Shown: positions 1 to 64,000 of the stretch, piece after piece
How positions within the stretch are numbered: position 1 is the first letter of the stretch
Layout of the letters: each line of letters begins with the position of its first letter
DNA from: a virus
Lineage: Duplodnaviria; Caudoviricetes
Virus record (IMG/VR): IMGVR_UViG_3300010052_000143
Location: 1,270 to 65,269 of that record
Strand: one strand, 5' to 3'
Length of the DNA: 64,000 bases
Notes under the pieces: generated by a model
Seen by the model: only the letters and a program-made list of their open reading frames with translations
What the model was told of the DNA's origin: nothing
Database searches by the model: none
Position numbers and translations under genes: made by a program

Positions 1-438
1 GAGATCGACGGCGACCTGTGGCGCATCCCCGCCGCACGCATGAAGATGTCTCGCGACCACGTCATTCCGCTGACGCCCCAGATCAAACGCATCCTGGCGG
101 AGTTGAAGCAGATCGCAGGCATTTCCGAGTGGATCGTGCCCGGAGTGCGCGACAAGCCGATCAGTCAGAACACATTGATCTTCGCCTTCTATCGTCTCGG
201 CTACCATTCTAAGGCGACTGTCCATGGCCTGCGAGCCACGTTTTCCACCATCGCAAACGAGTCCGGTCTCTGGACGGCAGATGCAATTGAACGGTCTCTT
301 GCGCACGCTCCTCTCGGGAAGGTGCGAGCGTCTTACAACCACGCCCAATTTCTGGATGAGCGGAGGCGGCTGGCGACGTGGTGGAGCAACTTTCTAACGG
401 CGAAAGATCCGAATGACCTCGGTTCGCTGCTGGACTGA
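1..438 (+). CDS. Tyrosine recombinase/integrase (P4-like), C-terminal part, 5' truncated by window
   Basis: Frame open from base 1 (EIDGDLWRIPAARMKMSRDHVIPL); HGLRATFST, IERSLAH and VRASYNHAQ catalytic boxes. Confidence 0.92.
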   Translation, partial: EIDGDLWRIPAARMKMSRDHVIPLTPQIKRILAELKQIAGISEWIVPGVRDKPISQNTLIFAFYRLGYHSKATVHGLRATFSTIANESGLWTADAIERSLAHAPLGKVRASYNHAQFLDERRRLATWWSNFLTAKDPNDLGSLLD

Positions 439-1122
439 TTATCCGCGTTTGAACCTGTCGGAAAGCTGTGAAATCTTGCGCCAGTTTCCGCCCTCGACTG
501 CGATTTCGATATCGGCGCCGACGCGGGTTCCGGACTTTTCAAGCGTGTCCCATTCGAGATCGTAGATCGTCACGCTGGTTCCAATGCCGCGGACTACGCC
601 CAGGATCACGTTTTTCTTGGCGGCGACAGGCACTACGAATTTGGCATCCGGCTCACCAGGCACAGCAACGACGACGGTGATGTTGTGCTTCGCGCCATCG
701 ACAATGGCGTACAGATCAATGTGGTTCTTGTCGGCTTCATCGTCATCGTCCTGTGGCAAGGCCGGGCGACCTCCGCCCATCTGGATGAAACCAGCGACGA
801 TATTGACGGCACCGTTCGAGGCCATCACCGTCTCAGTCGATTTGTTCGGAACGCCGATCGCCAACCAGGCGGGGTCGACCTTTAGGATCTGCGCCATCTT
901 GACGAGGTCTTCCTGCCTCGGTTTGGACAGGCCGGCGAACCAGCGACGGATGGTTTCCTGCGGAACGGCGCGGCCCCACCGCTCTTGGTATTGTTCCGAG
1001 AACCACTTCAGCCGGCCGTGATAGATCTGCGGAATGTTCACGTTCCCGTCGCACGCCTGTTCAAGTCGGCGAGCAAACTCTTTATGAATCACACCGCGGA
1101 CAGGCTTTTTAGTCTCATTCAT
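439..1122 (-). CDS. XRE-family HTH regulator, candidate immunity repressor (track start 1146; ATG 1122 preferred)
   Basis: N-terminal HTH (ETIRRWFAGLSKPRQEDLVKMAQILKVDPAWL); convergent with integrase; three operator-like sites upstream. Confidence 0.7.
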   Translation of the reverse strand: MNETKKPVRGVIHKEFARRLEQACDGNVNIPQIYHGRLKWFSEQYQERWGRAVPQETIRRWFAGLSKPRQEDLVKMAQILKVDPAWLAIGVPNKSTETVMASNGAVNIVAGFIQMGGGRPALPQDDDDEADKNHIDLYAIVDGAKHNITVVVAVPGEPDAKFVVPVAAKKNVILGVVRGIGTSVTIYDLEWDTLEKSGTRVGADIEIAVEGGNWRKISQLSDRFKRG

Positions 1123-1142
1123 ACGTCGATTGATCCCCCTTT

Positions 1143-1199
1143 TCACTATTGACGTGAATCAATTGGCGTTGACATGCGTGAAAGTCAATCCCTGTGTGC
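1143..1199. promoter_or_regulatory. Three TCAC-N7-GTGA-type operator sites upstream of the repressor gene
   Basis: TCACtattgacGTGA 1143-1157, degenerate site ending GTGA at 1181, TCAAtccctgtGTGC 1185-1199. Confidence 0.6.
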
Positions 1200-2600
1200 A
1201 AATATGTCGATGATTCGCTGCTGCGTGACGTCTCGCTCGTTCAACACGGTTAATGCGCGCTCGTCGTATGTTCCCTCTGCAATGATGGGATAGATCAGCA
1301 CCTGTTTCGTCTGCCCGGGCCGCGGAAGACGCATGTTCATTTGCTGCCACAGTTCGAGTGAGAAGGTCAGGCCATACCAGATCATAATGTGACCACCGTA
1401 CTGCGGATTGGTCCCGTGTCCGATCGATGCGGGATGCGCCAGCAACTTGCTGATCTTGCCCTTGTTCCAGTCGCCGATGAGATCGCCCTTGTATTCGTTG
1501 GCGACGACTGCGTCCGGGTAGCGCTTCCTGATTGCGTCCTTGTCGAATTTGAAACTGTAGGCGATCAGCAAGTTCTCACCCTGCGCCGTTTCCACCAGTT
1601 CCTCGAGCGCTTCCATTTTCGCGTCGTGAACATGCACGACAGAGCGGTCCTCGCGATACATATGGCCGTTGGCGAATTGCAGCAGTTTGTTGGCGAGCAC
1701 GCCACTTGAAACAGCCTCGACATCATGGGGCTCGCTGTAGAGCGTCTTTTCGAACTCCCGATAGTCCACCATTGCCTGGGCAGGCAGCCGTACTTGCGTC
1801 GGGATGAAGATCGGATCGTCCGCCACTTTCTCCGGCGGAATGGTCACCAGCAGATGCCCGATTTTCGACAGGATTTCGTCCTCGGCACCCGGCTTCGGGG
1901 TGACGGTATGCGTGTATTTGTCCTTGTCGAAGTAGCGCGTTTCGAAGTCGCTCTTGCTGCGGCCGAGCGCTTGACCCTGGTCGAGTAGATAGGTCTGGCC
2001 CCATAGGGACCGGATGCCCTGCGGCGCCGGCGTGCCGGTGAGCTCGATGACGCGCTCGATCTTGCGACGAGCGGTCGTCATCACGCCGAAGCGGGTCATG
2101 TTGCCACCCGGCCGCTTCTTGATGACGATCTCGCCGGCCTTGTTCACCGTGCGGACCTTGGCCGCTTTCGTGCGCCCTTCTCCCGCCTGGAAGCGGCTTG
2201 ATTCATCGATGACCACAGTGTCCCAGTACCAGTTTTCCACGGTCCTGATGTGCTTGGCGAGCCATTGGAGGTTGTCGAAATTGATCGTCGTCAATTCCGC
2301 CCGCCGCTCGATCGCGGCTATGCGCTCGTCTTCCTCGCCGACGGCGACAGCGACGGATATGCCTCGGGTGTGCTCCCACACGTCGATCTCATCGGGCCAG
2401 GTGTTCGCGGCGACGAACTTCGGCGCGATGACCAGCACATGATGAATTTCGAGCCGGTTGAGCATGTCAACCAATGCCGTGAGAGTGGCGCCGGTCTTCC
2501 CTGAACCCATCCCGCTGATGAGCAGCTTGGCACCGTGCTCGCGGGCGATCTTGGCTATGAGGCGCTGAGACGCGCGCAGGGCAGAACGTGGGCGGATCAC
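1185..2600 (-). CDS. SNF2-like (DEAD/DEAH superfamily 2) phage helicase
   Basis: GMGSGKT Walker A, DESSRF, LTGTP, HPASIGHG motifs; GTG start at 2600 overlaps upstream stop (GTGA). Confidence 0.88.
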   Translation of the reverse strand: MIRPRSALRASQRLIAKIAREHGAKLLISGMGSGKTGATLTALVDMLNRLEIHHVLVIAPKFVAANTWPDEIDVWEHTRGISVAVAVGEEDERIAAIERRAELTTINFDNLQWLAKHIRTVENWYWDTVVIDESSRFQAGEGRTKAAKVRTVNKAGEIVIKKRPGGNMTRFGVMTTARRKIERVIELTGTPAPQGIRSLWGQTYLLDQGQALGRSKSDFETRYFDKDKYTHTVTPKPGAEDEILSKIGHLLVTIPPEKVADDPIFIPTQVRLPAQAMVDYREFEKTLYSEPHDVEAVSSGVLANKLLQFANGHMYREDRSVVHVHDAKMEALEELVETAQGENLLIAYSFKFDKDAIRKRYPDAVVANEYKGDLIGDWNKGKISKLLAHPASIGHGTNPQYGGHIMIWYGLTFSLELWQQMNMRLPRPGQTKQVLIYPIIAEGTYDERALTVLNERDVTQQRIIDIFAHRD

Positions 2601-3646
2601 GCCGCCACCAGCCACGTTTCGAGCGCCGTCTTCGGCCGGCCGGCCAGTCGATCGTCGGCGATCTTCGCGTATGCCGGATTGAGTTCGATCAAGACCGCGT
2701 CGCGGCCGTGCTGCCGTGCGACCATCGCCGTTGTCCCGGCGCCGCCAAACGGATCGAGTACGGTACCGCCTGCCGGGCAGCCAGCGAGGACGCACGGTTC
2801 GATCAGGTCGGGCGGAAATGTTGCGAAATGGGCACCCTTGAAAGGCTTCGGACTGACGGTCCAGACCGACCGCTTGTTGCTCCCCAAACCACGAGCAACG
2901 TCATCAAGGCCGCTCTGATCCGACGACTCGTATTTCGCGTGACGAGGAGGAGTGCCACGAATGCGCGCGATCTTCTCTCGCGCGTTGGCGATGATTCGAG
3001 CCTTCGTGCCACTGGCGGACTGTGCGCCGGCCGCTCGATAGTCCTTGGTGTCGACGCCATCGTAACCGTCGCAGATTTGCTGTAAAAGCGCCTCGCTCGG
3101 CGGGTTTTTGATCGCCTCTGCGTCGTAGAAGTAGCGCGGCGATTTTGACAGCATAAAGATGTATTCGTGCGCCTTCGTACATCGATCACGCACGCTCTCC
3201 GGCATCGGGTTTGGTTTCGACCAGATGATGTCCTGACGCAGATACCAACCATCCGCCTGCAGGGCGAAGGCAACACGCCACGGGATGCCGATCAGGTCTT
3301 TCGACTTCAGCCCAGTGTAGACTTTGTTGCGACCGATCGGCGAGCAATGAAGGGCTGAGACGTGCTTGCCGCCCGTATGACCGCCCCACTTTCCATCGTT
3401 CGCATAGCTGTCGCCAAGGTTCAGCCAAAGAGTTCCGTCATCGCGAAGCACACGGCGGACCTCACGGAACAAATCAACCATGCCGGCGACATACTCGTCA
3501 GGGGTTTGCTCGAGACCCATCTGACCGGTGACACCATAGTCGCGCAGGCCGAAATACGGCGGCGAGGTCACGCAGCAGTGGACGCTGGCATTGGGCATCT
3601 GCCGCAGCACGTCTCGACTGTCACCGACAAGAATTCTGACGGTCAT
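2597..3646 (-). CDS. DNA amino-methyltransferase (N4-C/N6-A, beta class)
   Basis: VTSPPY motif IV near N-terminus, LDPFGGAGTT motif I near C-terminus; ATG 3646 overlaps upstream stop. Confidence 0.9.
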   Translation of the reverse strand: MTVRILVGDSRDVLRQMPNASVHCCVTSPPYFGLRDYGVTGQMGLEQTPDEYVAGMVDLFREVRRVLRDDGTLWLNLGDSYANDGKWGGHTGGKHVSALHCSPIGRNKVYTGLKSKDLIGIPWRVAFALQADGWYLRQDIIWSKPNPMPESVRDRCTKAHEYIFMLSKSPRYFYDAEAIKNPPSEALLQQICDGYDGVDTKDYRAAGAQSASGTKARIIANAREKIARIRGTPPRHAKYESSDQSGLDDVARGLGSNKRSVWTVSPKPFKGAHFATFPPDLIEPCVLAGCPAGGTVLDPFGGAGTTAMVARQHGRDAVLIELNPAYAKIADDRLAGRPKTALETWLVAA

Positions 3647-3960
3647 ACCAGGAGGCTCTGCAACTTGAGGAAGGCGATCGTGTCGGTGCCAGAGTGGAAG
3701 ACATGCACCGTAACGCCGCGCTCGGCGAAGCGCGGAAACTCCAGCGCTTGACCCGCTGACAGCTTCCCCTTCCCCCGTTTCATCTCGATCAGGAGGATCT
3801 TGCCGTAACCGACGAACATGCGATCCGGGCAACTGCGCCTACCGATGTAGGCGATTTTACGCACCAGCCAGCCGTGATTTTCCGCCCACGCAACCGCGTC
3901 GATTTCCTCGTTTGCTTCAAGTTCGCGCGTCTCGAAGTCGAAGTCCTTGGCGACCTTCAT
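3643..3960 (-). CDS. VRR-NUC domain nuclease
   Basis: GRRSCPDRMF...LLIEMKR..GKLSAGQ; canonical position between polymerase and helicase. Confidence 0.85.
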   Translation of the reverse strand: MKVAKDFDFETRELEANEEIDAVAWAENHGWLVRKIAYIGRRSCPDRMFVGYGKILLIEMKRGKGKLSAGQALEFPRFAERGVTVHVFHSGTDTIAFLKLQSLLV

Positions 3961-4664
3961 TTCAGCAATCTTTCCTCTCCGCCCGAATGCCCGACACCGC
4001 GGTCAAGTCGCACCCGTTCTGCTGCGGCGACGCCGATCTTGTAGGTAGAGTCGAGGTCGCGGCTAGGTCGGCCACGGCCCTGGTCAAGTTTGATTTTTTC
4101 GAGTGCCAGTGCCTGGACGATCAGGGCATCGCGCAGCACGATCAGTCCCGTGCCGGCAGGCTCAGGCGGGCGCAGATCGCGGATGCGTTGACGCAGTGTG
4201 TCAGCCATCCCGTCGAGGTAGGCAAAAAGCCGCTGGCGCCGTTTAGCAGGGTTCAGCAGTTGGTTGCTGCGATCAAGGACGCGGCGGCCGTCGCGCATCG
4301 CACGCGCGCAGATGTCGAGCAGATACTTCGCCACCTCGACTTCGTGGTCAAACCCGAAGAAGGTGATTGTGACTGGAGCGACGCCTGGCCTCGATGTCCA
4401 GTACCGGCAACCTGTCAGATACGCGATGCCATCAGCGGGCTTCCAAAGGCGTTCACCTACAATGTCTTCCACGGCTTCGGTGTGCCGTGAGAACGGCTGC
4501 TCGCGCAGGGCAGCTTCGTCGAGCGTCATGTTATGCTCGCGCAGCATGCGACCAAGCATCTCGGCGGCGGTGATGGCCTCCTCTTCGGTGCAGCCATTTT
4601 CGCGGGTCATGGCCGCAAGCGCGCGGACGCGGCGGGCGATGTTCTCTCGAGACATCTTGCTCAT
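3957..4664 (-). CDS. DUF2786-family protein
   Basis: IARRVRALAAMT..NGCTEEEAITAAEMLGRMLREHNM N-terminus; ATGA overlap with polymerase stop. Confidence 0.7.
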   Translation of the reverse strand: MSKMSRENIARRVRALAAMTRENGCTEEEAITAAEMLGRMLREHNMTLDEAALREQPFSRHTEAVEDIVGERLWKPADGIAYLTGCRYWTSRPGVAPVTITFFGFDHEVEVAKYLLDICARAMRDGRRVLDRSNQLLNPAKRRQRLFAYLDGMADTLRQRIRDLRPPEPAGTGLIVLRDALIVQALALEKIKLDQGRGRPSRDLDSTYKIGVAAAERVRLDRGVGHSGGEERLLK

Positions 4665-6697
4665 GCCGCCCTCAGCCATTCGAGCAGCACCGGCAGCGCG
4701 TTGGCCTTCGTGATGCGCAGCGGCTTCCGCGGTTCGATCTTCGGCCCGTAGTATCCCAAATCCGTCAGGATGCTCTCCGCTTCCGCGACATAGCGGTCGT
4801 AGTCGACATCGTCCGGAAACTCGTCAGGCAACCGCATGCATTCGATTGCACCGTCGCTCTTGGGCACCTTCTTGAAGTTGCCGGTGGTCGGATGCGGCAC
4901 CGCATCGAAGATCGGCTGCCCACCAACGCCCCAGTAGAATCGAACGGTCTTGCCCAGATATTCATCGCGCCAGGTTGCGCCCTTCGACGCCTTGATCACG
5001 GTGACGAACTGCCGGATGTCCCGGCAGGCGCGAATGGTCTCTGCCACCGGCGTGCCGTCCTTGATCCGCGCCAGCGCCGCGTCGGAGCAGATCGTCGCCT
5101 GCGGATTCTTCATCAACTGGCCGCGCACCGGGTCGTGGTCATCCGGATGCTCATTCCAGGGATTGCCGAGCGGCCCTTTGCGCTTGTGGCCACCATCTGC
5201 CTTCAGCGCGAAATACGAATTGACCGACTGGTTGTAGACGGCCTTGTATTCGCCGAACTCGAGGTCGAAAGCTGTGTCACGCTCCCATTGCGCGCAGACA
5301 TCTGCCAGCAGCGACGGCTTCAGGCTCTCCCCGTTGAGCCCGCCGAAATGTTCGCGCGGGCATCGGAACAGCACACCATCGGTGTTGCCGCTGACGACCG
5401 GAATGCCGGCGCGCTCGGCACGCTCGATCAGCATCAGCAGCGCCAACTGCCCTGTCAGGGTCACCGAGATCATCAGGTGCGGTGCGTAGAGAACGCTGTA
5501 TTTGCTGCCGAGCTTCCCATAGACGCCGTTGAGCGAAATCTTGAGGCCCTTGTCTCGGACCTTACATTGCTCGGCCTCGGCTTCCAGCTTCGCACGCTCA
5601 GCCTCGTCGGTGACCTTCTTTAATTCGGCTTTGATCGCTTTGGCGCGCTTCTTGGCCTTCAGACGGTCGGCCTTTATCTCCCCATAAACATCGAGAAATG
5701 GCCTACCGAGCGCCTTCGGGTATAGACCGAGCATCAAGATGATCGCCGGGTATTGCGATGCCACGTCGGCGTCAATCAGCACATGTTCGTCGTCGCTGTG
5801 GACTGCCCGATTACTTTCCGTCGAATGCAGCCCGCCGATCCCCATCTGATAGGTCATGGCGCCGATCGTCACAGTGGCCTTGGCGAGCCAGTCCGGCATA
5901 TTCACCTTGCCATCGGCCTGGACCATGAAGTCGGTCTCACGCAGACGGTCGACGATCTCCTGTAATTCGGGCGTTTCGAACCTCATGAACTCGGGCACCG
6001 GATATCGGAACATGGTGCCGGCGCGCACCTCGGCGCGTTGTGCCTTCTGCCCGGACAATTGCTCAACCCGCGACTTGACGATCGTCTCGCCAATCTGGCT
6101 GTCGGATTTGCACATGAAGTTCTGGCCGTAATACGGACCCAACGCGCGGCGGAGGTCCAGCGGCTCTTTCAGCGCATTCCAGAGATTTTCCGTCGCGTCG
6201 AGGTCGGAATGCAGGCAGTAGTGGGCGATCTTGTCCATCTGCTCTGACGTCGGACGGATATCAGGGTCGTAGGGCAGATCCTGCAACTGCTTGCCGTGCA
6301 TCCGGCCGTTCAGCGCCTTGAGGCTGGCGAAGGCGTTCGGCTGCGGCTCGATCAGGTCGATGTGGCGCTTCTTCACCTCGAAGGGAATGCGGATGCCGAG
6401 GAAGTCTTCAACGTCCCACCATTTGATGCCGCCCTTGATGATGCTGTCGCTGGCGCGTTTCAGCTTCTCGTTGGTGACGCCTTCCTCGAGCGAGTACCAG
6501 ATGATCGGCAGATCGTAGGAGAGGCTGTTAAAACCGACCGTCTCGTTTCGCATGAGGATGCTGCGCACGTAGTCTCGGTCGTAGATCGGTTGGCGCCGGC
6601 TGAATTCGACACCGACGCGCTTGCCGTCTTCGATCCGCTTAAAACCGATATAGAAGAAATCCCAAAAGGTCTCCACATCGAGAAGGATGGTGCTCAT
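4661..6697 (-). CDS. Phage DNA polymerase, family B-like, with 3'-5' exonuclease domain
   Basis: Exo I LDVET; polymerase motifs DVASQYP, KISLNGVYGK, GNTDG. Confidence 0.88.
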   Translation of the reverse strand: MSTILLDVETFWDFFYIGFKRIEDGKRVGVEFSRRQPIYDRDYVRSILMRNETVGFNSLSYDLPIIWYSLEEGVTNEKLKRASDSIIKGGIKWWDVEDFLGIRIPFEVKKRHIDLIEPQPNAFASLKALNGRMHGKQLQDLPYDPDIRPTSEQMDKIAHYCLHSDLDATENLWNALKEPLDLRRALGPYYGQNFMCKSDSQIGETIVKSRVEQLSGQKAQRAEVRAGTMFRYPVPEFMRFETPELQEIVDRLRETDFMVQADGKVNMPDWLAKATVTIGAMTYQMGIGGLHSTESNRAVHSDDEHVLIDADVASQYPAIILMLGLYPKALGRPFLDVYGEIKADRLKAKKRAKAIKAELKKVTDEAERAKLEAEAEQCKVRDKGLKISLNGVYGKLGSKYSVLYAPHLMISVTLTGQLALLMLIERAERAGIPVVSGNTDGVLFRCPREHFGGLNGESLKPSLLADVCAQWERDTAFDLEFGEYKAVYNQSVNSYFALKADGGHKRKGPLGNPWNEHPDDHDPVRGQLMKNPQATICSDAALARIKDGTPVAETIRACRDIRQFVTVIKASKGATWRDEYLGKTVRFYWGVGGQPIFDAVPHPTTGNFKKVPKSDGAIECMRLPDEFPDDVDYDRYVAEAESILTDLGYYGPKIEPRKPLRITKANALPVLLEWLRAA

Positions 6698-6975
6698 ACG
6701 AGGAGGTCCACTTGCTCGGAGCCGTGACGGCGGGAGACCTCCTTCAAAATCTCATCACCATGGCAGGCTGCCGGCGAGCAGTGGCATACAAGATGCCGTC
6801 CAACGAGGGGGCGGAGATCGAGACGCGGCAGCACACTCATGGCAAATTTGTCGATGACTTCCGTCCGAGATCCATCCGCACCGATACGGAACGGATTGCC
6901 CCACGGAGTTCCCCGACCGATGTAAACGGCGGAATCCGGATGAGCCTTTCGAATATTCCACACCTGGGGTTTCAC
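6694..6975 (-). CDS. DUF4326-family protein
   Basis: VYIGRGTPWGNPF...LVCHCSPAACHGD signature; GTG start 6975. Confidence 0.8.
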   Translation of the reverse strand: MKPQVWNIRKAHPDSAVYIGRGTPWGNPFRIGADGSRTEVIDKFAMSVLPRLDLRPLVGRHLVCHCSPAACHGDEILKEVSRRHGSEQVDLLV

Positions 6976-6985
6976 TGAATCACTT

Positions 6986-7588
6986 TCAAAAATCGAAATC
7001 GTTGACTTTGGTCGGCGTCGTCGGAATCGGAATTCCGACCTCGGATTTCCGATTCCGCAGCCCCTGCCAGTAGACCGAGACCCACGTCGCCTGGTGACGA
7101 GCGTCATCGAGTGCGGTGTGCGCGGTGCCTTCGAGCTTGCCGTTGAACGGCACAATACCGTCGGCCAAATCCTTGATCGTGCGGCAGTCACGCACGTTCC
7201 AGAATTTCCATGGCGCGGGCTTCTCAAGGATGCGGCCAAAGGCATATTCGAGGATCGAGATGTCGAACGATGAACCATTGCCCCACGGTCGAATGTCGGA
7301 ACCGTGCTTCAGGCAGAACTCGTAGAACTTCTCAAAGACGAGCGGCGCCGGGTTCTTGCCGCGCACGACCTTCTGCCGTGCGGCGTCGCCCTGCCCCAAC
7401 CACCAGCGGATCGTGTCGCCGGAGGCGCGGCCGAAGCGCATCGCGTCGGCAATGTCTATCGCCGCATCAAAGGTCTCGCCCAACGCACCGGTGTCCGGAT
7501 CGAAGTAGATCGCGCCGATGGCGACGACGGGCGCGTTGGGCGCAGTGCCGAGGGTTTCCAGATCGATCATCAGGTGTTTGAACGTCAT
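6986..7588 (-). CDS. DEDDh 3'-5' exonuclease (DUF5051/exonuclease VIII-like)
   Basis: HLMIDLETLG, WGNGSSFD, RDCRT, HTALDDA motifs. Confidence 0.85.
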   Translation of the reverse strand: MTFKHLMIDLETLGTAPNAPVVAIGAIYFDPDTGALGETFDAAIDIADAMRFGRASGDTIRWWLGQGDAARQKVVRGKNPAPLVFEKFYEFCLKHGSDIRPWGNGSSFDISILEYAFGRILEKPAPWKFWNVRDCRTIKDLADGIVPFNGKLEGTAHTALDDARHQATWVSVYWQGLRNRKSEVGIPIPTTPTKVNDFDF

Positions 7589-9087
7589 ACCAAAAGCTCC
7601 ATGTCCTCGATCACGCGGCCAGCAGCCAGATCAGATGCGCTTGCGCGGCAGGCGACGATGAAATCTGTCGTGGCTTCCGCGTCGACCGCGTTGCCGTAGG
7701 CTTTGAGCATGCCGACGCGCGACTTGCCTTCGAAGGCGCTGCCTGATCCCACTCGGAAGGCAGCGCCATCAACCAGCGGGAATGACTCGGGTTCAACTGG
7801 CCGCCACTTTCCATCTCGGCAGAAGAGCCAATCAGCATCTGCCCAGAAACCGTTAGTCGGGCCGGGCTGTCCGTAGCCCACGCCTGCACCTGCATATTCA
7901 AGTCGCTCAGAGACACGCCCATCGACTGCGAGCCGCGCGCCATGCTCTCGCGTTTCCGTTCCAGAAAGCGTTCGGGCGTCCCGTTCGCCTGTTGCACGAC
8001 CGGCGTCGCCCAACTCGCAAGCTGAACCAATCCGCCCATCAACGGTTCGCCCTTCCGAGTCCCGCCCCGTGATGTCTGTCCACCGGTCATTGTGTTCGGA
8101 GTCGGCCAGTCGGCCAGTTGCGCTCCCATGTTCAAAGTCATGTTCGGGGCGAAGGGATCGTATTTCTCCCCGCGTCTCGCGTCCGTCGTCGTCGTCGTCG
8201 GCCAGCCCGCTAGATTCGCCTGCCTCGGCAACTGGTCGAAACGATCCTTCCCCGTATCCAGTCTCGGCGCGATGTCCGCTCCCGAATCCTTCCAGTCCCT
8301 GGTGGTGGTGGTGGTCCAGCCGGCCAGTTGCGCCTGCTCGGTCAGGTAGAGCGGGGTCGATGTCTGCCCGTGCTCCCGCAACCGTTTCTCCGCTGTCCGA
8401 TCCAGGCACTGCTGACTGCGTTCCCGCTCGGCAACCGTCGGCGTATTCCACCCAGTCAACGCTCCGCCCGCTTGGTCCGGCCCACCGTTCGATCCATCCG
8501 TCGCGCGCGGGGTGTTCCACCCCGCGCGGTCTTGCACCTGCCGCAGGTCGTAGATCGTAGGCGTAGATGCGGAGTCTTTGCCGGATGTGCGGCGCCCCAC
8601 TGCCCGCAGAGCAGGTATCGAGCGACCCGATGGCGTATCCCTCCGCTTCCAGGTCAGTCGATACAAGGTCGAGCCAGCCGAGGCCGTCCTTGCTCGCAAC
8701 CTGCTCTCCAAGAAATCTGACAGGGCGTCGCTCTCGGATGAGGTGGAGGAGTGAAGGCCATAGATGCCGCTCGTCATCCATCCCGCCGCCTTTGCCTGCC
8801 GCGGAGAAAGGTTGGCAGGGGCAGCTTCCGGTCCAAACAGGAGTGTCATCCGAGACGCCGCTGCGACGGAGGGCGTAACTCCAAACTCCGATGCCAGCGA
8901 AAAAATGAACCTGTCGAAATCCTCGGAGGTCATCTCCGACAAGATCCTCGATGCTTCTACGATCGACGAAGCCCGGAGCGATGGCACCAACTCGGATGAG
9001 GTTTTCCAACCAGTCGGCTGCATAGGGGTCAATCTCGTTGTAGAGGGCGAAGGGAGCAATGTGGACGGCGGGAGTGTGGAGGGTCAT
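7585..9087 (-). CDS. C5-cytosine DNA methyltransferase, alpha-type polypeptide (motifs I-VIII and X)
   Basis: FFAGIG (I), GSCPCQPFS (IV), EQV (VI), HIRQRL (VIII), LKAYGNAV (X); no clear motif IX in this frame. Confidence 0.85.
7611..8777 (-). CDS. Nested alternative-frame polypeptide, putative beta subunit of the C5 MTase (frame open to 9059)
   Basis: 482-codon open frame inside the MTase gene on the same strand; [18 protein letters not shown] resembles motif IX; seven W-x-T-(P/T) repeats; start at 8777 is a guess. Confidence 0.65.
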
Positions 9088-9230
9088 CGCACTGCGCCGA
9101 ACTCGGCTTCGAGCGCAGTGGCGACCGCCTCAACGAGCAAATCGCGCAGCTGCGCTTCCGTGATCGGGCCGCCCTGCGTCCGGATCATCGGCGTCGGCCA
9201 GGAGGCTACAGTGCGATCGGGGCGCTTCAT
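9084..9230 (-). CDS. Small hypothetical protein (48 aa), absent from ORF track
   Basis: MKRPDRTVASWPTP...AVR; ATGA overlaps at both ends. Confidence 0.55.
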   Translation of the reverse strand: MKRPDRTVASWPTPMIRTQGGPITEAQLRDLLVEAVATALEAEFGAVR

Positions 9231-9460
9231 GACGCACCTACCCGCTGAGACGCCGCGACTTTCGGCCGGCTGCCGGCGGTGCTGGCAACGATCTGGTAGG
9301 CCACGACTTTGGAGCCGCCATCGGCCGCTGCAGCAGAGTCGATATCCGATTGAACGGCAGCCGGATGACGGAGCAAGCGGTCAAGGAAATCGACCGCTCG
9401 GGATTCCGGTGCGAGCACGTCGAAGCTGATCTCGACGAGGATGATGTGACGCTTTTTCAT
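9227..9460 (-). CDS. Hypothetical protein
   Basis: ORF in operon context, stop overlaps next start. Confidence 0.5.
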   Translation of the reverse strand: MKKRHIILVEISFDVLAPESRAVDFLDRLLRHPAAVQSDIDSAAAADGGSKVVAYQIVASTAGSRPKVAASQRVGAS

Positions 9461-9523
9461 AAGGAATTTCCACGCATTGTGTGAAATCGAGGGCAGCATT
9501 CCACCCTCGATTTCAGCGCTCCA

Positions 9524-10219
9524 TCAGAGGTCGAAGTCGTTGGAGGCCGACTGCTTCTTCTCGGCCGGCTTGGTGTCGAAGCCATCGTCGTCGGAGACGC
9601 TGTCGAAGTCATCATCGTCGACATAGACACCGCCACCGCCGAGCCGATCCCCCTCTTGAAGCGAACGCACGGCCTCCACCGAGCACGTCAGACGCGCAGT
9701 GCCGCCGTTCTCCGTGCCGTAGAAGGAAATGACAGCGTCACAGTATGTGCCGTTGTAGACGATCTCGTTGATGCGGTTCACATCGTCGAGGATCTTCTTG
9801 TAACGGTCGCGAATCTGCGGACGCTGTTGGCCGCCCTTCGGTCCCTTGGCAGCCACGACGAGATTGCCGGCATAACCCTTGTAGATTTCACCGTCATCGG
9901 ATTTGAACCGGTCACCGCGCTTGAACGAGATGTTGTCCGGCTTGTCGTCCCACAGGGTCTTCCACCAGTCTTCCGGCCGCTTGAATTCACGGCAGGCGGC
10001 CTTGAGCGCAGAGATGACCGCTGCCTTGTTGCTCTCGAAGTGCTCGGCGTAAGGGCCGTCCTTCTCGATGATGAAGTTGGACCCATGCTTCGGCTTCGCT
10101 GCCGGGTCTTTGTTCTTCTTCGGCAGCGTCGCGACCTGCAACGAATCTGCAAACGAAGCGCGAACGCGCGTCAACGTCACGGTGCGGCCTGTCTTGTCTT
10201 TCTCGTTTACTTTGCCCAC
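9524..10219 (-). CDS. DUF2815-family single-stranded DNA-binding protein
   Basis: VTLTRVRASF N-terminus, NGTYCDAVISFY, acidic tail; downstream of DUF2800. Confidence 0.8.
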   Translation of the reverse strand: MGKVNEKDKTGRTVTLTRVRASFADSLQVATLPKKNKDPAAKPKHGSNFIIEKDGPYAEHFESNKAAVISALKAACREFKRPEDWWKTLWDDKPDNISFKRGDRFKSDDGEIYKGYAGNLVVAAKGPKGGQQRPQIRDRYKKILDDVNRINEIVYNGTYCDAVISFYGTENGGTARLTCSVEAVRSLQEGDRLGGGGVYVDDDDFDSVSDDDGFDTKPAEKKQSASNDFDL

Positions 10220-10248
10220 GGCGTGGACTCCTTCTCGGTTTCTAAGTT

Positions 10249-11511
10249 TCAGAGGTCGTCGAACTCATCCTCCCACCGCACAAGTGCGGGTTTGGCATGA
10301 GATTCAGGAACGAGCTTCGGCTTGCCCGGCGCTCGATCGAGAATTGCTTGCAGGGCGTCCCAGGTCTCGGGATGGCCCGTTTTGCGCTTGCCGGGCTTCA
10401 CGACCGTCTCGATGTCGGTGATGCCGATAAGCTGACGCGGCTTGTAGGCGGCGTCACCGAGCGCAGCAGTCAGCAGCGCTGCGGCCTTCGCCTGGTCCGT
10501 GAAGTAGCGGTCGCCGAGATCGCCTTCGACGGCTTTCGAGCCAGGATCGGGCCTGCCATCGACGGCAGCACGCAGCGAGTCCTCGTGAAGCGATGCGAGC
10601 CATGCACGGATTTCCGACGCGTGCTTGACGATCTGCCAGCGGCGGGACGGTGTGATCGTCAGGAGGTTCGGAAGTTTCGCTTCGTCGGCCTGCAAATCTT
10701 CCAGATCCTCGACACACATATCGAGCATCCACTTGTTGCGCGCCGGGCAACCGCCGTCCGCCTTCTTCACCTCGCACCAACGGCAGGCAGCCTCGCTGGG
10801 TGCGAACTCGATCTCCCCAGTGACGTTCAGGATTTCGAACAGACCGCTCGTGCCAATGCGACGAATTTCCACGTTGCCCGACGCGATCTTCGCGTAGACC
10901 GCCTTCATCTCGTCGCCGAAGGCCAGAAGCTCATCGAGCGAGACTTCCCAGAACTTCATCCCGCCGGCGCGCGGCTGGTCGATGTTCATCACCACGCGAT
11001 CGACGTCCGGCTGCCCGAGGTAGTGCCACGCGCCGAGGGCGTACAGCCGAAGCTGTTTGTTATCGGTTGCGTCGACGGGCTCACCCGCTCCATATTTCAG
11101 ATCGCTGATGAAAAGCGTTCGGATCAGGCCCTCGATCCACGCCGTATCGCATGTGCCGAATTGGCCGGGCAGCCAGGGCGAGAGGTCCACGCGGATTTCG
11201 ACCAACGGATTTGCGGTGTGCTCGCGGACCCAGTCGATGCCTGTCTGCAGATGCGAGGCCATGTCCTCGTCGACTGTGAACTCGTATCCGTCCGCCTGCA
11301 TGGAGAGGCCGACGAAGTGATGCGGATCGACACCGAACTCCAAGCACAGTTCGCGCACCTCATGCGCCACGGTGCCCTCGGCCGCGTAGACCGACGAGTC
11401 GCGCTCCGGCACGATGCCAGCGGCGCGCAGCTTGTCGATCAGCGACGCCGACGCAGTACAGGTCGACCAACGGCTACATGCTGACGGGGAAAGGCGGGCG
11501 TGTGCTGTCAT
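10249..11511 (-). CDS. DUF2800 Cas4/RecB-like exonuclease
   Basis: HARLSPSACSRW..C, AAEGTVAHE, FGTCD, DLKYG, NKQLRLYALG, CRWC. Confidence 0.85.
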   Translation of the reverse strand: MTAHARLSPSACSRWSTCTASASLIDKLRAAGIVPERDSSVYAAEGTVAHEVRELCLEFGVDPHHFVGLSMQADGYEFTVDEDMASHLQTGIDWVREHTANPLVEIRVDLSPWLPGQFGTCDTAWIEGLIRTLFISDLKYGAGEPVDATDNKQLRLYALGAWHYLGQPDVDRVVMNIDQPRAGGMKFWEVSLDELLAFGDEMKAVYAKIASGNVEIRRIGTSGLFEILNVTGEIEFAPSEAACRWCEVKKADGGCPARNKWMLDMCVEDLEDLQADEAKLPNLLTITPSRRWQIVKHASEIRAWLASLHEDSLRAAVDGRPDPGSKAVEGDLGDRYFTDQAKAAALLTAALGDAAYKPRQLIGITDIETVVKPGKRKTGHPETWDALQAILDRAPGKPKLVPESHAKPALVRWEDEFDDL

Positions 11512-11978
11512 TGACCGGGTTTCCCGGCAACCAATTCCCGCAAACGCTGCACAGCGGCAGTCTGATGGGGGACGCCGAGCATCTTCCAAAGAGTCGAAAG
11601 GGCAGACGTCGCTGATTGTGCCGCGATACTGTCGGACGAGTATCCCTTTGCCCAATGAGGACGCATCGCCTCATAATCTTCGATTTTCCTATTCGCCTCA
11701 GCGAGTTGGGCTTTCAGCCGGACAACTTCGGCACTGTTGACATGCCTACGTCCCTCATTGAGCAGTGCGTCCGCAACCTCGTAGGCAACAATCGCAATAT
11801 CCGTCGGCGACTTGTCTGCTTTACCTCTTACGGTCCCCGCCATCGCGATCAACCCAACAGAAGCCTGCCCCGCGAAATAGTCGCGGCGCGACATGCCGAC
11901 AGACACGGGAGCAAAGTCGCGCGAACGCGCATCGATCGGTGTCGGGAAGGCCGGCCCGCCGTCGTTGTTCGTGCTCAT
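11508..11978 (-). CDS. Conserved phage hypothetical protein
   Basis: GGPAFP...GMSRRDYFAGQA motif common in phage early proteins. Confidence 0.65.
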   Translation of the reverse strand: MSTNNDGGPAFPTPIDARSRDFAPVSVGMSRRDYFAGQASVGLIAMAGTVRGKADKSPTDIAIVAYEVADALLNEGRRHVNSAEVVRLKAQLAEANRKIEDYEAMRPHWAKGYSSDSIAAQSATSALSTLWKMLGVPHQTAAVQRLRELVAGKPGQ

Positions 11979-12181
11979 AGTTCCGGCTCCCGAATTCCGT
12001 CCGACCCGAACGGGCCATCAAATCGAATGGTGCTGTTCCCAAGCTTCGTCCGCAGCGCCTTCGAGAATGTGCCGACCGCCGTGATGTAGGTGGCGAACGT
12101 CTCGTGCATGACCTTCGTCGGGAAGCGCTGCGCGCCGATCACGACGATGTGCCGATGCTTGGGAAATATGTGCGGGCGCAT
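11975..12181 (-). CDS. Hypothetical protein (68 aa)
   Basis: Overlapping stop/start with neighbours. Confidence 0.5.
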   Translation of the reverse strand: MRPHIFPKHRHIVVIGAQRFPTKVMHETFATYITAVGTFSKALRTKLGNSTIRFDGPFGSDGIREPEL

Positions 12182-12182
12182 T

Positions 12183-12401
12183 TCACCCGCCGTGCCGCGT
12201 GATCGCCCGAGCCGCTTTCTGCCTCTTACGCGCTGCCTTCTTTTTGACTTCCGCAGCCTTGGCGCCGGTAGCCTTGGCCGACGGCAACGTTTTGCCGAGA
12301 TCGTGCCACCGACGACGCTGAGAAACCGGCCGACCTAGATCGGGCACCGAAAAGGCAGCACTTGCAGAAATTACCGTTGCCAAAAATCCAAAACGGTTCA
12401 T
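12183..12401 (-). CDS. Basic hypothetical protein (72 aa)
   Basis: RBS AGAGGAGA before ATG 12401; Lys/Arg-rich C-terminus. Confidence 0.55.
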   Translation of the reverse strand: MNRFGFLATVISASAAFSVPDLGRPVSQRRRWHDLGKTLPSAKATGAKAAEVKKKAARKRQKAARAITRHGG

Positions 12402-12560
12402 CGCAATCTCTCCTCTAAGGCGCTTGAGTGGGGAGTCCGCGGTGGGAGGAGTTGCCGAGAGCACGGGGGAGGAGGTCCATGCTGTCAGCGCCGCGGACTC
12501 CCCGCCGAAGCGCCTCCCGGCGGGAACAGCCGGGAGGACACTCTTCAGCGGAGACGACGA

Positions 12561-13046
12561 CTAGAGGTCGAGGTCGTCGGCCGCCTTTGCGGGCGTCGTG
12601 ATGTCGCCCTTCTCGGTGAGCTTCGCGACCTGGCTCTTGAAGAGGTCGATGGCCGATTCCATGATGTCGTCGACGTTCTTCGCGGTCTCGACGCCGGCCT
12701 TCTTGATTTTCTCGTGGTTGAGAAGCGCCTTCATCTTCTCCTTGCGCGCCGTGCGCTCTTCCTCGCGCGGCGAGCCGCCGATGTAGGCAGCGATCAGTTC
12801 CTTGACGCCGTCGTAGGGGTTGCTGGAGTCGGCGGGATCGCGCCGGTCTTCAGGCGACGTCGAGATGTTGGCGCCGGTGCCGGCATCGGTCTTCGTGTCG
12901 GTCTTCTTGCGAGTTGTCGAAGTCGCTGCAGCAGCGGCGCCGACCTTTTCGATGGCGTCGGAGCGAAGGGCGATCAGTTCCTTGGTAACCGAAGCCATCT
13001 CGCGGAGGGCGGCGGTGTTTTCGGCAAGCAGTTGTTCGAGGCTCAC
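12561..13046 (-). CDS. Hypothetical protein, first gene of the leftward replication operon
   Basis: AGGAGA RBS before GTG 13046; LEQLLAENTAAL N-terminus; ends DDLDL. Confidence 0.65.
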   Translation of the reverse strand: MSLEQLLAENTAALREMASVTKELIALRSDAIEKVGAAAAATSTTRKKTDTKTDAGTGANISTSPEDRRDPADSSNPYDGVKELIAAYIGGSPREEERTARKEKMKALLNHEKIKKAGVETAKNVDDIMESAIDLFKSQVAKLTEKGDITTPAKAADDLDL

Positions 13047-13195
13047 TGGTATCTCCTGATTGGGCGGTTTCAATTTCGCCTCATCGTTTTTCCACACAAT
13101 GATTGTAATTTCAAGCCGTCCAGCAAATTTTTCACACATTGATTGCTTTTTTGAAAACGCGTCGATATGGTCCAAGCATCCAACGGGGTGAACAT

Positions 13196-13501
13196 ATGGA
13201 AACGAAGCCAAGCCTGGGCCGGCCGCGCAAAGACGGTCCCAGTGAGATATACTCCGGCGCGTTGTATCAGCTGCTGGTGGCCAAACTGCCTTCCGAACAC
13301 ATCAATTTCGGGAGGATCGACACCGCAAGTTTGGCGAAAGGGACCGGTAACGCACGCTTTACGCTGTACCGGTGGTTCGAAAGCAATAGTCTGTCGAAGG
13401 CCGCGATTCGATCCCTGCTCGAGGTTTCGAAGAACGCCAAGCTCGCGAAAGAGCGCGGAAAGCTGACCAGGGACGACCTGATCCCGTTCATCGGCATCTG
13501 A
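13196..13501 (+). CDS. Small HTH protein (Cro-like)
   Basis: ASLAKGTGNARFTLYRWF HTH; divergent from replication operon, upstream of primase. Confidence 0.6.
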   Translation: METKPSLGRPRKDGPSEIYSGALYQLLVAKLPSEHINFGRIDTASLAKGTGNARFTLYRWFESNSLSKAAIRSLLEVSKNAKLAKERGKLTRDDLIPFIGI

Positions 13502-13511
13502 AGCAGTCGTC

Positions 13512-16016
13512 ATGAGCAGGGAATCCGCGCTCGAAGGCGTAATCGAGTCCGTTCGACCGTTGATTGAGGCGGGTGCGGCGTTGCACTGGCTTGTGCCGTT
13601 CGAGAAACGGCCGATTGCAGACGAATGGGCCAGCGCCGCGGTGCAGTCCGAAGCCGATCTGCGCAAATCCTATCGCACAGACGCCAATATCGGCGTGCGA
13701 TTGGGCGAACCGTCGCGCATAGACGGTGCGTATCTTCACCTGATCGACCTCGACATCCGCGATGCGGATCTTGCCGACGAAGCGTGGAACGAGCTTCTGC
13801 AGCGCTGGCCCGGCGCGCGGTCGTTCCCGACGGTCATCAGCGGTTCAGGCGGCGCCAGCCGGCACATCTATTTCCTCACCGACAAGCCGTTCTCGAAGCG
13901 AAAGCTCGCCAAGTCAGCTGATTTCACTTTGGTGTGGGACGAGCGCAAGCAGCGCGATGTCCGGAAGTTCGATTGGGAAATCGACGTTTACGGAACCGGC
14001 GCCCAAGCGGTCATTCCGCCGTCAATCCATCCCGATACCCGCCTGCCCTATCGATGGGAGCGCGAGATTGATCCGGATTTCCCGCTGTTGATGACCGTCG
14101 ACTCCAGAATGGTGGAGTCGTGGGGCGTTTCGACTTCAACCGCCTCAACGATCGACGATGACGAGGACGATCTTTTCACCCTGATGCGGCACAGTCCGAT
14201 GGACCTGACGCCGGACGAGGTCGACGGTGTCATCGCGGACCTGCCGGCTGACTGGGTCGACGACCGCGACCAATGGCTCACCGTCGGCGCTGCCCTCCAT
14301 CACCAGTTCGAAGGCACGAATTCGGGATTCGAGCGGTGGAACGAATGGGCAAAGCAATCGCCCAAATTCGACGCCCGCGATTCAGCGCGTGTCTGGAAAT
14401 CCTTCAAGGGCAGCAAGAATCCCGTCCGCATGGCGACGCTGATCCAGGCGGCCAATGCGAATCGACTGTCCCTTGACCTCGATCTTGGAGACGACGGATT
14501 CGACCTGCCGGCCGTGATCCCCGCTCCGGCCGCCGCGGCTGGCGACTTCGATCTGACCGATCTGCTCGGCGACACGCCCTCGCCAACATCCACGGAAGCG
14601 GAAAATCGCGACGAGATCGACCCGAACTGGGTGCAGAAACTGCACCGCGGCGAAGAAGGCGACCTCAAGGCCACGCTGCCGAACATCGCTCTCATCGTCG
14701 ACAACGACCCGCGCTTCCGCGGCATCGTCTCCTTCAACGAGTTCACGCAGGAAATCGTGCTGCGTGGCACCAGCCGCCGCGCGAAAAAGAAGCGCGAGTC
14801 GGCGCACGACCCGGCCAACCTCGACGGGAAGCTGTGGGACGTGAAGGATTGGTTGAACGGCGACAACTGGACCGACAGTCACGACATCGCGATCCGCTCG
14901 ATCATCGAATCGAAAACGCAGATGAAGGGTTACGGGATCAAAGTAAGTGACCGAGACCTGCGCGGCGGCGTCGACATCTCGGCACAGAAGCGATCCTTCC
15001 ACCCTGTCAGGGAACTGCTCGAAAGCGCGATCTGGGATAGCCGTCCGCGGGCGGAAACGATGTTCATCGACTACCTTGGCGCCGACGATACGCCCTACCA
15101 CCGCCAGGCGGCGTTGATGACGCTGGTCGGCGCCGTGGCGCGCATCTACCGGCCGGGCCACAAGTTCGATTTCGTGCCTATTCTCGAAGGCGTGCAAGGC
15201 AAGGGCAAGTCCACCTTCATCCGTGTCCTCGGGTTGCATTGGATGAACGAGCTTGCCGGCGACATCGGCGATCCGAAGCAGATGGTCGAAGTCATGCTGG
15301 GCACCTGGGTGCTTGAGATCGGCGAGCTATCGTCGATGCACCGCGCCGAGGTGAACGACCTCAAAGCGTTCGTCAGCCGGACGCACGACAAGGTGCGCCT
15401 TGCGTGGGAGAAACGGGCTCGTGAATTCCCGCGCCAGTGCATCTTCATCGGCTCGACGAACGACCGCGAATACCTGAAAGATCAGACCGGCGGCCGGCGC
15501 TTCTGGCCAATCGTCTGCAAGATTGATGGCGAGATCGACAACGCCCTTTTTGAGCAGAACGTGATGCAGATTTGGGCCGAAGCCGTTCATATCTACAAGC
15601 GAATGCGCGCGGAGCATAAGGGCCGGGAACTCCCGCTCTATCTGACCGAAGAAGCCGCACTGCAGGCCGTTGCAATGCAGGAAAGCCGCCGGGTCGAAAC
15701 GGTCGAGGAGATCATGGCAGGCAAGATCGGGGCGTGGCTCGATCAGCCCATAGGCACCGACAGCGGCTTCGACGACCTCGACGCCGACGCCCCGAAGCTC
15801 TACCGTCAGGTGACCTGCGTAGCGCAGATTTGGGAAGAGATGATGGGCCGCGACGGCACCATCCCGCACACCGAATCGACCAAGATCGGCAAGGCCCTGA
15901 CGGTCGCCGGTTGGCCACGGTCAGCAGGCATCGTGTCGAGTTACGACGTCAACAAAAAATACGGAAAATGCCGCGTGTACTTCCGGCCCGGAACTCAGAT
16001 TCACGAACAAGACTGA
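13512..16016 (+). CDS. Primase-helicase: Prim-Pol + PriCT-2 + VapE-like ATPase
   Basis: NIGVRLG/LIDLD Prim-Pol motifs, DRDQWLTVGAALH PriCT-2, GVQGKGKST Walker A, GGRRFWPI. Confidence 0.9.
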   Translation: MSRESALEGVIESVRPLIEAGAALHWLVPFEKRPIADEWASAAVQSEADLRKSYRTDANIGVRLGEPSRIDGAYLHLIDLDIRDADLADEAWNELLQRWPGARSFPTVISGSGGASRHIYFLTDKPFSKRKLAKSADFTLVWDERKQRDVRKFDWEIDVYGTGAQAVIPPSIHPDTRLPYRWEREIDPDFPLLMTVDSRMVESWGVSTSTASTIDDDEDDLFTLMRHSPMDLTPDEVDGVIADLPADWVDDRDQWLTVGAALHHQFEGTNSGFERWNEWAKQSPKFDARDSARVWKSFKGSKNPVRMATLIQAANANRLSLDLDLGDDGFDLPAVIPAPAAAAGDFDLTDLLGDTPSPTSTEAENRDEIDPNWVQKLHRGEEGDLKATLPNIALIVDNDPRFRGIVSFNEFTQEIVLRGTSRRAKKKRESAHDPANLDGKLWDVKDWLNGDNWTDSHDIAIRSIIESKTQMKGYGIKVSDRDLRGGVDISAQKRSFHPVRELLESAIWDSRPRAETMFIDYLGADDTPYHRQAALMTLVGAVARIYRPGHKFDFVPILEGVQGKGKSTFIRVLGLHWMNELAGDIGDPKQMVEVMLGTWVLEIGELSSMHRAEVNDLKAFVSRTHDKVRLAWEKRAREFPRQCIFIGSTNDREYLKDQTGGRRFWPIVCKIDGEIDNALFEQNVMQIWAEAVHIYKRMRAEHKGRELPLYLTEEAALQAVAMQESRRVETVEEIMAGKIGAWLDQPIGTDSGFDDLDADAPKLYRQVTCVAQIWEEMMGRDGTIPHTESTKIGKALTVAGWPRSAGIVSSYDVNKKYGKCRVYFRPGTQIHEQD

Positions 16017-16045
16017 GTCAGAACGCGATTTTGCGACGACCAAGG

Positions 16046-16065
16046 GCCGCGGAAGCGGCTTTTTT
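16046..16065 (+). terminator. Rho-independent terminator after primase
   Basis: GCCGC-GGAA-GCGGC followed by T6. Confidence 0.75.
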
Positions 16066-16137
16066 CGTGAGATGCGATAGGATTGAAGATCGGTTACAAT
16101 CCATCTTGCGGATGCGATACAGCCTATTTCCTTCGAA

Positions 16138-16360
16138 ATACACCCCTCCGATACACCCTCAACACCCGTTACACCCGACTCCTGAATAGTCTGTGGCGGA
16201 CCCTCACCACTCGTGATGGCCTATGGCCTGCTCTACTTCTTTACCCTTTTGTAGTTACCTTTAAGAAAGTAAGGTGTATTGGGTGTATGGGGTGTATATG
16301 ACCAGCAAAATCAATATGTTATTCGATACACCCTACGAAAAGTCCGGGTGTATTGGGTGT
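16138..16360. repeat. About 10 ATACACCC/GGGTGTAT iteron-like repeats in both orientations (putative ori)
   Basis: Copies at 16138, 16151, 16161, 16169, 16272, 16281, 16290, 16326, 16346, 16355 in an AT-rich non-coding stretch. Confidence 0.75.
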
Positions 16361-16475
16361 TTCAGGCTGTCGAAAGGACTATTTTCCTCATTTTGACGCT
16401 GAAAAGATCAGATACAGCCCAACTTCGCCCCGTTTCACTGTGAAAATTTTCAAAAAATGCGTGAATCGGGGTTCG

Positions 16476-16514
16476 GCGTCCCCGCCCCCACGACGAAAAC
16501 GCGCGGAAGGACCC
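16476..16514 (-). other. Candidate cos site (cosQ + cosN-like)
   Basis: Minus strand GGGTCCT, 20 nt, then GGGCGGGGACGC; lambda has cosQ GGGTCCT and cosN GGGCGGCGACCT; phage encodes a GpA terminase. Confidence 0.5.
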
Positions 16515-16634
16515 GGAGCCAAATCGATTCCAACCCATTGATTCAATTGATGAATTCGGCAGATCGATCTGAATCGATCATCGCATAGGATCGATGATGT
16601 GAAATGATCCATTTCGAAGGCGGGACGGTAGGCG

Positions 16635-16742
16635 GCCTCGCCCAGCCCAGCAGGCGGCAGCGCGCCTCGCCCAGCCCAGCAGGCGGCAGCGCGCCTCGGC
16701 CCAGCCCAGCAGGCGGCAGCGCGCCTCGCCCAGCCCAGCAGG
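16635..16742. repeat. Tandem repeat, about 3.7 x 29 bp (GCCTCGCCCAGCCCAGCAGGCGGCAGCGC)
   Basis: Units start at 16635, 16664, 16693 (30 bp) and 16723 (partial). Confidence 0.9.
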
Positions 16743-16776
16743 TGGATCGAACCGCATTGGGCATAGGCGCAAACGG

Positions 16777-16801
16777 AAAAGGCCGCCTACGCGGCGGCCT
16801 T
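16777..16801 (-). terminator. Rho-independent terminator of the leftward early operon
   Basis: AAGGCCGCC-N5-GGCGGCCTT hairpin followed by TTTT on the minus strand. Confidence 0.7.
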
Positions 16802-16824
16802 GTGCAGTGAGACGTTCGGGAGTG

Positions 16825-16950
16825 TTAAAGGGCTGCGAGCGCCCTAGCCTCGCGGCGGATCGAAAGCGGGGCGATGTCCGGATCTCGCTGCAGCACGGCT
16901 TCCGTCAACGCCACCCGCTCGGCAACCTGATATTCGATTTTGGATTTCAT
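16825..16950 (-). CDS. Small hypothetical protein (41 aa), absent from ORF track
   Basis: MKSKIEYQVAERVAL...ALAAL; ATGA overlap with upstream ORF, terminator follows. Confidence 0.45.
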   Translation of the reverse strand: MKSKIEYQVAERVALTEAVLQRDPDIAPLSIRREARALAAL

Positions 16951-17057
16951 AGCTTCGGGCCGCTGCTGATCGCGCTAGGGTCGAGCTTCGGGCCGCTGCT
17001 GATCGCGCTAGGGTCGAGCTTCGGGCCGATGGCGTCTGCCAATGAGTCGATTTGCAT
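16947..17057 (-). CDS. 36-aa peptide built from an 11-aa repeat (GPKLDPSAISS)
   Basis: AAAGGAG RBS; 33-bp tandem repeat 16951-17028 is in frame. Confidence 0.45.
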   Translation of the reverse strand: MQIDSLADAIGPKLDPSAISSGPKLDPSAISSGPKL

Positions 17058-17082
17058 CTGGGGAATCTCCTTTCGATTGAGG

Positions 17083-18243
17083 CTAGGCGAACACGTTGCC
17101 CAGCGCCACCATGCCGTAAAGCACTATGGCGACGATCAATGGCCAGCGCCACCAGGGCGACGCCTTTGGCCTCTCAGGCGTCCAGTCGGGCTGGAAGTCG
17201 TCCGAGGCCGCCATGCGAGGCCGCGCGGGCGGCAGCGGCGGCAACCCGACCGAATGCAGCGGCACGACTCCACGCTCAATCCGCACCTGCCGCGCAGGCA
17301 ACGGGCGGCCGCTCGCATCGGGCACAGAAACCAGCGCTTCGCCCGTGCCCAGGTTCAGCACGTCGCCAACGGTGACATTGCCCGGCATGGTCTCAGCCGC
17401 GCCGCGAATCTCTTTCCGCTGGCGTTCGGTAGCGCCGCGCAATGCGTGCTGGATTCGCGTTGCCAGCTGCCCGGCTATGGCGTCGGGCAGGTCAAGCGGC
17501 GTTTGTGTCACATAGATCAGGCCGACTCCCTTGGATCGAATGAGGCGCGTCACCTGCTCGAGCCGCGAGACGATTTCAGACGTCGCACCGTCGAAAAGCA
17601 AATGAGCTTCGTCGATCATGATCAACAGGCCAGGCGCGGCGACGTCGCCGAGCTCGCCGAGGCCGCGGTAAAGCGAGTCGAGCTTGTGCGCGACGAACGC
17701 GCCATACAGGCCGGGGACGGATGCCAGGTCGCTGCAGGCGTAGACGTTGATTCCGGATGCGTCGCGGATGTCGAAAGGATCAATGGCGAAAGCCCATGGC
17801 GCGGCGCGTTCAAGCCGCAACAAAGTGCGCTGCACGGCGGAAACGGAAAGCGGCGACATGAGTCCATAATCCGCGCTCAGGTCGTGCCGCATGGCGTCGT
17901 TGAGCAGGCTTCGCAAATCCGCCAGCGTCACGACTTCGCGGCTGCAGTCATCCGCCCATGCCAGGGCGATTTGCAGCGCGCCGGATTGCGCCGGCGAAAG
18001 GTCAAGCGCGCGGCTGATGAAATCGGCGCCCATGGCGTCGACTCGCATGGCTGGCCGATGCAAGCGGCCCAGCGACTCCAAATCGGACTTGGCGTCGAAA
18101 ATGACAACCGGACACGGCGCGCGCTCGGCAATAGCGCCTAGCGTCGTCGTCTTGCCCGTGCCGGTGGCGCCGAAAATACCCGCGTGACGAGTCAGGTAGC
18201 GGTACGGGATTGTGACGCCGGAGCCGATCGGGAGGGCGGTCAT
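17083..18243 (-). CDS. HerA/FtsK-like ATPase (DUF853/YjgR family) with C-terminal hydrophobic helix
   Basis: GATGTGKT, IDEAHLLF, RLIRSKGVG, VTQTP, RIQHALR, LGTGEALVS match DUF853 conserved blocks. Confidence 0.8.
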   Translation of the reverse strand: MTALPIGSGVTIPYRYLTRHAGIFGATGTGKTTTLGAIAERAPCPVVIFDAKSDLESLGRLHRPAMRVDAMGADFISRALDLSPAQSGALQIALAWADDCSREVVTLADLRSLLNDAMRHDLSADYGLMSPLSVSAVQRTLLRLERAAPWAFAIDPFDIRDASGINVYACSDLASVPGLYGAFVAHKLDSLYRGLGELGDVAAPGLLIMIDEAHLLFDGATSEIVSRLEQVTRLIRSKGVGLIYVTQTPLDLPDAIAGQLATRIQHALRGATERQRKEIRGAAETMPGNVTVGDVLNLGTGEALVSVPDASGRPLPARQVRIERGVVPLHSVGLPPLPPARPRMAASDDFQPDWTPERPKASPWWRWPLIVAIVLYGMVALGNVFA

Positions 18244-18419
18244 CGCGACTTTGCCCAGTCCAGCGCGCGACGGCCAACGCGGTTGCTAAGATCGTCGGCG
18301 GCAAGAATGATCCGGCGCAAGTCGTCGTGCCGGACTAGATCGTCGCGGCTGATCGTTTCGGGCAGGTCGCGGCAAAGCTCCTCGAGCAACCGCGCGACGG
18401 GTGAATAGTTTGGCGTCAT
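18240..18419 (-). CDS. Hypothetical protein (59 aa), absent from ORF track
   Basis: ATGA overlaps at both ends. Confidence 0.55.
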   Translation of the reverse strand: MTPNYSPVARLLEELCRDLPETISRDDLVRHDDLRRIILAADDLSNRVGRRALDWAKSR

Positions 18420-18679
18420 GACGTGACTCCGTTCTCGAACATACGGCGAAACGGATTCAGCGCCATTCCGTCGACCATGTACCGGCCGGCCAATCCGGCG
18501 CCGATTGCCTTTCGAACCTTTGCCGCACGTGACGTTTTACCATTGATCATTTCGCCCAGGCGCCGAGCCGCCGCACGCGGGGAGCGATGCGACGACTCAT
18601 AGACCGTGGCGACGGTTTCGCCTATGCGGCCTGTCTCGAGCGAATAGGATTCGATTCTGACAAAGTGGAGCCGAGTCAT
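18416..18679 (-). CDS. Hypothetical protein
   Basis: Translationally coupled ORF. Confidence 0.55.
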   Translation of the reverse strand: MTRLHFVRIESYSLETGRIGETVATVYESSHRSPRAAARRLGEMINGKTSRAAKVRKAIGAGLAGRYMVDGMALNPFRRMFENGVTS

Positions 18680-18942
18680 GAGACGGACTCCGTCTCAGCC
18701 GCGCGCTTATCCAGCCAAAGGCTTTCGGCGATTTGGTCCAGGTCGATCGAACGGAAATAGGTCTCGGCTTTGGCCGGCGTGTCGACTTCCCAGAAACGCG
18801 GGCCCGTGCCGCGTTCGGTAATGCGGCCGTCGACCAGCAGCCGGAGTGACGACTCCTTGTGCTCGCAGCCGACGTAAAGCGATAGCAACAGGCGAAATCC
18901 CATGAGATTGACCGCGCGGCGAAGCGTGTAAGACGTGAACAT
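18676..18942 (-). CDS. Hypothetical protein
   Basis: GAGGGG RBS before ATG 18942. Confidence 0.5.
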   Translation of the reverse strand: MFTSYTLRRAVNLMGFRLLLSLYVGCEHKESSLRLLVDGRITERGTGPRFWEVDTPAKAETYFRSIDLDQIAESLWLDKRAAETESVS

Positions 18943-18953
18943 GGTCGCGCCCC

Positions 18954-19364
18954 TCAAACCGCTTGAATGACTGTGAAGCCGGCCTGTTCGAGCTTGCGGT
19001 CCCAATAGGATCCGCCGCAATCGGACAGTGCGGCGACAAACTTTATCGTGCGTTCGCGGTCAACTTGCGCCAAGGCGATTTCAGTCATGTTGCGCAGGGA
19101 TCCGTCATGGAAGGATGAGACGTCACGCGGCTTGATGCGCGCGACGGCACTCGCAACGGCGGCGCTGCGCTTGTCGTAACCGCCACCAGACGCAAAGCCG
19201 CGGACCATCGGAACACCGATCCAGTGGACATAGGCGTAAAGGCGGCCGGCGCCGTCGCGCGGAAACTTGAAAGCGATTGTCGCGACGCGTTCGCCGTCCT
19301 TCAGGATGACGTAAGCCGAGACGTTCGCGAAAGCGGCGCGGTGCTGTTCATAAATGTCGGTCAT
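18954..19364 (-). CDS. Hypothetical phage protein
   Basis: ORF preceded by TTTCACACATTG + RBS; GGGYDKRSAA motif. Confidence 0.6.
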   Translation of the reverse strand: MTDIYEQHRAAFANVSAYVILKDGERVATIAFKFPRDGAGRLYAYVHWIGVPMVRGFASGGGYDKRSAAVASAVARIKPRDVSSFHDGSLRNMTEIALAQVDRERTIKFVAALSDCGGSYWDRKLEQAGFTVIQAV

Positions 19365-19392
19365 TTTTTTCTCTCAATGTGTGAAATTTGGG

Positions 19393-20193
19393 TTACAGGA
19401 CGGCCGCGCCGGCGGCCTCATTGAAGGCGTCGCGGCAAGCGGCGTCATGGGTATTCCAGCCCGGCAGCCAGTCGGACACATGGTCACCAGCCGCCAACTT
19501 CTCGCGAGAGGCGCGCAATTCGCGGACGGTTTTCAGGTCGTCGGCCACGTCGCTGCGGATGATTTGGCAAAGCCGGTCATAGGTCGCGCCGGCCGCCTCG
19601 CCCACAAAAGCACGCGCCTTGCGGAATTGAGAGATTGCCGCGCGGATCTCGCCGCGTACTTGCTTGATTTCCTGGCCGATCTCCGCCCAGCGATTACCGG
19701 CCGCACAGGCCGCCTGATACTCGCGTTCCGATTCCGCGTGCCATTCGGCAATCTGATCAGCCCAGCGCGCGGCCGTGTTCTGATCGTCCGTCGTGTCGCC
19801 AAAATCCAGCGCGACCGGGCCGCCGGCGTTCGCTTCGCCATTGTCCGCATCATCATAGCCGGCGACGAAAAGCGGCTTGCCGTAACGCGCCGGTAACTGG
19901 AAAACAACGCCGCGGACGATCGACGATTGACCATTGTCAACGTACCATCCGTCGTGCCGGAGGCCGGCCAGGTCGGACGCGTAACCGACAAAACGGAGCC
20001 CGCATTCGGCCGGCTTCTCGAGCCAGCGCATTGCCTTTGCGCCGCGCGCCGTGAACGGCGGATTCCAGCCGAAGGACTGCGGGTAACGCTTTGTGCCCGA
20101 CACGACGTCATGGCGTGCCGCGCCGAGTGCGACACGCGCCGAGCGGCCGGCGTTGCGGTGGAAGCGATAGGCGGAAAGCAGGGACTCGGACAT
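19393..20193 (-). CDS. Hypothetical phage protein (266 aa)
   Basis: ORF preceded by TTTCACACATTG + GAGG RBS. Confidence 0.65.
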   Translation of the reverse strand: MSESLLSAYRFHRNAGRSARVALGAARHDVVSGTKRYPQSFGWNPPFTARGAKAMRWLEKPAECGLRFVGYASDLAGLRHDGWYVDNGQSSIVRGVVFQLPARYGKPLFVAGYDDADNGEANAGGPVALDFGDTTDDQNTAARWADQIAEWHAESEREYQAACAAGNRWAEIGQEIKQVRGEIRAAISQFRKARAFVGEAAGATYDRLCQIIRSDVADDLKTVRELRASREKLAAGDHVSDWLPGWNTHDAACRDAFNEAAGAAVL

Positions 20194-20219
20194 TGGATTT
20201 TCCTCTCAATGTGTGAAAA

Positions 20220-20564
20220 TTAGAACGCGCCATCGCCGATGGCGTCGATGGTGTCGCGTGCCTTGCCAATACCGCCGCAGGACAAGATGTAATCGAACTG
20301 TTCGAGTGCGCGACTTTTGCTGAGTTTGCCGTCCCACGCCGATAGAAGCCGCTCGGCGAGTACGTTGCAGGAATACCCATTGGGGTGAGACGCGATCAGG
20401 ATCGCTACACCAGCATGCGGCCCTTCTAAGCGCGTATAAAACAAACCATGCGTATCAAGGTCGGCCAAGGGTCGCGTTTCGAATGTGCCGTATTTTCCGA
20501 CCTTCGGACGATAGATTTCGGGACTACCGGACGGGAGGATTGATCCGCCAATATGCCGTGTCAT
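20220..20564 (-). CDS. Hypothetical protein
   Basis: Operon context, RBS GAGG. Confidence 0.55.
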   Translation of the reverse strand: MTRHIGGSILPSGSPEIYRPKVGKYGTFETRPLADLDTHGLFYTRLEGPHAGVAILIASHPNGYSCNVLAERLLSAWDGKLSKSRALEQFDYILSCGGIGKARDTIDAIGDGAF

Positions 20565-20575
20565 GTTCAGATTCC

Positions 20576-20791
20576 TCAGTTGCTTGCCGACACGATCGAC
20601 GCGCGGCGGGAGATGAGAGACGGGCGAAGCTTGTTCCGGCAGCGCATGACGCCCGCGATCAGGTCGCGGCGCTTCATGGCGTTGGCGGCGGAAAGCGCAT
20701 GGCGCAAATGCGTGTCGCAGGTCAGCACGAGGCCGCGTCGATGAGCCTGCAGCGCGGACTGAATCGAATAGCGGAAGTCGACGGCTTTCAT
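20576..20791 (-). CDS. Hypothetical protein
   Basis: Operon context. Confidence 0.45.
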   Translation of the reverse strand: MKAVDFRYSIQSALQAHRRGLVLTCDTHLRHALSAANAMKRRDLIAGVMRCRNKLRPSLISRRASIVSASN

Positions 20792-20802
20792 CGGTCCGGC
20801 TT

Positions 20803-20922
20803 CTACAGTTCGAGCCAAGCGCGCTTGGCAGCTATTGCCGCGCGGCGCGTGTCGCGACGAATGCGGCCTTCCGTGCGATTCGCGAACGTGTCGCGGCGAT
20901 TCTGGATTTCCTGCTTTGCCAT
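20803..20922 (-). CDS. Small basic protein (39 aa), absent from ORF track
   Basis: Preceded by TTTCACACATTG + GGGAG RBS. Confidence 0.5.
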   Translation of the reverse strand: MAKQEIQNRRDTFANRTEGRIRRDTRRAAIAAKRAWLEL

Positions 20923-20959
20923 GTGATTTACTCCCAATGTGTGAAAGTTAAGCCGTGGG

Positions 20960-21187
20960 TCAGTTAATCTTTCCAATGGTGACGGCAGTCACCGTCACCT
21001 GCTTCTCGGTTTCGCGAGATAAGAGCTGCTTTCCGATTTTGCGACGTTCGCCGATTGCCCATGTCTCGGCTTGCGCCGACGTGTGGGTTTCATGGTGATA
21101 CGGCGCACTGTCGGCGTAATGCGTTGTTACGCGCCAGTTGCGCGGTGCAGCTGCAAGGGCTGCGAGGCGTTCGGCGATGGTCATCAA
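20960..21187 (-). CDS. Hypothetical protein
   Basis: RBS GGAG, downstream of operator pair at 21209-21255. Confidence 0.55.
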   Translation of the reverse strand: MMTIAERLAALAAAPRNWRVTTHYADSAPYHHETHTSAQAETWAIGERRKIGKQLLSRETEKQVTVTAVTIGKIN

Positions 21188-21312
21188 TCGACTCCGTGTT
21201 GGTAACTTTCACACTAAACGTGAAATTAGAACGGCTGTCAACACGCATTGTGTGATTTTTCGGGGAGGAGGCAGGAAGCCTGACGCCAGTCGTTGGGCTT
21301 CCTGGTATCGCG

Positions 21313-22134
21313 CTAGGTGCGAGCTTCGATCTTGTCGAGCCGTGCGAGTATGGAGTCCATGATGTCGAGCAAGGAGTCGCGGTCTAGCCAATGTTCGACA
21401 GGTTCAGCAGCAATGGCGTTCCTCGGCTGGGGCAGATAGCGCCGGTGTTCCTGGACGTGAACGACCTTCTGATTTCGGCACGCCGCAAACAATTCGACCA
21501 GTTGCTTTCGTACCGTTTCGGCTTTCGCCGCGCCGGATCGATCGCAGAGCGCCAGCGTTTGCGCCTCATTCAGGAAGTAGTCATTTCCGTACTTGCCGCG
21601 CCCAATGTAATTTTCCGCACGGCACGGAATATTGCCGAAGGCGTCAAGCTCGTCGTAATTGCGGGAAACGAGCCGGCGGATATCACCATGATCAGCCTCA
21701 AGCCATTGCGCCAGATCGGCGGCACGGATGCGAGGCACTCCGCCGACGTCGACAACAGCCGTGGCGGGGAGCAACTGCGGCGTCGGCTTATATCCGTGCG
21801 CATAGACGACATCGCCCTTGGTCCGGTATGTCAGGAACAATTCGATGAGCTGCTTTCGCACTTCGATCGCTTTTGCCGTGCGCGACAGCGAGCACAACAC
21901 AAGCGCTTGTCCCTCGTTTAGATAGTAGGCTTTGCCGGGACGACCGCGTCCGGTCAGGTTTTCCGCACGGCACGGAAAATTGCCAAATGCTTCGAGTTCG
22001 TCGCGGTTGCGGGCGATGAGCTCGCGGATGTTGAGCGGCTTCAGGAACCCAAGCCACTTTGCAAGATCCACGTCACGGACTCGCGGCTCGGATTCGACTT
22101 CGATCACTGCGCTGATTGGTATGAGGTTTTGCAT
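21313..22134 (-). CDS. Antirepressor/Rha-like DNA-binding protein with two tandem homologous domains
   Basis: PR(V/I)R..DLA.WL...IR.L..RN.DEL.AFGN.PCRAEN...Y.LNE.Q.L.LC..S..AKA..VRKQL.ELF occurs twice. Confidence 0.7.
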   Translation of the reverse strand: MQNLIPISAVIEVESEPRVRDVDLAKWLGFLKPLNIRELIARNRDELEAFGNFPCRAENLTGRGRPGKAYYLNEGQALVLCSLSRTAKAIEVRKQLIELFLTYRTKGDVVYAHGYKPTPQLLPATAVVDVGGVPRIRAADLAQWLEADHGDIRRLVSRNYDELDAFGNIPCRAENYIGRGKYGNDYFLNEAQTLALCDRSGAAKAETVRKQLVELFAACRNQKVVHVQEHRRYLPQPRNAIAAEPVEHWLDRDSLLDIMDSILARLDKIEART

Positions 22135-22185
22135 TTCAGGCTTCCTTGGTCAGGTTAAGCCCGGTTGCCACGCTTCGAAACATGG

Positions 22186-22261
22186 CGGCCAGGCAACAAC
22201 GGGTTCGAAGACCGGAGGAAGCCACCGGCGAGCCTTACGGCTCCCCATTGCGCCTGACCAT
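22186..22261 (-). ncRNA. C4-like antisense RNA
   Basis: Closing stem TGGTCAGGCGCAATGGG/CCCGTTGTTGCCTGGCC, GAGCC-GTAA-GGCTC hairpin, CCGG-loop-CCGG hairpin, CTTCGAACCCG segment complementary to an upstream target; lies 5' of the antirepressor. Confidence 0.72.
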
Positions 22262-22409
22262 AGAAAAAGCGCCGCGAGGCGGATGTCCCATGGCGCTTGC
22301 GCGCTTCCCATTTGGCGGCTTCGAACCCGCACACCGACTCCGTCAGTGCACGACAAGCTAAGCGCGAAATTGAGTCGCTTGCAAGCCCTTTCATAAACTA
22401 TCTGCAAAG

Positions 22410-22455
22410 TCAATCAATGTGTGAAAAATAAATACCTATTTCACACATTGATTGA
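22410..22455. promoter_or_regulatory. Inverted operator pair upstream of the C4/antirepressor promoter
   Basis: TCAATCAATGTGTGA 22410-22424 and its reverse complement TCACACATTGATTGA 22441-22455. Confidence 0.65.
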
Positions 22456-22549
22456 AAGTATGCTTTGGTGTAGGGCCACCGATGAATTTGTGACCGAATG
22501 AAGCGACACGACGAAAACCTGTCTGGCAGCCCATGTTTGTCTAGGCCAA

Positions 22550-22651
22550 GAGAAATCTGCGCCACGGAGAAATCTATACGGGCGTAAGGGAAAAGGCGAC
22601 CCAGAGAAATCTGCATTCGGTAAGGAGTGCGTGCGCGAGCCGGAGAAATCT
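22550..22651. repeat. Four direct GAGAAATCT repeats
   Basis: Copies at 22550, 22567, 22604, 22643. Confidence 0.7.
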
Positions 22652-22654
22652 GCG

Positions 22655-23044
22655 CTAGAACTCAATTCCGACCGACTTGCAAGATTCCGAGATAGGTCTG
22701 CGCCCATCTTCGTCAGTCAATCTTAGATCAATCACCCGAAACTTTCTCTCGGCGCTGCTCTCGTAGATAAATAGGGTGTTGAACACCGATTTACCGGCAT
22801 AACCGCCGAATGCGTTCTTCGCATTTACCAAGCCGCAAACCATTTTAGCTCCTGGACCACCAGGCTTCGTTGCTTTCATAACTCCAAACTTTGCACTGTC
22901 TGGATCTTTGAGGCGATCCTTTACCGCACTTTCAATGAACGCGCGCTCCTCTTCGGAGAGGTCGTAAGGCTGCGCCCGACCTACACTAGGTGCGAATGCC
23001 GCCAGAAAGGCGCCGCACAAAGCAACGAGAACAGCTTTTCGCAT
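22655..23044 (-). CDS. Secreted hypothetical protein (moron)
   Basis: Signal-peptide-like N-terminus; LKDPDSAKF...VCGLVNAKNAFGGY motif. Confidence 0.65.
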   Translation of the reverse strand: MRKAVLVALCGAFLAAFAPSVGRAQPYDLSEEERAFIESAVKDRLKDPDSAKFGVMKATKPGGPGAKMVCGLVNAKNAFGGYAGKSVFNTLFIYESSAERKFRVIDLRLTDEDGRRPISESCKSVGIEF

Positions 23045-23215
23045 CGACGAAGCCCTCAGAGAAAATCCGAGACAAGCATAGGTCTTGAACCGCGGCAAGG
23101 TGACCCGTTAGCCAAACACCCCTCCGCCTCGATTCCGGAGCCTCAGAGAAAACGCAAAGCCAATTGACTATTACATCCAGGCCGATTCATTTTTCCGCAC
23201 CGCACGGAAAAACCC

Positions 23216-23398
23216 ATGACCAAGCAATCACCCCGCGAACGCGCTGCCCGAGCACTTTGCCGGCTCGATGGCCACTTCGAGAATACGACCTTCGAGGGCA
23301 AGCCTATGTGGCAATCTTACCTGGCGCAGGTCGACGCCGTGCTTCAGGCCGCCCTACCGCCTGACCAATGGGACCGGCTGCGCGATAGCCGGGAATAG
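23216..23398 (+). CDS. Small hypothetical protein (60 aa)
   Basis: SPRERAARALC...PMWQSYL; between repeat copies 1 and 2. Confidence 0.6.
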   Translation: MTKQSPRERAARALCRLDGHFENTTFEGKPMWQSYLAQVDAVLQAALPPDQWDRLRDSRE

Positions 23399-23554
23399 CG
23401 ACCCGCGCCCCTAGCCACCAAACCCCCTCCCCCCCCCCCCTCGATTCCTGGAGCCTCGGGAAAACGCAAAGCCAATTGGCGTCTACCAGCGGCGCCCTCA
23501 TTGCTCTTGGCTCAGTCGCTGTCTATAGAGGAGAAAATACGTGGGGGGACCAGA

Positions 23555-24094
23555 GTGGAAACTGCTTCCGAGCCTAAAGAAACACTTATTCGTCTTCTCG
23601 AAGACAATGGGACATGGGCAGAATTTGAAGCCGATTGGCAGGCTCAATGCGAAAAGTACGATGAAGACTTTGAGTCTTATGCCGAAGCGACATTCTCCGT
23701 CATCAGAGATCTAATACGATCTGAAAAGACAAAAGCCGGTGTTTTCGCGCTGAAAATGAACGGTTCGTTCGTGGCTATGTGCCAAGTGAACAAGGCCGGT
23801 CTACCGAAATACGACAGCCCTGTGATGCGTGTGCGGTTCATGACGCTGTCGCCAGAATTTGACTTGGCGGACAAATCGATTCACGAATATGGAGACGTGC
23901 TGGTTTCGCTGCTTGCGACAGTGCTTCAATTGGCCTACTTCGATCCAGAGCTATCGTGCATGCACATCAAGTTTCATTTGCGTAGCCAAGCGGACCAGCA
24001 GTTTTTTGCGACCCTCGGAAAAGGGTTACAAGATCGTAACCTGTTTCAGTCTATCAAAACTCGCGGCGCGTGGTTATATATCACTCGAAAATAG
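23555..24094 (+). CDS. Lower-GC moron protein, possible GNAT-like fold (track start 23501)
   Basis: GVFALK..GSFVAMCQVN...MRVRFMTLSPEFD strand pattern; AT-richer codons. Confidence 0.55.
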   Translation: METASEPKETLIRLLEDNGTWAEFEADWQAQCEKYDEDFESYAEATFSVIRDLIRSEKTKAGVFALKMNGSFVAMCQVNKAGLPKYDSPVMRVRFMTLSPEFDLADKSIHEYGDVLVSLLATVLQLAYFDPELSCMHIKFHLRSQADQQFFATLGKGLQDRNLFQSIKTRGAWLYITRK

Positions 24095-24155
24095 CGGAAC
24101 CCTTAGGGCTCCGTCGCATTGGGGGAGGACGCGTTCTGTGGAAAGGTCGACGACC

Positions 24156-24293
24156 ATGAATATGAACATCAGGAAAGAACTCCATGAAGCGGTGACGCTT
24201 GCGATCAAGGAGATCGGCCTGGAGAAGTTCAAAAAGACGTCCTTCTTCATGAGCAACGATCGAGGCACCGCTGAGCTGAAACACGCAGCCTAG
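24156..24293 (+). CDS. Small protein (45 aa)
   Basis: MNMNIRKELHEAVTLAIKEIG...LKHAA; terminator follows. Confidence 0.5.
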   Translation: MNMNIRKELHEAVTLAIKEIGLEKFKKTSFFMSNDRGTAELKHAA

Positions 24294-24312
24294 AATCCCT
24301 TTCTGGAGACCT

Positions 24313-24339
24313 AAAGCCCCGGCTAGTCCGGGGCTTTTT
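24313..24339 (+). terminator. Rho-independent terminator
   Basis: AAAGCCCCGG-CTAGT-CCGGGGCTTTTT. Confidence 0.8.
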
Positions 24340-24495
24340 GCATTTTAGGCCTTAGCTTCTCCGGCCACCAAACACCCCTCCCCCTCGATTCCAGCCCCAT
24401 GGAGAAAACGCAAAGCCAAAATATTTTCACACATAGTTTGACTTTCACAGTTTGTGTGATTTATATAGATCATCGAATTGGGAAGGAGCAGTCGG

Positions 24496-24693
24496 GTGAC
24501 CACGAAACCACAGGGCCAGACCAAGCACGCTTCGGAACTTCCGTCGTCTGAGGCACTGATCCGTTTCGCCGAGGGAAAATGCGACCTGCTTCAGGTCGAT
24601 CCGGACGGCCAGAGCGCTCGGTGGATGACCTTCCTCAACGGGCTGAAGCAGCAGATCGCCGACGCCTTCTGCATCCCCACACGTCTGCTGTGA
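24496..24693 (+). CDS. Hypothetical protein, first gene of the rightward accessory operon
   Basis: GGAAGGAG RBS; operator pair at 24427-24459 upstream. Confidence 0.55.
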   Translation: MTTKPQGQTKHASELPSSEALIRFAEGKCDLLQVDPDGQSARWMTFLNGLKQQIADAFCIPTRLL

Positions 24694-24704
24694 AAGGAAC
24701 GACG

Positions 24705-25025
24705 ATGAGTCTCCACAACCGTATTTTCCTCGGCGTGGCCGCAGCCGCTCTGTTCGTCGGATCGTTCGATGCGCCGGCCCATGAAGCCCCTCTCGGTTGG
24801 AACTACCCCCTGTCCTGCTGCTCAAGTTACGACTGCAAGCAGGTGTCCGCCGGCGTCGTGAAGGAAAGCCCGCAGGGCTACGTCATCGATACCGGCGAAG
24901 TGGTCGCCTACTCCGACAAGCGCGTTCGCCAATCGCCCGACGGCGAGTTCCACTGGTGCGCGCATCAGGCCGGCGTCGATGCCGGTCGCACCATTTGCCT
25001 CTTCGTTCCGACGAGGGGTTTCTGA
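24705..25025 (+). CDS. Secreted Cys-rich hypothetical protein
   Basis: Signal peptide; GWNYPLSCCSSYDC...FHWC...ICLFVP. Confidence 0.65.
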   Translation: MSLHNRIFLGVAAAALFVGSFDAPAHEAPLGWNYPLSCCSSYDCKQVSAGVVKESPQGYVIDTGEVVAYSDKRVRQSPDGEFHWCAHQAGVDAGRTICLFVPTRGF

Positions 25026-25192
25026 TGGTGACCATCGCTCAGTTGGAAGAGAACCTGCATCGCGCGGCGGTCGCCGTCGAGGTTGAACGCCATCGCGACG
25101 TCCAGCGGCCGTCGGCAATCGAGGCGGCCGAAAAGTATCACGCCAAGGTCAAGGCCGAACTCGACGCAGCGCGTGCTGCGACGGAGGTCTAA
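25025..25192 (+). CDS. Hypothetical protein
   Basis: TGATG coupling. Confidence 0.5.
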   Translation: MVTIAQLEENLHRAAVAVEVERHRDVQRPSAIEAAEKYHAKVKAELDAARAATEV

Positions 25193-25194
25193 CG

Positions 25195-25494
25195 ATGGCA
25201 CCGCGCTACAGCCGCGTCACCGACAAGTCCGTCGAGTACGGTTTCTGGTTGATATTCGAGGAAGCAGGCGGTGTCCGCCTGACCCGCACCGAGCCGAATA
25301 TCGACCGTGCCGAGCGTTCCATATTCATGCAGGCTTCGCTGCCTCGCTCGCTTTGGCGCACGCCATCGCTTCGCGGCTCGCTCACGATCGCCGATACCGG
25401 GCAGCCGTCGCCATTGATCGACGTGAATGCCGCGTCCGACGCGCTGCAGGCCGTGCTCGGCATCGACATCGATTTGCGGGTCGTCACGCCATGA
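25195..25494 (+). CDS. Hypothetical protein
   Basis: Operon context. Confidence 0.6.
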   Translation: MAPRYSRVTDKSVEYGFWLIFEEAGGVRLTRTEPNIDRAERSIFMQASLPRSLWRTPSLRGSLTIADTGQPSPLIDVNAASDALQAVLGIDIDLRVVTP

Positions 25495-25526
25495 CTCGCC
25501 CTTCAACATCAACAACAGGAGGAAGA

Positions 25527-25727
25527 ATGCTCAACCAGAGAGACCAGGTTTTATATGCGCGCGGCGCGCGGCGCCCGTCCACTCGACCACAGATCGACGG
25601 TGTCCTTTACGATATCGATCCACCGCCGCGGACGTTCACGGCTTTCGGCTGGAAACTCATGCTCGCGATCGCTTTCACCAGTTTCGGCGGTGTCATCGTC
25701 CTTGTGTCTCTGGCGAGGAATAGTTGA
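25527..25727 (+). CDS. Small membrane protein
   Basis: AGGAGG RBS; C-terminal hydrophobic segment. Confidence 0.5.
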   Translation: MLNQRDQVLYARGARRPSTRPQIDGVLYDIDPPPRTFTAFGWKLMLAIAFTSFGGVIVLVSLARNS

Positions 25728-26425
25728 TGGGCAACGACGTGAAAGGGCTAGGTGAACCGGCCTATGGCGAAGAGCCTCGGTTCGAGGAGAACGCCGGCAC
25801 TTCCCGGCCCGCGCTTCCTGGAGAGCTAGGGTCGGACGGTAAAGAATGGGCGAAGACACAGGCTGGATTCGCACACGTCGATGCCGTGAAGCCTCGTGCC
25901 GACGCTTATTTTGGAATCTCTCCGCTATGGCACGGTTGGGCGATTAGAGAAGCATTCGTTGCCGGCGCAGAATGGCAAGAAGCTCGCACGTCCGCAGCCC
26001 TTCCCGGAGAGGGAGAGACCGAGACCAGGAAGGCGCTGGACGCGGCACGAGAGCAGCAGATTGATCGTGTTGCTCGATATCTGCGTGAGACAATGCAGGC
26101 CGGGAAAAACCTCACGCATTGGGAGGTAACGAACAAGTCGACCAAGAAGAAGTGGATTGCCCTCGCAACCGGCGCGCTCAAATCAGCCGCTCTAGCGTCA
26201 GAAGACGTGCAGGGGTGGCGGACGGACATGACGACCGTGCCAAAGGACGGCAGCCCGCTCATGATCTGGGTGGTGGACGGCATCATGCAGCCGCACTGTT
26301 TCGCGCCGATCAGCATCACCGAAAATGGCGCCTGGTGGGACGATGCCACGGGCGATCAGATTGCGCCGATCAAAGGCGCAACCGCGTGGCAGCCCGCCCC
26401 TCCAGCCCCGGAGACACAGCCATGA
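25727..26425 (+). CDS. Hypothetical phage protein with DUF551-like C-terminus
   Basis: WRTDMTTVPKDGS...TAWQPAPPAP. Confidence 0.55.
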   Translation: MGNDVKGLGEPAYGEEPRFEENAGTSRPALPGELGSDGKEWAKTQAGFAHVDAVKPRADAYFGISPLWHGWAIREAFVAGAEWQEARTSAALPGEGETETRKALDAAREQQIDRVARYLRETMQAGKNLTHWEVTNKSTKKKWIALATGALKSAALASEDVQGWRTDMTTVPKDGSPLMIWVVDGIMQPHCFAPISITENGAWWDDATGDQIAPIKGATAWQPAPPAPETQP

Positions 26426-26640
26426 ACGGTCTTGCAGAATTGATGATGCGTTGGCGGAAGCGTGACGAAACGCTTGACCGCGGCACATGGCTTGGAGTTC
26501 GCGAAATCGCCGGCCGAGTTCGGCAGCCGGTGAAAGCTACCCGCGCCGAACTGGCCTCACTTGTTGAGGCCGGGCAGATCGAGCGCATGGAGTTCACTAA
26601 CGGCATCGCATGGCGTGGCAACCCGGAGACACGGACATGA
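26422..26640 (+). CDS. Small winged-HTH-like protein
   Basis: VREIAGRV....ATRAELASLVEAGQIER. Confidence 0.45.
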   Translation: MNGLAELMMRWRKRDETLDRGTWLGVREIAGRVRQPVKATRAELASLVEAGQIERMEFTNGIAWRGNPETRT

Positions 26641-26927
26641 CCCGCGCCGAATATTTGCTCGCCTGCCTGGCGGAAGAATGTGACGAGGTTGGGCAGCGCA
26701 CGATGAAGGCGCTGCGGTTCAGCTTGCAAGAAGTGCAAGCCGGCCAGTCGCTCAACAATGCTCTCCGGATCGCTGCCGAGTTGAAGGATCTGATCGCCGT
26801 GGCAACCCTCTGCCATCAGGAGGGACTGCTGCCCTACTTCAAGCCTTGCGAGGAAGAGTATCAGGCCAAAGTTGCGAAGATCGAGAAATTCATGGCGATC
26901 TCTCGCGAGACAGGTGCGCTGTCATGA
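26637..26927 (+). CDS. MazG-like nucleotide pyrophosphohydrolase
   Basis: LAEECDEV...IAAELKDL acidic helix motifs. Confidence 0.6.
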   Translation: MTRAEYLLACLAEECDEVGQRTMKALRFSLQEVQAGQSLNNALRIAAELKDLIAVATLCHQEGLLPYFKPCEEEYQAKVAKIEKFMAISRETGALS

Positions 26928-27430
26928 GCGGGCTGGAGCGAGCGCTGGACGACATCGCCGTGCAGATTGGTGCGGAAGTCCGCCGCAGAAACCGGGTTGG
27001 CGTTGACGGCGAACGCGGGGCGATATCCGCGTCTTGCGAAATGGCTGCGGCCACGCTCGTGCTGTCTGCCCTGGCGGATACGCCATCCGCCATCCGCGCC
27101 TATCTCACTGCCGTAGGGCCGGCCGGGACGGTGGAGGTGAAGCCGCTCGTTTGGCTCGGAATGGCCAAGGATCACTGTTACGCACGGTTCGACGGTGAGA
27201 TCACGTATACCGTAATGCAGGACAACACAGAGCCATTCCCTTGGTCGCTCAAACGCGGTTCAATTCTCGTCGGGCACTATCGGGACGAAGAGGCTGCTAG
27301 AGCAGCAGCCCAAGTTGACCATGAAGCTCGTATCCGTTCCGCCCTCATCCCCGCCCTCGCGCGCAATGCCGAGATTCGAGGAGAAGATGATCGCAGCGGA
27401 CCTGGCCTACAGCGCGCTCGACTTGGCTGA
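26924..27430 (+). CDS. Hypothetical protein
   Basis: ATGA coupling. Confidence 0.5.
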   Translation: MSGLERALDDIAVQIGAEVRRRNRVGVDGERGAISASCEMAAATLVLSALADTPSAIRAYLTAVGPAGTVEVKPLVWLGMAKDHCYARFDGEITYTVMQDNTEPFPWSLKRGSILVGHYRDEEAARAAAQVDHEARIRSALIPALARNAEIRGEDDRSGPGLQRARLG

Positions 27431-27566
27431 CCGCATCATCGAGCGCGCCACAGGGATGGACACACCGAAGGAGTGGAACGACGCCTACCGTGCCGTCGCC
27501 AAGGCCCGCCAGAAAGCAAGTCGCGCCGCCATCCGTTCCAGCGCACAGGAGAAGACAGATGGTTGA
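27387..27566 (+). CDS. Hypothetical protein
   Basis: GAGGAGAA RBS. Confidence 0.4.
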   Translation: MIAADLAYSALDLADRIIERATGMDTPKEWNDAYRAVAKARQKASRAAIRSSAQEKTDG

Positions 27567-27783
27567 TATGGACGAACTACGCAGCGCCAGAGCCCTCGTC
27601 GCCCATCGTCAGATCAACGGCGAGGCTGGCGGCGCGACGATTTTCTGTGTCGTTCTAGCTGACGGCTTCATCGTGGACTGCGGGTCGGACGGCTACTCAC
27701 AGAAGCGTGCGAAGCTTCTCGCCGAAGCGGTCAATTCCGCAAAGCCTGAAGCCTTCGATTTTAGGAGGCCCTCCAATGTCTAA
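27559..27783 (+). CDS. Hypothetical protein
   Basis: AGGAGA RBS. Confidence 0.5.
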   Translation: MVDMDELRSARALVAHRQINGEAGGATIFCVVLADGFIVDCGSDGYSQKRAKLLAEAVNSAKPEAFDFRRPSNV

Positions 27784-28216
27784 CCCCTCCCCAGAAGTCA
27801 TGAAGCTGGCGCGCACCATTCTGCGCGAAGTGTCGAGCGCGAAAGCCAAACGCGTATCCGCCTCCGACATCATCGGCCGCGCCCTCATGGCCGATCGCGC
27901 CTCCTGTCAGTCAAGGATAGAGGGACTGGAACGGGCGATGAAGGAGGCGCAAGCAGCCAATGAACGTGACCGGACAGAAGTCTGTCTCGTCGTCAACAGC
28001 TTGACGGACGCCTTCTCGCGTCGGGACTGGCTTTTGCGCGGCGGTCGCGGCTCCTACGAATGGGACGACGACCGTTTCCGTGACGAGTTTCGCGACGCCA
28101 TGCTGGAGTTCGCACCGCATGTGGACCGGCTGCGCAAGATCGGCGCAGACAGGCAACATTGCCCTGAAACACAGGCCGAAATAGCCGCTGCCCGCTCCAC
28201 TCTGGAGGGGAAGTAG
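27776..28216 (+). CDS. Hypothetical phage protein
   Basis: AGGAGG RBS. Confidence 0.55.
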   Translation: MSNPSPEVMKLARTILREVSSAKAKRVSASDIIGRALMADRASCQSRIEGLERAMKEAQAANERDRTEVCLVVNSLTDAFSRRDWLLRGGRGSYEWDDDRFRDEFRDAMLEFAPHVDRLRKIGADRQHCPETQAEIAAARSTLEGK

Positions 28217-28414
28217 ATGCGCAACAAGTTTGCCGGAAAGTGCTTGCGATGTGGCGTCCACGTTCCATCCGGAGAAGGGTACCCGCAAATCCGCACGTCG
28301 AAGTGGCGCGGCTGGCAAGTCCGATGCCGCAAGTGCGTCGGTCAGGGGAATAATCCCCTTGCCACGCATCCCGATCGCGCCCGTCTCGCAGAACACCGGG
28401 AGGGCGGGGAGTGA
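28217..28414 (+). CDS. Small Zn-ribbon protein
   Basis: CLRC...CRKC. Confidence 0.55.
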   Translation: MRNKFAGKCLRCGVHVPSGEGYPQIRTSKWRGWQVRCRKCVGQGNNPLATHPDRARLAEHREGGE

Positions 28415-29286
28415 CGAGGGCTACTCGAGGTTTTCAGTCGCCGAACCGCGGCAAGATGAATGCGGAGAATCGGCGCCCGCCGTCAGCCACCATTTCAATC
28501 ATTCGGGATTTGTTCGACCGGATCGATGCAAAGGGTGTGCCGATGGTCGCCCTGGCGGCCACTGCCGGCTACGATCGCGTCGCAATCAGCAGGATGCGAC
28601 ATGGCGGGGCGACACCGCTTCTCTCTACATTTGCAGACGTGGCACAGGCGGCCGGCTATCAACTCGCGTTGACGCCCATCCCAGAGAAATCTCAATCTGC
28701 TGAAGGAAACCAAATGCATTTCATCATCGATTGCGACGACGTTCTCCTCGATTGGCGCGGTGGTTTCACGCGCTGGCTCGGAGAAAATCAGAGCATCTTT
28801 CCATGTTCGCTGGGCTCCAAATACTGGGGCATGAGCCAATGGCTCGGTGTGACCCCCGAACGATCGCTCGAACTGATAGCAGAGTTCAATGCGTCGCCTG
28901 CATTCGGGGAACTGGTCGCTTGTCCCGGCGCCCAGAATGCCGTCGATGTCTTGCGGTTTCGAGACCATCGCCTGACCGTTGTCACCAGCTGCAGCGCAGA
29001 TCCTCTCATCGTCCGGCGGCGCGAATCGAACCTAAGAGCGGCCTTCGGCGACGCATTCAATCGGGTCATTTGCCTGCCGCTTGGCGAGTCGAAATTGCCT
29101 TGGCTGCAAATCCTCCGTCACGGCGTCTGGGTCGAGGACAACTACCGCAACGCGCTCGCCGGCTTTCAGGCCGGGCACAAGACTTTCATGATCCGGCAGC
29201 CGTGGAATCGCGCCGACGAACCGCACACCAATCCCCACATCCAGTGGGTCGACAATTGGGCGCCGATCATCTCACTTTTCGCTTGA
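28411..29286 (+). CDS. HTH domain fused in frame to a HAD 5'(3')-deoxyribonucleotidase-like domain (internal ATG 28714)
   Basis: N-terminal HTH; DCDDVL HAD motif I, VEDN, PWN; RBS GAAGG before 28714. Confidence 0.7.
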   Translation: MTRATRGFQSPNRGKMNAENRRPPSATISIIRDLFDRIDAKGVPMVALAATAGYDRVAISRMRHGGATPLLSTFADVAQAAGYQLALTPIPEKSQSAEGNQMHFIIDCDDVLLDWRGGFTRWLGENQSIFPCSLGSKYWGMSQWLGVTPERSLELIAEFNASPAFGELVACPGAQNAVDVLRFRDHRLTVVTSCSADPLIVRRRESNLRAAFGDAFNRVICLPLGESKLPWLQILRHGVWVEDNYRNALAGFQAGHKTFMIRQPWNRADEPHTNPHIQWVDNWAPIISLFA

Positions 29287-29296
29287 TTTTCACACA

Positions 29297-29494
29297 TTGT
29301 GTGCAATTATGGTCGATGAGGATGATAGCGATTACCTGGCCAGCTGCCATGGGAAGGAACGACACACCGCATCAATGGCCCGGCAAATCGTCAAGCGCTA
29401 TCCCCAGGCAGTCATCTACAAGTGCTCGTTTTGCCAGCAGCACCATATCGGCCATCGTCAGTCGAAGCCAAAAAAGACCCTGAAATCCGTCTGA
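29297..29494 (+). CDS. Small Zn-finger-like protein
   Basis: SCHGKERH...YKCSFCQQHHIGH. Confidence 0.45.
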   Translation: MCAIMVDEDDSDYLASCHGKERHTASMARQIVKRYPQAVIYKCSFCQQHHIGHRQSKPKKTLKSV

Positions 29495-29507
29495 TCAAGG
29501 AGACACC

Positions 29508-29828
29508 ATGACCGTCGAAACTCTGACTCGTACTGCCAGGCGCCGTTCGCCCGCAAAACCCGCCGCGGCCACCGTTGAGCAAGCCATCGATGCAGCTGTC
29601 GCAAAGGGAGCGCAGCCGCCGGCGCCCGAGGGCAAGTTCAAGATCTACGTCGCCTATGGATGGAGTTCGGACAGCGGCAAGAAGCACGGCTTCGGCGGCA
29701 TGGTGCTGAACTCGACCTTTCCCGAGATCGAAACCGAGGCTCAAATTCATCAGGCGTTCGTTGCGGTGGCGAATGAGGCGAAGAAGCCGAATGTCGTCAT
29801 CATCAACGTCATGCCGCTCGAGGGCTGA
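29508..29828 (+). CDS. Hypothetical protein
   Basis: AAGGAGA RBS. Confidence 0.6.
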   Translation: MTVETLTRTARRRSPAKPAAATVEQAIDAAVAKGAQPPAPEGKFKIYVAYGWSSDSGKKHGFGGMVLNSTFPEIETEAQIHQAFVAVANEAKKPNVVIINVMPLEG

Positions 29829-29857
29829 TTCATTTTTCACACATTGGGAGAAATATC

Positions 29858-30256
29858 ATGGTTCCGCAAGACATGACGGACGAGGAAAGCATCGCGTATC
29901 GCGGGCTCCTTTGCGCGCAGAACTTGGCCAGGACGACTGCACTCGACGCAGGCTGGTACAACGATCCGCAGACGGGCCTACCGATCGAACGCAACTTCGG
30001 CGAGGTGGTCGCGCTAATGCATTCGGAATTGTCGGAAGCCCTAGAGGCCGATCGCAAGGGCCTGATGGACGACAAGCTTCCCCATCGAGACGGCCGCGAG
30101 GTCGAGTTCGCCGATTGCATCATCCGCATCCTCGACACGGCCGGCGCGCTGGGCCTCGATGTTGCTGGCGCCATGATCGAGAAGAATCGCTTCAACCGCG
30201 AACGCGCCGATCACAAACTCGCCAATCGCGCTGCCGCCGGCGGCAAGAGGTATTGA
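29858..30256 (+). CDS. MazG-like pyrophosphohydrolase
   Basis: LMHSELSEALEADRK...VEFADCIIRILD. Confidence 0.75.
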   Translation: MVPQDMTDEESIAYRGLLCAQNLARTTALDAGWYNDPQTGLPIERNFGEVVALMHSELSEALEADRKGLMDDKLPHRDGREVEFADCIIRILDTAGALGLDVAGAMIEKNRFNRERADHKLANRAAAGGKRY

Positions 30257-30260
30257 AACG

Positions 30261-31094
30261 ATGAACCCCACAATCACCGTCGAACACGTCACCTTCTCCG
30301 TTGCCTCGGAAGGAGATCGAACAAGGATATCATGGACTGGCGGACTGATTAAATGGCGTTCCGGCATCATTGGCATCGTAGCCACGCCAGTTTGCTTTGG
30401 TAACGCAGATCACGTTTCAGATCGAACCACGTATGTCTTTTGGAGAAAGGGTGACACTCATCTGTCGTCAACACAATACGCCAAAGATGCTTTCAAAGAT
30501 GATAACTACGTCCTTGCGGCGTATAGCGATGGGCATCGTCTGATCGTCGACGTCGGCAGGACTGTAATTGACGATTCGAAGATCGACAGCAGTATCATAG
30601 ACTGTCGGAAGCCAGACGCGCGCCGTGCCGGGCAGAAACCCAGCAATCCGAAGGACGCGGTCGGAATCCGCAAGTGGCGGAACTTCGTCACCGTGCCGCT
30701 GACCGTCATCGCCGAGGTCGGCACGGCCATGCTCGAAGGCCACCTCAAGTATCGGCGCCACAACTATCGCGTCGCGGGCGTCCGCGCGTCCGTCTACGTC
30801 GATGCTGCCCTTGGCCACATCATGCAGTGGTGGGAAGGCGAAGATCTCGATCCGGACACGAAGCTCTCTCACATCACCAAGTCGATCGCCAGCCTCGTGG
30901 TGCTCCGCGATGCGATGATCCAGGACATGCTGAACGACGATCGGCCGCCGAAGGCCAAGCTCGATCAGGTCCGCGACGACCTGCAGAACATCGTCAACGA
31001 GATGTTCGAACGCTATCCGGAGGGCAACATTCCGCACACCGAAGTCGACGAGCATTTGCAACGGCCGCACACAAAGCGCGACTTCGGCTATTGA
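30261..31094 (+). CDS. dATP/dGTP diphosphohydrolase-like (DUF5664) protein with extra N-terminal region
   Basis: NPKDAVG...EVGTAMLEG..KYRRHNYR...YVDAALGHI..WWEGEDLDPDT.LSHI. Confidence 0.7.
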   Translation: MNPTITVEHVTFSVASEGDRTRISWTGGLIKWRSGIIGIVATPVCFGNADHVSDRTTYVFWRKGDTHLSSTQYAKDAFKDDNYVLAAYSDGHRLIVDVGRTVIDDSKIDSSIIDCRKPDARRAGQKPSNPKDAVGIRKWRNFVTVPLTVIAEVGTAMLEGHLKYRRHNYRVAGVRASVYVDAALGHIMQWWEGEDLDPDTKLSHITKSIASLVVLRDAMIQDMLNDDRPPKAKLDQVRDDLQNIVNEMFERYPEGNIPHTEVDEHLQRPHTKRDFGY

Positions 31095-31146
31095 CGATCC
31101 AATATTTCACACTTAGTGTGTATTTCAATCAAATCGGAGAAATCCT

Positions 31147-31449
31147 ATGGCAGGTATCGGGCACACTTCGCGCAGCGACAGCGACGACATCACCGAGACG
31201 TCGCAGACTGTCGCCGCCGGCCAGCTTCGAGCCCTGATCGAGCGCATCGAGCGGCTGGAGGAAGAGAAGAAGACCATCGCCGATGACATCAAGGATGTCT
31301 TCGCCGAGGCGAAAGGCACCGGCTTCGACACCAAGGCACTCCGCACGATCATCCGACTTCGCAAGAAGGATGCTGCGGAGCGGGCGGAGGAAGAAGCAAT
31401 CGTCGACCTCTACATGGCCGCGCTCGGCATGGCGCTCGACGACATCTGA
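31147..31449 (+). CDS. gapR: DUF2312/GapR-like nucleoid-associated protein
   Basis: [48 protein letters not shown]. Confidence 0.85.
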
Positions 31450-31477
31450 CCAACCCATTTCCCAAGGAGACAAAACG

Positions 31478-31831
31478 ATGAAACTCGGCGAACTGCGGGC
31501 ACTGATCCGCAAGACCAAGGGCAATGTCTATATCTGGCAGTGGCCGTTTCCCGGCACCGACCTGGCTTTCAGATTCGCGGTCCAGAAGACGCCGCTGCTC
31601 GAAGAACTCGAACGCGTCTACCCGGGCGGCAAGGCCACCGAGACGGGGCTGAGCTTCAATGTCGATACCGGCGAACTGGCCAGCCCTGCCGCGACTGATC
31701 ACGCAGTCGCAAAACTGGGATTCAGGCGCACCGATGAACCGCATCCCGCCAGTTCCGTGCCCAATCTTAACGACGATCTTGACTTGGATCTGGATGACGC
31801 CGTCGCCGAAGTCGAAGACCTGCTCGTATGA
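31478..31831 (+). CDS. Hypothetical protein
   Basis: AAGGAGA RBS; acidic tail ending EDLLV. Confidence 0.6.
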   Translation: MKLGELRALIRKTKGNVYIWQWPFPGTDLAFRFAVQKTPLLEELERVYPGGKATETGLSFNVDTGELASPAATDHAVAKLGFRRTDEPHPASSVPNLNDDLDLDLDDAVAEVEDLLV

Positions 31832-32160
31832 GCGAGATCAGCAGTATTCTCGCCGACGTCGCCGAAGCGCCGTTCGACCAGACCGGCCGCCCGGTGCCGG
31901 GCAAGCTTCAGGCGACATGGCTGACCGTCACGCAGGAAGGCTGGGAAGCCGTCGCGGTGTTTCGCTTTATCGAGCGTTGGAACGTCTTCCGCGGTCCTGA
32001 TCCGGTCGAATGCCTGCGACTTGCATTGACCACACCGCCCAACACGGCGCCGCTGGATCGCGTCAAGCTCGCGCCGGCCGAGATCACCAACGCGGTGCTC
32101 AGTCCAGCCCTAAATGTGCAGCCTGAATCGGTGCTTGTCGATGACGATCTCCTTGTCTGA
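31828..32160 (+). CDS. Hypothetical protein
   Basis: ATGA coupling; ends DDDLLV. Confidence 0.55.
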   Translation: MSEISSILADVAEAPFDQTGRPVPGKLQATWLTVTQEGWEAVAVFRFIERWNVFRGPDPVECLRLALTTPPNTAPLDRVKLAPAEITNAVLSPALNVQPESVLVDDDLLV

Positions 32161-32353
32161 CGTCGAGCGCGCCATCCGGCAGCAGAATGTGCTTGGCGCC
32201 AACATCCACTTCGACGGCCGGGTGTTTCGGGTTCACGTCCGCCAGTCCGTCAACACAGGCTTTCTCTGCGCGCAGCAGTCGCATGACACTCTCGCCGGAG
32301 CCCTCGCTGAGCACTTCACGGCAGATGGTGACCTGAGCGATCTGCTGGACTGA
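32141..32353 (+). CDS. Hypothetical protein
   Basis: Operon context; ends DLSDLLD. Confidence 0.55.
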   Translation: MTISLSDVERAIRQQNVLGANIHFDGRVFRVHVRQSVNTGFLCAQQSHDTLAGALAEHFTADGDLSDLLD

Positions 32354-32382
32354 CTTTCACACAATGTTGGAAATAATTCCTG

Positions 32383-33861
32383 ATGAACTCCATCCAACTG
32401 ATCCCCGGCGACAACCGCATCTCGCTTCGCCGGCTGATCGACCAGGGCGTGCGTGTCCATTCGGTCGTGACCGATCCGCCGTATGGGCTCGTCTCGATCC
32501 AGAAGCGCTTCGGCAAGGAAGGTGCAGCCGCCGCGCGGCGTGAAGGCAACGACGGAAGCTTCGCGCGGCTGTCCGGTGGCTTCATGGGCAAGGCGTGGGA
32601 CGGCACCGGCATCGAGCGCGATCCCGAGTTCTGGAAGCTGATCTACGACATCCTGCTGCCGGGCGGCTATGTCTTCGCGTTCAGCGGCAGCCGCACCGGC
32701 CACTGGCAAGCCTGCGCCATGGAGATTGCAGGCTTTATCATGCATCCGATGCACGGCTGGGTGTTCGGGAGCGGATTCCCGAAGGCGCACGCGGCCGACA
32801 AGGCGATCGACAAACATCTCGGCGTTGAAGGCGGCTTCATTGCCGAAGGCGAGCCGGTCAAGCGAATGATCCCCGGCGCCGACCAGCATCGTGAGGGCTC
32901 GTGGATCAAGGACGACGGTCGTGAGTACCAGCCAGGTTCCTACGTTCCCGGTTCTCCCGAGGCAGCAGAGTGGGAAGGCTGGGCCTACGGCACCCAGACG
33001 CAGAAGCCTGCGATCGAACCTATCTATCTCGGTCAGAAACCGTTCAGCGAGAAGACCGGCGCCGCCAATCTGCTGAAGCACGGCGTCGGTGCGGTCAACA
33101 TTGATGAATGTCGGGTGCCTGCTGACGGCCGCCCACTTCTTGTCGGCGACTACAAACCGACCAGGGCCAACGCCTATTCAGGACGGATGGACGGTTCCCT
33201 TGCCGGAGGCAGCAAGGCAGTCGGGACGACCGACACCGGCCGCCATCCATCCAACTTGATCCTAGACGGTTCGCCCGAGGTGGTCGCCATGTTTCCGTCG
33301 CAGGCCGGCGCAGCAGCAGCCAGCGGCCCGACCCAATCCGGTAAGTCGAAAAGCGGCAGCATGGCCGGGCACTTCAACGGCATGGGCGATCGGCCACCGC
33401 AATTCCATGGCGACACCGGCTCCGCGGCCCGCTTCTTCCACCATTTTCCTCCGGATGCGGACCCACTGATCTACCACCCAAAGGCGGGCAAAGCTGACCG
33501 GGCCGGCAGCAGCCATCCGACAGTCAAGCCGGTCGCCCTGCTGCGCTATCTGATGCGCCATATCACTCCAAAGTGTGGGATAGTTTTAGACCCCTTCGCA
33601 GGCTCGGGAACCACTGGACAGGCTGCAAAGCTCGAAGGTTTCGACTGCATTTTGATGGAAGCCGAGCCGGAATACGTCGAATTTATCAACACCCGTTTCG
33701 ACCTGGTGGATGCTGCGCCGGTCTACGTTGACCCAAGGGAGACTCCAATGATAGGAATGAAATCCTACGACCTAAGCGAGCTGCTTGGGCCCGATGACAA
33801 CGATCTGACGTCCTTGCTGGATGACGTTGCGTCCGTTGTGCCAGACGCGCTCCTTGTATGA
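32383..33861 (+). CDS. DNA amino-methyltransferase (N6-A/N4-C, beta class)
   Basis: VTDPPYG, GSGFPK, HPTVKP, LDPFAGSGTT. Confidence 0.88.
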   Translation: MNSIQLIPGDNRISLRRLIDQGVRVHSVVTDPPYGLVSIQKRFGKEGAAAARREGNDGSFARLSGGFMGKAWDGTGIERDPEFWKLIYDILLPGGYVFAFSGSRTGHWQACAMEIAGFIMHPMHGWVFGSGFPKAHAADKAIDKHLGVEGGFIAEGEPVKRMIPGADQHREGSWIKDDGREYQPGSYVPGSPEAAEWEGWAYGTQTQKPAIEPIYLGQKPFSEKTGAANLLKHGVGAVNIDECRVPADGRPLLVGDYKPTRANAYSGRMDGSLAGGSKAVGTTDTGRHPSNLILDGSPEVVAMFPSQAGAAAASGPTQSGKSKSGSMAGHFNGMGDRPPQFHGDTGSAARFFHHFPPDADPLIYHPKAGKADRAGSSHPTVKPVALLRYLMRHITPKCGIVLDPFAGSGTTGQAAKLEGFDCILMEAEPEYVEFINTRFDLVDAAPVYVDPRETPMIGMKSYDLSELLGPDDNDLTSLLDDVASVVPDALLV

Positions 33862-33947
33862 GCATTGCTGACGCCGGGAAGAAATAGCGTGAAAAATCTG
33901 TGTGCGGCGATGGTGCCGGTGTGTTGTAGGGTGAGGGCAATATCGAA

Positions 33948-34211
33948 ATGACTTTTACAGATCTGGCTTTCGTGAGTGTGGACGGCCCCGATGATCGGCC
34001 AGTGGAAAACGCATGGTCTCCTTTGCGATCGGGAAACTTCGAGAAAGACTGCGCCACCGGTCGACGTTATTTCTCCGAACTTTATCGCCTGATGAAGTCG
34101 AACGACAACCCGATGTATCTTTCGCGTGTTCTGGCAGCGCAGGCGCGCGCTGGCAAATGGGAAGGCGTTGAGATCGGCTTCGCGCAGGCGATGGCGGAAC
34201 AGTTGCTCTGA
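33948..34211 (+). CDS. Hypothetical protein (87 aa)
   Basis: Last plus-strand ORF before the convergent lysis genes. Confidence 0.6.
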   Translation: MTFTDLAFVSVDGPDDRPVENAWSPLRSGNFEKDCATGRRYFSELYRLMKSNDNPMYLSRVLAAQARAGKWEGVEIGFAQAMAEQLL

Positions 34212-34212
34212 A

Positions 34213-34566
34213 TCAGCGCCGGGCGATCAAAGCGTCGCCCACACGCCTGATTTCCACTCGAAGTTCCTCGAGTTCTTCTTTCAGTCGGCCGCCGAGTTCG
34301 AGATTACGGTAGCCAACTTGTCGGATTTTCTCGGCGTCGCGGCGGAGTGCCACGGATTCGAGCGTCAGGCATTCAATGCTGCGCGACAGCGCGGAAAGAG
34401 GCTCGCTGCTGATGATGGTCATGCCATCCATCTTCACAGTGGCGGCCGGTTCCTGCTCGGGCTTTGCTCGACGTCCCACATACACCGCCGCATATCCGAT
34501 CAGGGCGGTGAGCAGAAGGATGGTGGCATTGGCCAGTTCGGTGATGTCGAAGCCCAAAAAATGCAT
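34213..34566 (-). CDS. Membrane-anchored coiled-coil protein of the lysis cassette
   Basis: One N-terminal TM plus helical C-terminus; last gene of late operon. Confidence 0.55.
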   Translation of the reverse strand: MHFLGFDITELANATILLLTALIGYAAVYVGRRAKPEQEPAATVKMDGMTIISSEPLSALSRSIECLTLESVALRRDAEKIRQVGYRNLELGGRLKEELEELRVEIRRVGDALIARR

Positions 34567-34567
34567 G

Positions 34568-35041
34568 TCACCGATCCGCTGGGAACTGCTTTCCCACATC
34601 ATGGAAAGAGCGCCAGGCATTCATGAGTTCGAGGATCACGGGCAGCGTGTAGATGACGAAAGCTGTCGGCAGCCCGCCGTCGACCAGCCACGACATGAGA
34701 AAGCCGAGACTGATCTGCGACCATATCAGCACGCCGACGAGGCTGGCGCCGGCGCGGATATGGGGGGAGAACTCGAAACCCTTGAAGGTTCCATTGATCA
34801 CCAGGGCCGCGAAACGGCAGACCATGGCCAGACCGAAGATCGTGCCCCAGGTCGTTTCGGTAAACCAGTTCGCCATCTGCGTGAACGACGGCGATCGTGC
34901 GAACAAATCCGGGTTGGCGGCGAATGTGATCCACATGCCGAACGTCGGCCACAGCATCGCCCACTCGGTCCAGCGGATAGGAAAATGATCGGCGATGCCG
35001 CGGAAGATGCGAATGTAGAGGGCAGGCAGATCCTGCGTCAT
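34568..35041 (-). CDS. Multi-TM membrane protein, holin candidate
   Basis: 3-4 hydrophobic segments, downstream of spanins and endolysin. Confidence 0.55.
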   Translation of the reverse strand: MTQDLPALYIRIFRGIADHFPIRWTEWAMLWPTFGMWITFAANPDLFARSPSFTQMANWFTETTWGTIFGLAMVCRFAALVINGTFKGFEFSPHIRAGASLVGVLIWSQISLGFLMSWLVDGGLPTAFVIYTLPVILELMNAWRSFHDVGKQFPADR

Positions 35042-35256
35042 GGCAGCCACCCGCATCGCTTTGTGCCATAGGCATTGTGCGTACGCATCTGCTCGCGCGA
35101 TTGCCGGTCCATCGCGGCGTATTCCGTCTCGGTCGGCCGGCGCGGATCGTTGGTCATGCACCACACGTCATTTCCCGCGCTTACGCACCCAAGGAGCATT
35201 TGCGTCATCGAGATCAGCATCAGACATGCGATCAGTTTCCGCTTCGATCCGATCAT
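35038..35256 (-). CDS. o-spanin (Rz1-like lipoprotein)
   Basis: LLGC lipobox; overlaps the i-spanin 3' end in another frame. Confidence 0.6.
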   Translation of the reverse strand: MIGSKRKLIACLMLISMTQMLLGCVSAGNDVWCMTNDPRRPTETEYAAMDRQSREQMRTHNAYGTKRCGWLP

Positions 35257-35473
35257 GGTCCTTCACCGCCTCTTCATCTGCTTTGTGCTGTCGGGAGAGC
35301 GCATCGACCCCGCCCGCTTTCCGTCCCGTCCGGTAGGCAAGGAGGCCCGCCAGCGCTCCGCCTGCCACCAGCAGTCCGCGCAGGCCGAGCAGGCGCCACG
35401 TTGCCAACAGGGCAAAGGCAGAAAGCACCAGCCATGCCCAGAGCGGAACGGAGTCGAGGAGCCAGCCGATCAT
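35168..35473 (-). CDS. i-spanin (Rz-like)
   Basis: N-terminal TM, charged helical C-terminus. Confidence 0.6.
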   Translation of the reverse strand: MIGWLLDSVPLWAWLVLSAFALLATWRLLGLRGLLVAGGALAGLLAYRTGRKAGGVDALSRQHKADEEAVKDHDRIEAETDRMSDADLDDANAPWVRKRGK

Positions 35474-35802
35474 GACGAGACCTCGTCAAACGGCTTCAAA
35501 GCGACCGTCTGTCCTGCCAACTCATGAGTGCAGTCGCCGAGAAATTTGATTTGCCCGTCGGTGATGAAGGAGTGGCAGCACATGTCCGGAACGTCGACCT
35601 TTTCACCCGCCATAATGCGACGGTGCTCATCCTCTGTGATCCTGCGTTTACCGCTAACCTTGATCGACGGAGTGAAAGTTGGTCGCTCCCGATTTCCGTT
35701 GAACCCCCAGCTCGGACCAACAAGATGAGCTTCGTTGCAGCCAGGACATCGAAACAGGAAGCATCCGCCCTGAGCCGCGCGTAGGACACCCGCCGCACTC
35801 AC
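35470..35802 (-). CDS. DUF6527-like Cys/His protein
   Basis: FRCPGC..AH....W.FNGN.ERPTFTPSI...CHSFITDGQIKFLGDCTH.LAGQTV. Confidence 0.65.
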   Translation of the reverse strand: MSAAGVLRAAQGGCFLFRCPGCNEAHLVGPSWGFNGNRERPTFTPSIKVSGKRRITEDEHRRIMAGEKVDVPDMCCHSFITDGQIKFLGDCTHELAGQTVALKPFDEVSS

Positions 35803-37073
35803 CGCCGTTCGCCCGACTGGAACGCCTCGACACTCTTGGCCTCGCCGCGGCGGGAAATAAGGAACAGCACGACCGAGACCCCAACCACGCCAGCGATCCA
35901 GACGTAGCCGGGAATGTCGGCCGCACCTTCCTTGATCGGATCGATGTAGCCCTTCGCCGCGCCGACATATTCCAGCGATCCGCCGACCACGCCAATGATG
36001 GCCGCCGGAGCACCAATCACGGCCGAAATGATCTTCGACCACCAGGACATCTTCGCTTCCGGCACTTTCTCATGCACAACCGCCGGCGGCGCTTCGGTGC
36101 GCTCCGGGGCGAGCTTGCGAGGCTTGGCCGTCAGCATCGCAAGCAACATCTCGTCGTCGATCGCGTCGACCAATGGCAGGCCGTTCTCGTTCCGGAAAGC
36201 GAGAATAGCGGTGCGCGTCATGTCGCCAAGCTTGCCGTCGATACCGCCGACTTCGGCGTAACCAAGTTCCTTCAGGCGGGTCTGGGCGCGCTCGACAGTA
36301 GCCTTGTCGGTGTAGCGCTGCGGTTGGGCCGGCGCGGGCGGAGGAACGGCTTTCGCAGACTGAACGTCCTCGATCGGCAAAGGACGCGACTTCAGTTCCT
36401 GCGAAACATAGCCAGCCTCACGCAGCGCCTTTTCGAATGCCTTCGCATAACCGGCAATCTTCTCGCCGTTCGCCTTCACGTCGGCGTTGATAATCGCACG
36501 GGCATTGACGTAGTCGGCCTTGCCGTCGCTCAGGTAGTCGGCGAGCTTCTTCCCGGTGTAGAGGCCGCGCGTCATGCTGATGATCATGGTGACGGCGGCG
36601 ATGCGCGGCTCGAGAATGCGTTCGGGATTTGCCACCAGGTCAACGCCAACCAGTGCGCCCGATGTCCGATAGTTGTCCTTCCCGGTGGTCTGCGGGTAGC
36701 CGCCACCGCGGTAGACCCAGCCATCATCCGGGCCGGTGTTTCCCATACGACCGCCATAGACCAGATTGGCCAGCTTCCGAGGATTTCGGACGTAGGGCGC
36801 CGCAGCCGCCGTCGACCTGAAGCGGGTCTTCCAGGTCTTTCGAATTTGCTCGGCGGTCGTGTAGTTCAAGTTCTCCCGCACTGGCACAAGCGCGGAGCCG
36901 ACTTCGTGATAGGGCGTCGCAAGAATGTAGGCGAGATGGCGAAGCGGCACTCCCCGCGACTGCGCTTCATCGAGGATGACTTCCAGATTGGCGATCTGCC
37001 TCTGCGACAGCTTGGTGCCGAAAATGCCGGACCCACGCGCACGCAGGCCAGCGAAGAATTTCGCGCGGTTCAT
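35799..37073 (-). CDS. Endolysin: GH19-like catalytic domain + peptidoglycan-binding domain + C-terminal TM segments
   Basis: AYILATPYHE, GWVYRGGGYPQTTGKDNY, YVNARAIIN; QTRLKELGY..GGIDGKLG.MTRTAILAFR. Confidence 0.85.
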   Translation of the reverse strand: MNRAKFFAGLRARGSGIFGTKLSQRQIANLEVILDEAQSRGVPLRHLAYILATPYHEVGSALVPVRENLNYTTAEQIRKTWKTRFRSTAAAAPYVRNPRKLANLVYGGRMGNTGPDDGWVYRGGGYPQTTGKDNYRTSGALVGVDLVANPERILEPRIAAVTMIISMTRGLYTGKKLADYLSDGKADYVNARAIINADVKANGEKIAGYAKAFEKALREAGYVSQELKSRPLPIEDVQSAKAVPPPAPAQPQRYTDKATVERAQTRLKELGYAEVGGIDGKLGDMTRTAILAFRNENGLPLVDAIDDEMLLAMLTAKPRKLAPERTEAPPAVVHEKVPEAKMSWWSKIISAVIGAPAAIIGVVGGSLEYVGAAKGYIDPIKEGAADIPGYVWIAGVVGVSVVLFLISRRGEAKSVEAFQSGERR

Positions 37074-37240
37074 GGCATCTCCTTCCCGCATGAGCGGGTC
37101 GATTCGAGATTGAATTTCGGATTTTGATGGCCGCGCGCCGCGACGGTGCCCAAGTTCATGGCGGTTTCCCTTTAACGGCGCATATGTCTGCGACCGTTAC
37201 TTGCACACATTTACCTGTTTTTCAAGCATTGTGTGATTTC

Positions 37241-39511
37241 TTAAACGAGCGTGACGCTGAGGCTGTGGCCCTGCAATGATTCATCGCCATCGCGCTCAGC
37301 CGTGACCCGCACGACTACGTTCGAATGGCCGGCGAGATCCGACAAGGGGATGACACGGCTGGTGCCGGCGAGATTGGCATAGGTGATTATCGGCACGCCT
37401 GCGGCGGTCGAGACCACGATCTTGGTGGTTTGTCCCGCCTCTGGCGCCACCGTCGCGTCCGTCCACTTCATCACCTGGGACGCCTCGGTTCGCCGGTTCC
37501 GGTTTGACCAGGTGACTGTGAGATTGGGGGCGACCGCAGCGTTGACCGGTCCGAAGCCGGTGCCGTTGACCTTCACATTGGCCGGTCTGTTCGGAAGATA
37601 GGGTCGCTCGGAAATGCTGATGTTGACCTGCGGTGCATCGGCAATGTCGAGCGTGCCGCCGGTCGTGCGCGTCAGGAACCAATAGCTCGTTTCCTCGAAG
37701 GCTGCCCGGACGGTCAAGTCGGTGCTGTCATCGTCCACTGGGACAACGAAAGCGCGCGATCCCGGCGCCCAAACGCGCGGGACAGTATCGAGGATGCCGC
37801 GGTTCAGCAGATATCCGCTGCTCGTCACCGACTGCACGGTGGCGAGCTCAGTGTTTTCGTCGTTCCCAGTCCCGATGAGGATGAAGTCGCCGGCCACAGG
37901 CTCGGGTCCGCGCAGGCCGTGCAGTTGCGGCAACAGGGTCTGCGCTTCCGCCGCGAGACCGTCAAGGAGTGCCCAGGTGCCACGATAGGCGCGCGATCCA
38001 AGCGTCGACATTGACGTGGTTCCATTGACGTCGGTCGTGAACGACACGAGATCGTAATTGACGTCGTCGTCGCTGTCGGCGCCAACGCTGACGGCCGCCA
38101 ACGCTTCCGGATATTCCAGATCGGCCGGCGAATTGAGTCCCATGCCGATGGCCGTCAGGAATGCCGGCGCGGTTCCGATCTGGTAGTAGGATGCCGGCGA
38201 CGGCGGCTGCGATGGATTGATCCACCCGGTGCCGCCGTCGCCAAGATAGCTGGCCTTGTCGAGAGCGAAAATGTCCTCGTACAGCCCAAGCACGACGGTG
38301 TTGTTGGTCTTGCGGACGTTGCCCACCCGAAACACGATCTGCTCGATGCCATACTCAGGCCAGTTGAGCCGGAAGATGTCGCCGGTATTGCTGTTCCAGA
38401 AGGCGCGGCTCACTTCCGCTTCGCAGGTGGCGATCGGCGCGACCGACATGGCGAGATCGCGTTCAGCCAGCTTGAGCGCCAGAGCCTTCGATGTCACACC
38501 ATAATAGTTGCGCGACGACGTTATGACGCCGCCCTCGGCCGCGATGCCGGCGAGATCCTGCGCGGTGACCGTCTCTTCCTTGCCGGTCTCGGGGTTCGTG
38601 TAGGTGACGGTCACCTCGTTGGCGATCTCACCCCAGACCTTGCGCTTGAATGACGCCAGTCGCGCATTGGCAGGCGTGATCAACGGCTTCGAACCGGGAA
38701 TGTAGTCGCCGCGCAGCAGCTTCAACGTATGCTTGCCGGTCGCCGGATTGACGTAGAGCGCACCCTGGATGTGATTGAGAATTTCGCCGATGAATTTTTC
38801 GATCTTGGCCTGGCGGGTCCAGGACAGACTCAAGCCAAACTTCTCCAGATAGAGCTTGTAGGCGCAAGCTTCGAAAACGTCTTTGTCGATGACGCCCGGA
38901 TTCTCACCCATGCCCCAATCGGTGTTCGTGAGACATTCGTAGATGATGTGCGCTGGATTCGATGCGTATTGCCAATTGCCCTTGCTGTCGTTCTCGATCC
39001 GGATCAGCGCGTAAGCGGGATTCAGCCCGACTGACTTGCGACGCACGCGTGTCGAGAACTTGCGCAGATACGGATTGTTGGCCGCAAGATAGAAACCCTT
39101 GCGGTTGTTCGATGGGACGCCGGCCAGCGTTGCCAGTTCGTCGGCAAGCTCTGGTTCTGTGATTTCGGCCGTACCGGTCAGGAAGATCGAAGCAAGGCCG
39201 CGAAACCCCGGGCAGGTCGCCGCGGTCAGCCCGAGTCGTTTCGCCAGAGATTCCGGCATGACCTGCGTCGGTTTACCAGGCAGCCACCAGAGGAGGCCCT
39301 TGACGCCGCCCTCCTTCTTGTCGCCACCGAAAAGATCAGGCTTGTTGATCGGAATCACATCCTGATCGACCTTGGTGCCGCGCCAGATTTCCTTCTCGCC
39401 GTAGTTCACCGCGAGCAATTCGATACCTTCGCCGTAGGCGCAGGCGCCGATATGCAGCGACATCGCGTATTCGTTGATCTCGACCTTGCCGCCGCCTTTA
39501 ACCGATCCCAT
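37241..39511 (-). CDS. Central tail / tail tip protein
   Basis: KPDLFGGDKKEGG, NPAHIIYECLTN..WGMG, IQGALY; position after tail assembly genes. Confidence 0.8.
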   Translation of the reverse strand: MGSVKGGGKVEINEYAMSLHIGACAYGEGIELLAVNYGEKEIWRGTKVDQDVIPINKPDLFGGDKKEGGVKGLLWWLPGKPTQVMPESLAKRLGLTAATCPGFRGLASIFLTGTAEITEPELADELATLAGVPSNNRKGFYLAANNPYLRKFSTRVRRKSVGLNPAYALIRIENDSKGNWQYASNPAHIIYECLTNTDWGMGENPGVIDKDVFEACAYKLYLEKFGLSLSWTRQAKIEKFIGEILNHIQGALYVNPATGKHTLKLLRGDYIPGSKPLITPANARLASFKRKVWGEIANEVTVTYTNPETGKEETVTAQDLAGIAAEGGVITSSRNYYGVTSKALALKLAERDLAMSVAPIATCEAEVSRAFWNSNTGDIFRLNWPEYGIEQIVFRVGNVRKTNNTVVLGLYEDIFALDKASYLGDGGTGWINPSQPPSPASYYQIGTAPAFLTAIGMGLNSPADLEYPEALAAVSVGADSDDDVNYDLVSFTTDVNGTTSMSTLGSRAYRGTWALLDGLAAEAQTLLPQLHGLRGPEPVAGDFILIGTGNDENTELATVQSVTSSGYLLNRGILDTVPRVWAPGSRAFVVPVDDDSTDLTVRAAFEETSYWFLTRTTGGTLDIADAPQVNISISERPYLPNRPANVKVNGTGFGPVNAAVAPNLTVTWSNRNRRTEASQVMKWTDATVAPEAGQTTKIVVSTAAGVPIITYANLAGTSRVIPLSDLAGHSNVVVRVTAERDGDESLQGHSLSVTLV

Positions 39512-39713
39512 GCGCGGACTCCTTAGCGTGCATGGTCTCGACGACCCGGTTCACCATTGCGTCGTAGCCATAGCCTCGCAGTTCCGATGCACGTGCGCCG
39601 TGACGCAGGAAATGCGGGAAGTCGACTCCGGCGGCCACGAAGATGTCGCGAACCCCCTTGACGCAATACAGCGGGCGAATGTCGCTGATCGTGATGAGCG
39701 GATCGGCATCCAT
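39498..39713 (-). CDS. Tail assembly protein
   Basis: ITISDIR..YCVKGVR..F...GVDF..FLRHG pattern. Confidence 0.6.
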   Translation of the reverse strand: MDADPLITISDIRPLYCVKGVRDIFVAAGVDFPHFLRHGARASELRGYGYDAMVNRVVETMHAKESAHGIG

Positions 39714-39961
39714 CAGACTTTGACTTTTCGTGCGGTCGTCGTCTTGTCGCCGAACCAGATGATGTTGACGCTCGTCAGGCCGCCAGGTGGTTCGCCAAAG
39801 ACAACAGGTATGGGCCGTCCGCTTTCGGCAGTCGGATCTTCCATGTCCGTAACTTCTTCCGGCTTGCTGGTCGCCGTTTGCGGCATGAGCAGAAAGCCGA
39901 CGACCTGCAGCGCAAGCCCGATGAGCAACTGGACGAGAATTTGGATGAAAGGAAACGGCAT
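39713..39961 (-). CDS. Tail assembly protein
   Basis: Hydrophobic N-terminus, PTAESGRPIPVVFG. Confidence 0.65.
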   Translation of the reverse strand: MPFPFIQILVQLLIGLALQVVGFLLMPQTATSKPEEVTDMEDPTAESGRPIPVVFGEPPGGLTSVNIIWFGDKTTTARKVKV

Positions 39962-40003
39962 GACACACTCCGATCATGGATGAATATCACGCAATGTGTG
40001 ATT

Positions 40004-40879
40004 TTAATAGAACTGGTTTTTCGGCGACAATGGGTTTTCGAGGGGAATGAACGGCTGCCCTCCATAATTCTGGATATTGCTGTGCGTGTTGCAGCCGCTC
40101 ATCAGCCGGTTGCAGCCTCGGCTGAGCGAAATGGTGGTGCCGGCGCTCACCCCCCGTGCGGTGCCGCGAAGTGTCACAATGAAGCCGGTCGCATCGACCG
40201 CTACTATCGTCCGCAGTTCTTTCAGCGATGTCGCCGGGTTGGTCCATTGGGCGAGACCGCCAACATAGAGCGCTCTGTTGGTGCCGAGACCCGCACTGAG
40301 ACTGACGACGTTTCGATCAACGTCGGCCACCCCGCGCGCCACAGTCGCAGCAGGGCGGCTTGCTTGGCAGTGCGGGCCGTATAGGACGTGGGGGCAGCCA
40401 ATCGAGTACGGCCGGCGCAGTCCCGGCCGCCGAATGGCAGTCGAGACAGGCACGCAATTCAACTCGATCTCGTTGGTGATGTAGCTCGCGCTGACGATGC
40501 GCCCCATCCACACGCAGGGATAATCGTTTGGCTCGTCGCCGACATGCCCTTCGAAGATGGTGAGATTCACCACTTGCGATGGCGGATACGCCAGGAACAG
40601 GTCATCGATCGGAGTTCCAAGTGCCGCCGTCACGTTGATATCGGACTTATCGAGTGTGCCGTCGCTGCTGATGTCGCCCTTCTTGATCGGCCACGGCTGG
40701 TAGACAATCACGACCGATGTTCCGCCGATAACGTGCGTCCTCGTGATCGGCGCCTCGCCATCGCAGAATCCCCAAGGTCCGAGCGGAGGTTCGCCGGGAC
40801 CATTGTTGGCGCCGAGAACAAGATACAAGGTGACAGGCTGTCCGCTATGACGGCTTGATTCTCTGACGTCGAAGGTCAT
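40004..40879 (-). CDS. Tail hub/minor tail protein (DUF2163/BR0599, gpL-like)
   Basis: GCPHVLYG..C, RGCNRLMSGC...N..NYGGQPFIP cysteine cluster. Confidence 0.8.
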   Translation of the reverse strand: MTFDVRESSRHSGQPVTLYLVLGANNGPGEPPLGPWGFCDGEAPITRTHVIGGTSVVIVYQPWPIKKGDISSDGTLDKSDINVTAALGTPIDDLFLAYPPSQVVNLTIFEGHVGDEPNDYPCVWMGRIVSASYITNEIELNCVPVSTAIRRPGLRRPYSIGCPHVLYGPHCQASRPAATVARGVADVDRNVVSLSAGLGTNRALYVGGLAQWTNPATSLKELRTIVAVDATGFIVTLRGTARGVSAGTTISLSRGCNRLMSGCNTHSNIQNYGGQPFIPLENPLSPKNQFY

Positions 40880-41505
40880 TCGCCGATCTCCCAATCCACG
40901 ATCGACGCCGCGTCGACATCGGCCAAATCTTGCGCAGCCCGCACGGCGCGTTTGGCGCTCAGCCGGCGACGCTCGATCTCGGCGGAGATGAAGGTCCATG
41001 CATCGGCCGTCGCGATGATCTCGGCGGCCTTGGCGGCGACCGTGACGCCTTCGTCCATCGCCTCCATGACGACGTGCGGGATTTCGTTCGGCTCGATTTC
41101 CGGGTCGGCAGTGACCAGGCGCGCTTCCAACAGCTTCTGTTGGTAAACCATGGCCTGTCCGGAACCAAGGGTGATGTATTGCCCACGCGTCGCTTCGGCC
41201 TCGCGGTCGATCTTCGCGAGGTGCTGTTCGCGCACAGCTGCGATTTCCGCCTGCATATTGATCACGACCCGTCCTACGGTGTCGATCGCGGGGTTTGTCT
41301 GTTGGACTAGTACCGGCCAGCGTTCACCCTGGTGCTGGTCATCCTCGATCAGGTGGATGGAATATTGCGCCTTGTCTTCGAGGTAGATCGTCGCCCCGGG
41401 TAGCACGTCATAGACGACGCCCTTGCAGAGGATTTGCACCGGGAGCGCGTTCTGAAGGGAGATTTCATTGTCAGAAAGCCGGAGCGGAGTAATGATATTT
41501 TTCAT
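40876..41505 (-). CDS. Tail fibre-associated / assembly protein
   Basis: IDREAEATRGQYIT.GSGQAMVYQQKLLEAR; follows fibre gene. Confidence 0.55.
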   Translation of the reverse strand: MKNIITPLRLSDNEISLQNALPVQILCKGVVYDVLPGATIYLEDKAQYSIHLIEDDQHQGERWPVLVQQTNPAIDTVGRVVINMQAEIAAVREQHLAKIDREAEATRGQYITLGSGQAMVYQQKLLEARLVTADPEIEPNEIPHVVMEAMDEGVTVAAKAAEIIATADAWTFISAEIERRRLSAKRAVRAAQDLADVDAASIVDWEIGE

Positions 41506-41520
41506 GGCAGGCGTTCCAAA

Positions 41521-44500
41521 TCATCGCTTGAGTTCGAGGACTTCGAGGCTTCGTTCGATAAAATCGAAAGTGATGGGGGCGACACCGGATTGACCGGCCA
41601 CCGTCACGCTGTAGGTGGCAGTGGCGCCTCCGGTGGTATCGAGGTGCTTCATCATCTGATCGCCAAAAAACGCGCGATACTCGCCGCCGCCGGAAGTCGG
41701 ACCTGAGATGTAATGAAAGTCTTTGGTGACCGTCTTTATCGTCGTCCCATTGCGCTTCAGCTTAAAGGTGAACGTGTAAGCGCGCGGGCCGTCATAAGGG
41801 CTGTAGCCGGGCCCGACCGGGTTCTTCCACGAACCAGTACAGAAGAACGTTATTGAGCGCTTCATGCTCGCCGCCCCACTGTGCGCAGTGGAAGAAACGT
41901 CAGTATCCGTAGCTGAGTTTGTGACCTTGGTCACAGCCGCCGCCCCGTAATCTAGATTGATCACTGAAACGGCGCCTGCAACAATATTGCTAGTTCCAAC
42001 CTGGAGTGTGCCGATGTTGGCATTTGAAATGTTGACATTACCGAACGTGGCGTTGTCTGCCGTTAGATTGTACGATTTGATGCGATCTGCCTCGATCGTC
42101 CCAGTCTTGATGTTCGACCCATCGATGATCGTCCGACCATAGGTCGAGACGAGATTCACGCCGCCCTGATATGTCGCCAGTACGATGTTGTTCTGGCCGA
42201 ATGCCGTGGCGGCCACCGTCGTCGTCGAGAGGGTCGCCGCTCCCTTGACCCAATAGATATACAAGACGGCGCCCGACCACGGCGCGTTGCTGGCCGCAAT
42301 CGCGGCGACCGCCACGGCGCCGGCGTCATCGATGTAGCGCACGTTGCCAGCGGTCCACGAGACCCGGTTCGCCGAGGGACTGTTGTGCTCGAACTCGATG
42401 TTTTCCAACGTGACGCCGCGCGCGCCGACCGTAATCTTGTTCGCTTCGATCGTATTGGCCGAGATTGCGCCGCCTGCGATCTTGGTGGTGTCGCCGCCCT
42501 GCCGCCAATCCGCCAACGTCGTCGCGCCACTGATCTGGATTTGGCCCGGCGTGATTTTCACAGTGCCGGCATTGACGATGTTCGCTGCGTCTTCATCAAC
42601 CTGATGGATCGCAAAATAGTCCACCTGGATGGTGTGATCGCCGCCGCCAAGGTTCGATACAATGACCGGCGAAATGAACCGAGTGTTGCTGTGCATCTGG
42701 CAAGGCGCAGCGATTGTGCCGCCCGCCGTTCCGTTGGCCACGCCGGTTCCTGCTGCGGCGACACCTTTGATGTAGCCTTCATAGGTCGCCCATGCGGCGC
42801 CAGCGGGCAGCGAAGTGCTCGGGAACCCCTGAGTAACGACCCAATGGCCTTGGTTCGTGCCGTCCACGCCGGCCGTGCTGACAGCAGTTACACCGTCACC
42901 CTTCAGACCTTGGACGCCGATATACATAAGCCCGGCCACCGAACCCGTCGTTCGGCGAACACGCACCCGAATGCGATACATCTTGTTCGGGTCGTATGGG
43001 ATTCGCGCCGCTTTGTTGGTCAGCCAGTTATAGTTCAACAGGCGCAGCACATTGGGACCGGATTGAGCGGCTGCCACCGCAATGATGTCAGCAGGGCCGT
43101 CCGCCCACTGTATCCAGGTGTGACCGGCAACAGGCGTCGCAGAGACGGGAGTTCCGCTCGCAGCACTGGAAAAATCGTCGGCAAACATCTCGGTGTTGAG
43201 CGAGCCGATGGAACGACCGCCGACGATCACTTCGCCGGAAAGAATCGAGCCGGCCTCGATCTTCGCCGCGTTGAGCGACACAATTTTGGCGTTGGTGATG
43301 ACCGAGTCTTTGATGTTCGCGGCGTAAGCGATGATCTCGTTCGTCATCACTTTTGATGCGGTGATCGAGCCATCCTTGATCAGGACGCTGTCGGTTTGCC
43401 GATAGAAGGCGACGTTCGCACATCGGAATTGACCGGTGATCGGCGTGTTGCTGAAGACCAGACGCATCTTGACCGCGCCGGCAGGGCACACGCCCGCCGC
43501 AGTCTTCTTGATCCAGGTGAAGGCCGGATCGGTCGTGTCGAAGCTGACGAGAAATTGGCTGACAAGTGCGTCACCCGCTTCGTTCTGGAACCACACGGCC
43601 GCGTTGACCGTGCCTGCGGTCGCGCCGGTGTGCATCATCACCGTTTCGATGCAGTAGCTGTTACCCGGCACGCACGGGACGAAGCGACTGGCCGTATAGC
43701 CCGTCGCACCGGAGAAGCCGAGCGCGGTCGTCGACGTGTTGTAGGGATTGCCGCCCGTCGAAATATAGGAGGCGGTGACCGCCAGCGAAAATTCTCCACT
43801 GGTCGGATCGGCAAAAAATGGATCGGTGATGAAATTGTAGAAGTCGGTGACCAGAAGGTGCTTGGCGCGAACCGCCCCCGCAGCAAGCTGGTTTGTGCCG
43901 ATTGCTCCTGCGGATATCTGGCCGGCGACCAGTTGGCCCACGACAAGCGATGCATCGGTCTGCACTATCCAGCCCGAGGCGTCCGCCTTCTGGACATACA
44001 ACTTCTTGTCGGTGGTGAGGTAGAATTCCTTGGGCGTCTCGTCGGTGAACGGCGTCGGCGGCAGCGCGGACCCCAGTCCCGGCAGCGTTAGGCCGGCGGC
44101 GATCGACGTGAGGTTGACAGCACCAACAATGTCGATGGGTTGAATTGTGGTGGTCGTCGCGCTGACGGGCGCTGACCAGACAGACCTGTTGCCCGAGGTA
44201 TCGACGGCACGGACCCAGTAATGAAGGGTTTGACCGTTCTCCAGCCCCGTGAGAACGAAAGTCGGAGAAAACGAGGTATAAGTTGCTTCTGCTGTTTCTT
44301 CCGGAGCAGGTGACGCCGTTGAGGATTCGAAAATTTCATATTGAAACAGATCGGATTCTGTATTCGCAATCCATTCGAGCCAAATAGTGCCGAAACCGGC
44401 CGTGGCCAATACACCGATCGGCATGGCTGGCGGCACATCGTCAGCTTTGGTCGTATGAACAACTTCTCCGCTGAAGGCCGATTTGTTGCCCGAGGTATCG

Positions 44501-44880
44501 ATTGCGCGGATGCGGGCTGTAAACACGATCCCCGGCCGCACCGCGAACTCGTACCGCTCGGCCGACGTCTGGAAACTGACCCAGCCGCCTGAGCCTTCCT
44601 TCATCTGCAGATCATAATAAGCCAGATCGGTGTCGCCGGCGGGCTCCCACGTTGCTACCAGCTTCGGGGACGGCAATGCGACCGACGTCAGAGTCAGGTT
44701 CTGCGGAACGTTTGGCGGGTCGAAATCAAACCAGCCATCCGGCGGATCTTCTGGAAGAAACCCGCCGCCCGATGCGCCGTTGATCAGTTGGTTCAGCTTT
44801 GTGCGGACGCTGATGCCGGATTCGCCGTCGAGGATGGGGCTGATGCTGATCGGCACGTCAGTCCTCCCAGACCGAGCCAT
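41521..44880 (-). CDS. Tail fibre / host specificity protein with FN3 and carbohydrate-binding-like domains
   Basis: Two FN3-like repeats (W...DL..Y...YWVRAVDTSGNRS), gpJ-like I.A..I.AG.I repeats, 1119 aa. Confidence 0.8.
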   Translation of the reverse strand: MARSGRTDVPISISPILDGESGISVRTKLNQLINGASGGGFLPEDPPDGWFDFDPPNVPQNLTLTSVALPSPKLVATWEPAGDTDLAYYDLQMKEGSGGWVSFQTSAERYEFAVRPGIVFTARIRAIDTSGNKSAFSGEVVHTTKADDVPPAMPIGVLATAGFGTIWLEWIANTESDLFQYEIFESSTASPAPEETAEATYTSFSPTFVLTGLENGQTLHYWVRAVDTSGNRSVWSAPVSATTTTIQPIDIVGAVNLTSIAAGLTLPGLGSALPPTPFTDETPKEFYLTTDKKLYVQKADASGWIVQTDASLVVGQLVAGQISAGAIGTNQLAAGAVRAKHLLVTDFYNFITDPFFADPTSGEFSLAVTASYISTGGNPYNTSTTALGFSGATGYTASRFVPCVPGNSYCIETVMMHTGATAGTVNAAVWFQNEAGDALVSQFLVSFDTTDPAFTWIKKTAAGVCPAGAVKMRLVFSNTPITGQFRCANVAFYRQTDSVLIKDGSITASKVMTNEIIAYAANIKDSVITNAKIVSLNAAKIEAGSILSGEVIVGGRSIGSLNTEMFADDFSSAASGTPVSATPVAGHTWIQWADGPADIIAVAAAQSGPNVLRLLNYNWLTNKAARIPYDPNKMYRIRVRVRRTTGSVAGLMYIGVQGLKGDGVTAVSTAGVDGTNQGHWVVTQGFPSTSLPAGAAWATYEGYIKGVAAAGTGVANGTAGGTIAAPCQMHSNTRFISPVIVSNLGGGDHTIQVDYFAIHQVDEDAANIVNAGTVKITPGQIQISGATTLADWRQGGDTTKIAGGAISANTIEANKITVGARGVTLENIEFEHNSPSANRVSWTAGNVRYIDDAGAVAVAAIAASNAPWSGAVLYIYWVKGAATLSTTTVAATAFGQNNIVLATYQGGVNLVSTYGRTIIDGSNIKTGTIEADRIKSYNLTADNATFGNVNISNANIGTLQVGTSNIVAGAVSVINLDYGAAAVTKVTNSATDTDVSSTAHSGAASMKRSITFFCTGSWKNPVGPGYSPYDGPRAYTFTFKLKRNGTTIKTVTKDFHYISGPTSGGGEYRAFFGDQMMKHLDTTGGATATYSVTVAGQSGVAPITFDFIERSLEVLELKR

Positions 44881-46159
44881 CTTGCCAGACGCCGGCGTCG
44901 CGCCAGTGTCCGGTTGCCAAGATCCAGTTGTTGCCGAAGCTGCCCTCGGCTGAGAGGTTCACGAGCGTGGTGAACGACAGGGAGACATCCGCCACCCCAT
45001 TGGTCTTCCAGTTCAGAGTCAGGCTGTCCTGTGCAAAGCGCGCAACGAACATCCACGAGATGATCTCGATATTCGCGGCAGTGATGCCGATATTGGTGTC
45101 GAACGTGATCGCCGTGTCACCGCCGACGATGGCCATCGACACGATCGAGCGCGGCACGAGGTCGCCGTTCCTGTTGCGAAAAAGCGCCGCGACATGGGCC
45201 GGATTGCCGTTGTAGGTGTTGTAGAAGTCGACGCCGGCGACCGTGACGACCTTGGCGGCAACTGTTTTCACCGCGGGGAAATCGTTGCCCCAAGTGGGCA
45301 CGTAAATCTCGCCTGCCCTACCCTTTGCCCGAACAAAGATGTCCAGCAACGCCATCGCCTCGGCGCGGGAGGATGCCAAGTATGTGGCAGTCAGCGTGCG
45401 GCTGACAATCGGTACCGGCGTGAAGGTTTTCGTGATGCCCCGATCATAGTCCACCACCTCGTGCGACACCTGAAAAGCCATTTGCGGGCGTTGCAGATAG
45501 TTCGGCTTCCGCAGCAGCACATATCGACCGTAGAGCAGCGCCGCAGGCCCAAAGACCTGAGTTGTCTCACCGGTTGGCCCGCCATCGAACGGCAGAGCGT
45601 CGGCCTCGCGTACGGTCGTGCCGGGTTCGACCTCAAAGCGAACTGACGACGTTGCCACCATCGTTGTGTGCAACGACAGAGTGGTGGAATTGGCCACAGA
45701 CGCTGGGAGGATGGGGAGCAAATAAGCGCCGGCGCCAACTGCCGCGGCCAGTGCAGTGGACAGGACCACCTGGTTGCCCGAGATGAAATCGACGGCGACT
45801 TTGACCGCGCTGCGACCGCTCTGAAGGACGCAACTCATGCTTCCGATCAGCCACGCCGGCACATGGTCGACATGAAGGATTGTCGAACCGATTTCGGCCG
45901 TCGCGGTGACGGCTGCGCCGTCAGCAGAGAAGTCGCCTATCTCGACTTTGCCATCGATCGCCTTGGTGATGGCATCGGAAAACACCCGCAAACGAGCGCC
46001 ATCGAGCACCAGGGCGGCTTCGATGGAGCGGCGCGGTTGCGTTCGAAGAGAACGGCGCTGCTCTGTCTTGTCCCTGCTGATAAAGATGTCGGTCTTGAAT
46101 TCGTAGGTGTCCCGAACTCCGTTTTTCCAATTCGGGACTATGGGTAGGAATGTCGCCAC
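44858..46159 (-). CDS. Minor tail (distal tail) protein
   Basis: PNW..GV..TYEFKTDI..S..KTEQRRSLR; follows tape measure. Confidence 0.7.
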   Translation of the reverse strand: MATFLPIVPNWKNGVRDTYEFKTDIFISRDKTEQRRSLRTQPRRSIEAALVLDGARLRVFSDAITKAIDGKVEIGDFSADGAAVTATAEIGSTILHVDHVPAWLIGSMSCVLQSGRSAVKVAVDFISGNQVVLSTALAAAVGAGAYLLPILPASVANSTTLSLHTTMVATSSVRFEVEPGTTVREADALPFDGGPTGETTQVFGPAALLYGRYVLLRKPNYLQRPQMAFQVSHEVVDYDRGITKTFTPVPIVSRTLTATYLASSRAEAMALLDIFVRAKGRAGEIYVPTWGNDFPAVKTVAAKVVTVAGVDFYNTYNGNPAHVAALFRNRNGDLVPRSIVSMAIVGGDTAITFDTNIGITAANIEIISWMFVARFAQDSLTLNWKTNGVADVSLSFTTLVNLSAEGSFGNNWILATGHWRDAGVWQDGSVWED

Positions 46160-46219
46160 GGTCAGCCATTTTTCACATCTTTGCGTGTATTTAACGCAAT
46201 GTGTGATTTTTGGCAACGA

Positions 46220-49200
46220 CTATGAGGAGATTGCTCCGTTCACCTTAGTGGAGTTTCGGGTCAGGAAGTTCATGAGAATCCGTTCACCTGCGACCGACTC
46301 AAGGGCCGCCTGTAGGACGTCAGCTGGGTCGAAGACGTTGACGTTCTTGATGTTGACCGCCTGGCCACCGCCTGCGGCCGACATGCCGCCGTTCATGACA
46401 TGGCGGGGGTCGTCGCGGGTCAAGACCTCTTCGTCTTCAAGGGCGATGATTGGCACCTCGCGCGGGCCAAGACCGGGAATTCCGCCGTTATGGAACTCCT
46501 TCGCGTTTGCGAACACGGACGGATGGAACATCTGACGTTTGCCACCGTCGCGGATCAGGCCGCCGTCATGCTTGAACAGGCCGGCGATAAAGCCAAAGAT
46601 GCCACCACCTGCCCCGCCGCTGCCGCCTTTCCCGCCGGTGATGATGTTGAAGAGCATCTGTTTGATGATAGCCTTCCCGATCTCAATCAGAAATTCGCCA
46701 ATGCCCTGAAGCAGAGCGTTGAAAAACGCATCGGCCGCATTCCTGCCCTCGGCAAGGGCCTGAGCAAAAGCAGCGACTGCATTTGCGCCAATATCCGACA
46801 GCCGCTCGTTGATCTGATCGGCTGTCGGCAGAAATTTGGTGCTCGCTTCGACGGAGAACTGAGCCAGAGCGGTCTTTGCATTCTGCAGCTTGAGGATCGC
46901 TTCCTCGGCGCCGGGTCCGCCCAATTCCCGCCAGAAGGCAATCGCCTTGTCGATCGCGTCATTGAGCCGAAGATTGATCTCGTCGATTTCGGCGACGACG
47001 CCGGAAACTGCTGTTGGATCGCCTGCCGCCTCGGCAAGTTTCAGCTTTTCGAACAACAGCGTCCGCTGCGCCAGCAGATCGTTGATCTCCTTATCGACGT
47101 TCTTGCGGTCGTATTCGGCCGCTGCCAATTCTCGAACTTTGGCTATCTGCTGGTCGGAAAGCGTGACGCCGGCCTTCTTGGCGGTCAGTTCTTCTTCGCG
47201 GAGAGCGTTCGCGATGTAGGCTTCCCGGCTCAGCTTGAGCGCGTTGTCCAGTTCGAACTGCTGCTGCTCCATGCGCTGCTGATAGTCGAGCGCGTATTCC
47301 TTCTGGGTATCGAGTCGCTTTTGATCGAGTTCGGTCAGTTGCTTGTTGACAGCAAGCTCCGCCTCGCTGGCACCCATCTTCTTGGCAGCCCACGCCTGCA
47401 GGTCGCCCGCGTTCATGCCTTTCAAGAATGGATTGGCCGCGATCTGGTCGCTGGCCAAAAGGTTCTCAACAGGCTCGTTAGCGCGAGCCGAAAGGACGGC
47501 AATAGCGCCCTGCGGTCCCAGGAAATGCGCGAGATAGAGATTTGCTTCGGTGACCGCCTTACTTGCATTCTGCAGATGCGCTGCATTTTCCTTGGCATAG
47601 AGTTCGACCATGGCGGTCGAAATTTCCGCATCTTTGCGTAACAGCAGAATGGCCTCGCGCGTCATTCCGGCCGCACGATCTGGGAAGTGCTTGCGGAACA
47701 TCTCAAGCCAAGTCGTTTCAATAAACTGGCCAAGTCCCGTCGCTGACGAGTTTTTGTTTTTGGCCGTAGGATCACGCTGCGCATTCTCGGCGCCGATAAT
47801 TCGTTGGGACACATCCCCGAGCCCGCCGCCTTCCAGCCATTTGCGGTCGAACGTGATTCCCGCCTGCGCGCGGATGGCTTCGGTCTGCTCTTTCGTGAGA
47901 CCAAGAAATTCCTGATTGAGCCTGTTTGCCTCTTCGAGCGCAGTGTTCCGCGCCTTCAGCAATTCCTCCTCGATGAACCGTTCGCGGTTGGTCAATCCGA
48001 GGGCGTCGGCTTCCTCATCGAGCGCGCGCAGTTGCTTATCGATCGCCGCCTGAATGTCGAGAGCGGCCTTCTTTTTTGCTTCGCTGATCCCTTCCGATGC
48101 GGCCTCGGCTGCAACCGCTTCCTTGATGAGTTGCAGTTCCTCCTTCCGCGCAGCGATGATCAGTCCCAATTCTCGCAGACGAGCCTTTGCCTCATCCACG
48201 GCAAGGCTGTCACCGTTTCCAAGACGGCGCTCCGTCTCAATGAAGTCGCGCAGTTCGTTCAGACGCTCACTCAGGCCGTCGATATCGACTTTGTTGAGAT
48301 CCTTGAGACGTTGGGCGAAACGTTCGACGCCCCGTGCTTCGCGCTCAAGCTCCCTGCCGAACTTGTCGATCTCGCGCGCAAGGAATTGCAACACGCCGCT
48401 GTTTTCGATGATCCGAAGCAGCGTATCCCATGATCGGGAAAGTGAAGCGGTGGCGGCCTCCCATCCAGTTGTGGCGGTAGCAGTGTCGCGGACCTTGCCT
48501 GAGAAAATGTCAAAGGCGAGATTCAGCGCACCTGCGCGGTCACCGGCTGCATCCATCGCGCGGATCTGCGCAAGCTGCGAGGCGGTGAGAAAATTGAGCT
48601 CGTTATCCAGCTTTCGCACATCGTCCAAGGTGCCGCGGAACGCCTGAGAGATTCGCTGAGCTTCTTCGGCGACGCTCTTGCCCGAGATGGCGCTGAGCCG
48701 TTGAGCGAGGTCGGCGAACTTCATGAAGTCCTTTGGGTCTATTCCCTCACGGACAAAGGCACGAACGATGCTGCGCGCCTCGTCGGTGGCGATGCCGTAC
48801 TTGGTCATCTGGTCGGTGAGATCGACCAACTGCTCGACTGTGTAGCGTGCGCCGTCGGCCGACAGCGCCAAATCGGCGCTGAAAATACGTGCCGATTTTG
48901 CAGCTTCGACCATCCGCATGGCAGTGGCGATGAACGGCGCCAACACGGCCCCAACCGCAGCTATGGTCGGCACAGCCCGTGCAAGCGACACCATTACACG
49001 AGGCCAGATTTGCACAAACTGTCCGGCCTGCTGCGCGAGGATCTGCAACGGCGCCTGGCCCATGGCGAGGCCGGAGACGACGTCGTTGACCTGATAGCCT
49101 AGATTGGTCAGCTGCCAGGGTTTGAGGCCCCAAATCTCGACATCCTGTGCCTCACCCTTCGGCCCTCCACGGCCGCCCCGGGTCTGCCGGCTCATGGCGG

Positions 49201-49747
49201 TGTTGGAGGCGTCGATACGCGATTTGAGTTTGGCTTGTGCGGTGGCGGCGCGATTGGTCGCGCTTTCGAGCTTTACCAGCTGCGTGGCATCGACCGATGC
49301 CGCAGCCGCCTGTTCGTTTGTCGCAATGGCCCCGCGCTGCATCGAAACAGCCAGGCGGTCAAAGGCTGCAAACCCGGAACGAGCCTGACCGTTCAACTGG
49401 AGCAGGGTCGCACGCTTCTGGTCGAGAGCGGTCACCGACTCCCGCGCACGATCACGGACCAGCTTGATCGTGTCGCCGAGTTCGCGCATCTCGGAAGCGC
49501 TGAGCTTGCCTGTCTTGGCAGCATTCGCCTGAACCGCCCGGTAGCGGTCCACCTCCGCGCTCAGGCGCTGATAGTTGGCGATCTCCGCATCGATGTCGGC
49601 TTTGGCAGTGCCGAGGAGAGAACGCCGGTCTGCCGCCTTGGCTGAGGCGGTGAGGCGCGCCTTCTGCTTCTCGAGGTTGTTCAGAACCTTCGAGTATTCG
49701 TCGCGCGCCCGGACGGCAAACTCGACTGCTCTTTCATTCCTCGCCAT
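46220..49747 (-). CDS. Tape measure protein with embedded lytic transglycosylase-like domain
   Basis: YQVNDVVSGLAMGQ..QQAGQ TMP motif; AENA...AKNKNSSATGLGQFIETTW...YLAHFLGP. Confidence 0.9.
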   Translation of the reverse strand: MARNERAVEFAVRARDEYSKVLNNLEKQKARLTASAKAADRRSLLGTAKADIDAEIANYQRLSAEVDRYRAVQANAAKTGKLSASEMRELGDTIKLVRDRARESVTALDQKRATLLQLNGQARSGFAAFDRLAVSMQRGAIATNEQAAAASVDATQLVKLESATNRAATAQAKLKSRIDASNTAMSRQTRGGRGGPKGEAQDVEIWGLKPWQLTNLGYQVNDVVSGLAMGQAPLQILAQQAGQFVQIWPRVMVSLARAVPTIAAVGAVLAPFIATAMRMVEAAKSARIFSADLALSADGARYTVEQLVDLTDQMTKYGIATDEARSIVRAFVREGIDPKDFMKFADLAQRLSAISGKSVAEEAQRISQAFRGTLDDVRKLDNELNFLTASQLAQIRAMDAAGDRAGALNLAFDIFSGKVRDTATATTGWEAATASLSRSWDTLLRIIENSGVLQFLAREIDKFGRELEREARGVERFAQRLKDLNKVDIDGLSERLNELRDFIETERRLGNGDSLAVDEAKARLRELGLIIAARKEELQLIKEAVAAEAASEGISEAKKKAALDIQAAIDKQLRALDEEADALGLTNRERFIEEELLKARNTALEEANRLNQEFLGLTKEQTEAIRAQAGITFDRKWLEGGGLGDVSQRIIGAENAQRDPTAKNKNSSATGLGQFIETTWLEMFRKHFPDRAAGMTREAILLLRKDAEISTAMVELYAKENAAHLQNASKAVTEANLYLAHFLGPQGAIAVLSARANEPVENLLASDQIAANPFLKGMNAGDLQAWAAKKMGASEAELAVNKQLTELDQKRLDTQKEYALDYQQRMEQQQFELDNALKLSREAYIANALREEELTAKKAGVTLSDQQIAKVRELAAAEYDRKNVDKEINDLLAQRTLLFEKLKLAEAAGDPTAVSGVVAEIDEINLRLNDAIDKAIAFWRELGGPGAEEAILKLQNAKTALAQFSVEASTKFLPTADQINERLSDIGANAVAAFAQALAEGRNAADAFFNALLQGIGEFLIEIGKAIIKQMLFNIITGGKGGSGGAGGGIFGFIAGLFKHDGGLIRDGGKRQMFHPSVFANAKEFHNGGIPGLGPREVPIIALEDEEVLTRDDPRHVMNGGMSAAGGGQAVNIKNVNVFDPADVLQAALESVAGERILMNFLTRNSTKVNGAISS

Positions 49748-49964
49748 GGATCATGCCCTTGATGCGTTTTTCGAAAGCTTTGGCGGCCTTCTTCACGGCG
49801 GCAGGTTTGACGCTCATGTTCGGTATCGTGGAGAGCGCCATCTGGAAGAGCGCGACTTCGGTGGCCGTTTGAGCGTTCAATCTTGCGACCACCAGTCGCG
49901 CTTCCTCAGAGACCATCCAAATCGGGTAGCGAATTGCCTTTGGGTGGCCGTGATCGAGCAACAA
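49734..49964 (-). CDS. Tail assembly chaperone T-like segment (probably reached by frameshift)
   Basis: Frame is open back into the 3' end of the upstream chaperone gene. Confidence 0.55.
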   Translation of the reverse strand: MLLDHGHPKAIRYPIWMVSEEARLVVARLNAQTATEVALFQMALSTIPNMSVKPAAVKKAAKAFEKRIKGMIHGEE

Positions 49965-49999
49965 GCTGACCTGGCGGCGGACACCCTCTACCCATTTCG

Positions 50000-50422
50000 T
50001 CAGGTCTTCGGGGACGTCAGGCTTGCCGCGCCCGCCATCGCCCGAACGACGATCTCCATCAGTTTTTCCAGCCCACCTTCGCCGACGATCGTCATCATCA
50101 TCGTCTTCTCGAGGCAGGCCGCCTGGACGCTGAGCGGCAGCTTGGCCACGAGGCTGACTGACTGCGGCGCATCCATCGCGCAGGCGATCGTCACGCTGGC
50201 GAGCGGTACGAAGTCGTCGAGCATGCCAAGCGCAATTTCCTCGACACTGCCGGCCAGTTCGCCCTTGATCGCCTTCGAATAGAGTTCCGCCACCACACTG
50301 CGGTGCTGACGGATGATGTGGGTGATGTCCGCAAGGCCGAGACCGCGAATACGGAGCGATTGTCCGTTGAACTCCACGGTCTCGGTGGGGATAACCAGCG
50401 TCTCCAACTGATCCATCGCCAT
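50000..50422 (-). CDS. Tail assembly chaperone G-like
   Basis: Between major tail and tape measure. Confidence 0.7.
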   Translation of the reverse strand: MAMDQLETLVIPTETVEFNGQSLRIRGLGLADITHIIRQHRSVVAELYSKAIKGELAGSVEEIALGMLDDFVPLASVTIACAMDAPQSVSLVAKLPLSVQAACLEKTMMMTIVGEGGLEKLMEIVVRAMAGAASLTSPKT

Positions 50423-50428
50423 CGTGCC

Positions 50429-51214
50429 TTACTCGGTGACCGCCCGGCCGTCGCGATATGCGAGCGCCAGGTTGCCCTTCTTCAGCACGCTGATGTTCAG
50501 CGGCAGGGTCATGAACTCGGTCGACTCGGGATCGTTGACCAGGCTTAGGTCGCCGTTGGGCGACAGCCGCGCGCGCGGAATGGTGATGTCGCCCTGCGGC
50601 CCGGTCGCATTGTAAGAGATGAACTTCAACTCGCCTTCGACCTGCTTTTCGCCGGCGGTGATCCGTTCGCGCGAATGCGCCGCCACGCCGAATGCGATCT
50701 CGATCTTCGCCTGGTCGGTCAGCATGGTGATGATGCCCAGATCGGCGTCGAGTTCGTAATCGGTGCCGAGCACCAGCGTCGCCGGCGTCGGTGTTGCGCC
50801 ATCGGTGAGCGCCACGGCGGTCAGCTTGCGGTGGCCGCCGGGATTGCCTGTCGACCGTCCGACCTGGAAGATGTCGCCGGCCTTGGCGAGCAGGTGCGTT
50901 TCCGTCTGCGCCGTGAGCAGCGTCTGGGTGACCGTCGAGACATCACCCATGAACCAGTAGGCGACATTCTCGGCCTTGATGTCGTCGGTCACGACGCTGC
51001 CGTTCAGCGTGGCGTCGATGGTAATCTCTTCGTCCATCACGCGCAGGCCGGCCTGCGAGGAAAAATGCTGCAGGGTCTCGGACTCACGCGCCAGAGTGAA
51101 TTCAGGGCAGTTGCCCAATTCGCGGAACGGGCCGGGGTTCATCGTTCCGGCCGCAAACTTGGCGAAAAGAATCTTGCCTCGCGGAATCGTCAAGTTGTTC
51201 GACTGGAAGTCCAT
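50429..51214 (-). CDS. Major tail protein
   Basis: RGKILFAKF...RELGNCPEFTL...HFSSQAG; AAAGGAG RBS. Confidence 0.8.
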   Translation of the reverse strand: MDFQSNNLTIPRGKILFAKFAAGTMNPGPFRELGNCPEFTLARESETLQHFSSQAGLRVMDEEITIDATLNGSVVTDDIKAENVAYWFMGDVSTVTQTLLTAQTETHLLAKAGDIFQVGRSTGNPGGHRKLTAVALTDGATPTPATLVLGTDYELDADLGIITMLTDQAKIEIAFGVAAHSRERITAGEKQVEGELKFISYNATGPQGDITIPRARLSPNGDLSLVNDPESTEFMTLPLNISVLKKGNLALAYRDGRAVTE

Positions 51215-51259
51215 TATTTCACTCCTTTGCTTGTTTTCCACACATAGCGTGATTTTCTA

Positions 51260-51787
51260 TCACGCGAAAGGTGTTTCCAGGTTCTCAGCGAGCATCAACC
51301 TGATCGGGATCAGGAAATACGCCTGCGAAGAAATCTCGTCGTCCGCCGGCCGATGAATAGGCTGACCAATCGAGAGCGACGACACGCACGGCGCCCGCGA
51401 CCCCATCCCGAGGATGTTGAACCGTTCCTTCTTCGCGCCGACGAGCGCCTTGATGATTTCGGCCGACAGCATGTAGGCAGGATCGAGCGGATGATCCTTG
51501 TCGTCCCGAACGAAGCCCTGGATCAGGAGCCGAAATTCATTCGCCGCCGCTGTCGAGTTCCCGGTCCCATTGTTCGCGTCGAGGGAGCGTGGATCTTCGA
51601 GCACGGCCACGGCAGGAAGCGGGTCGTTCTCGCCGAAGATCGTCCGGCCCCGGAACACCCGGTCAGACGGGCGGCCGGCACTGTCGGTGTATTTCGACAT
51701 GTCATGTGCATAGTCGTTGGCAGGCGTCACCGTTTCGATGGTGGCGCAGATCGCCTTCACAACGCGGAGTCGGAATGGGTCAGCCAT
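51260..51787 (-). CDS. Tail terminator (gpU-like)
   Basis: PFRLRVVKAICATI...VFRGR; synteny. Confidence 0.6.
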   Translation of the reverse strand: MADPFRLRVVKAICATIETVTPANDYAHDMSKYTDSAGRPSDRVFRGRTIFGENDPLPAVAVLEDPRSLDANNGTGNSTAAANEFRLLIQGFVRDDKDHPLDPAYMLSAEIIKALVGAKKERFNILGMGSRAPCVSSLSIGQPIHRPADDEISSQAYFLIPIRLMLAENLETPFA

Positions 51788-52394
51788 CTTCGAGCAGGTC
51801 CAATTGGCGGTTGAATTCGTCGTTCAGGAATTCGAGGATTTCCGGCCGCATCTCTTCGAAGATGCCGTCACCGCCGGACGCTGCGCTGAGCGCCTGGTCG
51901 ACGGAGGGGCCGTAGAGCAGCCACAGATTCTTGCCGATCGACTTCGGCTTGTAAGCACCCTTCGGTGCAGCCCCGTCGGTACGCACGGCCAGGCCGACAT
52001 TGTTGTTTCGCAGCCGGATCAGGAAGGCTCGGCTGATCGATGTCCGGCGTCCGGGCTTGACGGTTAGATTGATCTTGCCGCTGCGATGACGCTGCCCGCC
52101 TCCCAGAGGCTGCTGCTTCGTGAAGCGCGCAAGCGAGGTGGCGTTGCCGCGGCCTTCGATGACGGTGGTGAATGCGCCCTTGCGCGCTCGCGTCTTCACC
52201 CAGAGGCGCTTGTTTGCCGGCGAGACATAGGAGGCGGGGAAAGCCACTTGTTCCCGCGCTGCGCGCGCTGCTCGCGTCCGGCCACGATCGGCAGCCTTGT
52301 TCAGCGCGCGGGTCAGCGCGAGTTCGACGGTGTTCGTCATCTCGTCAACGAAGTCGAACTGATCGAATTCCATGGAGATGACCACGGCGCTCAT
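51780..52394 (-). CDS. Neck/tail completion protein (gpZ-like)
   Basis: RALNKAA..GRT, LYGPSVDQ; synteny. Confidence 0.65.
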   Translation of the reverse strand: MSAVVISMEFDQFDFVDEMTNTVELALTRALNKAADRGRTRAARAAREQVAFPASYVSPANKRLWVKTRARKGAFTTVIEGRGNATSLARFTKQQPLGGGQRHRSGKINLTVKPGRRTSISRAFLIRLRNNNVGLAVRTDGAAPKGAYKPKSIGKNLWLLYGPSVDQALSAASGGDGIFEEMRPEILEFLNDEFNRQLDLLEDG

Positions 52395-52816
52395 CCGAGG
52401 ACGCCTTGCCAAACGGGGTCGGAAGCGTAGTCCGGGTCGGCTGTCGCCAACTGATCGAAAAGGGCGGTGATTTCGGAAGTGCCGAGTTCCGAGACCTCAC
52501 ACCAGATAAAGCCTTCGCGCTCCGGCTTCGTCGGGCCTGTACGATAGACCTCGGCGGCGCCGACCACCACGAACGCTTTCGGCAGCACGGCGGCCAGTTC
52601 GGTCTTCTGGAAGATGATGCGATTGGTCATGTCGAGCACGACACCGGCGTGGGTCCAGTCGTCGACCTGCTGGTCGGAGGTGATCTGCCGGGTATGCAAT
52701 CGAACGTTCACAGAAACAGGAGTTCCGGCCGCGTGCGTAAGATACACGGCCGGTACCTGAAAGGTCGCGTGGACTTGGCCCAGCGCCTTGCGCTTGATGG
52801 AGCGCCAGTTGGACAT
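52391..52816 (-). CDS. Head-tail joining protein
   Basis: WRSIKRKALGQVHATF.VPAVY; synteny. Confidence 0.6.
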   Translation of the reverse strand: MSNWRSIKRKALGQVHATFQVPAVYLTHAAGTPVSVNVRLHTRQITSDQQVDDWTHAGVVLDMTNRIIFQKTELAAVLPKAFVVVGAAEVYRTGPTKPEREGFIWCEVSELGTSEITALFDQLATADPDYASDPVWQGVLG

Positions 52817-53184
52817 CAGTTGTCGAACAGGCCCTTCTCGCCTTCAGCTTCGGATTCGGCTTCGAGCCGGAGACGTTCTGCCTCGGCCTCAGCTTCGGCT
52901 TCGAGCCGGAGACGTTCTGCCTCGGCCTCCGTGCCGGCCTTCTTGCTCTTGCCGGTCTTGGTTTCCGAAGCCTTGGGTGCTTTTGCGAGCGCCAGGGCGA
53001 CTTCGGAATCGGGGTGCTTCATCACCCAGATATCGACCTCCTCGGACGTGGCTTCCACGCCGGCGCCCATGTCGAGGATACGCGTCGTGCCCTCGCCGTT
53101 CATGACGAACAGTTCGTTGGGGTTGACCGTCGGCGGCGTGTCCTTCGGGTCTCGCATGATAGTGTGGATCGCTTTGATGATCAC
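52816..53184 (-). CDS. Hypothetical head-associated protein with EAEAERLRL repeats
   Basis: After capsid gene; internal direct repeat around 52855-52930. Confidence 0.55.
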   Translation of the reverse strand: MIIKAIHTIMRDPKDTPPTVNPNELFVMNGEGTTRILDMGAGVEATSEEVDIWVMKHPDSEVALALAKAPKASETKTGKSKKAGTEAEAERLRLEAEAEAEAERLRLEAESEAEGEKGLFDN

Positions 53185-53269
53185 GGCAGTAATCCTTCTG
53201 CTGGTTTCGATTGCGGTGGAGAGGAAAATGCCCGGCGGCTTGCGCGACCGGGCATCAAGCCGAACGCAA

Positions 53270-54367
53270 CTACGCGAGGACGCGAGCCTTGAAGGTCCGG
53301 TTCGGATAGAGCGGGATCGGCAGCGGCGACGACTGGTGCATGATGAACAGTTCGCCGGGATCGTCGGTCTCGAACATCTTGCCGAAGATATCGGTGCTGA
53401 GCGCGACGCCGCCGCCGAGGGCCTTGGTGTCGTAGATCGCACCGTAGGCACGCACGCCGGTAGCGCCGGGCGCAACGAGAAGAACGTCCTTCTCGTTGAG
53501 CAGGTCGATCCGCGTCTTACCGCCCGAACCGTCCGGAATGTCGACGGTGTCCTTGTAGGAGAACACCTCGAGGCCGGTCGCGAGGCTGCCGATGTAGTTC
53601 AGCGGGCGATCCGTCCGCATGATGCCGAGATCGATGTTGACGCTAGTATTGCCACGGTAGTTGGTGTCGAGAGCCGCCTTGATGCCGGTATTCTTGCGGA
53701 ACAGCGGAGCCACCTGCGCGCCAACGATCAGCTGGTAGGCACTGCCACCGCCGTGCGCCAGATACATCGTGGTCATCCAGCTTTCGATATCAGCCAGGAT
53801 ATCGGTCGCCGGATCGCTCCAGTAGGCCGAAGACTTGGTGACCGTGTGACCGGCGGCGCGACCGAAATCAAGCAGGACCGACGGATTGTCGGCGCCCTGA
53901 TCGCGGTCATAGTTGATCTGCACCTTGCCGTCGATGAAAGCACGGGTCGCCATCCAGATCTCGCGGAGCCGGATTGCACGCAGATGCGACTCGGTCAGTT
54001 GCGCGATACGGGCGTTGAAGCGCTGTTCCAGCGACGGACGCTGACCGCCGTTGCGGAAGACTTCGGACGGAAGGACGTTCTTCGCGTCTTCGGGCCGCAC
54101 GGCGTTCTTCAGCTTGATGTAGGGCGGCTCGAAAGCCGACAGCGTTTCGCTGCGCCGCGACATCAACGGCTTTCCCTGTTCGTAGGGCAGGACGAACGGC
54201 GCCAGAAAACGATCCGCCTCGGGCAGATCGGCGAAACGAATTTCCTTGTCTTCCGAGAAATAGGTGCTCGTGAAGAACGTGTCGAGGAAGTACGACGGCA
54301 ACGGCGTGTTGCGATCGTCCTGCCGCAGCATGTACAGTTCGCGGGGAGTCCAGAGTTCGAGTGCCAT
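53270..54367 (-). CDS. Major capsid protein (lambda gpE family)
   Basis: FLDTFF...LAPFV.P..QGK...FEPPYIKLK...SSPLPIP. Confidence 0.9.
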   Translation of the reverse strand: MALELWTPRELYMLRQDDRNTPLPSYFLDTFFTSTYFSEDKEIRFADLPEADRFLAPFVLPYEQGKPLMSRRSETLSAFEPPYIKLKNAVRPEDAKNVLPSEVFRNGGQRPSLEQRFNARIAQLTESHLRAIRLREIWMATRAFIDGKVQINYDRDQGADNPSVLLDFGRAAGHTVTKSSAYWSDPATDILADIESWMTTMYLAHGGGSAYQLIVGAQVAPLFRKNTGIKAALDTNYRGNTSVNIDLGIMRTDRPLNYIGSLATGLEVFSYKDTVDIPDGSGGKTRIDLLNEKDVLLVAPGATGVRAYGAIYDTKALGGGVALSTDIFGKMFETDDPGELFIMHQSSPLPIPLYPNRTFKARVLA

Positions 54368-54430
54368 TTCAAATTACCTCGTTTCGGTTGGGCCAAAGGC
54401 TACCGGGCCTTCGAGCCCGGCCACCGGCGA

Positions 54431-54886
54431 TCAGGGAGCGGCGACGACGGAGCCGTAGTAGACTTCGCGGACGACGATGTTGGTCGGAGTGGGTGCCCCG
54501 GCGAACGCCGCGAACTTGTGAGCATCCGTGGTGAACGACGCCGGCCAGTTGATCATGTGCTTGGCCAGGCAACCGGCGCGCAGGATCGGCACGCCGGGGT
54601 TCTGGCCGCCCGCGACCACGATCGGATAGAGCGTGATGCCGATGGCCTGGATGTCGTCTTCCGGAGCAACGCTGCCACGCAGCGCGGGAACCAGAAAGCC
54701 GCTGCTGTTGAAGCCGACCGGGGTATAGGCTGCCAATGTCTGGCTGGCCGCGAGTGCGAGATCCTGCGTCACGACGGCCGGCGTTTCACCGACGATCAGA
54801 CCTTCGAGGACGTCGTTGATCGTGTCAGACGACTGGCTCGGGAAGCCAGCAGTATGCGCGAGGTAGGGAGAGTTGATGGTCGCCAC
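54431..54886 (-). CDS. Head decoration protein (gpD-like)
   Basis: Between protease and capsid; INWPASF..DA.KFAAFAG.P. Confidence 0.7.
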   Translation of the reverse strand: MATINSPYLAHTAGFPSQSSDTINDVLEGLIVGETPAVVTQDLALAASQTLAAYTPVGFNSSGFLVPALRGSVAPEDDIQAIGITLYPIVVAGGQNPGVPILRAGCLAKHMINWPASFTTDAHKFAAFAGAPTPTNIVVREVYYGSVVAAP

Positions 54887-54939
54887 TTGCTGGCTCCTTC
54901 GTGGTTTGTGGGTTTACGATCTGGGGCGAACAGGCCCCG

Positions 54940-56190
54940 TTACTTGGGCTTGCGCGGCCCCTTGGTGAGCAGGAGCGCTTCTTCGACGCGGCTCATTTCC
55001 TTGTCACCGACCTCGGCGCCCTCAGCGTCGATGCCGGGGTTTCCCCTTTCCATCGCCGCCGTGAACAGTTCCTTCGGCACGCCGGCGCCGGGCTGCTGCG
55101 CGGCCGGCTTCACTTCCGCGGCAAGCTTGCCGAGGAACGTGTTGGCCTGCTCGACCGTCATCTCCGTATCGAGCGCAGCAGAGAGCGCGGCGGTCGGACG
55201 GTCTTTGGCGTTTTCACAGCCGATGATCGCGTTGATGCGAGCGACGGCAGCAGTCGAACCTTCCTTGACATGCTCGGGCTTCGCTGCGGCGACGGCAGTC
55301 GAAACGGCGGCGTCAATATCGGCCTGGGTGATGTCGGCCATCTGGTCTTCTCCTTCTGAGAACGTGGCCTCAAAGGCCGTGATTGCGTCGTCCAGGGAGC
55401 CGATCTCGTCGGCCAGTCCGTTTCCGATCGCTTTTTGAGCCATGAAAGTGAGGGCTCCGGTGTCGTCCACCGCCTTCACGCTCATGCCCCGGTTCCTCGC
55501 CACCATGGCGACGAATTGACCGTGGAACTCGTCCACGCGTTCCTGAATCCGCTCGCGCGCGCCGTCGGACAGCGCCTCGTATGGGTTGCCCTCCATCTTT
55601 CCGGGCTTCGAACGGATGATGTTGATGCGGATGCCGGCGTCCTCGAGCATCTGCGAATATTCGAAGTGCGTGACGACGACGCCGATCGAGCCGACGCCAC
55701 CGGTGCGGGCGACGGTGACGCGCTGCGCCGACGACGCGATGTTGTAGGCGGCCGAGTAGGCGTGCTCCGCCGCAAAGGCGTGGATCGGCTTCTTGCCGCG
55801 GGAGGCGAAGATGCGGTCGACCAGGTCGAAGTTGCCCGCAACCATGCCGCCGCCGGAATCGATCACCAGCGCAATGCCTTTCACGGCCCCGTCATCGAGA
55901 CCGCGCTTCACCGCGCGCCAGATGTATTCGTAGCCGGTCGCCCAGTTGCCGAACGCATACGGAAAGTCGTTCAGCAGGACGCCCTTCACGGGCACATGCA
56001 GGACGCCGTTCCGCACGATGTAGGGTCGATACCAACGATCATCGGAACCCCAGAAATCCTCGGAAGCGCCGCCCATCTCGATCTCGCCGAGACGCGCTGC
56101 AACAGCCGCAAGACAACCTTCGAGCCAGCCGCTGTAGCTCTCTTCGATGAAAGCCGGCTGATCCTGGAAACGGGCGAGGATCGGGTTCAT
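54940..56190 (-). CDS. S49 prohead protease (gpC-like) with nested scaffold start at 55341
   Basis: IDSGGG, AYSAAY.IAS, GGVGSIGV; internal GAAGGAG RBS + ATG (Nu3-like). Confidence 0.85.
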   Translation of the reverse strand: MNPILARFQDQPAFIEESYSGWLEGCLAAVAARLGEIEMGGASEDFWGSDDRWYRPYIVRNGVLHVPVKGVLLNDFPYAFGNWATGYEYIWRAVKRGLDDGAVKGIALVIDSGGGMVAGNFDLVDRIFASRGKKPIHAFAAEHAYSAAYNIASSAQRVTVARTGGVGSIGVVVTHFEYSQMLEDAGIRINIIRSKPGKMEGNPYEALSDGARERIQERVDEFHGQFVAMVARNRGMSVKAVDDTGALTFMAQKAIGNGLADEIGSLDDAITAFEATFSEGEDQMADITQADIDAAVSTAVAAAKPEHVKEGSTAAVARINAIIGCENAKDRPTAALSAALDTEMTVEQANTFLGKLAAEVKPAAQQPGAGVPKELFTAAMERGNPGIDAEGAEVGDKEMSRVEEALLLTKGPRKPK

Positions 56191-56561
56191 GCCGACACTC
56201 CGTACGACAGTTGACCCTCGGACAAATGGCTCGCGAACCCGAAGGATTTCCAACACGGGTCGGCTGGATCGATCTGCACGACCACTCGGGGGAAAGCTGG
56301 CGACCATGTGTAGCCCACCAAGTCTGACGCGATGTCCCCCACGTCGATGTAGCCGGCAGGCAGCCCGGCATCGAGCAGTCGGAAACAGCCACCGAACCAG
56401 AAGGCCCACTGCGATTTTGCGTAGCCGGGCATGTTCTGGCGGTGAGCAAGCCCACTTTCGTCATGCAGAACTATCAGCGATCCGTCCCTCGGCGCGTCAG
56501 CCATGTGCCACCGATGGCCACCGGGAAATTCCTCGGGAGAAGTTTTTGTCTTGGTCATCAT
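56187..56561 (-). CDS. Hypothetical protein inserted between portal and protease
   Basis: ATGA overlaps at both ends; WHMADAPRDGS motif. Confidence 0.55.
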   Translation of the reverse strand: MMTKTKTSPEEFPGGHRWHMADAPRDGSLIVLHDESGLAHRQNMPGYAKSQWAFWFGGCFRLLDAGLPAGYIDVGDIASDLVGYTWSPAFPRVVVQIDPADPCWKSFGFASHLSEGQLSYGVSA

Positions 56562-58249
56562 GCGGCTTCTTTCTCGCGAGGCTCAGCCGTCAGCGAATTT
56601 TCCATGTCTTTGGAATCCTGGTCGTAGATCGACGGATTGCCGTAGTACTCGTCCAGTTCGCGCTCGCGCTTGTTCTGGCGCGCAACGCGACGCCAATCGC
56701 CGCCGGACATCCGCGCGATCTCGTGTTCCTTGGTGGAGAGGCCGCCCTTGATCTTGAGCATCGCGGCCTGCGTCTCCTTGAGCGGGTCGATCTGCCCCTG
56801 CCCTGCGCCGATCCACTCGCATGCGCTGTACGCCTCGGCGTTCAAACCGTCGTAGAACAGCGGCACGTTTGGCCGCTTCAGGCATTCGAGCTGGTTGTAG
56901 TTGATCGCCTCTTCGAGCCAGAGCCGATAGATGAAGTTCGCGGTGGCATCGGCCACGGCGCGCTTCTTCGCCTGCATCGTCTTCCAGGTCTCGCCCATCG
57001 CGGCGCGGGCCGACGAGTAGTTCGTCTGGGTGTAATCGCGCGAAAGCTGTTCGTATGATACGCCGAGCGCCGCCGCGATGTAGCGCAGCAGGCTCATCTC
57101 GAACTTGTCGCCAACGGGCCCGTTGGCCCCGGGGTTCTGGATCTTGAGGTGGGTGCCGGGCGCAAAGATCGGAATCTTTGCGCCGTCCATATGCAGGTTC
57201 TTGGCGCCGCTGGAATATTCAGAAATGGCGTCGAGATACTGCCGCATCCACTGCGTTGTCGGATTGGCGTTTTCCCCAGTTGCCGCTCCGCCGAGTGCCG
57301 TCTGAACATCTTCGGGAATCTCGGATTCGATTGAGGCGGCGTAGGTGGCCGCCACCACTGCGCGTTCGAGTTCCGTTTTGCGGAAATGCTTGGTCATCCG
57401 CATTTCGGTGAGCGCCGAGACGATCTTCGAAATGCCCCGCGTCTGATCCGGTCGCATCGTCTCGAACAGATGCAGGATCATCGGTCGACCCCAGGGCTTT
57501 CGCGCCGGCACGCGCGTCCAAGTCGAGGCACTGAGGTCGGTGAAGTTGGCGAAACGCCCTTCGTTCGGATGGCTGTTGCGGATGTGGTATGCGACCGGCG
57601 CACCACGGCGATCACGTTCGACGCCGCGACGGATGCGTGAATTGGGGACCATGATCTGATCCATCGGCGTCGACAGCCGATCGGTGTCGATCATCTGCAT
57701 CGCGACGCGGAACGGACGGCCGTCATCGGGCATCCATTCCGCCGAGGCGAGGACTTCGCCGCCGGCCATGTCGACGCTCACCGCAAGGCGAATTTGGTCG
57801 GTGAAAACATTCCGGCGCGCTGCGTCGACCCATTTCTGCGGGCTTTCGGCCCACAACATGAATTTGGTCTCAAGCTCTTCCTGCGCCTCTGTTTCCCACT
57901 TCTCGTCCTCTTTGCCGAAGAGGACTTTGGTCTCTGGCTTGGCGTTCAGCTGGTAGCGCGCACCGACGATGGAATCCTTGTAGATCGATGCACCGCCGGA
58001 GACGTAGGCGTCGTTGGCAAACGTGTCGCGGACGCGGGCGTCGAGCGATTCCTTAACCGGCAGCAGATCGGCGTCAGCCGATCGCAGCACCGGATTCCAC
58101 ATCGCCAGTCGATCGGTCTTTTTGGCACCATCATAGGCGACGCCGCCCGACGCCACCGCCGAAGCGCCGGGCAACGCTACCAAGCCAGTTCCTACCGGGG
58201 AGACGCCGGTGTCTGGTCCTAGCAAGTCGGTGAGGTCGAATTCGCTCAT
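56558..58249 (-). CDS. Portal protein (lambda family)
   Basis: ARVRDTFAND, QTRGIS, GVSYEQLSRDYTQTNYSSARA, IDPLKE. Confidence 0.9.
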   Translation of the reverse strand: MSEFDLTDLLGPDTGVSPVGTGLVALPGASAVASGGVAYDGAKKTDRLAMWNPVLRSADADLLPVKESLDARVRDTFANDAYVSGGASIYKDSIVGARYQLNAKPETKVLFGKEDEKWETEAQEELETKFMLWAESPQKWVDAARRNVFTDQIRLAVSVDMAGGEVLASAEWMPDDGRPFRVAMQMIDTDRLSTPMDQIMVPNSRIRRGVERDRRGAPVAYHIRNSHPNEGRFANFTDLSASTWTRVPARKPWGRPMILHLFETMRPDQTRGISKIVSALTEMRMTKHFRKTELERAVVAATYAASIESEIPEDVQTALGGAATGENANPTTQWMRQYLDAISEYSSGAKNLHMDGAKIPIFAPGTHLKIQNPGANGPVGDKFEMSLLRYIAAALGVSYEQLSRDYTQTNYSSARAAMGETWKTMQAKKRAVADATANFIYRLWLEEAINYNQLECLKRPNVPLFYDGLNAEAYSACEWIGAGQGQIDPLKETQAAMLKIKGGLSTKEHEIARMSGGDWRRVARQNKRERELDEYYGNPSIYDQDSKDMENSLTAEPREKEAA

Positions 58250-58473
58250 CCCCAAACCGGCCGCAGCGGTCGGCGCGCATCGGCGGAAGTACCGGCAAGC
58301 TGCGCTTTGAGATCGGCGATGTAGGCTTTCAGACGAGAGACATTGGCGGACGTAAAGCGAATGCTCTCGCCGTTGCTGTCGCGAACTTCGACGGCGGCAC
58401 GACCGAGAACGAGATCGCGCATTGCGGCCTCTGCTTCGGCGAGCCATGTCTGCAGTTCGGAAGTTGTCGCCAT
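58246..58473 (-). CDS. Head-tail joining protein gpW
   Basis: LAEAEAAMRDLVLG..AVEVRDSNGESIRFT.AN...LKAYIADL. Confidence 0.85.
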   Translation of the reverse strand: MATTSELQTWLAEAEAAMRDLVLGRAAVEVRDSNGESIRFTSANVSRLKAYIADLKAQLAGTSADARRPLRPVWG

Positions 58474-58563
58474 CGAGAGTCCTGCCCGGAAGTTCCCAAC
58501 CCAGTTACAGTCAATTCGGTCATTTTGCAAGCATTGTGTGTATTTCACAGTATACGTGAAAGT

Positions 58564-60744
58564 TTACGCAAGCTTTTTGGCGAGCTCGGCAAACGTGGAT
58601 GCCGGCTTTGGTCCTGTCGGCGGCGGCTCGCTGATCCTTCCGCCGACCACCAGCTCGTTGGCATTCCACTCGGCGGCCCACGCCGGCGGCTGCTCCCAGT
58701 TGATGCGATGCATCTGGATATTCACCCATGGAAATTCGTTGCCTTCGATGGGTCGGTAGAGCAGGCCGACCGCGTAGGCGGTGAGATCGAATGCCTCGTT
58801 GCGACGGTTGCCGATCTTCTGCCAGCCTTTGGCAGATCGCATTTCGTTGGTCATCTGCGAATAGAACCACTTTGGCATCCAGTTCGGGTAGCGCAGCTTG
58901 CCTCCGCCGTCTTCCGCATCGTCCGCCGCAATACGTCGCGCCATCAGATTGGCCACTGTATCCTTGACCAGTGTGGAGCCGAAATGGATGCGCGGGATCG
59001 CGCCGCGCACGAGGGCGTTTTTCTGGCCCACGCCGATCTCGGTCATCACGGATTTCGCGATAGGCCAATCCTTCCTTGGCTCGCCCTTGCTTATGGCGAA
59101 CCTGCGGTGCGATCCATCGTTACGCGCCTTCAACCTCTGCCAGAATCGATATGCCTGGGTGGTGACGCCTTCTTCACCGTAGCCGTCAACGGACGCCATC
59201 CTGACGCGCATGCGCCGACCGCTGTCGTCCGCCAGTTCGTAGGTTTTGTTGAGGGCCTGTTCGACGAGCATGTCCCAGTCTTCCGCGAACGCGCGCGGAT
59301 CGATCGGAAGGTTGGCGCCGTCCGCATCGAGGCGGCGCGACGACTTGATCTTCCATCCGTCGATCACCACTAGGTCGCCGTTGGCCATTGCGCCGGTGGT
59401 CTGGCAGACGAAGCCATCCTTTTGGACGTCGACCGTGACGACGAGGAACCGAACACCTTCCGGCACCGTCGGATTCTCAGGTGTCGACCCCCAATCCTCG
59501 GCACGCTCGCGCAGTTCCTCGGGATTGCGCTCGGACAGCCGCGACTTGGAAACGTAGTACATCCCCTGGTCGGTCGTGACTGTCTTCCGTAACGGGCCTT
59601 CGTCACCCGTCTGCTCGTAGGCGCGCAGCGCGGTGATGTAGGCTTCGACCAGGTCGCCCCACGAGAAGTATCCGGCCGCCGGACCCTTCAACCAGAACGA
59701 CGCGATCTTGGAGCGGGCGATCTTCATGCCCGGCCGCGCAACCACTTTGCCGTCGACCGTCACCATCGCCCCATCCGGCACCCAAACGCCGCGGGAATTC
59801 ATGCGGTCTTTTTCACGCGGCTCGATCACGCAGCCAGTTGGACACAGCATGAAAACCGCCTCGACGGCCTCCGCGACGCTTGTCGCTTCCTCCCAGCCGC
59901 GCAGATGTTCGAAGCGGCCTTCAAAATACTCGCGGCAATGTGGGCACGGCCAGTACCAGCAGCGTCGATCGCCGCGCTGGTAGAGCTCGAAAATACCTGG
60001 CGACGGCGGCGCGGCGTGGGGGGAGTCGGGCACCCATTTCGGATCGGGCATTTCCTTGTCGGGATTCGGAGAGCTTTCGGCTGCCGTCATGCCGAAGCGG
60101 CCCTTGGTTCGCGTGCGAGTCGCCCCGAGATCGTAGGAGTTTGAACCCTCGGCAGCATTGTCGTCCATGCGATCGTAATCCATGAATCCAACCTTACCCA
60201 CCGTAATTGCGGACAGGTTACTCGCGGTCGGGAACGTTAGGTTGAATCGCATTCCAGACTTGAACTGCTTGTCGTAGGTGTTGTCGTACTGCCTGGCCGT
60301 TAGCTGGCGCGAACGCACATCGCTAGATGCGACCAAATAGCGATCGAACTCACCCTTCGACCACTTGCGGCCGTTCTTCGCATCGGTATGAACGATCAGC
60401 ATGTCGTCAGGATCATTCATGACCGTGTGCGTGAGCCAGTTCAGAAACATCACGGATTTGCCCGTTCTAGCTGGCCCCACGAATATCATGCCCCGATAGT
60501 CGAGGCTGGTCAGCAAGTCCTGCGGTTCGGCGATATATGGCGTCTTCTCCAGCGACCACGGGACCGTGCGTCCAGACCCGGAACCGATGCGCGTATAGCG
60601 CTGTGCCGACTCGGTAACCGTCAGCCGCTCACTAGGGCTGAACGTCTCGGCAACGTGCGCGATCAACTGCTCGAGGGACGGAAATGGTGCAGCGTCGATC
60701 AACTCGTTCAGCGTCGACGGCCGCATCGACTTATGAATCGTCAT
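58564..60744 (-). CDS. Terminase large subunit (GpA family)
   Basis: GPARTGKS, DYDRM, ESSP, WPCPHC..C, VTVDVQ, RNEAFDL. Confidence 0.92.
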   Translation of the reverse strand: MTIHKSMRPSTLNELIDAAPFPSLEQLIAHVAETFSPSERLTVTESAQRYTRIGSGSGRTVPWSLEKTPYIAEPQDLLTSLDYRGMIFVGPARTGKSVMFLNWLTHTVMNDPDDMLIVHTDAKNGRKWSKGEFDRYLVASSDVRSRQLTARQYDNTYDKQFKSGMRFNLTFPTASNLSAITVGKVGFMDYDRMDDNAAEGSNSYDLGATRTRTKGRFGMTAAESSPNPDKEMPDPKWVPDSPHAAPPSPGIFELYQRGDRRCWYWPCPHCREYFEGRFEHLRGWEEATSVAEAVEAVFMLCPTGCVIEPREKDRMNSRGVWVPDGAMVTVDGKVVARPGMKIARSKIASFWLKGPAAGYFSWGDLVEAYITALRAYEQTGDEGPLRKTVTTDQGMYYVSKSRLSERNPEELRERAEDWGSTPENPTVPEGVRFLVVTVDVQKDGFVCQTTGAMANGDLVVIDGWKIKSSRRLDADGANLPIDPRAFAEDWDMLVEQALNKTYELADDSGRRMRVRMASVDGYGEEGVTTQAYRFWQRLKARNDGSHRRFAISKGEPRKDWPIAKSVMTEIGVGQKNALVRGAIPRIHFGSTLVKDTVANLMARRIAADDAEDGGGKLRYPNWMPKWFYSQMTNEMRSAKGWQKIGNRRNEAFDLTAYAVGLLYRPIEGNEFPWVNIQMHRINWEQPPAWAAEWNANELVVGGRISEPPPTGPKPASTFAELAKKLA

Positions 60745-61435
60745 CGGTCACCGGTTCGTCGGGCAGTGTGCCGGCGGCGTTCAGTTCCATGTGGATGGTG
60801 TGAGCCATCGACTGTGTCTTGAACTGCTGTGGCATCTCGACCAGAGCCTTGCGAATCTGCTCGTTGAGCCGGTTCGTAGCGTCGATAATCGCGTTGTATT
60901 GCTCGTTGGTCAGCAAGTCCTTTTCGGGCAAATCGTCCACCCATGACTTGCTCTCCTCGCGGATCAGCATCAGGACGCGGCCGAAGACCATCATCACGTC
61001 TTCATCGTGCCAAAGCTGGTTCGACGATCGCATGACGCGGTTGCGCTGGTGCGCCGAGTCCCACCACATCTTGTTGACGTAGGGCGGCAGGCTGGCGGCA
61101 TTCTGTTGCGCGAACCAGTCCTCGATATTGCCCTGCGGCGGAATGAGGAATGACAGGGCGGTGATGAAATCATAGAGCGGCTGTTGCTTGCCGCCGTGGC
61201 TCGTCAACTTCTCGACCGGGCACTTTTCGAGCCGCTTCTGGATCTGCTTCGGCTGCTTGCCGAGGATATTGGCGAGGAAAGTGACGCCGACTGGACGCCG
61301 GAATTCGGTGTAGTGCGGCAGATCGGATGCCATCGCGGCTTGCAGCTTTGCCGCAGCCTCCTCACGCGTCGGCCGACCTGGACCGCGACGAGGTGGAGCG
61401 CTGTCGCCGAGCAATTCGGTCAAATCCCCACTCAC
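60731..61435 (-). CDS. Terminase small subunit (DUF1441-like)
   Basis: Directly upstream of terL; SLPPYVNKMWW...LWHDEDV. Confidence 0.7.
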   Translation of the reverse strand: MSGDLTELLGDSAPPRRGPGRPTREEAAAKLQAAMASDLPHYTEFRRPVGVTFLANILGKQPKQIQKRLEKCPVEKLTSHGGKQQPLYDFITALSFLIPPQGNIEDWFAQQNAASLPPYVNKMWWDSAHQRNRVMRSSNQLWHDEDVMMVFGRVLMLIREESKSWVDDLPEKDLLTNEQYNAIIDATNRLNEQIRKALVEMPQQFKTQSMAHTIHMELNAAGTLPDEPVTDDDS

Positions 61436-61617
61436 GAAAAATCACCATCCCTCTCGTCAAGAAATGCAGCACGATCGACGCGATGACCCTTGTCGCAGTG
61501 ATCGACATGAAAGCGGACCTGTTCGGATGGCCGCGCCTGCAGTTTCTCGCTCGGAAGGCGGTTCACCCTGCCTTCAGCGACGGCCTGCGCAATGAGATCG
61601 TGCAGGTCGTTCGTCAT
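61432..61617 (-). CDS. Hypothetical protein (61 aa)
   Basis: ATGA/GTGA overlaps with AlpA and terS. Confidence 0.55.
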   Translation of the reverse strand: MTNDLHDLIAQAVAEGRVNRLPSEKLQARPSEQVRFHVDHCDKGHRVDRAAFLDERDGDFS

Positions 61618-61793
61618 GCCAAAGTGGCCCTCACCCAAGCCTGAACATCACTGTTCGACCAGACTGATACGCGATGCGAGAGGCGTCTTGGCTTCGGAAA
61701 ACGCCCTTCGCTAACGCGGCGATAAATCGTCGCCTTTGGCATGGCGACGATCTCGCAAACGGTCTTCAAGCGGATCAATCGGTCTTCGGCCAT
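61614..61793 (-). CDS. AlpA-family HTH regulator / excisionase
   Basis: LIRLKTVCEIVAMPKATIYRRVSEGRFPKP..LS.RVSVW..SDVQAW. Confidence 0.85.
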   Translation of the reverse strand: MAEDRLIRLKTVCEIVAMPKATIYRRVSEGRFPKPRRLSHRVSVWSNSDVQAWVRATLA

Positions 61794-61955
61794 GCGCGAA
61801 ACTCCCTTCTCGTTCGCAATACCGATAATCACATTTTGCGTGACTTTCAACCCAATGTGTGAAAATTGAAGCGAGGCGATGGCGTTGGAGGAATGGTTAC
61901 CCAGGATCGCCCACGGTAACGAAATCGGCGAAGCGGTGGAGCAAGGAGAAAATCA

Positions 61956-62279
61956 ATGGCAACTGAACAGGTCGCACCCGTGCCGCAGATGACCGTAAAC
62001 GCAACCCTGTCGGTCGGAGCACCCACCTTCGCTACGCATGAGGGACTCCGAGCGTTCGGAAGTTACAAACTGGTACTGTTTGAGTGGGATGCCGTTGACG
62101 GCGCCTTTGCCTACGATCTGGAAGTGAATGGACGGACTTTCTCAACGACCGGACGACAGCTCGAAATACGCGCGGAAACTGATACGATCTATAAGGGTCG
62201 TGTTCGATCTGTCGCACGCGACGGTCAGCGCGGAGAATGGACGGGCCCTGTCTCAGTCAATACCGTCGACGTAGTATGA
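61956..62279 (+). CDS. Stand-alone fibronectin type III-like protein
   Basis: AAGGAGA RBS; LFEWDAVDGAFAYDLEVNG...YKGRVRSVARDGQRGEW. Confidence 0.6.
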   Translation: MATEQVAPVPQMTVNATLSVGAPTFATHEGLRAFGSYKLVLFEWDAVDGAFAYDLEVNGRTFSTTGRQLEIRAETDTIYKGRVRSVARDGQRGEWTGPVSVNTVDVV

Positions 62280-62373
62280 TTTTTCGGGGCGATCCTTCCA
62301 ACGCCGGATCGCTTAAACGACGCAGCTTAGCAGCGCGCCCGGGAATGCCGTAGGACTTCATTCCTTTTCCATC

Positions 62374-62408
62374 TTGACTCGTCCCATCATAGGGAACATG
62401 TAGAGAAC
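62374..62408 (+). promoter_or_regulatory. Promoter with alphaproteobacterial LexA box
   Basis: TTGACT -35 at 62374; GAAC-ATGTAGA-GAAC (GAAC-N7-GAAC) at 62394-62408. Confidence 0.75.
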
Positions 62409-62459
62409 ATCGCCGCTCCGAAGGGCGACCATCCAACATCTGACCGAACCGCGCACCGG

Positions 62460-63749
62460 ATGCGCCACGAGAGAGCTTTGCAATTGCGAAAGCCGGACAC
62501 GATCGAACGCCTCTATCTCGATTTCGACGGCTTCTTCGCCAGCGTCGAGCAGCAAGCCGATCGGCGGCTGCGCGGCCGGCCGGTCGGTGTGGTGCCATTC
62601 GAAGGAACTGATCGAACCTGTGTCATCGCCTGTTCGCGCGAAGCCAAGGCTTACGGCGTCAAGAACGTGATGAACATCGCCGAGGCGCGCGCGCTCTGCC
62701 CGGACATCGTGCTGGTGCCGCAGAAACCCGATCTCTACCGTCGCGCCCACAACACGCTGCTGGCCGAGATTGAATCGGTGGTGCCCATCGACACCGTGAA
62801 GTCTATCGACGAATTGACGTGCCGCCTCGACGAGGCCGGGCGCCGCGATCCGGAACTGCTGACGGCGCGGCTGAAGGCGACGCTGGCCGAGAATGTGGGA
62901 CCATTTCTCACCTGCTCGATCGGCTTCGCGGCCAACCGGCAACTGGCGAAAATGGCGTGCAAGGCCGGCAAGAAGTCGGGCGCACGTTATGGCGATGGGC
63001 TGATGATCTGGCGGCCGGAGGATTTGCCGGCGCCTCTGTTCAAGCTCGAACTGGCGGACGTTCCCGGTATCGGCGGCAGCATGGAACGCCGCCTATTCGG
63101 TGCCGGCGTCCAGACGGTCGAGCAGCTTTACCGCCTTCAGCCGAAGCACATGCGCAAGCTCTGGCACAACGTTACCGGCGAGCGACTCTGGTATGCCCTG
63201 CACGGCTACGACATCCAGGCGCCAGCCGCAGAACGGGGCATGTTTGGTCATGGCCGCGTGCTACCGCCCGAAAGCAGATCAATGAAGGGTGCCTACGAAA
63301 TTTGCCGCCTGCTGCTGACGAAGGCGGCGCGCCGGCTGCGCCGCGCCGGCTATTATTGCGGCGGCCTATGGCTCTGGCTGTCGATCCGAGACGGCCAATG
63401 GTCCGGCAAGATGAAGCTGCCGATCGTGCAGGACGACCAGGCGATACTTGCCGGCCTCGATGCCCTGTGGCGCCGGGTGAAGGCCGATCATCCCCGCGGC
63501 GTGCAGGTCTTTCGCGTCGGTGTCACCCTCTGCGATATCAGCCTCGCCGGCGAAAGGCAGTTGGATATGCTGCTCGACGACGACGTCACCCGCCAGAAGT
63601 GGGAGCGAGCCTCGGGCGCGGTCGACAATCTCAACGCCCGATATGGCGGAACCGTCGTCAGCCTCGGCATGTGGAAGCCCCCGGCCGGCGGTCATGTGGG
63701 CGGCAAAATCAGCTACACGCGCATTCCAACGGCGGAGGACTTCTGGTGA
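62460..63749 (+). CDS. Y-family (DinB/UmuC-like) translesion DNA polymerase
   Basis: YLDFDGFFASVEQ, SREAKAYGV, SIDE, CSIGFAANRQLAKMA; RQLDML clamp-binding-like motif. Confidence 0.9.
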   Translation: MRHERALQLRKPDTIERLYLDFDGFFASVEQQADRRLRGRPVGVVPFEGTDRTCVIACSREAKAYGVKNVMNIAEARALCPDIVLVPQKPDLYRRAHNTLLAEIESVVPIDTVKSIDELTCRLDEAGRRDPELLTARLKATLAENVGPFLTCSIGFAANRQLAKMACKAGKKSGARYGDGLMIWRPEDLPAPLFKLELADVPGIGGSMERRLFGAGVQTVEQLYRLQPKHMRKLWHNVTGERLWYALHGYDIQAPAAERGMFGHGRVLPPESRSMKGAYEICRLLLTKAARRLRRAGYYCGGLWLWLSIRDGQWSGKMKLPIVQDDQAILAGLDALWRRVKADHPRGVQVFRVGVTLCDISLAGERQLDMLLDDDVTRQKWERASGAVDNLNARYGGTVVSLGMWKPPAGGHVGGKISYTRIPTAEDFW

Positions 63750-64000
63750 GGGATTGGAAACAGAACATTCAGGCTCGCGATCTCGAAACCGACCAGCGGC
63801 TCGAAATGACATGCAAGAGCTGCGGTCACGTCCACTACCTGACGCGCGCGCTGATCTGCGTTTCGGCCGAGCGCGAATTCCTCTATCTCGACGAGGTGGA
63901 ACGGGAGACGATCTGCAAGGCGCGCGGCTGTCGCAGCGCGGTTCGGATGGCACTGATGCGCAAAGGCGACACCAGTGCTTTTGTCGGCGGAATGGCCTGA
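63746..64000 (+). CDS. Small Zn-binding protein (84 aa) coupled to the Y-family polymerase
   Basis: GTGA overlap; CKSC...CKARGC. Confidence 0.65.
   Translation: MRDWKQNIQARDLETDQRLEMTCKSCGHVHYLTRALICVSAEREFLYLDEVERETICKARGCRSAVRMALMRKGDTSAFVGGMA

Follow-up and report, generated by a model that had tools for sequence, protein, structure and literature searches.

A short acidic di-leucine peptide recurs on unrelated packaging, lysogeny, replication and methylation proteins of a temperate phage and its relatives

A six-frame scan of the window (the whole stretch of phage DNA analyzed here, 64,000 nucleotides) recovered seven copies of a peptide with the pattern DL[STG][DES]LL[GD] on six unrelated proteins of a temperate phage. 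Its conservation in relatives and its co-variation within genomes point to a docking motif for one co-evolving receptor, most likely at the packaging vertex and above all the gpA-type large terminase, a reading that we hold to be about evenly poised between right and wrong. Literature searches with motif strings and general terms returned no description of such a tag.

Four of the carriers are encoded on the plus strand. The tyrosine integrase, whose gene begins before the window and ends at 438, has DLGSLLD as its last seven residues (415–435), and the Prim-Pol/PriCT_2/VapE primase-helicase (13512–16016) has DFDLTDLLGD (14544–14573) in the linker between PriCT_2, which ends at residue 314, and VapE, which starts at residue 503. 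A 79-residue ORF (32114–32353), for which no family match was found, carries DLSDLLD (32330–32350) at its C-terminus, and the N6/N4 DNA methylase (32383–33861) carries both DLSELLG (33769–33789) and DLTSLLD (33802–33822) in the tail that follows its N6_N4_Mtase domain (ending at residue 435). On the minus strand, the lambda-family portal (56558–58249) begins with MSEFDLTDLLG (58217–58249), ahead of Phage_portal_2 (from residue 46), and the small terminase (60731–61435, GTG start) has its copy at the N-terminus (61403–61435), ahead of DUF1441 (from residue 51). The scan thus found every copy at the coordinates given in the initial annotation, which had placed all of them in terminal or linker extensions outside conserved folds; the Pfam boundaries agree for each copy, and Pfam also confirms the protein identities. 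The gpA-type large terminase (58564–60744, minus strand; Pfam GpA_ATPase and GpA_nuclease) is without the tag.

Several other features of these proteins were apparent. The methylase terminates in PDALLV after its two motif copies, the motif of the small terminase is followed by a basic segment with GRP that resembles an AT-hook, and FDL stands directly ahead of the motif in the primase and the portal. The SSB of the phage is gp2.5-like; short acidic-hydrophobic tails (e.g., DFDL or DFDF) terminate this protein, the exonuclease, the DUF2800 nuclease and ORF 12561.

The portal leader comprises 47 residues and is predicted by AlphaFold2 to be disordered, the motif forming a small island within it: pLDDT is below 50 at residues 1–4 and 13–47 and slightly higher at the motif (residues 5–12). 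In this model (114 sequences), a single subunit that is uninformative for the dodecamer, the leader is left undocked, and docking in cis on its own subunit was rejected on this prediction. Placement in disordered or linker segments, and a conserved island within variable flanks on unrelated proteins, are features of short linear motifs; in this phage and its relatives together, the carriers span at least eight unrelated families.

For the 17,280-residue proteome, a composition model gives an expectation of 0.009 copies of DL[ST][DE]LL, against five observed (Poisson P ∼5e-13), and of 0.003 copies of the seven-residue form, against seven observed; shuffled proteomes yield 0.007–0.01 copies. The comparison with composition-matched and shuffled backgrounds that had been proposed as a check therefore came out in favor of enrichment, and chance or composition was rejected as the source of the copies. 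The search pattern was picked after inspection of the data, which is no longer a worry because the motif recurs independently in relatives. Synonymous codons vary among the copies, so that conservation is at the peptide level; these unlike codons, and the presence of copies on both strands, rule out a repeat at the DNA or RNA level.

Lack of conservation in homologues had been named as a result that would speak against the motif, and conservation was found: Rhodobacter phage RcMcDreamy and a prophage of Mesorhizobium AR07 carry variants at the same positions at 50–80% protein identity, orthologous positions retaining the motif while the flanks vary. In RcMcDreamy the carriers at matching places are the integrase, small terminase, portal, primase, methylase and a small protein, hyp54, which lies in a neighborhood matching that of ORF 32114–32353 and has a C-terminal DLSDLFQ; in the methylase orthologue, DLSDLF occupies the aligned position and DELLV ends the protein. 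In the AR07 prophage, the integrase tail has the motif, as do two extra carriers: a second methylase and, at its N-terminus, a helicase. More broadly, the motif is present in the tail of 76 of 120 integrase homologues, at the N-terminus of ∼100 of 120 portal homologues, where L9 and L10 are nearly invariant and the remainder of the leader varies, and in the linker of 48 of 62 anchored primase homologues. In these primases, counted by anchors, its density is 1.0 per 100 residues in the linker versus 0.04 elsewhere, a 24-fold difference. Among 50 non-redundant relatives having both N-termini, 47 have the motif on the small terminase; 44 carry the tag on both this protein and the portal, five on one and one on neither, negatives too few for a test of presence-absence correlation.

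In 47 non-redundant relatives, the portal leader and the small-terminase arm display an acidic φ-x-x-L-L-G peptide, with Gly after LL in 36–37 of the 47 portal and small-terminase copies and Phe rare at the last position. The two copies within a genome share 4.77 of 9 identities, compared to 3.41 when shuffled, and none of 20,000 shuffles attained the observed value. Integrases, AlpA-type excisionases, methylases, a helicase and the primase linker likewise bear the variant of their own genome. Recent gene conversion among copies was rejected as an explanation, the same-codon fraction being 0.50 within genomes and 0.44 between them. The co-variation suggests instead a receptor that is common to all copies of one genome and co-evolves with them.

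The genome of the AR07 host makes no use of the motif: matches are concentrated in the prophage, and the five inspected outside it are all internal to globular proteins. The tag had been described as phage-specific, which stands with respect to host proteins, but it is not private to this phage, since relatives have it too. It is also found in small satellite-like elements with an int-primase-terS-terL-portal arrangement, on the integrase, primase and small terminase; their portal is without the tag, and their protease and capsid are of the S78 type, unrelated to those of this phage. Pfam assigns the large terminases of the phage and of these elements alike to the gpA type. Within 10 kb downstream of the integrase, these elements have neither a polymerase nor an SSB. 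A weak form of the motif also closes one further integrase homologue, whose island has no head genes within 10 kb. The tag is an old feature of a large group of phages with lambda-type portals and gpA-type terminases and of the small satellite-like elements.

We propose that the peptide acts as a short linear docking motif, most likely an amphipathic helix of one to two turns, with the consensus acidic, hydrophobic, any residue, acidic, Leu, Leu and a capping Gly or Asp, displayed on disordered termini or linkers. The portal leader and the small-terminase arm would be its ancestral, near-universal carriers, and in this lineage the integrase, excisionase-like proteins, DNA methylases, the primase-helicase and a helicase would have gained it as well. 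The large terminase is favored as the probable receptor at the packaging vertex because no other protein is known to make contact with small terminase and portal alike, because it is a conserved DNA enzyme without the tag (DNA polymerase is another), and because it is present in the minimal satellite-like elements that retain the tag. Binding there might let the small terminase pass the motor on to the portal and concentrate the excising, replicating and methylating enzymes where DNA is packaged. A docking motif for one partner, as first suggested, is supported by four independent lines of evidence, namely the positional conservation, the co-variation, the clustering in prophage and the disordered leader; the particular hubs put forward with it (SSB, GapR, ORF 12561, ClpX and the clamp) are not favored by the evidence gathered.

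Lambda provides the closest comparison for both ends of the proposed contact. Published studies give gpNu1 and the portal as partners of gpA (PMC3224144, PMC2366019) and assign prohead/portal docking genetically to the gpA C-terminal tail (PMC4856287, PMC2366019). Like the tag, this tail is a terminal peptide of a packaging protein and serves portal docking, and the large terminase of this phage has a homologous tail, conserved across relatives, lambda and phage 21; unlike the tag, it reads T-hydrophobic-x-E-L-A-x-x-L-A at the very C-terminus and occurs on the large terminase only. A “DLSALL” in gpA was rejected as a copy of the tag, as it belongs to a conserved helix ending the nuclease domain and is DLAVLA in phage 21; the conserved docking tail lies further downstream. 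The leader of the lambda portal gpB (PF05136 family; 21–22 residues) shares with this phage's portal a location at the very start of the protein, ahead of the wing domain, and a hydrophobic-LLGPD sequence but has no acidic residues, and the phage 21 leader resembles the tag more weakly. The gpB leader is cleaved off within the prohead, ahead of packaging (record annotation; PMC3224144), and its function is stated as unknown (PMC3224144). This cleaved leader looks like a distant copy of the tag. No further carriers were found in the lambda head genes scanned (nu1, W, B and C) or in gpA, and the lambda small terminase belongs to another family, without an N-terminal arm of the tagged kind.

Several observations count against a terminase receptor. 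Lambda-type small terminases contact the large terminase through their C-terminus, whereas the tag of this phage's small terminase is N-terminal. Why the terminase should recruit an integrase or a primase is not evident, and the weak motif on an integrase from an island without head genes points the same way. Since the lambda portal leader is lost before packaging, a receptor inside the prohead fits it better than the terminase does. In lytic relatives, the small terminase and replisome proteins share a different acidic C-terminal tag, which points equally to a replisome hub. A broader form of the terminase proposal is more tentative, and we regard it as possible but doubtful: the packaging motor would be a programmable hub in which one site on the large terminase or portal vertex reads a lineage-specific “zip code,” physically coupling excision, replication, methylation and packaging. 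Satellite-like elements would then plug in with the same code, and the lambda gpB leader would be a remnant.

A rival reading is a capsid-targeting signal, which would attach to the S49 protease, or to its scaffold part, in the prohead core and so build the portal into proheads, with the other carriers loaded into the head and delivered with the DNA and the tag perhaps clipped like the lambda gpB leader. The T4 capsid-targeting sequence of internal proteins and Alt is analogous, a short amphipathic acidic address tag on unrelated proteins of one phage; it is strictly N-terminal, cleaved and confined to virion-internal proteins, whereas the N-terminal copies of the present tag are limited to the portal and small terminase, those of the integrase, small ORF and methylase being C-terminal and that of the primase internal. 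In lambda, incorporation of gpB depends on Nu3, gpB and gpC interact (PMC3224144), and the gpB leader that shares LLGPD with this portal is annotated as cleaved. We nonetheless consider such targeting to the capsid unlikely, as the small terminase, a near-universal carrier, acts outside the head, the cargo would have to take in an 834-residue primase-helicase, and the satellite-like elements retain the tag with an unrelated S78 protease and capsid and an untagged portal.

A receptor in the replisome is improbable to our minds as well. The motif would here be a lineage flavor of T7-type acidic tails, binding basic patches of DNA polymerase or the groove of a gp2.5-like SSB and so tying packaging proteins to replicating DNA. 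T7 gp2.5 and gp4 tails, which bind polymerase, are likewise acidic-hydrophobic docking peptides shared among members of a single phage machine. A gp2.5-like SSB and several acidic-hydrophobic tails are encoded by this phage, the FDL ahead of the motif in primase and portal is in keeping with this reading, and in Chi and FoX4 one acidic C-terminal tail is common to the small terminase, helicase, primase, SSB, nuclease and methylase, and in FoX4 also to the portal. The Enc34 SSB crystal shows the tail occupying the groove of a neighbor (PMC5686142). T7 tails require a C-terminal aromatic residue, however, whereas the motif ends in Gly, is N-terminal or internal in three carriers and so stands there without a free C-terminus, and includes packaging and lysogeny proteins among its carriers; it is the separate tails of the SSB, exonuclease, DUF2800 nuclease and ORF 12561 that are of the T7 type. 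Moreover, the core carriers are packaging proteins, and the tagged satellite-like elements have no polymerase or SSB in the 10 kb surveyed.

It is distinctly unlikely that the hub is a conserved protein of the host (the sliding clamp, a protease adaptor or a chaperone, for example). Clamp-binding peptides (QL[SD]LF in bacteria; C-terminal on T4 gp43, gp33 and gp55) are also short and hydrophobic and bring many DNA enzymes, comparable to the carriers here, to a single hub, and the T4 clamp links replication, late transcription and packaging. The [ST]-D-L-[LF] core is similar to the last residues of such motifs, and the weak form on one integrase lies outside a phage head context. The tag departs from QL[SD]LF and QLxLxL, however, with D or E instead of Gln at position 1, a final Leu rather than Phe and a conserved trailing Gly, and its genome-specific variants are unexplained by a conserved host pocket. 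Judged by the clustering in the AR07 prophage and the five matches inspected outside it, host proteins do not use the pattern, and no phage clamp gene was recognized. Among chaperones, GroEL/ES is required by lambda gpB for portal assembly (PMC3224144). The absence of any common partner, with the peptide as a recurrent structural or linker element or an autoinhibitory acidic tail folding back on its own protein, is very improbable: every carrier is a DNA binder, and there are precedents for acidic tails covering DNA-binding surfaces (T7 gp2.5; PMC5686142), but this would leave unexplained a specific seven-residue pattern on unrelated folds and its co-variation within genomes, and the portal leader was not docked on its own subunit by AlphaFold2.

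Phage assembly and packaging are usually told domain by domain. Here, a seven-residue peptide ties the portal and small terminase to enzymes of lysogeny, replication and DNA modification across hundreds of proteobacterial phages and prophages, and cultured relatives infecting a laboratory strain of Rhodobacter capsulatus make the tag directly testable. If found, the receptor would account for the portal leader that is cleaved in lambda by giving it a function, explain how the hand-off of the terminase to the portal is specified and show whether DNA enzymes are recruited to the packaging vertex or loaded through it; it would also provide a small, portable tag for sending proteins to the packaging site.

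Seven copies of a short peptide, DL[STG][DES]LL[GD], are present in the window, each where the initial annotation had placed it: at the integrase C-terminus, in the primase linker, in ORF 32114-32353, twice in the methylase tail, and at the N-termini of the portal and the small terminase. As was also claimed, the copies lie beyond the Pfam domains of the integrase, primase-helicase, methylase, portal, and small terminase; the sixth carrier, a 79-residue ORF, has no family match. Composition predicts 0.003-0.01 copies where 5-7 were observed, and the synonymous codons differ from copy to copy, indicating that conservation acts on the peptide. Right after the tag, at residues about 15-30, the small terminase (60731-61435, -) has a basic, GRP-containing, AT-hook-like segment, kept in relatives as K/R-x-G-R-P-[ST].

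The virus record (65,269 bp, nearly all of it covered by the window) combines a lambda-type head module (DUF1441-type small terminase, gpA-type large terminase, gpW, PF05136 portal, S49 protease, and gpE-type capsid) with a Chi-like replication module that includes a gp2.5-like SSB. Protein identity to RcMcDreamy-type phages of Rhodobacter capsulatus is 50-70%, with gene order shared, and Mesorhizobium prophages, including that of Mesorhizobium sp. AR07, are nearer still. The peptide is conserved in these homologues: RcMcDreamy has variants at aligned sites in the integrase tail, small-terminase and portal N-termini, primase linker, and methylase tail, and a further variant on a small protein whose C-terminal residues are DLSDLFQ. 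The AR07 prophage carries the motif on its integrase, small terminase, portal, and primase. In addition, an SNF2-type helicase has it N-terminally and another methylase, unrelated to the first, C-terminally. The motif occurs within the first 15 residues of the portal in about 100 of 120 homologues, in the integrase tail in 76 of 120, and in the primase linker in 48 of 62, at 24 times its density elsewhere in that protein. Matches to a degenerate DNA version of the motif number 169 in the 8.7-Mb AR07 genome, barely more than the 136 of the control, and nine of them cluster in the 65-kb prophage, in keeping with the proposed phage specificity; the five inspected outside it fall inside globular host proteins.

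Several portals have two tandem N-terminal copies (e.g., P0011, P0030, and P0040), and the portal of one lineage (IMG/VR contigs L098, L103, and L107) has a second copy of the genome's variant 26 residues from the C-terminus. About ten RcMcDreamy proteins (L001+L002) have acidic-x-L-L-V, or something close to it, at the C-terminus, among them the integrase, two methylases, the exonuclease, and a number of small early proteins. The window methylase ends likewise, in PDALLV, and such ends may represent the main tag in C-terminal form.

We compared the portal and small-terminase copies in 47 non-redundant relatives with the peptide at the two sites, the portal leader and the arm of the small terminase; the set comprised IMG/VR contigs and genome loci as well as the window and RcMcDreamy. 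Copies from the same genome shared a mean of 4.77 of 9 residues, versus 3.41 when genomes were shuffled, and none of 20,000 shuffles attained the observed similarity, although shuffling leaves kinship among genomes in place. Against kinship as the source, the resemblance joins non-homologous proteins and repeats in many distinct variants: SVDEMLG is matched with SIDEMLG, DIDALIG with DIDSLIG, and EFDELLG is identical in both. A genome's own variant also appears on methylases and on the tails of integrases and AlpA-type excisionases, with EFEAL on four proteins of a single contig. Since the same-codon fraction at identical residues is barely higher within genomes (0.50) than between them (0.44), selection for one binding specificity, rather than DNA copying, is the simplest cause of the shared variants. 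Comparable tags have been described, among them the capsid-targeting sequence of T4, clamp-binding peptides, and the tails of T7. For this peptide, for the set of proteins that carry it, and for the co-variation of portal and small terminase, a literature search covering a minority of subscription journals gave no earlier account.

A common receptor may sit at the packaging vertex, for which we judge the chances a little short of even, and the large terminase is a possible, more tentative, candidate. Its two known partners, the small terminase and the portal, are the two near-universal carriers, and it bears no tag itself. The phage also shares the gpA type of large terminase with two small satellite-like elements that keep the tag. 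One, in a Mesorhizobium assembly (L111:10001-18777), encodes only an integrase, a primase, a Nu1-like small terminase, a gpA-type large terminase, and a short portal; the other, in a Paracoccaceae genome (L112:10001-21046), has the same gene set plus a fused protease-capsid. Both carry the tag on the integrase, primase, and small terminase, with an untagged portal, and their layout is like that of capsid-forming phage-inducible islands. However, the lambda leader is cut inside the prohead, and lambda-type small terminases contact the large subunit through their C-termini.

A replisome hub is a serious rival, if an unlikely receptor. The lytic relatives Chi (Salmonella phage, L109) and FoX4 (Xanthomonas phage, L123), from which the LLG motif is absent, put another common tag on a similar protein set. 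In Chi, acidic C-terminal tails, most closing in DEV, are found on the small terminase, primase, helicase, DUF2800 nuclease, gp2.5-like SSB, and RdgC, and in FoX4 such acidic ends close in EL and belong to the methylase, helicase, small terminase, and portal, parallel to the acidic tails of T7 (PMC5686142). No mention of this common tag was found in the Enc34 SSB paper. Very short acidic-hydrophobic C-terminal tails (DFDL, DFDF, FDDL, and DLDL) also occur in the window, on the SSB (9524-10219, -), exonuclease (6986-7588, -), DUF2800 nuclease (10249-11655, -), and ORF 12561 (12561-13211, -). They have the look of a second, T7-type tag; they may also be the main motif cut short, because FDL stands just before it in the primase and portal. 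The prohead core is an equally improbable receptor, a host hub slightly more so, and what likelihood is left falls to another receptor or none.

An AlphaFold2 model of the portal (114 sequences) has a confident body (mean pLDDT 79, pTM 0.73) and a disordered leader (pLDDT <50 at residues 1-4 and 13-47), with the motif as a small island between. The i, i+3, i+4 hydrophobic pattern and the following Gly suggest that the motif is a short capped amphipathic helix. The last 10 residues of the large terminase (58564-60744, -) form a tail, T-F-A-E-L-A-K-K-L-A, that is conserved through to lambda and phage 21, and whose lambda counterpart is the prohead-binding end of gpA. The phage 21 portal leader resembles the motif only weakly. 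Lambda gpB has an annotated 22-residue N-terminal leader containing hydrophobic-LLGPDG, and, while this does not prove homology, it suggests that the portal copy of the motif may be ancient.

Follow-up and report, generated by a model that had tools for sequence, protein, structure and literature searches.

A 19-bp dyad, TTTCACACATTGTGTGAAA, with the core TCAC-N7-GTGA, is the most over-represented word of the window (the whole stretch of 64,000 nt analysed here), in which it occurs in ~25 copies, and it most probably serves as the target of a single phage-encoded repressor predicted to silence the whole prophage. The binder would be the XRE-family protein encoded at 439-1122, acting as a dimeric, CI-like repressor on all of these predicted operators, a reading to which we assign a probability of about 0.6. 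The source record consists of a provirus alone (65,269 bp), and the window covers most of the 65-kb provirus, which was assigned to the Chi-like family Casjensviridae, whose integration adjoins a tRNA, and whose host is probably an alphaproteobacterium. The type of circuit is already known; for Casjensviridae it was previously undescribed, and no description of the motif was found in the literature searched.

Form, enrichment, and placement of the dyad

The exact core TCAC-N7-GTGA was observed 7 times (expectation from dinucleotide shuffles, 1.13), a count reached in 0 of 100 shuffles. Six of these seven copies are intergenic; the one at 44959, which has a GC-rich centre and lies within a tail gene, looks like a chance occurrence. 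Motif words ranked first in an unbiased 8-mer scan (12-14 copies vs. ~1 expected), and the 12-mer TTTCACACATTG, with at most two mismatches, gave 24 matches compared with 3.4 in whole-genome shuffles. Intergenic DNA alone held 23 matches to this 12-mer against 0.62 in composition-matched shuffles, so the AT-richness of the gaps does not explain the motif. A half-site weight-matrix scan returned 24 sites of at least 10 bits (mean null maximum, 9.2). The consensus is a perfect 19-bp dyad in which CAC at positions 4-6 is invariant, and the half-site centres are 11 bp apart, which corresponds to one helical turn.

The dyad sites are intergenic in 23-24 of 24 cases and lie at gene junctions, six late-operon junctions among them (Table 1). 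A genome-wide, operator-like network in the gaps between genes had been proposed from the sequence-only reading, and both enrichment and placement bear this out: every coordinate listed there was checked and carries the sequence described, and the sites between co-directional late genes follow TerL and the tape measure gene and precede the major tail and endolysin genes. What had been taken for half-sites, on the other hand, are actually full 19-bp sites with a degenerate 3' half, often because this half coincides in part with the next gene's ribosome-binding site.

Table 1. Predicted operators and candidate regulatory genes in the window.
Feature	Position	Strand	Context
XRE-family protein, 227 aa, best candidate binder	439..1122	-	PF01381 HTH_3; phrog_2967/phrog_4
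Predicted operator	1141..1159	-	Exact TCAC-N7-GTGA, directly upstream of XRE gene's ribosome-binding site
Predicted operator	9468..9486	-	27 bits
Predicted operator	13090..13108	+	Divergent control region, 12561-13046(-) vs. Cro-like/primase operon
Predicted operator	13130..13148	+	Divergent region 12561-13046(-)/Cro-like operon; overlaps -35-like hexamer of a putative promoter
Cro-like protein, alternative binder	13196..13501	+	Homologous to RcRios gp2, an HTH protein (1e-14)
Weaker possible site	16448..16466	-	15.3 bits; convergent gap after primase-helicase gene
Predicted operator	19368..19386	-	3' half overlaps ribosome-binding site of gene 18954-19364
Predicted operator	20200..20218	-	3' half overlaps ribosome-binding site of gene 19393-20193
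Predicted operator	20928..20946	-	Gene junction, leftward early operon
Predicted operator, exact core	21207..21225	-	Downstream of Rha/Bro gene
Predicted operator, near-full	21239..21257	-	32 bp from site 21207
Rha/Bro-type antirepressor-like protein	21313..22134	-	phrog_63 Ant, PF09669, PF02498
Tandem pair, weak 22389 + strong 22408	22389..22426	-	Facing left, divergent early control region; sigma-70-like match uses motif as first hexamer
Predicted operator facing right	22439..22457	+	With 22408 forms a 48-bp inverted repeat
Tandem pair, 18 bp apart	24425..24461	+	Over -35/spacer of a putative promoter, start of rightward early operon
Best full palindrome	29288..29306	+	32.7 bits
Predicted operator	29835..29853	+	3' half overlaps pyrophosphatase gene's ribosome-binding site
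Predicted operator	31105..31123	+	Upstream of GapR-like gene; position conserved in G1, G2, RcRios
Predicted operator	32355..32373	+	Upstream of DNA methyltransferase gene 32383-33861
Tandem pair, weak 37201 + site 37220	37201..37238	-	Between tail protein and endolysin genes
Predicted operator	39985..40003	-	Abuts stop codon of tail-assembly gene 40004-40999; syntenic in G1, G2, RcRios
Predicted operator	46190..46208	-	11 nt past stop codon of tape measure gene
Predicted operator	51236..51254	-	Between tail terminator and major tail protein genes
Tandem pair, 18 bp apart	58525..58561	-	Directly after TerL stop codon, before head-tail adaptor gene
AlpA/excisionase-like small DNA-binding protein	61614..61793	-	PF05930 (1.6e-13); first gene of late-strand block
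Tandem pair, 19 bp apart	61827..61864	-	Upstream of AlpA-like gene and TerS, head of late operon

The conserved half is 5' relative to local transcription in 20 of the 23 informative sites (p = 5e-4), a bias for which overlap with ribosome-binding sites may account in part. Motifs that are oriented with transcription and abut ribosome-binding sites could also act at the RNA level, by terminating transcription as a hairpin, by directing processing, or by serving as a translational operator beside the ribosome-binding site. We judge this very unlikely, because the hairpins predicted have little stability (0 to -6 kcal/mol, with 7 of 25 sites unstructured), the mirror pairing reaches only 4-7 of 7, and some of the sites face both ways within divergent promoter regions. 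In addition, it is base identity rather than pairing that is conserved: relatives keep both arms of the dyad, but within each arm conservation is confined to the outer four bases.

Conservation in relatives and the candidate repressor

Matching gene junctions of related proviruses bear the same core, and the core and many dyad positions are conserved in related temperate Casjensviridae. In a dyad search run without prior assumption, TCAC-N7-GTGA came out at or near the top in G0, G1, G2, and the Shimia prophage, TCAA-N7-TTGA was top in the more distant relatives AchV4, RHph_X2_30, and KPN_BP, and no such dyad was found in the virulent phage Chi. The site before the major tail gene is syntenic in all eight of the XRE-bearing phages examined and absent in Chi, while the site after the TerL stop codon is also present in G1, G2, RHph_X2_30, and KPN_BP. 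AchV4 has few or no late-operon sites, and a roadblock role is therefore not general.

The half-sites loosely resemble several bacterial operator words, which would fit a regulon of a host transcription factor co-opted by the phage. This explanation is highly improbable, since the AT-centred form is found only on prophage contigs in the genomes of relatives' hosts (6 of 6 sites in the 4.7-Mb Shimia genome, and likewise in a 2.6-Mb Rhodobacteraceae genome), the dyad architecture recurs in phages of alpha-, beta-, and gamma-proteobacteria, and the half-site tracks a phage protein. That the motif might be equally frequent in host intergenic DNA, the outcome named beforehand as speaking against a phage network, is thus contradicted in the host of a relative (Shimia), where the sites are prophage-specific.

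The phage protein in question is the XRE protein, whose PF01381 match (1.8e-6) is above the cut-off; Pfam gave only HTH_3. Its AF2 model (pLDDT 83) combines a CI-like HTH with an Hjc/PD-(D/E)xK-like C-terminal domain, and in Foldseek the model matched Hjc resolvases as well as the N-terminal domains of TP901-1 CI and lambda CI. Neither a Peptidase_S24 nor a LexA-type self-cleavage domain was found in it with Pfam, and the matches of the C-terminal fold are nuclease-like. Every complete genome with the motif has an XRE ortholog and Chi has none; no other DNA-binding candidate compared shows this distribution (the XRE region is missing from G1, whose contig is truncated). In 7 of 7 phages, the gene for the XRE ortholog is immediately preceded by a site; in the present provirus, this site (1141..1159) likely mediates XRE autoregulation. 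One residue of the recognition helix tracks the half-site type for the most part: Glu-Thr occurs with TCAC, and Glu/Gln-Ala or Glu-Ser with TCAA, the sister pair RcRios/Gemmobacter included. The exception is Ruegeria V16, which has Ala yet carries TCACC-type sites. The XRE tree is poorly resolved.

The sequence-only reading had left the choice of binder between the XRE and the Cro-like protein. The phyletic pattern, the site upstream of its own gene, and the partial covariation of helix and half-site favour the former. A different phage binder, whether the Cro-like protein 13196-13501, the 161-aa protein 12561-13046, or the AlpA-like protein, seems improbable: two sites do fall in the divergent stretch that separates 12561-13046 from the Cro-like gene, and the Cro-like protein, which had no Pfam or PHROG match, is homologous to the annotated RcRios HTH protein, but among the motif-bearing relatives only G2 and RcRios yielded orthologs of the Cro-like and 161-aa proteins; none were found in the dyad-bearing Shimia prophage, AchV4, RHph_X2_30, KPN_BP, or AH2.

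The authors of the AchV4 study independently called its XRE ortholog cI-like, and this phage yielded no lysogens (PMC7996906). Orthologs occur also in phages that behave as lytic in the laboratory (AchV4 and the Ruegeria phages), so the protein may be a timing regulator rather than a lysogeny repressor. Their presence in apparently lytic phages (PMC7996906) is also compatible with positive control, in which the sites would be phage promoter or activator sites for lytic expression, bound by XRE as an activator or by another factor. We regard this as unlikely, though it has several points in its favour: the orientation bias is strong, with the conserved half upstream; the sites are just 5' of genes, with a conserved position ahead of the major tail gene, which is highly expressed; and the half-site resembles a -35 hexamer, with a -10-like hexamer overlapping the right half in some relatives. 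However, many sites end 1-10 nt before a start codon and contain the ribosome-binding site in their 3' half, which leaves no room for a -10 element and leader, and there is no -10-like element at a fixed distance. Moreover, the major capsid gene has no site in the window, and the dyad symmetry in relatives better suits a dimeric operator than a promoter. Promoter-like hexamers coincide with sites 22408 and 24443; the sigma-70-like count was not above that of shuffles, and promoter calls are weak in a probable alphaproteobacterial host.

Proposed mechanism and comparison with known systems

Under the preferred reading of a dimeric XRE repressor, each HTH of the dimer would read one TCAC half-site, the resolvase-like C-terminal domain would supply dimerisation, and sites 18-19 bp apart would permit paired binding. 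In the lysogen, XRE would be made from its own promoter and limit itself via site 1141, and it would occlude early promoters at 13090/13130, 22389-22457, and 24425-24461. It might also sit at the internal junctions of the early and late operons, where it would cover internal promoters or obstruct RNA polymerase that reads through; from the 20:3 bias in orientation, the effect may be polar. The Rha/Bro-type protein is a possible induction route. Because no LexA-type self-cleavage domain was detected, release would more likely proceed via this antirepressor-like protein than via RecA-driven self-cleavage.

Lambda-type CI/Cro proteins use dyad operators with TCAC-containing half-sites, arranged in tandem over early promoters, with one upstream of the repressor gene; in lambda itself, six operators are clustered at two control regions, and the CI C-terminus is an S24 self-cleaving peptidase. 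The XRE/CI-like HTH, the dyads with TCAC half-sites, the tandem sites, and the site upstream of the candidate repressor gene are all lambda-like, whereas the half-site spacing is two base pairs wider here, ~25 sites are dispersed, and the C-terminal domain of the candidate is resolvase-like instead of an S24 peptidase. The c repressor of the Streptomyces phage phiC31 binds conserved inverted repeats dispersed through the genome, and the C1 repressor of coliphage P1 has many scattered operators. Both share with the present phage the combination of one (here, candidate) repressor and many scattered operators, and the phiC31 sites are likewise palindromic, although the phage families and hosts are unrelated. 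Sets of repressor sites that span the genome and extend to late operons are well documented chiefly for actinobacteriophages.

In cluster A mycobacteriophages (L5 gp71, Bxb1 gp69), at least 20 repressor sites are distributed genome-wide in short co-directional gaps, including those of late genes, with a strong orientation bias relative to transcription (PMC9283540, PMC6550527), and the sites are asymmetric, 13-14 bp long, and bound by a monomer via two domains (PMC9283540). An L5/Bxb1-like polyoperator system had been suggested for this DNA. The likeness holds for the dispersed sites in short intergenic gaps, late operons included, and for one prevailing orientation (20/23 here); it fails for geometry, as the sites here are 15-19 bp, dyad-symmetric, and suited to a dimer, rather than asymmetric sites of 13-14 bp (PMC9283540), and the phages here are those of Proteobacteria. 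As for the protein, the present candidate matched only HTH_3/XRE in Pfam, its C-terminal domain has an Hjc-like fold, and its best PDB sequence and fold matches are other HTH proteins.

A stoperator-like layout in a proteobacterial family, with a different site geometry and an unusually built candidate repressor, suggests that this strategy evolved more than once. We propose, tentatively, that temperate Casjensviridae may share an old, family-wide silencing circuit in which a CI-like HTH fused to a catalytically dead resolvase-fold domain acts on TCA(C/A)-N7-(G/T)TGA dyads, that in one clade the circuit may have spread to the late operon, where the sites would act as oriented, polar roadblocks, an independently evolved proteobacterial counterpart of stoperators, and that immunity specificity may be reset largely by one recognition-helix residue. 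The conserved junction sites, together with the natural TCAC/TCAA variants, provide a test system for silencing of a whole prophage by a dimeric repressor, and the same sites and variants suit tests of one-direction stopping of RNA polymerase by bound dimers and of changes in immunity specificity. When Casjensviridae prophages are annotated, the dyad can also serve as a simple sequence marker of regulatory regions and immunity groups.

Form and frequency of the dyad in the provirus

The source record is a single IMG/VR sequence of class provirus (65,269 bp, 96% complete), of which the window covers bases 1270-65269. The motif TCAC-N7-GTGA is present in seven exact copies against 1.13 expected, and its words rank first in a prior-free k-mer scan. 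Allowing up to two mismatches, the 12-mer was matched 24 times versus 3.4 in shuffles, and 23 times versus 0.62 in composition-matched shuffles when intergenic DNA alone was considered. A half-site matrix scan gave 24 sites that score higher than the null maximum usually does; 23 are outside called genes and one falls in a doubtful ORF extension. The consensus of 25 sites is a perfect 19-bp dyad, TTTCACACATTGTGTGAAA, with C4, A5, and C6 invariant. At each coordinate listed in the sequence-only reading we found the sequence as described, and its "half-sites" are full-length sites in which the 3' half is weak and often serves also as the ribosome-binding site of the following gene. Neighboring sites are frequently 18-19 bp apart (24425/24443, 58525/58543, 61827/61846, 22389/22408, and 37201/37220), and the conserved half is upstream relative to local transcription at 20 of 23 informative sites (p = 5e-4).

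We have little doubt (probability about 0.9) that the dyads are protein-binding operators of a phage factor. Action at the RNA level is unlikely: folding predicts weak hairpins or none, and base identity is kept rather than pairing. The DnaA box, CRP, parS, LexA, and CtrA sites, considered as possible likenesses, do not fit in geometry or symmetry, and the motif differs in relatives. Most sites have no -10 hexamer at the right distance, which argues against a general sigma-70 -35 hexamer. A second set of enriched 8-mers, seen in the provirus and phage RcRios, consists of coding-sequence words and does not represent a motif.

Features of the provirus and their positions (window coordinates unless marked as record)
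Feature	Position	Strand or direction	Remarks
tRNA gene, anticodon CAT	record 248-321		5' of window; adjoins tyrosine integrase gene
Near-site TCAC-N7-GTGC	record 387-405		between tRNA and integrase genes
XRE protein	439-1122	-	227 aa, HTH
161-aa protein	12561-13046	-	
Cro-like protein	13196-13501	+	
Replication block		leftward	helicase, methyltransferases, DNA polymerase, exonucleases
Primase-helicase gene		opposite to replication block	
Two early blocks	~22.1-24.5 kb	divergent	
Lower-GC region	22134-24420		GC 0.54; separates the two divergent early regions; operator sites at borders only, none within
Strong terminators in lower-GC region	24313-24337; 24095-24113	+; -	
GapR-like nucleoid protein	31147-31449	+	PF10073, 2.8e-35; preceded by operator site
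Late block		leftward	AlpA-like, TerS, TerL, adaptor, portal, protease, capsid, tail terminator, major tail, tape measure, tail proteins, endolysin
Y-family DNA polymerase-like gene (phrog_1268) and more genes	61956-64000	+	opposite strand; zero operator sites

The tRNA gene is probably the attachment site; no matching att repeat of at least 13 nt was found at the opposite end of the record. Gene order beyond the integrase follows the Chi-like (Casjensviridae) layout. The lower-GC region is consistent with cargo genes expressed in the lysogen, and the right-end genes could be either such cargo or host DNA past the true prophage end.

Dyads in related phages and their hosts

The closest named phages are those of the Rhodobacter capsulatus RcD cluster, with 55% identity in TerL; other Casjensviridae come next. 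Because of the GapR-like gene and the alphaproteobacterial prophage relatives, we infer an alphaproteobacterial host. The tape measure gene had no megablast match among phage records, and single-protein scans detected no XRE relatives in viral contigs and no TerL relatives in genome contigs; finding relatives took an alignment-based scan.

The IMG/VR relatives G1 and G2 (TerL 79 and 68% identical, respectively) both lack the exact 12-mer of the provirus. TCAC-N7-GTGA is enriched in both (9 and 10 copies), at N7 spacing only, around an AT-rich center different from that of the provirus. An unbiased scan of every 4-mer/gap/reverse-complement dyad, with no assumed motif, placed TCAC-N7-GTGA at or near the top in the provirus, G1, G2, and the prophage of a Shimia MAG (TerL 39%), with 6-10 copies versus 0.7-1.3 expected. 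TCAA-N7-TTGA was top in Achromobacter phage AchV4 (11 versus 0.5 expected), Rhizobium phage RHph_X2_30 (15 versus 1.5), and Klebsiella phage YMC16/01/N133_KPN_BP (KPN_BP; 13 versus 0.7). The same scan found no enriched dyad in the virulent Salmonella phage Chi. RcRios has three to four TCAC-type sites and Burkholderia phage AH2 a few CAAC-N5-GTTG sites; CACG-N5-CGTG and CAAC-N9-GTTG, enriched in RcRios and Ruegeria phage V16, are mostly GC-rich coding matches.

The positions of the sites are also conserved. In seven of seven phages the XRE ortholog has a site immediately upstream; sites are also present at the tail terminator/major tail junction in all eight XRE-bearing phages (each with its own half-site type) and after the TerL stop codon in five genomes (the provirus, G1, G2, RHph_X2_30, and KPN_BP), while Chi has none of these syntenic sites. 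The sequence-only reading would have been refuted by a motif equally common in host intergenic DNA; in the hosts of relatives the AT-centered sites proved to be prophage-only, and on this point the motif held up. All six AT-centered dyads of the 4.7-Mb Shimia genome are on the prophage contig, and the AT-centered dyad of a 2.6-Mb Rhodobacteraceae genome is likewise confined to its prophage contig.

Other repeated elements were seen in the relatives. The most enriched 8-mer of phage Chi (segments L015 and L016) is the E. coli-type Chi octamer GCTGGTGG, with 28 copies over both strands combined versus 2.6 expected. AH2 (segments L057-L059) carries six near-identical promoter-like elements. In each of them a consensus -35 and a -10-like hexamer enclose a 17-bp inverted repeat, ACAC-N9-GTGT, so that AH2 has a second repeated control element distinct from the XRE-type dyads.

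The XRE protein as candidate binder

The XRE, GapR-like, Cro-like, and 161-aa proteins were compared as candidate binders. Of these, the XRE protein alone is represented in all complete motif-bearing genomes and missing from Chi; its ortholog always comes after the helicase gene. For the Cro-like protein and the 161-aa protein, orthologs were found in G2 and RcRios only. Of the two candidate binders named in the sequence-only reading, the XRE protein is favored. The GapR-like protein is kept in alpha-hosted G1, G2, RcRios, the Shimia prophage, RHph_X2_30, and V16 and is absent from Chi, AchV4, and KPN_BP; the last two bear dyads, and it was rejected as binder. From this distribution, the XRE protein is probably the factor that binds the dyads.

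In the main XRE clade (ten genomes), residue 3 of the recognition-helix segment tracks base 4 of the half-site, Thr going with TCAC and Ala or Ser with TCAA. The set includes a sister pair, RcRios (Thr) versus a Gemmobacter prophage (Ser), as well as a Caulobacteraceae prophage with Ala that branches within the Thr forms. A second, distant clade breaks the rule, as the Shimia prophage (Thr) and V16 (Ala) are both TCACC-type. Because of the V16 exception and the poorly resolved XRE tree, we take the rule, which is not universal, as supporting evidence for XRE binding, not proof.

The AlphaFold model of the XRE protein (pLDDT 83) has two domains. The N-terminal domain is modeled as an HTH resembling its counterparts in the CI proteins of TP901-1 and lambda. 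Structural matches to the C-terminal domain are PD-(D/E)xK nucleases, Hjc Holliday-junction resolvases among them (Foldseek E = 6e-4, target TM ~0.6). An S24 peptidase domain is absent. Because no catalytic lysine is conserved among 18 aligned homologs, the C-terminal domain is read as a putative dimerization module.

Proposed mode of action and known systems

The dyads would be bound by an XRE dimer, and the half-site centers, one helical turn apart, would suit two HTH units on one face of the DNA. The early-region sites at 13090/13130, 22389-22457, and 24425-24461 (tandem, divergent) coincide with promoter-like hexamers, and binding there may occlude early promoters. The XRE gene, whose upstream site comes after a -35-like hexamer, would have its own promoter and negative autoregulation through that site. 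The corresponding site of AchV4 and KPN_BP directly adjoins the start codon. In these two phages (L042:1400-1510 and L044:1400-1500) a clear -35/-10 pair is followed immediately by the operator, the last bases of which overlap the XRE start codon. By analogy with lambda cI transcribed from P_RM, a leaderless or near-leaderless repressor mRNA is suggested for both.

In G1, G2, and AchV4 the site preceding the major tail gene shares part of its right half with a -10-like hexamer. Sites at internal junctions may cover internal promoters or, alternatively, act as roadblocks; the orientation bias favors a polar effect of some kind. We propose only tentatively that the network serves lysogenic silencing, with polar blocks at internal sites.

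The stoperator likeness drawn by the sequence-only reading is good for number, placement, and orientation bias of the sites, in which cluster A mycobacteriophages agree, but fails for site symmetry (PMC9283540, PMC6550527). The AchV4 paper named the XRE ortholog cI-like and did not mention the dyads (PMC7996906), nor did the RcD-cluster paper, and searches of the published literature with several spellings found no description of the motif. Lambda-type CI with its dyad operators is a closer match for the protein-site pair, although here the sites are dispersed ~25-fold and the C-terminal domain is different. Dispersed palindromic operators are present in phiC31 and P1.

The operator network is real, non-random, phage-specific, and conserved across a phage family, and the comparison of these genomes points to a credible putative binder. 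The architecture of the candidate repressor, an HTH joined to a resolvase fold in which an Hjc-like fold replaces the S24 peptidase, may merit a study of its own.

Follow-up and report, generated by a model that had tools for sequence, protein, structure and literature searches.

Nested reading frames in a phage family suggest a two-chain DNA cytosine methyltransferase

The locus lies on the minus strand of a 64,000-nt window (the whole stretch of DNA analysed, positions 1,270-65,269 of IMGVR_UViG_3300010052_000143), and all coordinates given here are positions in that window. Two open reading frames share the same strand:

7585..9087, minus strand: alpha ORF, frame A; 500 codons with an ATG start (ORF list)
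7611..8933, minus strand: beta ORF, frame B (+1); 440 aa if counted from ATG 8933

Beta (7611-8933) is wholly contained within alpha (7585-9087) in the +1 frame, and the overlap of about 1.3 kb covers 88% of alpha. In the ORF list, frame B extends over 7611..9059 (minus strand), with 482 codons counted from a mechanically assigned TTG start at 9059 and an offset of 1 base from frame A; the frame is stop-free for 490 codons, from 9083, directly after a TGA at 9086-9084. The third frame of the 7585-9087 stretch has 20 stops. These figures confirm the two long, overlapping same-strand frames described in the sequence-only reading. GC content at the locus is 58-68% in the window, and the ORF list also holds a long shadow ORF on the opposite strand. 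When the frame B protein was held fixed and the middle 276 codons were synonymously reshuffled, 5.4-9.2 stops arose in frame A, against none observed; since 0 of 300 shuffles left frame A stop-free, chance is ruled out for the window sequence alone.

On the evidence of profiles, motifs and a structure model, alpha most likely serves as catalytic chain in a DNA cytosine methyltransferase. It matches Pfam DNA_methylase (PF00145) at 37 bits (cut-off 22), a match confined to residues 84-177, and NCBIfam dcm at 28.7 bits, which is under the cut-off of 100.65; the match to phrog_363 (E 3e-67) spans residues 11-489. The alpha profile aligns to residues 72-175 of M.HhaI, which hold motifs IV-VIII (E 7e-15), and Foldseek with the alpha model retrieves M.HhaI and other C5 methyltransferases. 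Two of its motifs lie as follows:

8803..8823, minus strand: motif IV (CPCQPFS), which contains alpha's catalytic Cys; a doubly constrained stretch starts directly after PCQ
7684..7698, minus strand: motif X of alpha by motif reading (YGNAV), residues 464-468, in which Y464 and N466 are invariant

PCQ of motif IV, EQV of motif VI and HIRQR of motif VIII all lie in alpha and are invariant or nearly so across 54 relatives, and HFFAGIG aligns, weakly, with motif I of M.HhaI. The order of the motifs is non-canonical, with the II/III-like elements YNEID and VDRRSIEDL upstream of motif I (HFFAGIG), and only about 25 residues separate HFFAGIG from PCQ. The model is confident at residues 11-182 and 410-490, including a helix at 470-488 that follows YGNAV, and disordered in between; the Pfam and PDB profile alignments stop short of motif X. 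Residues 183-405 (7873-8541) are rich in Gly, Ala, Arg, Asp and Glu, unconserved and predicted to be disordered (pLDDT 34-45), and neither the alignment nor the structure model contains a conserved variable region or motif IX between motifs VIII and X of alpha. The outer frame thus stands as it had been described earlier, with motifs I, IV, VI, VIII and X, a low-complexity middle and no motif IX.

Beta probably starts at ATG 8933, giving a protein of 440 aa, as judged from a start column that is common to its relatives. The following features belong to beta:

8934..8949, minus strand: candidate ribosome-binding sequence, with GAGGA (8949-8945, 11 nt upstream of the ATG) and GGAG (8937-8934, adjoining the ATG)
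7869..8519, minus strand: seven W-x-T-(P/T/D) modules, with W at 8519, 8450, 8318, 8204, 8108, 8012 and 7880
7749..7802, minus strand: motif IX-like segment of 18 residues, assigned by motif reading and alignments

The bases of the W-x-T-P modules double as the disordered alpha linker in frame A. Each relative carries 1-7 such modules, whose types are only roughly defined because single-linkage clustering put the majority of them in a single cluster. B-frame relatives number more than 2600, and none of them has a Pfam family. Beta itself gave nothing above noise against Pfam, NCBIfam, PDB sequences and PDB folds, the top fold match (Z 4.2) falling on a helix-hairpin, and only unnamed viral clusters in the ESM Atlas. 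Modelled alone, beta folds poorly (mean pLDDT 59.7) and is confident only over residues ~41-117, a helix plus hairpin (pLDDT 82-91). The motif IX-like segment aligns weakly, over 24 columns (E 0.004), with the segment directly upstream of motif X in the enzyme of phage Phasih, which is a single chain, and it also aligns with GQLNPEWVECLMGFPIGW of a Paenibacillus nested gene; the motif behind the assignment is short and the alignment weak. The nested frame had been said to end in this segment, which it does carry, but a 45-residue tail follows, so that the segment is not the very end of beta.

Among 85 related phage loci with a GC content of 0.49-0.69, whose third frame has 10-31 stops, about 75 keep frames A and B both open; the two-frame layout is also present at GC 0.46-0.49. 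The homologues are not near-identical copies, mean pairwise nucleotide identity being 0.69-0.74. Stops were counted in 59-67 genes, which are mutually related and so do not represent independent trials. In the middle of the gene, frame A has a single stop in 59 non-redundant genes, compared with 3.4-5.8 expected per gene. Frame B has 127 stops in columns 1-36, about the number expected, then 1 in columns 37-79 (28 expected) and 0 in columns 80-159 (112 expected). These stops disappear past a conserved internal ATG in 66 of 67 genes; a B-frame ATG stands at columns 25-42 in 66 of 67, often with GGAG or AGGAG 6-9 nt upstream, a better spacing than that of the window sequence. The Asp codon that creates the commonest B-frame ATG is GAT rather than GAC by 51 to 14, against a preference for GAC elsewhere. 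Indels or stops break the pattern in a few relatives (L020, L024, L039, L042 and L050), and L039 is a natural fusion variant. Frame A also matches Gram-positive phages, mostly through the generic motif IV-VIII region only; those inspected have a +1 ORF as well, and these matches are therefore unfit as controls lacking frame B. The family includes epsilon15, BcepC6B, Kagunavirus, Vequintavirus and Rhodobacter phages. The nested frame, for which stops in close homologues would have spoken against a coding role, is open in close and distant relatives alike and under purifying selection, and the two-frame gene is not a trait of this phage alone but the normal state of a large family.

Conservation along the gene separates the bases that serve one frame from those that serve both:

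8812..9048, minus strand: constraint on frame A alone, over alpha residues 14-92 (YNEID, HFFAGIG, to PCQ); third-base fraction 0.54
8584..8811, minus strand: first doubly constrained segment, alpha residues 93-168 (end of motif IV, VI, VIII) and beta ~41-117
7696..7866, minus strand: second doubly constrained segment, alpha residues 408-464 and beta ARLT..SG..ML..GS..ME..GGQLNP..WLM..P..W

Over 8812..9048, conservation of frame B residues is 0.50, the N-terminal tail of beta being open and unconserved. In the first doubly constrained segment beta encodes a helix plus hairpin (NLSPRQAK ... RRTS), and synonymous sites of frame A are frozen, for example Pro CCT in 58 of 67, Val GTT in 65 of 67 and Glu GAA in 63 of 64. 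The same is seen in the second segment (Val GTT 57/58, Pro CCC 55/55, Thr ACA 47/47, Phe TTC 49/49). Frame A synonymous sites are free in alignment columns 1-78 and nearly frozen in columns 80-157 and in the C-terminal block; the frozen stretches coincide exactly with conserved frame B, and synonymous variation resumes from GNA of motif X onward. The first doubly constrained segment has a major third-base fraction of 0.82, against 0.54 over 8812..9048 (p 2e-9), and frame A conservation does not rise there. The middle of the gene, about 220 codons, is conserved in frame B only. Across a large phage family, purifying selection acts on frame A and on frame B.

A gene of this layout has a characterized counterpart. 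M.EcoHK31I from E. coli HK31 (target YGGCCR) is a two-polypeptide C5 methyltransferase that needs both chains, and its beta chain, encoded inside alpha in another frame, carries motif IX (Lee, Kam and Shaw 1995; PMC2836561, PMC3404938), which is how the sequence-only reading had cited it. The phage gene resembles it, by published description, in that beta is nested in the alpha gene in another frame, and by motif reading in that alpha holds motifs I-VIII plus X, and beta motif IX, the phage IX alignment being weak. In M.EcoHK31I, however, target recognition is predicted to reside in a domain of alpha, and motif IX is all that beta contributes, whereas the variable region of phage alpha is a disordered shadow and the conserved repeat modules sit in beta. 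Phage beta further differs in its seven modules and in an additional helix-hairpin domain, whose coding bases are shared with motifs IV-VIII, and the overlap, at about 1.3 kb and 88% of alpha, sets the phage gene apart from M.EcoHK31I as described. An M.EcoHK31I-like methyltransferase is thus supported by the selected nested frame and the motif IX-like segment in beta, except that the recognition-like modules are in beta and not in alpha.

Other relatives divide the same parts differently. M.AquI (CYCGRG) is a two-subunit C5 methyltransferase that is split within the variable region, with motifs IX and X on the second chain (PMC3404938). It is described as two subunits and not as nested genes (PMC3404938), while the phage locus keeps motif X on alpha, so that alpha must be read through all of beta. 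The pair formed by genes 79 and 78 of mycobacteriophage Kingmustik0402 resembles the M.AquI type and shares PTP modules with phage beta: its second gene, which begins where the first one ends and is shifted to the +1 frame, holds the PTP modules with motifs IX and X, and the beta profile aligns with it at an hhalign probability of 79 (E 1.5e-5). In actinophage Phasih, PTP modules of the same kind and motifs IX and X are in one chain with the catalytic motifs. In Paenibacillus larvae phage Shelly, the annotated 'g55 internal gene' is homologous to the beta profile as well (hhalign probability 97.3, E 2e-11). Like phage beta, SHELLY_56 is nested +1 inside the methyltransferase gene SHELLY_55 and contains W-x-T-P modules and GQLNPEWVECLMGFPIGW; unlike the window locus, the Paenibacillus alpha has the canonical order, with motif I before II and III, and the nested gene is shorter, at 234 aa. 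No discussion of the function of the Shelly nested gene was found in the genome papers examined. M.SPRI, M.Phi3TI and M.Rho11sI of Bacillus phages are multispecific single-chain C5 methyltransferases with tandem recognition modules between motifs VIII and IX. Phage beta can be likened to them by layout, with tandem modules whose number and order vary between phages (1-7 here), but theirs is one chain in one frame and the modules described here lie in a second frame.

Taken together, motif, model and comparative data suggest that the locus encodes a C5 methyltransferase made of two chains, like M.EcoHK31I but with its recognition modules in beta, a reading to which we give a probability of about 0.7. 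Alpha would be the catalytic body, with the AdoMet and catalytic motifs at its N end, motif X at its C end and a linker of about 220 residues between them. The sequence of this linker would be a mere shadow of frame B, kept stop-free because ribosomes must reach motif X. Beta would be translated from the same mRNA by internal initiation, most likely at ATG 8933, and would contribute the parts found between motifs VIII and X in one-chain enzymes, namely the modules and the motif IX-like segment, along with the small helix-hairpin domain. Alpha and beta may then assemble into an active enzyme in which target recognition and motif IX come from beta.

The same conserved blocks could be joined in a single chain by two programmed ribosomal frameshifts, from A to B after motif VIII and from B to A after motif IX. 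The blocks do run A, B, A along the DNA, such a double shift would restore the canonical order of motifs I-VIII, variable region, IX and X, and there are relatives, such as Phasih, that have the PTP modules, IX and X in a single chain read in one frame. However, a frameshift product needs neither an open frame A in the middle nor an open frame B from column 37 to motif VIII, and both are stop-free against expectation. Frame B also brings a conserved ATG of its own, frequently preceded by a Shine-Dalgarno sequence. In both doubly constrained segments the same bases are conserved for A and for B, among them those of an 11-residue block of alpha that the shift back after motif IX would bypass. 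With the unused parts stop-free and frame B so equipped for initiation, a programmed-frameshift gene is very improbable.

Frame B may instead encode a real protein unrelated to methylation, such as a regulator or an anti-defence factor, overprinted on an alpha that acts alone. Genes overprinted in viruses often have functions unrelated to that of the host gene, and beta is without a Pfam, NCBIfam or PDB match or a named counterpart for its helix-hairpin domain. This is nevertheless unlikely, since alpha is without a conserved variable region or motif IX, the motif IX-like segment of beta aligns (weakly) with motif IX of a single-chain enzyme, methyltransferase chains of actinophages contain PTP modules resembling those of beta, and the precedent for a nested beta is a methyltransferase subunit. 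That frame B is only a by-product is barely credible. At 58-68% GC the locus falls among high-GC genes, which often have long shadow ORFs, as on the opposite strand here; but the layout holds at GC 0.46-0.49, the middle is conserved in frame B only, frame A synonymous sites are frozen where B is conserved, and shuffles yield several stops per gene where none is observed. The shuffles and the low-GC relatives rule out a chance shadow ORF, and the layout, being the norm of the family, excludes both sequencing errors and a disrupted gene whose indels compensate each other.

Extending the two-chain reading, beta might be an array of exchangeable target-reading cassettes, one sequence per W-x-T-P module, so that a seven-module beta would make a multispecific enzyme and the single-chain, split and nested forms would be one evolutionary series; this is a tentative proposal that we consider possible but rather doubtful. 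If it is true, the provirus methyltransferase would shield the phage from many restriction systems at once, and placement in a second frame would let modules be swapped without touching the catalytic chain, whose linker need only stay stop-free. The series would span actinobacterial, Firmicutes and proteobacterial phages.

If both chains are produced, the dual-coding stretch of the locus, at about 1.3 kb, ranks among the longest of the same-strand kind in bacterial viruses, with two segments of ~230 and ~170 bases selected in both frames at once, and the gene offers a natural test case of two folded proteins sharing codons. The single case of M.EcoHK31I from 1995 would then become the rule for a family in hundreds of phages and thousands of metagenomic genes. 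What appears to be new is that the nested layout, earlier proven for one E. coli enzyme, is conserved across a large and mostly mis-annotated phage family; literature searches found no description of a nested-frame layout in this phage methyltransferase family. Gene callers keep one frame, and methylome predictions, REBASE-type assignments and assays of cloned genes may therefore miss the subunit that sets specificity. The expectation that annotation pipelines would drop one subunit is borne out by most phage records, which annotate one CDS at such loci, often alpha and sometimes beta (for example as a 'putative metabolic enzyme'), and by the IMG calls on the window DNA, which contain only a 308-aa piece of beta and no 500-aa alpha.

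Frame A encodes a 500-aa chain (alpha), putatively the catalytic chain of a C5 methyltransferase, and the +1 frame B probably encodes a 440-aa chain (beta) from ATG 8933 to 7611 (-). The ORF listing confirms the sequence-only reading that two same-strand frames stay open here, offset by 1 nt, and the third frame across the same bases has 20 stops. The open stretch of frame B extends over 490 codons, with its nearest upstream stop in the TGA overlapping the ATG of frame A. The source record is an IMG/VR provirus, 65,269 bases long and with a completeness rating of 96%, and the two-frame gene is located in its minus-strand replication module:

1185-2795, minus strand: helicase
2597-3832, minus strand: amino-methyltransferase, N6/N4 kind (phrog_67, E 3e-77)
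4661-6697, minus strand: DNA polymerase
6986-7588, minus strand: exonuclease, adjoining the two-frame gene
7585..9087, minus strand: frame A ORF, 500 aa
7611..9059, minus strand: frame B ORF, 482 aa, one base out of step with frame A
9524-10219, minus strand: Gp2.5-like SSB
10249-11655, minus strand: second exonuclease

Besides the alpha/beta gene, the module thereby includes one more DNA methyltransferase gene, of the amino kind. At 7585-7588 the sequence ATGA joins the alpha stop TGA (7587-7585) to the exonuclease ATG (7588-7586); such a stop/start overlap is a usual sign of translational coupling.

Alpha scores above the Pfam DNA_methylase threshold, with the match limited to residues 84-177, while its match to phrog_363 spans residues 11 to 489. 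Residues 72-175 of M.HhaI, covering motifs IV to VIII, align with a profile built from 54 relatives (E 7e-15). In the AlphaFold model, residues 11-182 and 410-490 are confident and residues 183-405, a linker high in Gly, Ala, Arg, Asp and Glu, are disordered (pLDDT 34-45). The folded part groups with M.HhaI and other C5 methyltransferases in Foldseek. Motif X was read as YGNAV at residues 464-468; the chain has neither a conserved variable region nor motif IX. Sequence and model together suggest that the AdoMet-binding strands of alpha may be permuted in order relative to M.HhaI. At 8887-9042 (-), a motif II-like YNEID and a motif III-like VDRRSIEDL precede motif I (HFFAGIG), which lies only about 25 residues ahead of Pro-Cys-Gln.

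Frame B has no match in Pfam, NCBIfam or the PDB. It matches three PHROG families, two of which are labelled DNA methyltransferase, and more than 2600 proteins in a 5.8-billion-protein collection, all unnamed or "hypothetical". Beta begins with a variable N-terminal tail, followed by a conserved block (NLSPRQAK ... RRTS), seven W-x-T-(P/T/D) modules, a motif IX-like segment of the type L-x-P-x-x-x-x-W-L-M-G-x-P-x-x-W, and a 45-residue tail. The segment noticed earlier is thus present, but the nested frame does not end in it. Predicted alone, beta folds poorly (mean pLDDT 59.7), its one confident part being a helix plus hairpin (residues 65-113), with moderate values at 320-400; a fold search with this model gave no match (best Z 4.2). 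Among 149 beta-type proteins, W-x-T-P modules number 1 to 7, mostly 3 or 4, and the window protein stands at the top of this range with six by the search pattern plus a final W-A-T-D unit. Crude clustering places the module kinds in differing orders among these proteins. The modules are compatible with, rather than proof of, exchangeable recognition cassettes. The tail (7611-7640, -) ends in LIWLLAA, and that of a relative, P0006, in LIWALAA; it is not conserved in the wider family. Another relative, P0014 (572 aa), has an insertion directly after motif IX, an HNH nuclease domain (PF01844), beyond which the usual tail resumes.

To examine selection on both frames, 67 non-redundant N-terminal regions were aligned by codon. 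Columns 1-78 (alpha residues 14-91 in the window) combine strong conservation of frame A with freely varying synonymous sites, and frame B is unconserved there. From column 80, directly past Pro-Cys-Gln, to column 157 (APHI), synonymous sites are nearly fixed (Pro CCT 58/67, Val GTT 65/67, Val GTA 51, Glu GAA 63/64, Pro CCG 63). In conserved degenerate columns, the fraction held by the most frequent third base rises from 0.54 before column 79 to 0.82 after it (Mann-Whitney p 2e-9), although frame A itself is no more conserved there (0.86 before, 0.79 after). Because the third base of A is the second base of B in a +1 overlap, these frozen positions indicate selection on the frame B protein. 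At the C end, synonymous sites are likewise fixed from GPTNGFW to LRAY (Val GTT 57/58, Pro CCC 55/55, Thr ACA 47/47, Phe TTC 49/49) and vary again from GNA onward, where the frame B tail is unconserved and then ends. Taken together, the two ends show simultaneous constraint on both frames at 8584-8811 and at 7696-7866.

Stop codons give a further measure. In the middle region, where only frame B is conserved, frame A has 1 stop in 59 genes, while reshuffling the synonymous codons of frame B predicts 3.4 per gene with the codon usage of the region itself and 5.8 with that of flanking genes. For the window the expectations are 5.4 and 9.2, and none of 300 shuffles was stop-free. In frame B, columns 1-36 contain 127 stops, close to expectation, columns 37-79 contain 1 (28 expected) and columns 80-159 none (112 expected). 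This loss coincides with a frame B ATG, found at columns 25-42 in 66 of the 67 genes, mostly at column 29, 35 or 39, and often preceded by GGAG or AGGAG at 6-9 bases. The Asp codon that makes the commonest ATG is GAT in 51 cases and GAC in 14, whereas GAC is preferred at other Asp codons; two codons upstream, Arg is often the rare AGG, creating AGGAG. The window ATG, at 8933, is common to its closest relatives, with GAGGA 11 bases upstream and GGAG directly adjacent, a mediocre candidate ribosome-binding site.

A shadow ORF or broken gene is ruled out by the conservation of frame B, the frozen synonymous sites and stop avoidance at low GC. There is a small probability that a single chain is made through two ribosomal frameshifts, from A to B and back to A. 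However, such a chain would need neither an open frame A across the linker, nor an open frame B upstream of motif VIII, nor a frame B start codon.

The nested frame also stays open in homologues, a check that the sequence-only reading had proposed. A tblastn search of 50,697 phage records found frame A in 407. In 246 of these the match covers 80% or more of the N-terminal query of 196 residues, and the others are mostly generic motif IV-VIII matches. Frame B was found in 216 records, co-located with frame A. Its matches span 86-99% of the query, and those of frame A split into an N-end and a C-end piece. In epsilon15, BcepC6B, Haboob and vB_PR2a nearly the whole gene is open in both frames, and a set of 80 IMG/VR loci agrees overall. 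The layout also occurs in Golestan and CarlMeissner, two phages of E. coli (GC 0.48), and in Rhodobacter phage RcMcDreamy. In about 75 of 85 loci (GC 0.49 to 0.69; 10-31 stops in the third frame), frame B opens 58-220 bases past the frame A start and stops 5-50 bases before the frame A stop.

Five loci depart from this layout and may be assembly errors, decay or real variants: L020 has a stop within Pro-Cys-Gln and L024 one within the linker, indels fuse the beta N part to the alpha C part in L042 and L050, and an indel fuses alpha to the beta C part in L039. Two other loci, L047 (1494-2871) and L065 (1494-2745), carry a 130-170-residue insert in alpha upstream of the motif X block, starting just past the beta stop, in DNA that no longer carries the second frame.

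As had been anticipated, annotation tends to lose one of the two frames. Most phage records annotate one CDS for the two-frame gene; in vB_PR2a that CDS lies in frame B and bears the name "putative metabolic enzyme". In the protein collection, the IMG gene calls for the window DNA comprise only a 308-aa fragment of frame B that begins at a GTG (7611-8534, -); both the 500-aa alpha and the 440-aa beta are missing from them.

Beta is read as a putative part of the methyltransferase, one that would be translated and bind alpha, because alpha is without the variable region and motif IX while beta has modules and a motif IX-like segment, and because other systems offer parallels. The single-chain enzyme of mycobacteriophage Phasih has a like segment, LHPAFPEWMMGWPAGW, just before motif X and after L-P-T-P repeats; hhalign relates it weakly to the beta segment (24 columns, E 0.004, probability 8). 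The annotation of mycobacteriophage Kingmustik0402 divides the enzyme between two genes: motifs I-VIII lie in gene 79, which ends directly after VIII, and three PTP modules together with motifs IX and X lie in gene 78, in the +1 frame. The gene 78 frame stays open back into gene 79, and the beta profile matches gene 78 across the modules (probability 79, E 1.5e-5). Within the methyltransferase gene of Paenibacillus phage Shelly (GC 0.46), the +1 frame is annotated as the "g55 internal gene"; this nested gene contains W-x-T-P modules and GQLNPEWVECLMGFPIGW and is a homologue of beta (probability 97.3, E 2e-11).

Of the tested systems, M.EcoHK31I comes closest: its beta chain, encoded inside alpha in another frame, bears motif IX, and the enzyme needs both chains (PMC2836561, PMC3404938). 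The window gene shares with it the nested frame and the apportioning of motifs. Unlike M.EcoHK31I, the window gene has recognition-like modules on beta, an extra beta domain encoded over motifs IV-VIII and an overlap of about 1.3 kb. A literature search found no description of the two-frame layout as a family feature, and a paper of 2018 on Paenibacillus phages names the methyltransferase genes in a list but makes no comment on them. Among actinophage loci that include Kingmustik0402 (L088 1265-1636, L089 1265-1771, L091 892-1987), Phasih and Gudmit encode a canonical single chain, yet have a +1 ORF with L-P-T-P modules from motif IV onward; that of Gudmit has matches in 324 phage records.
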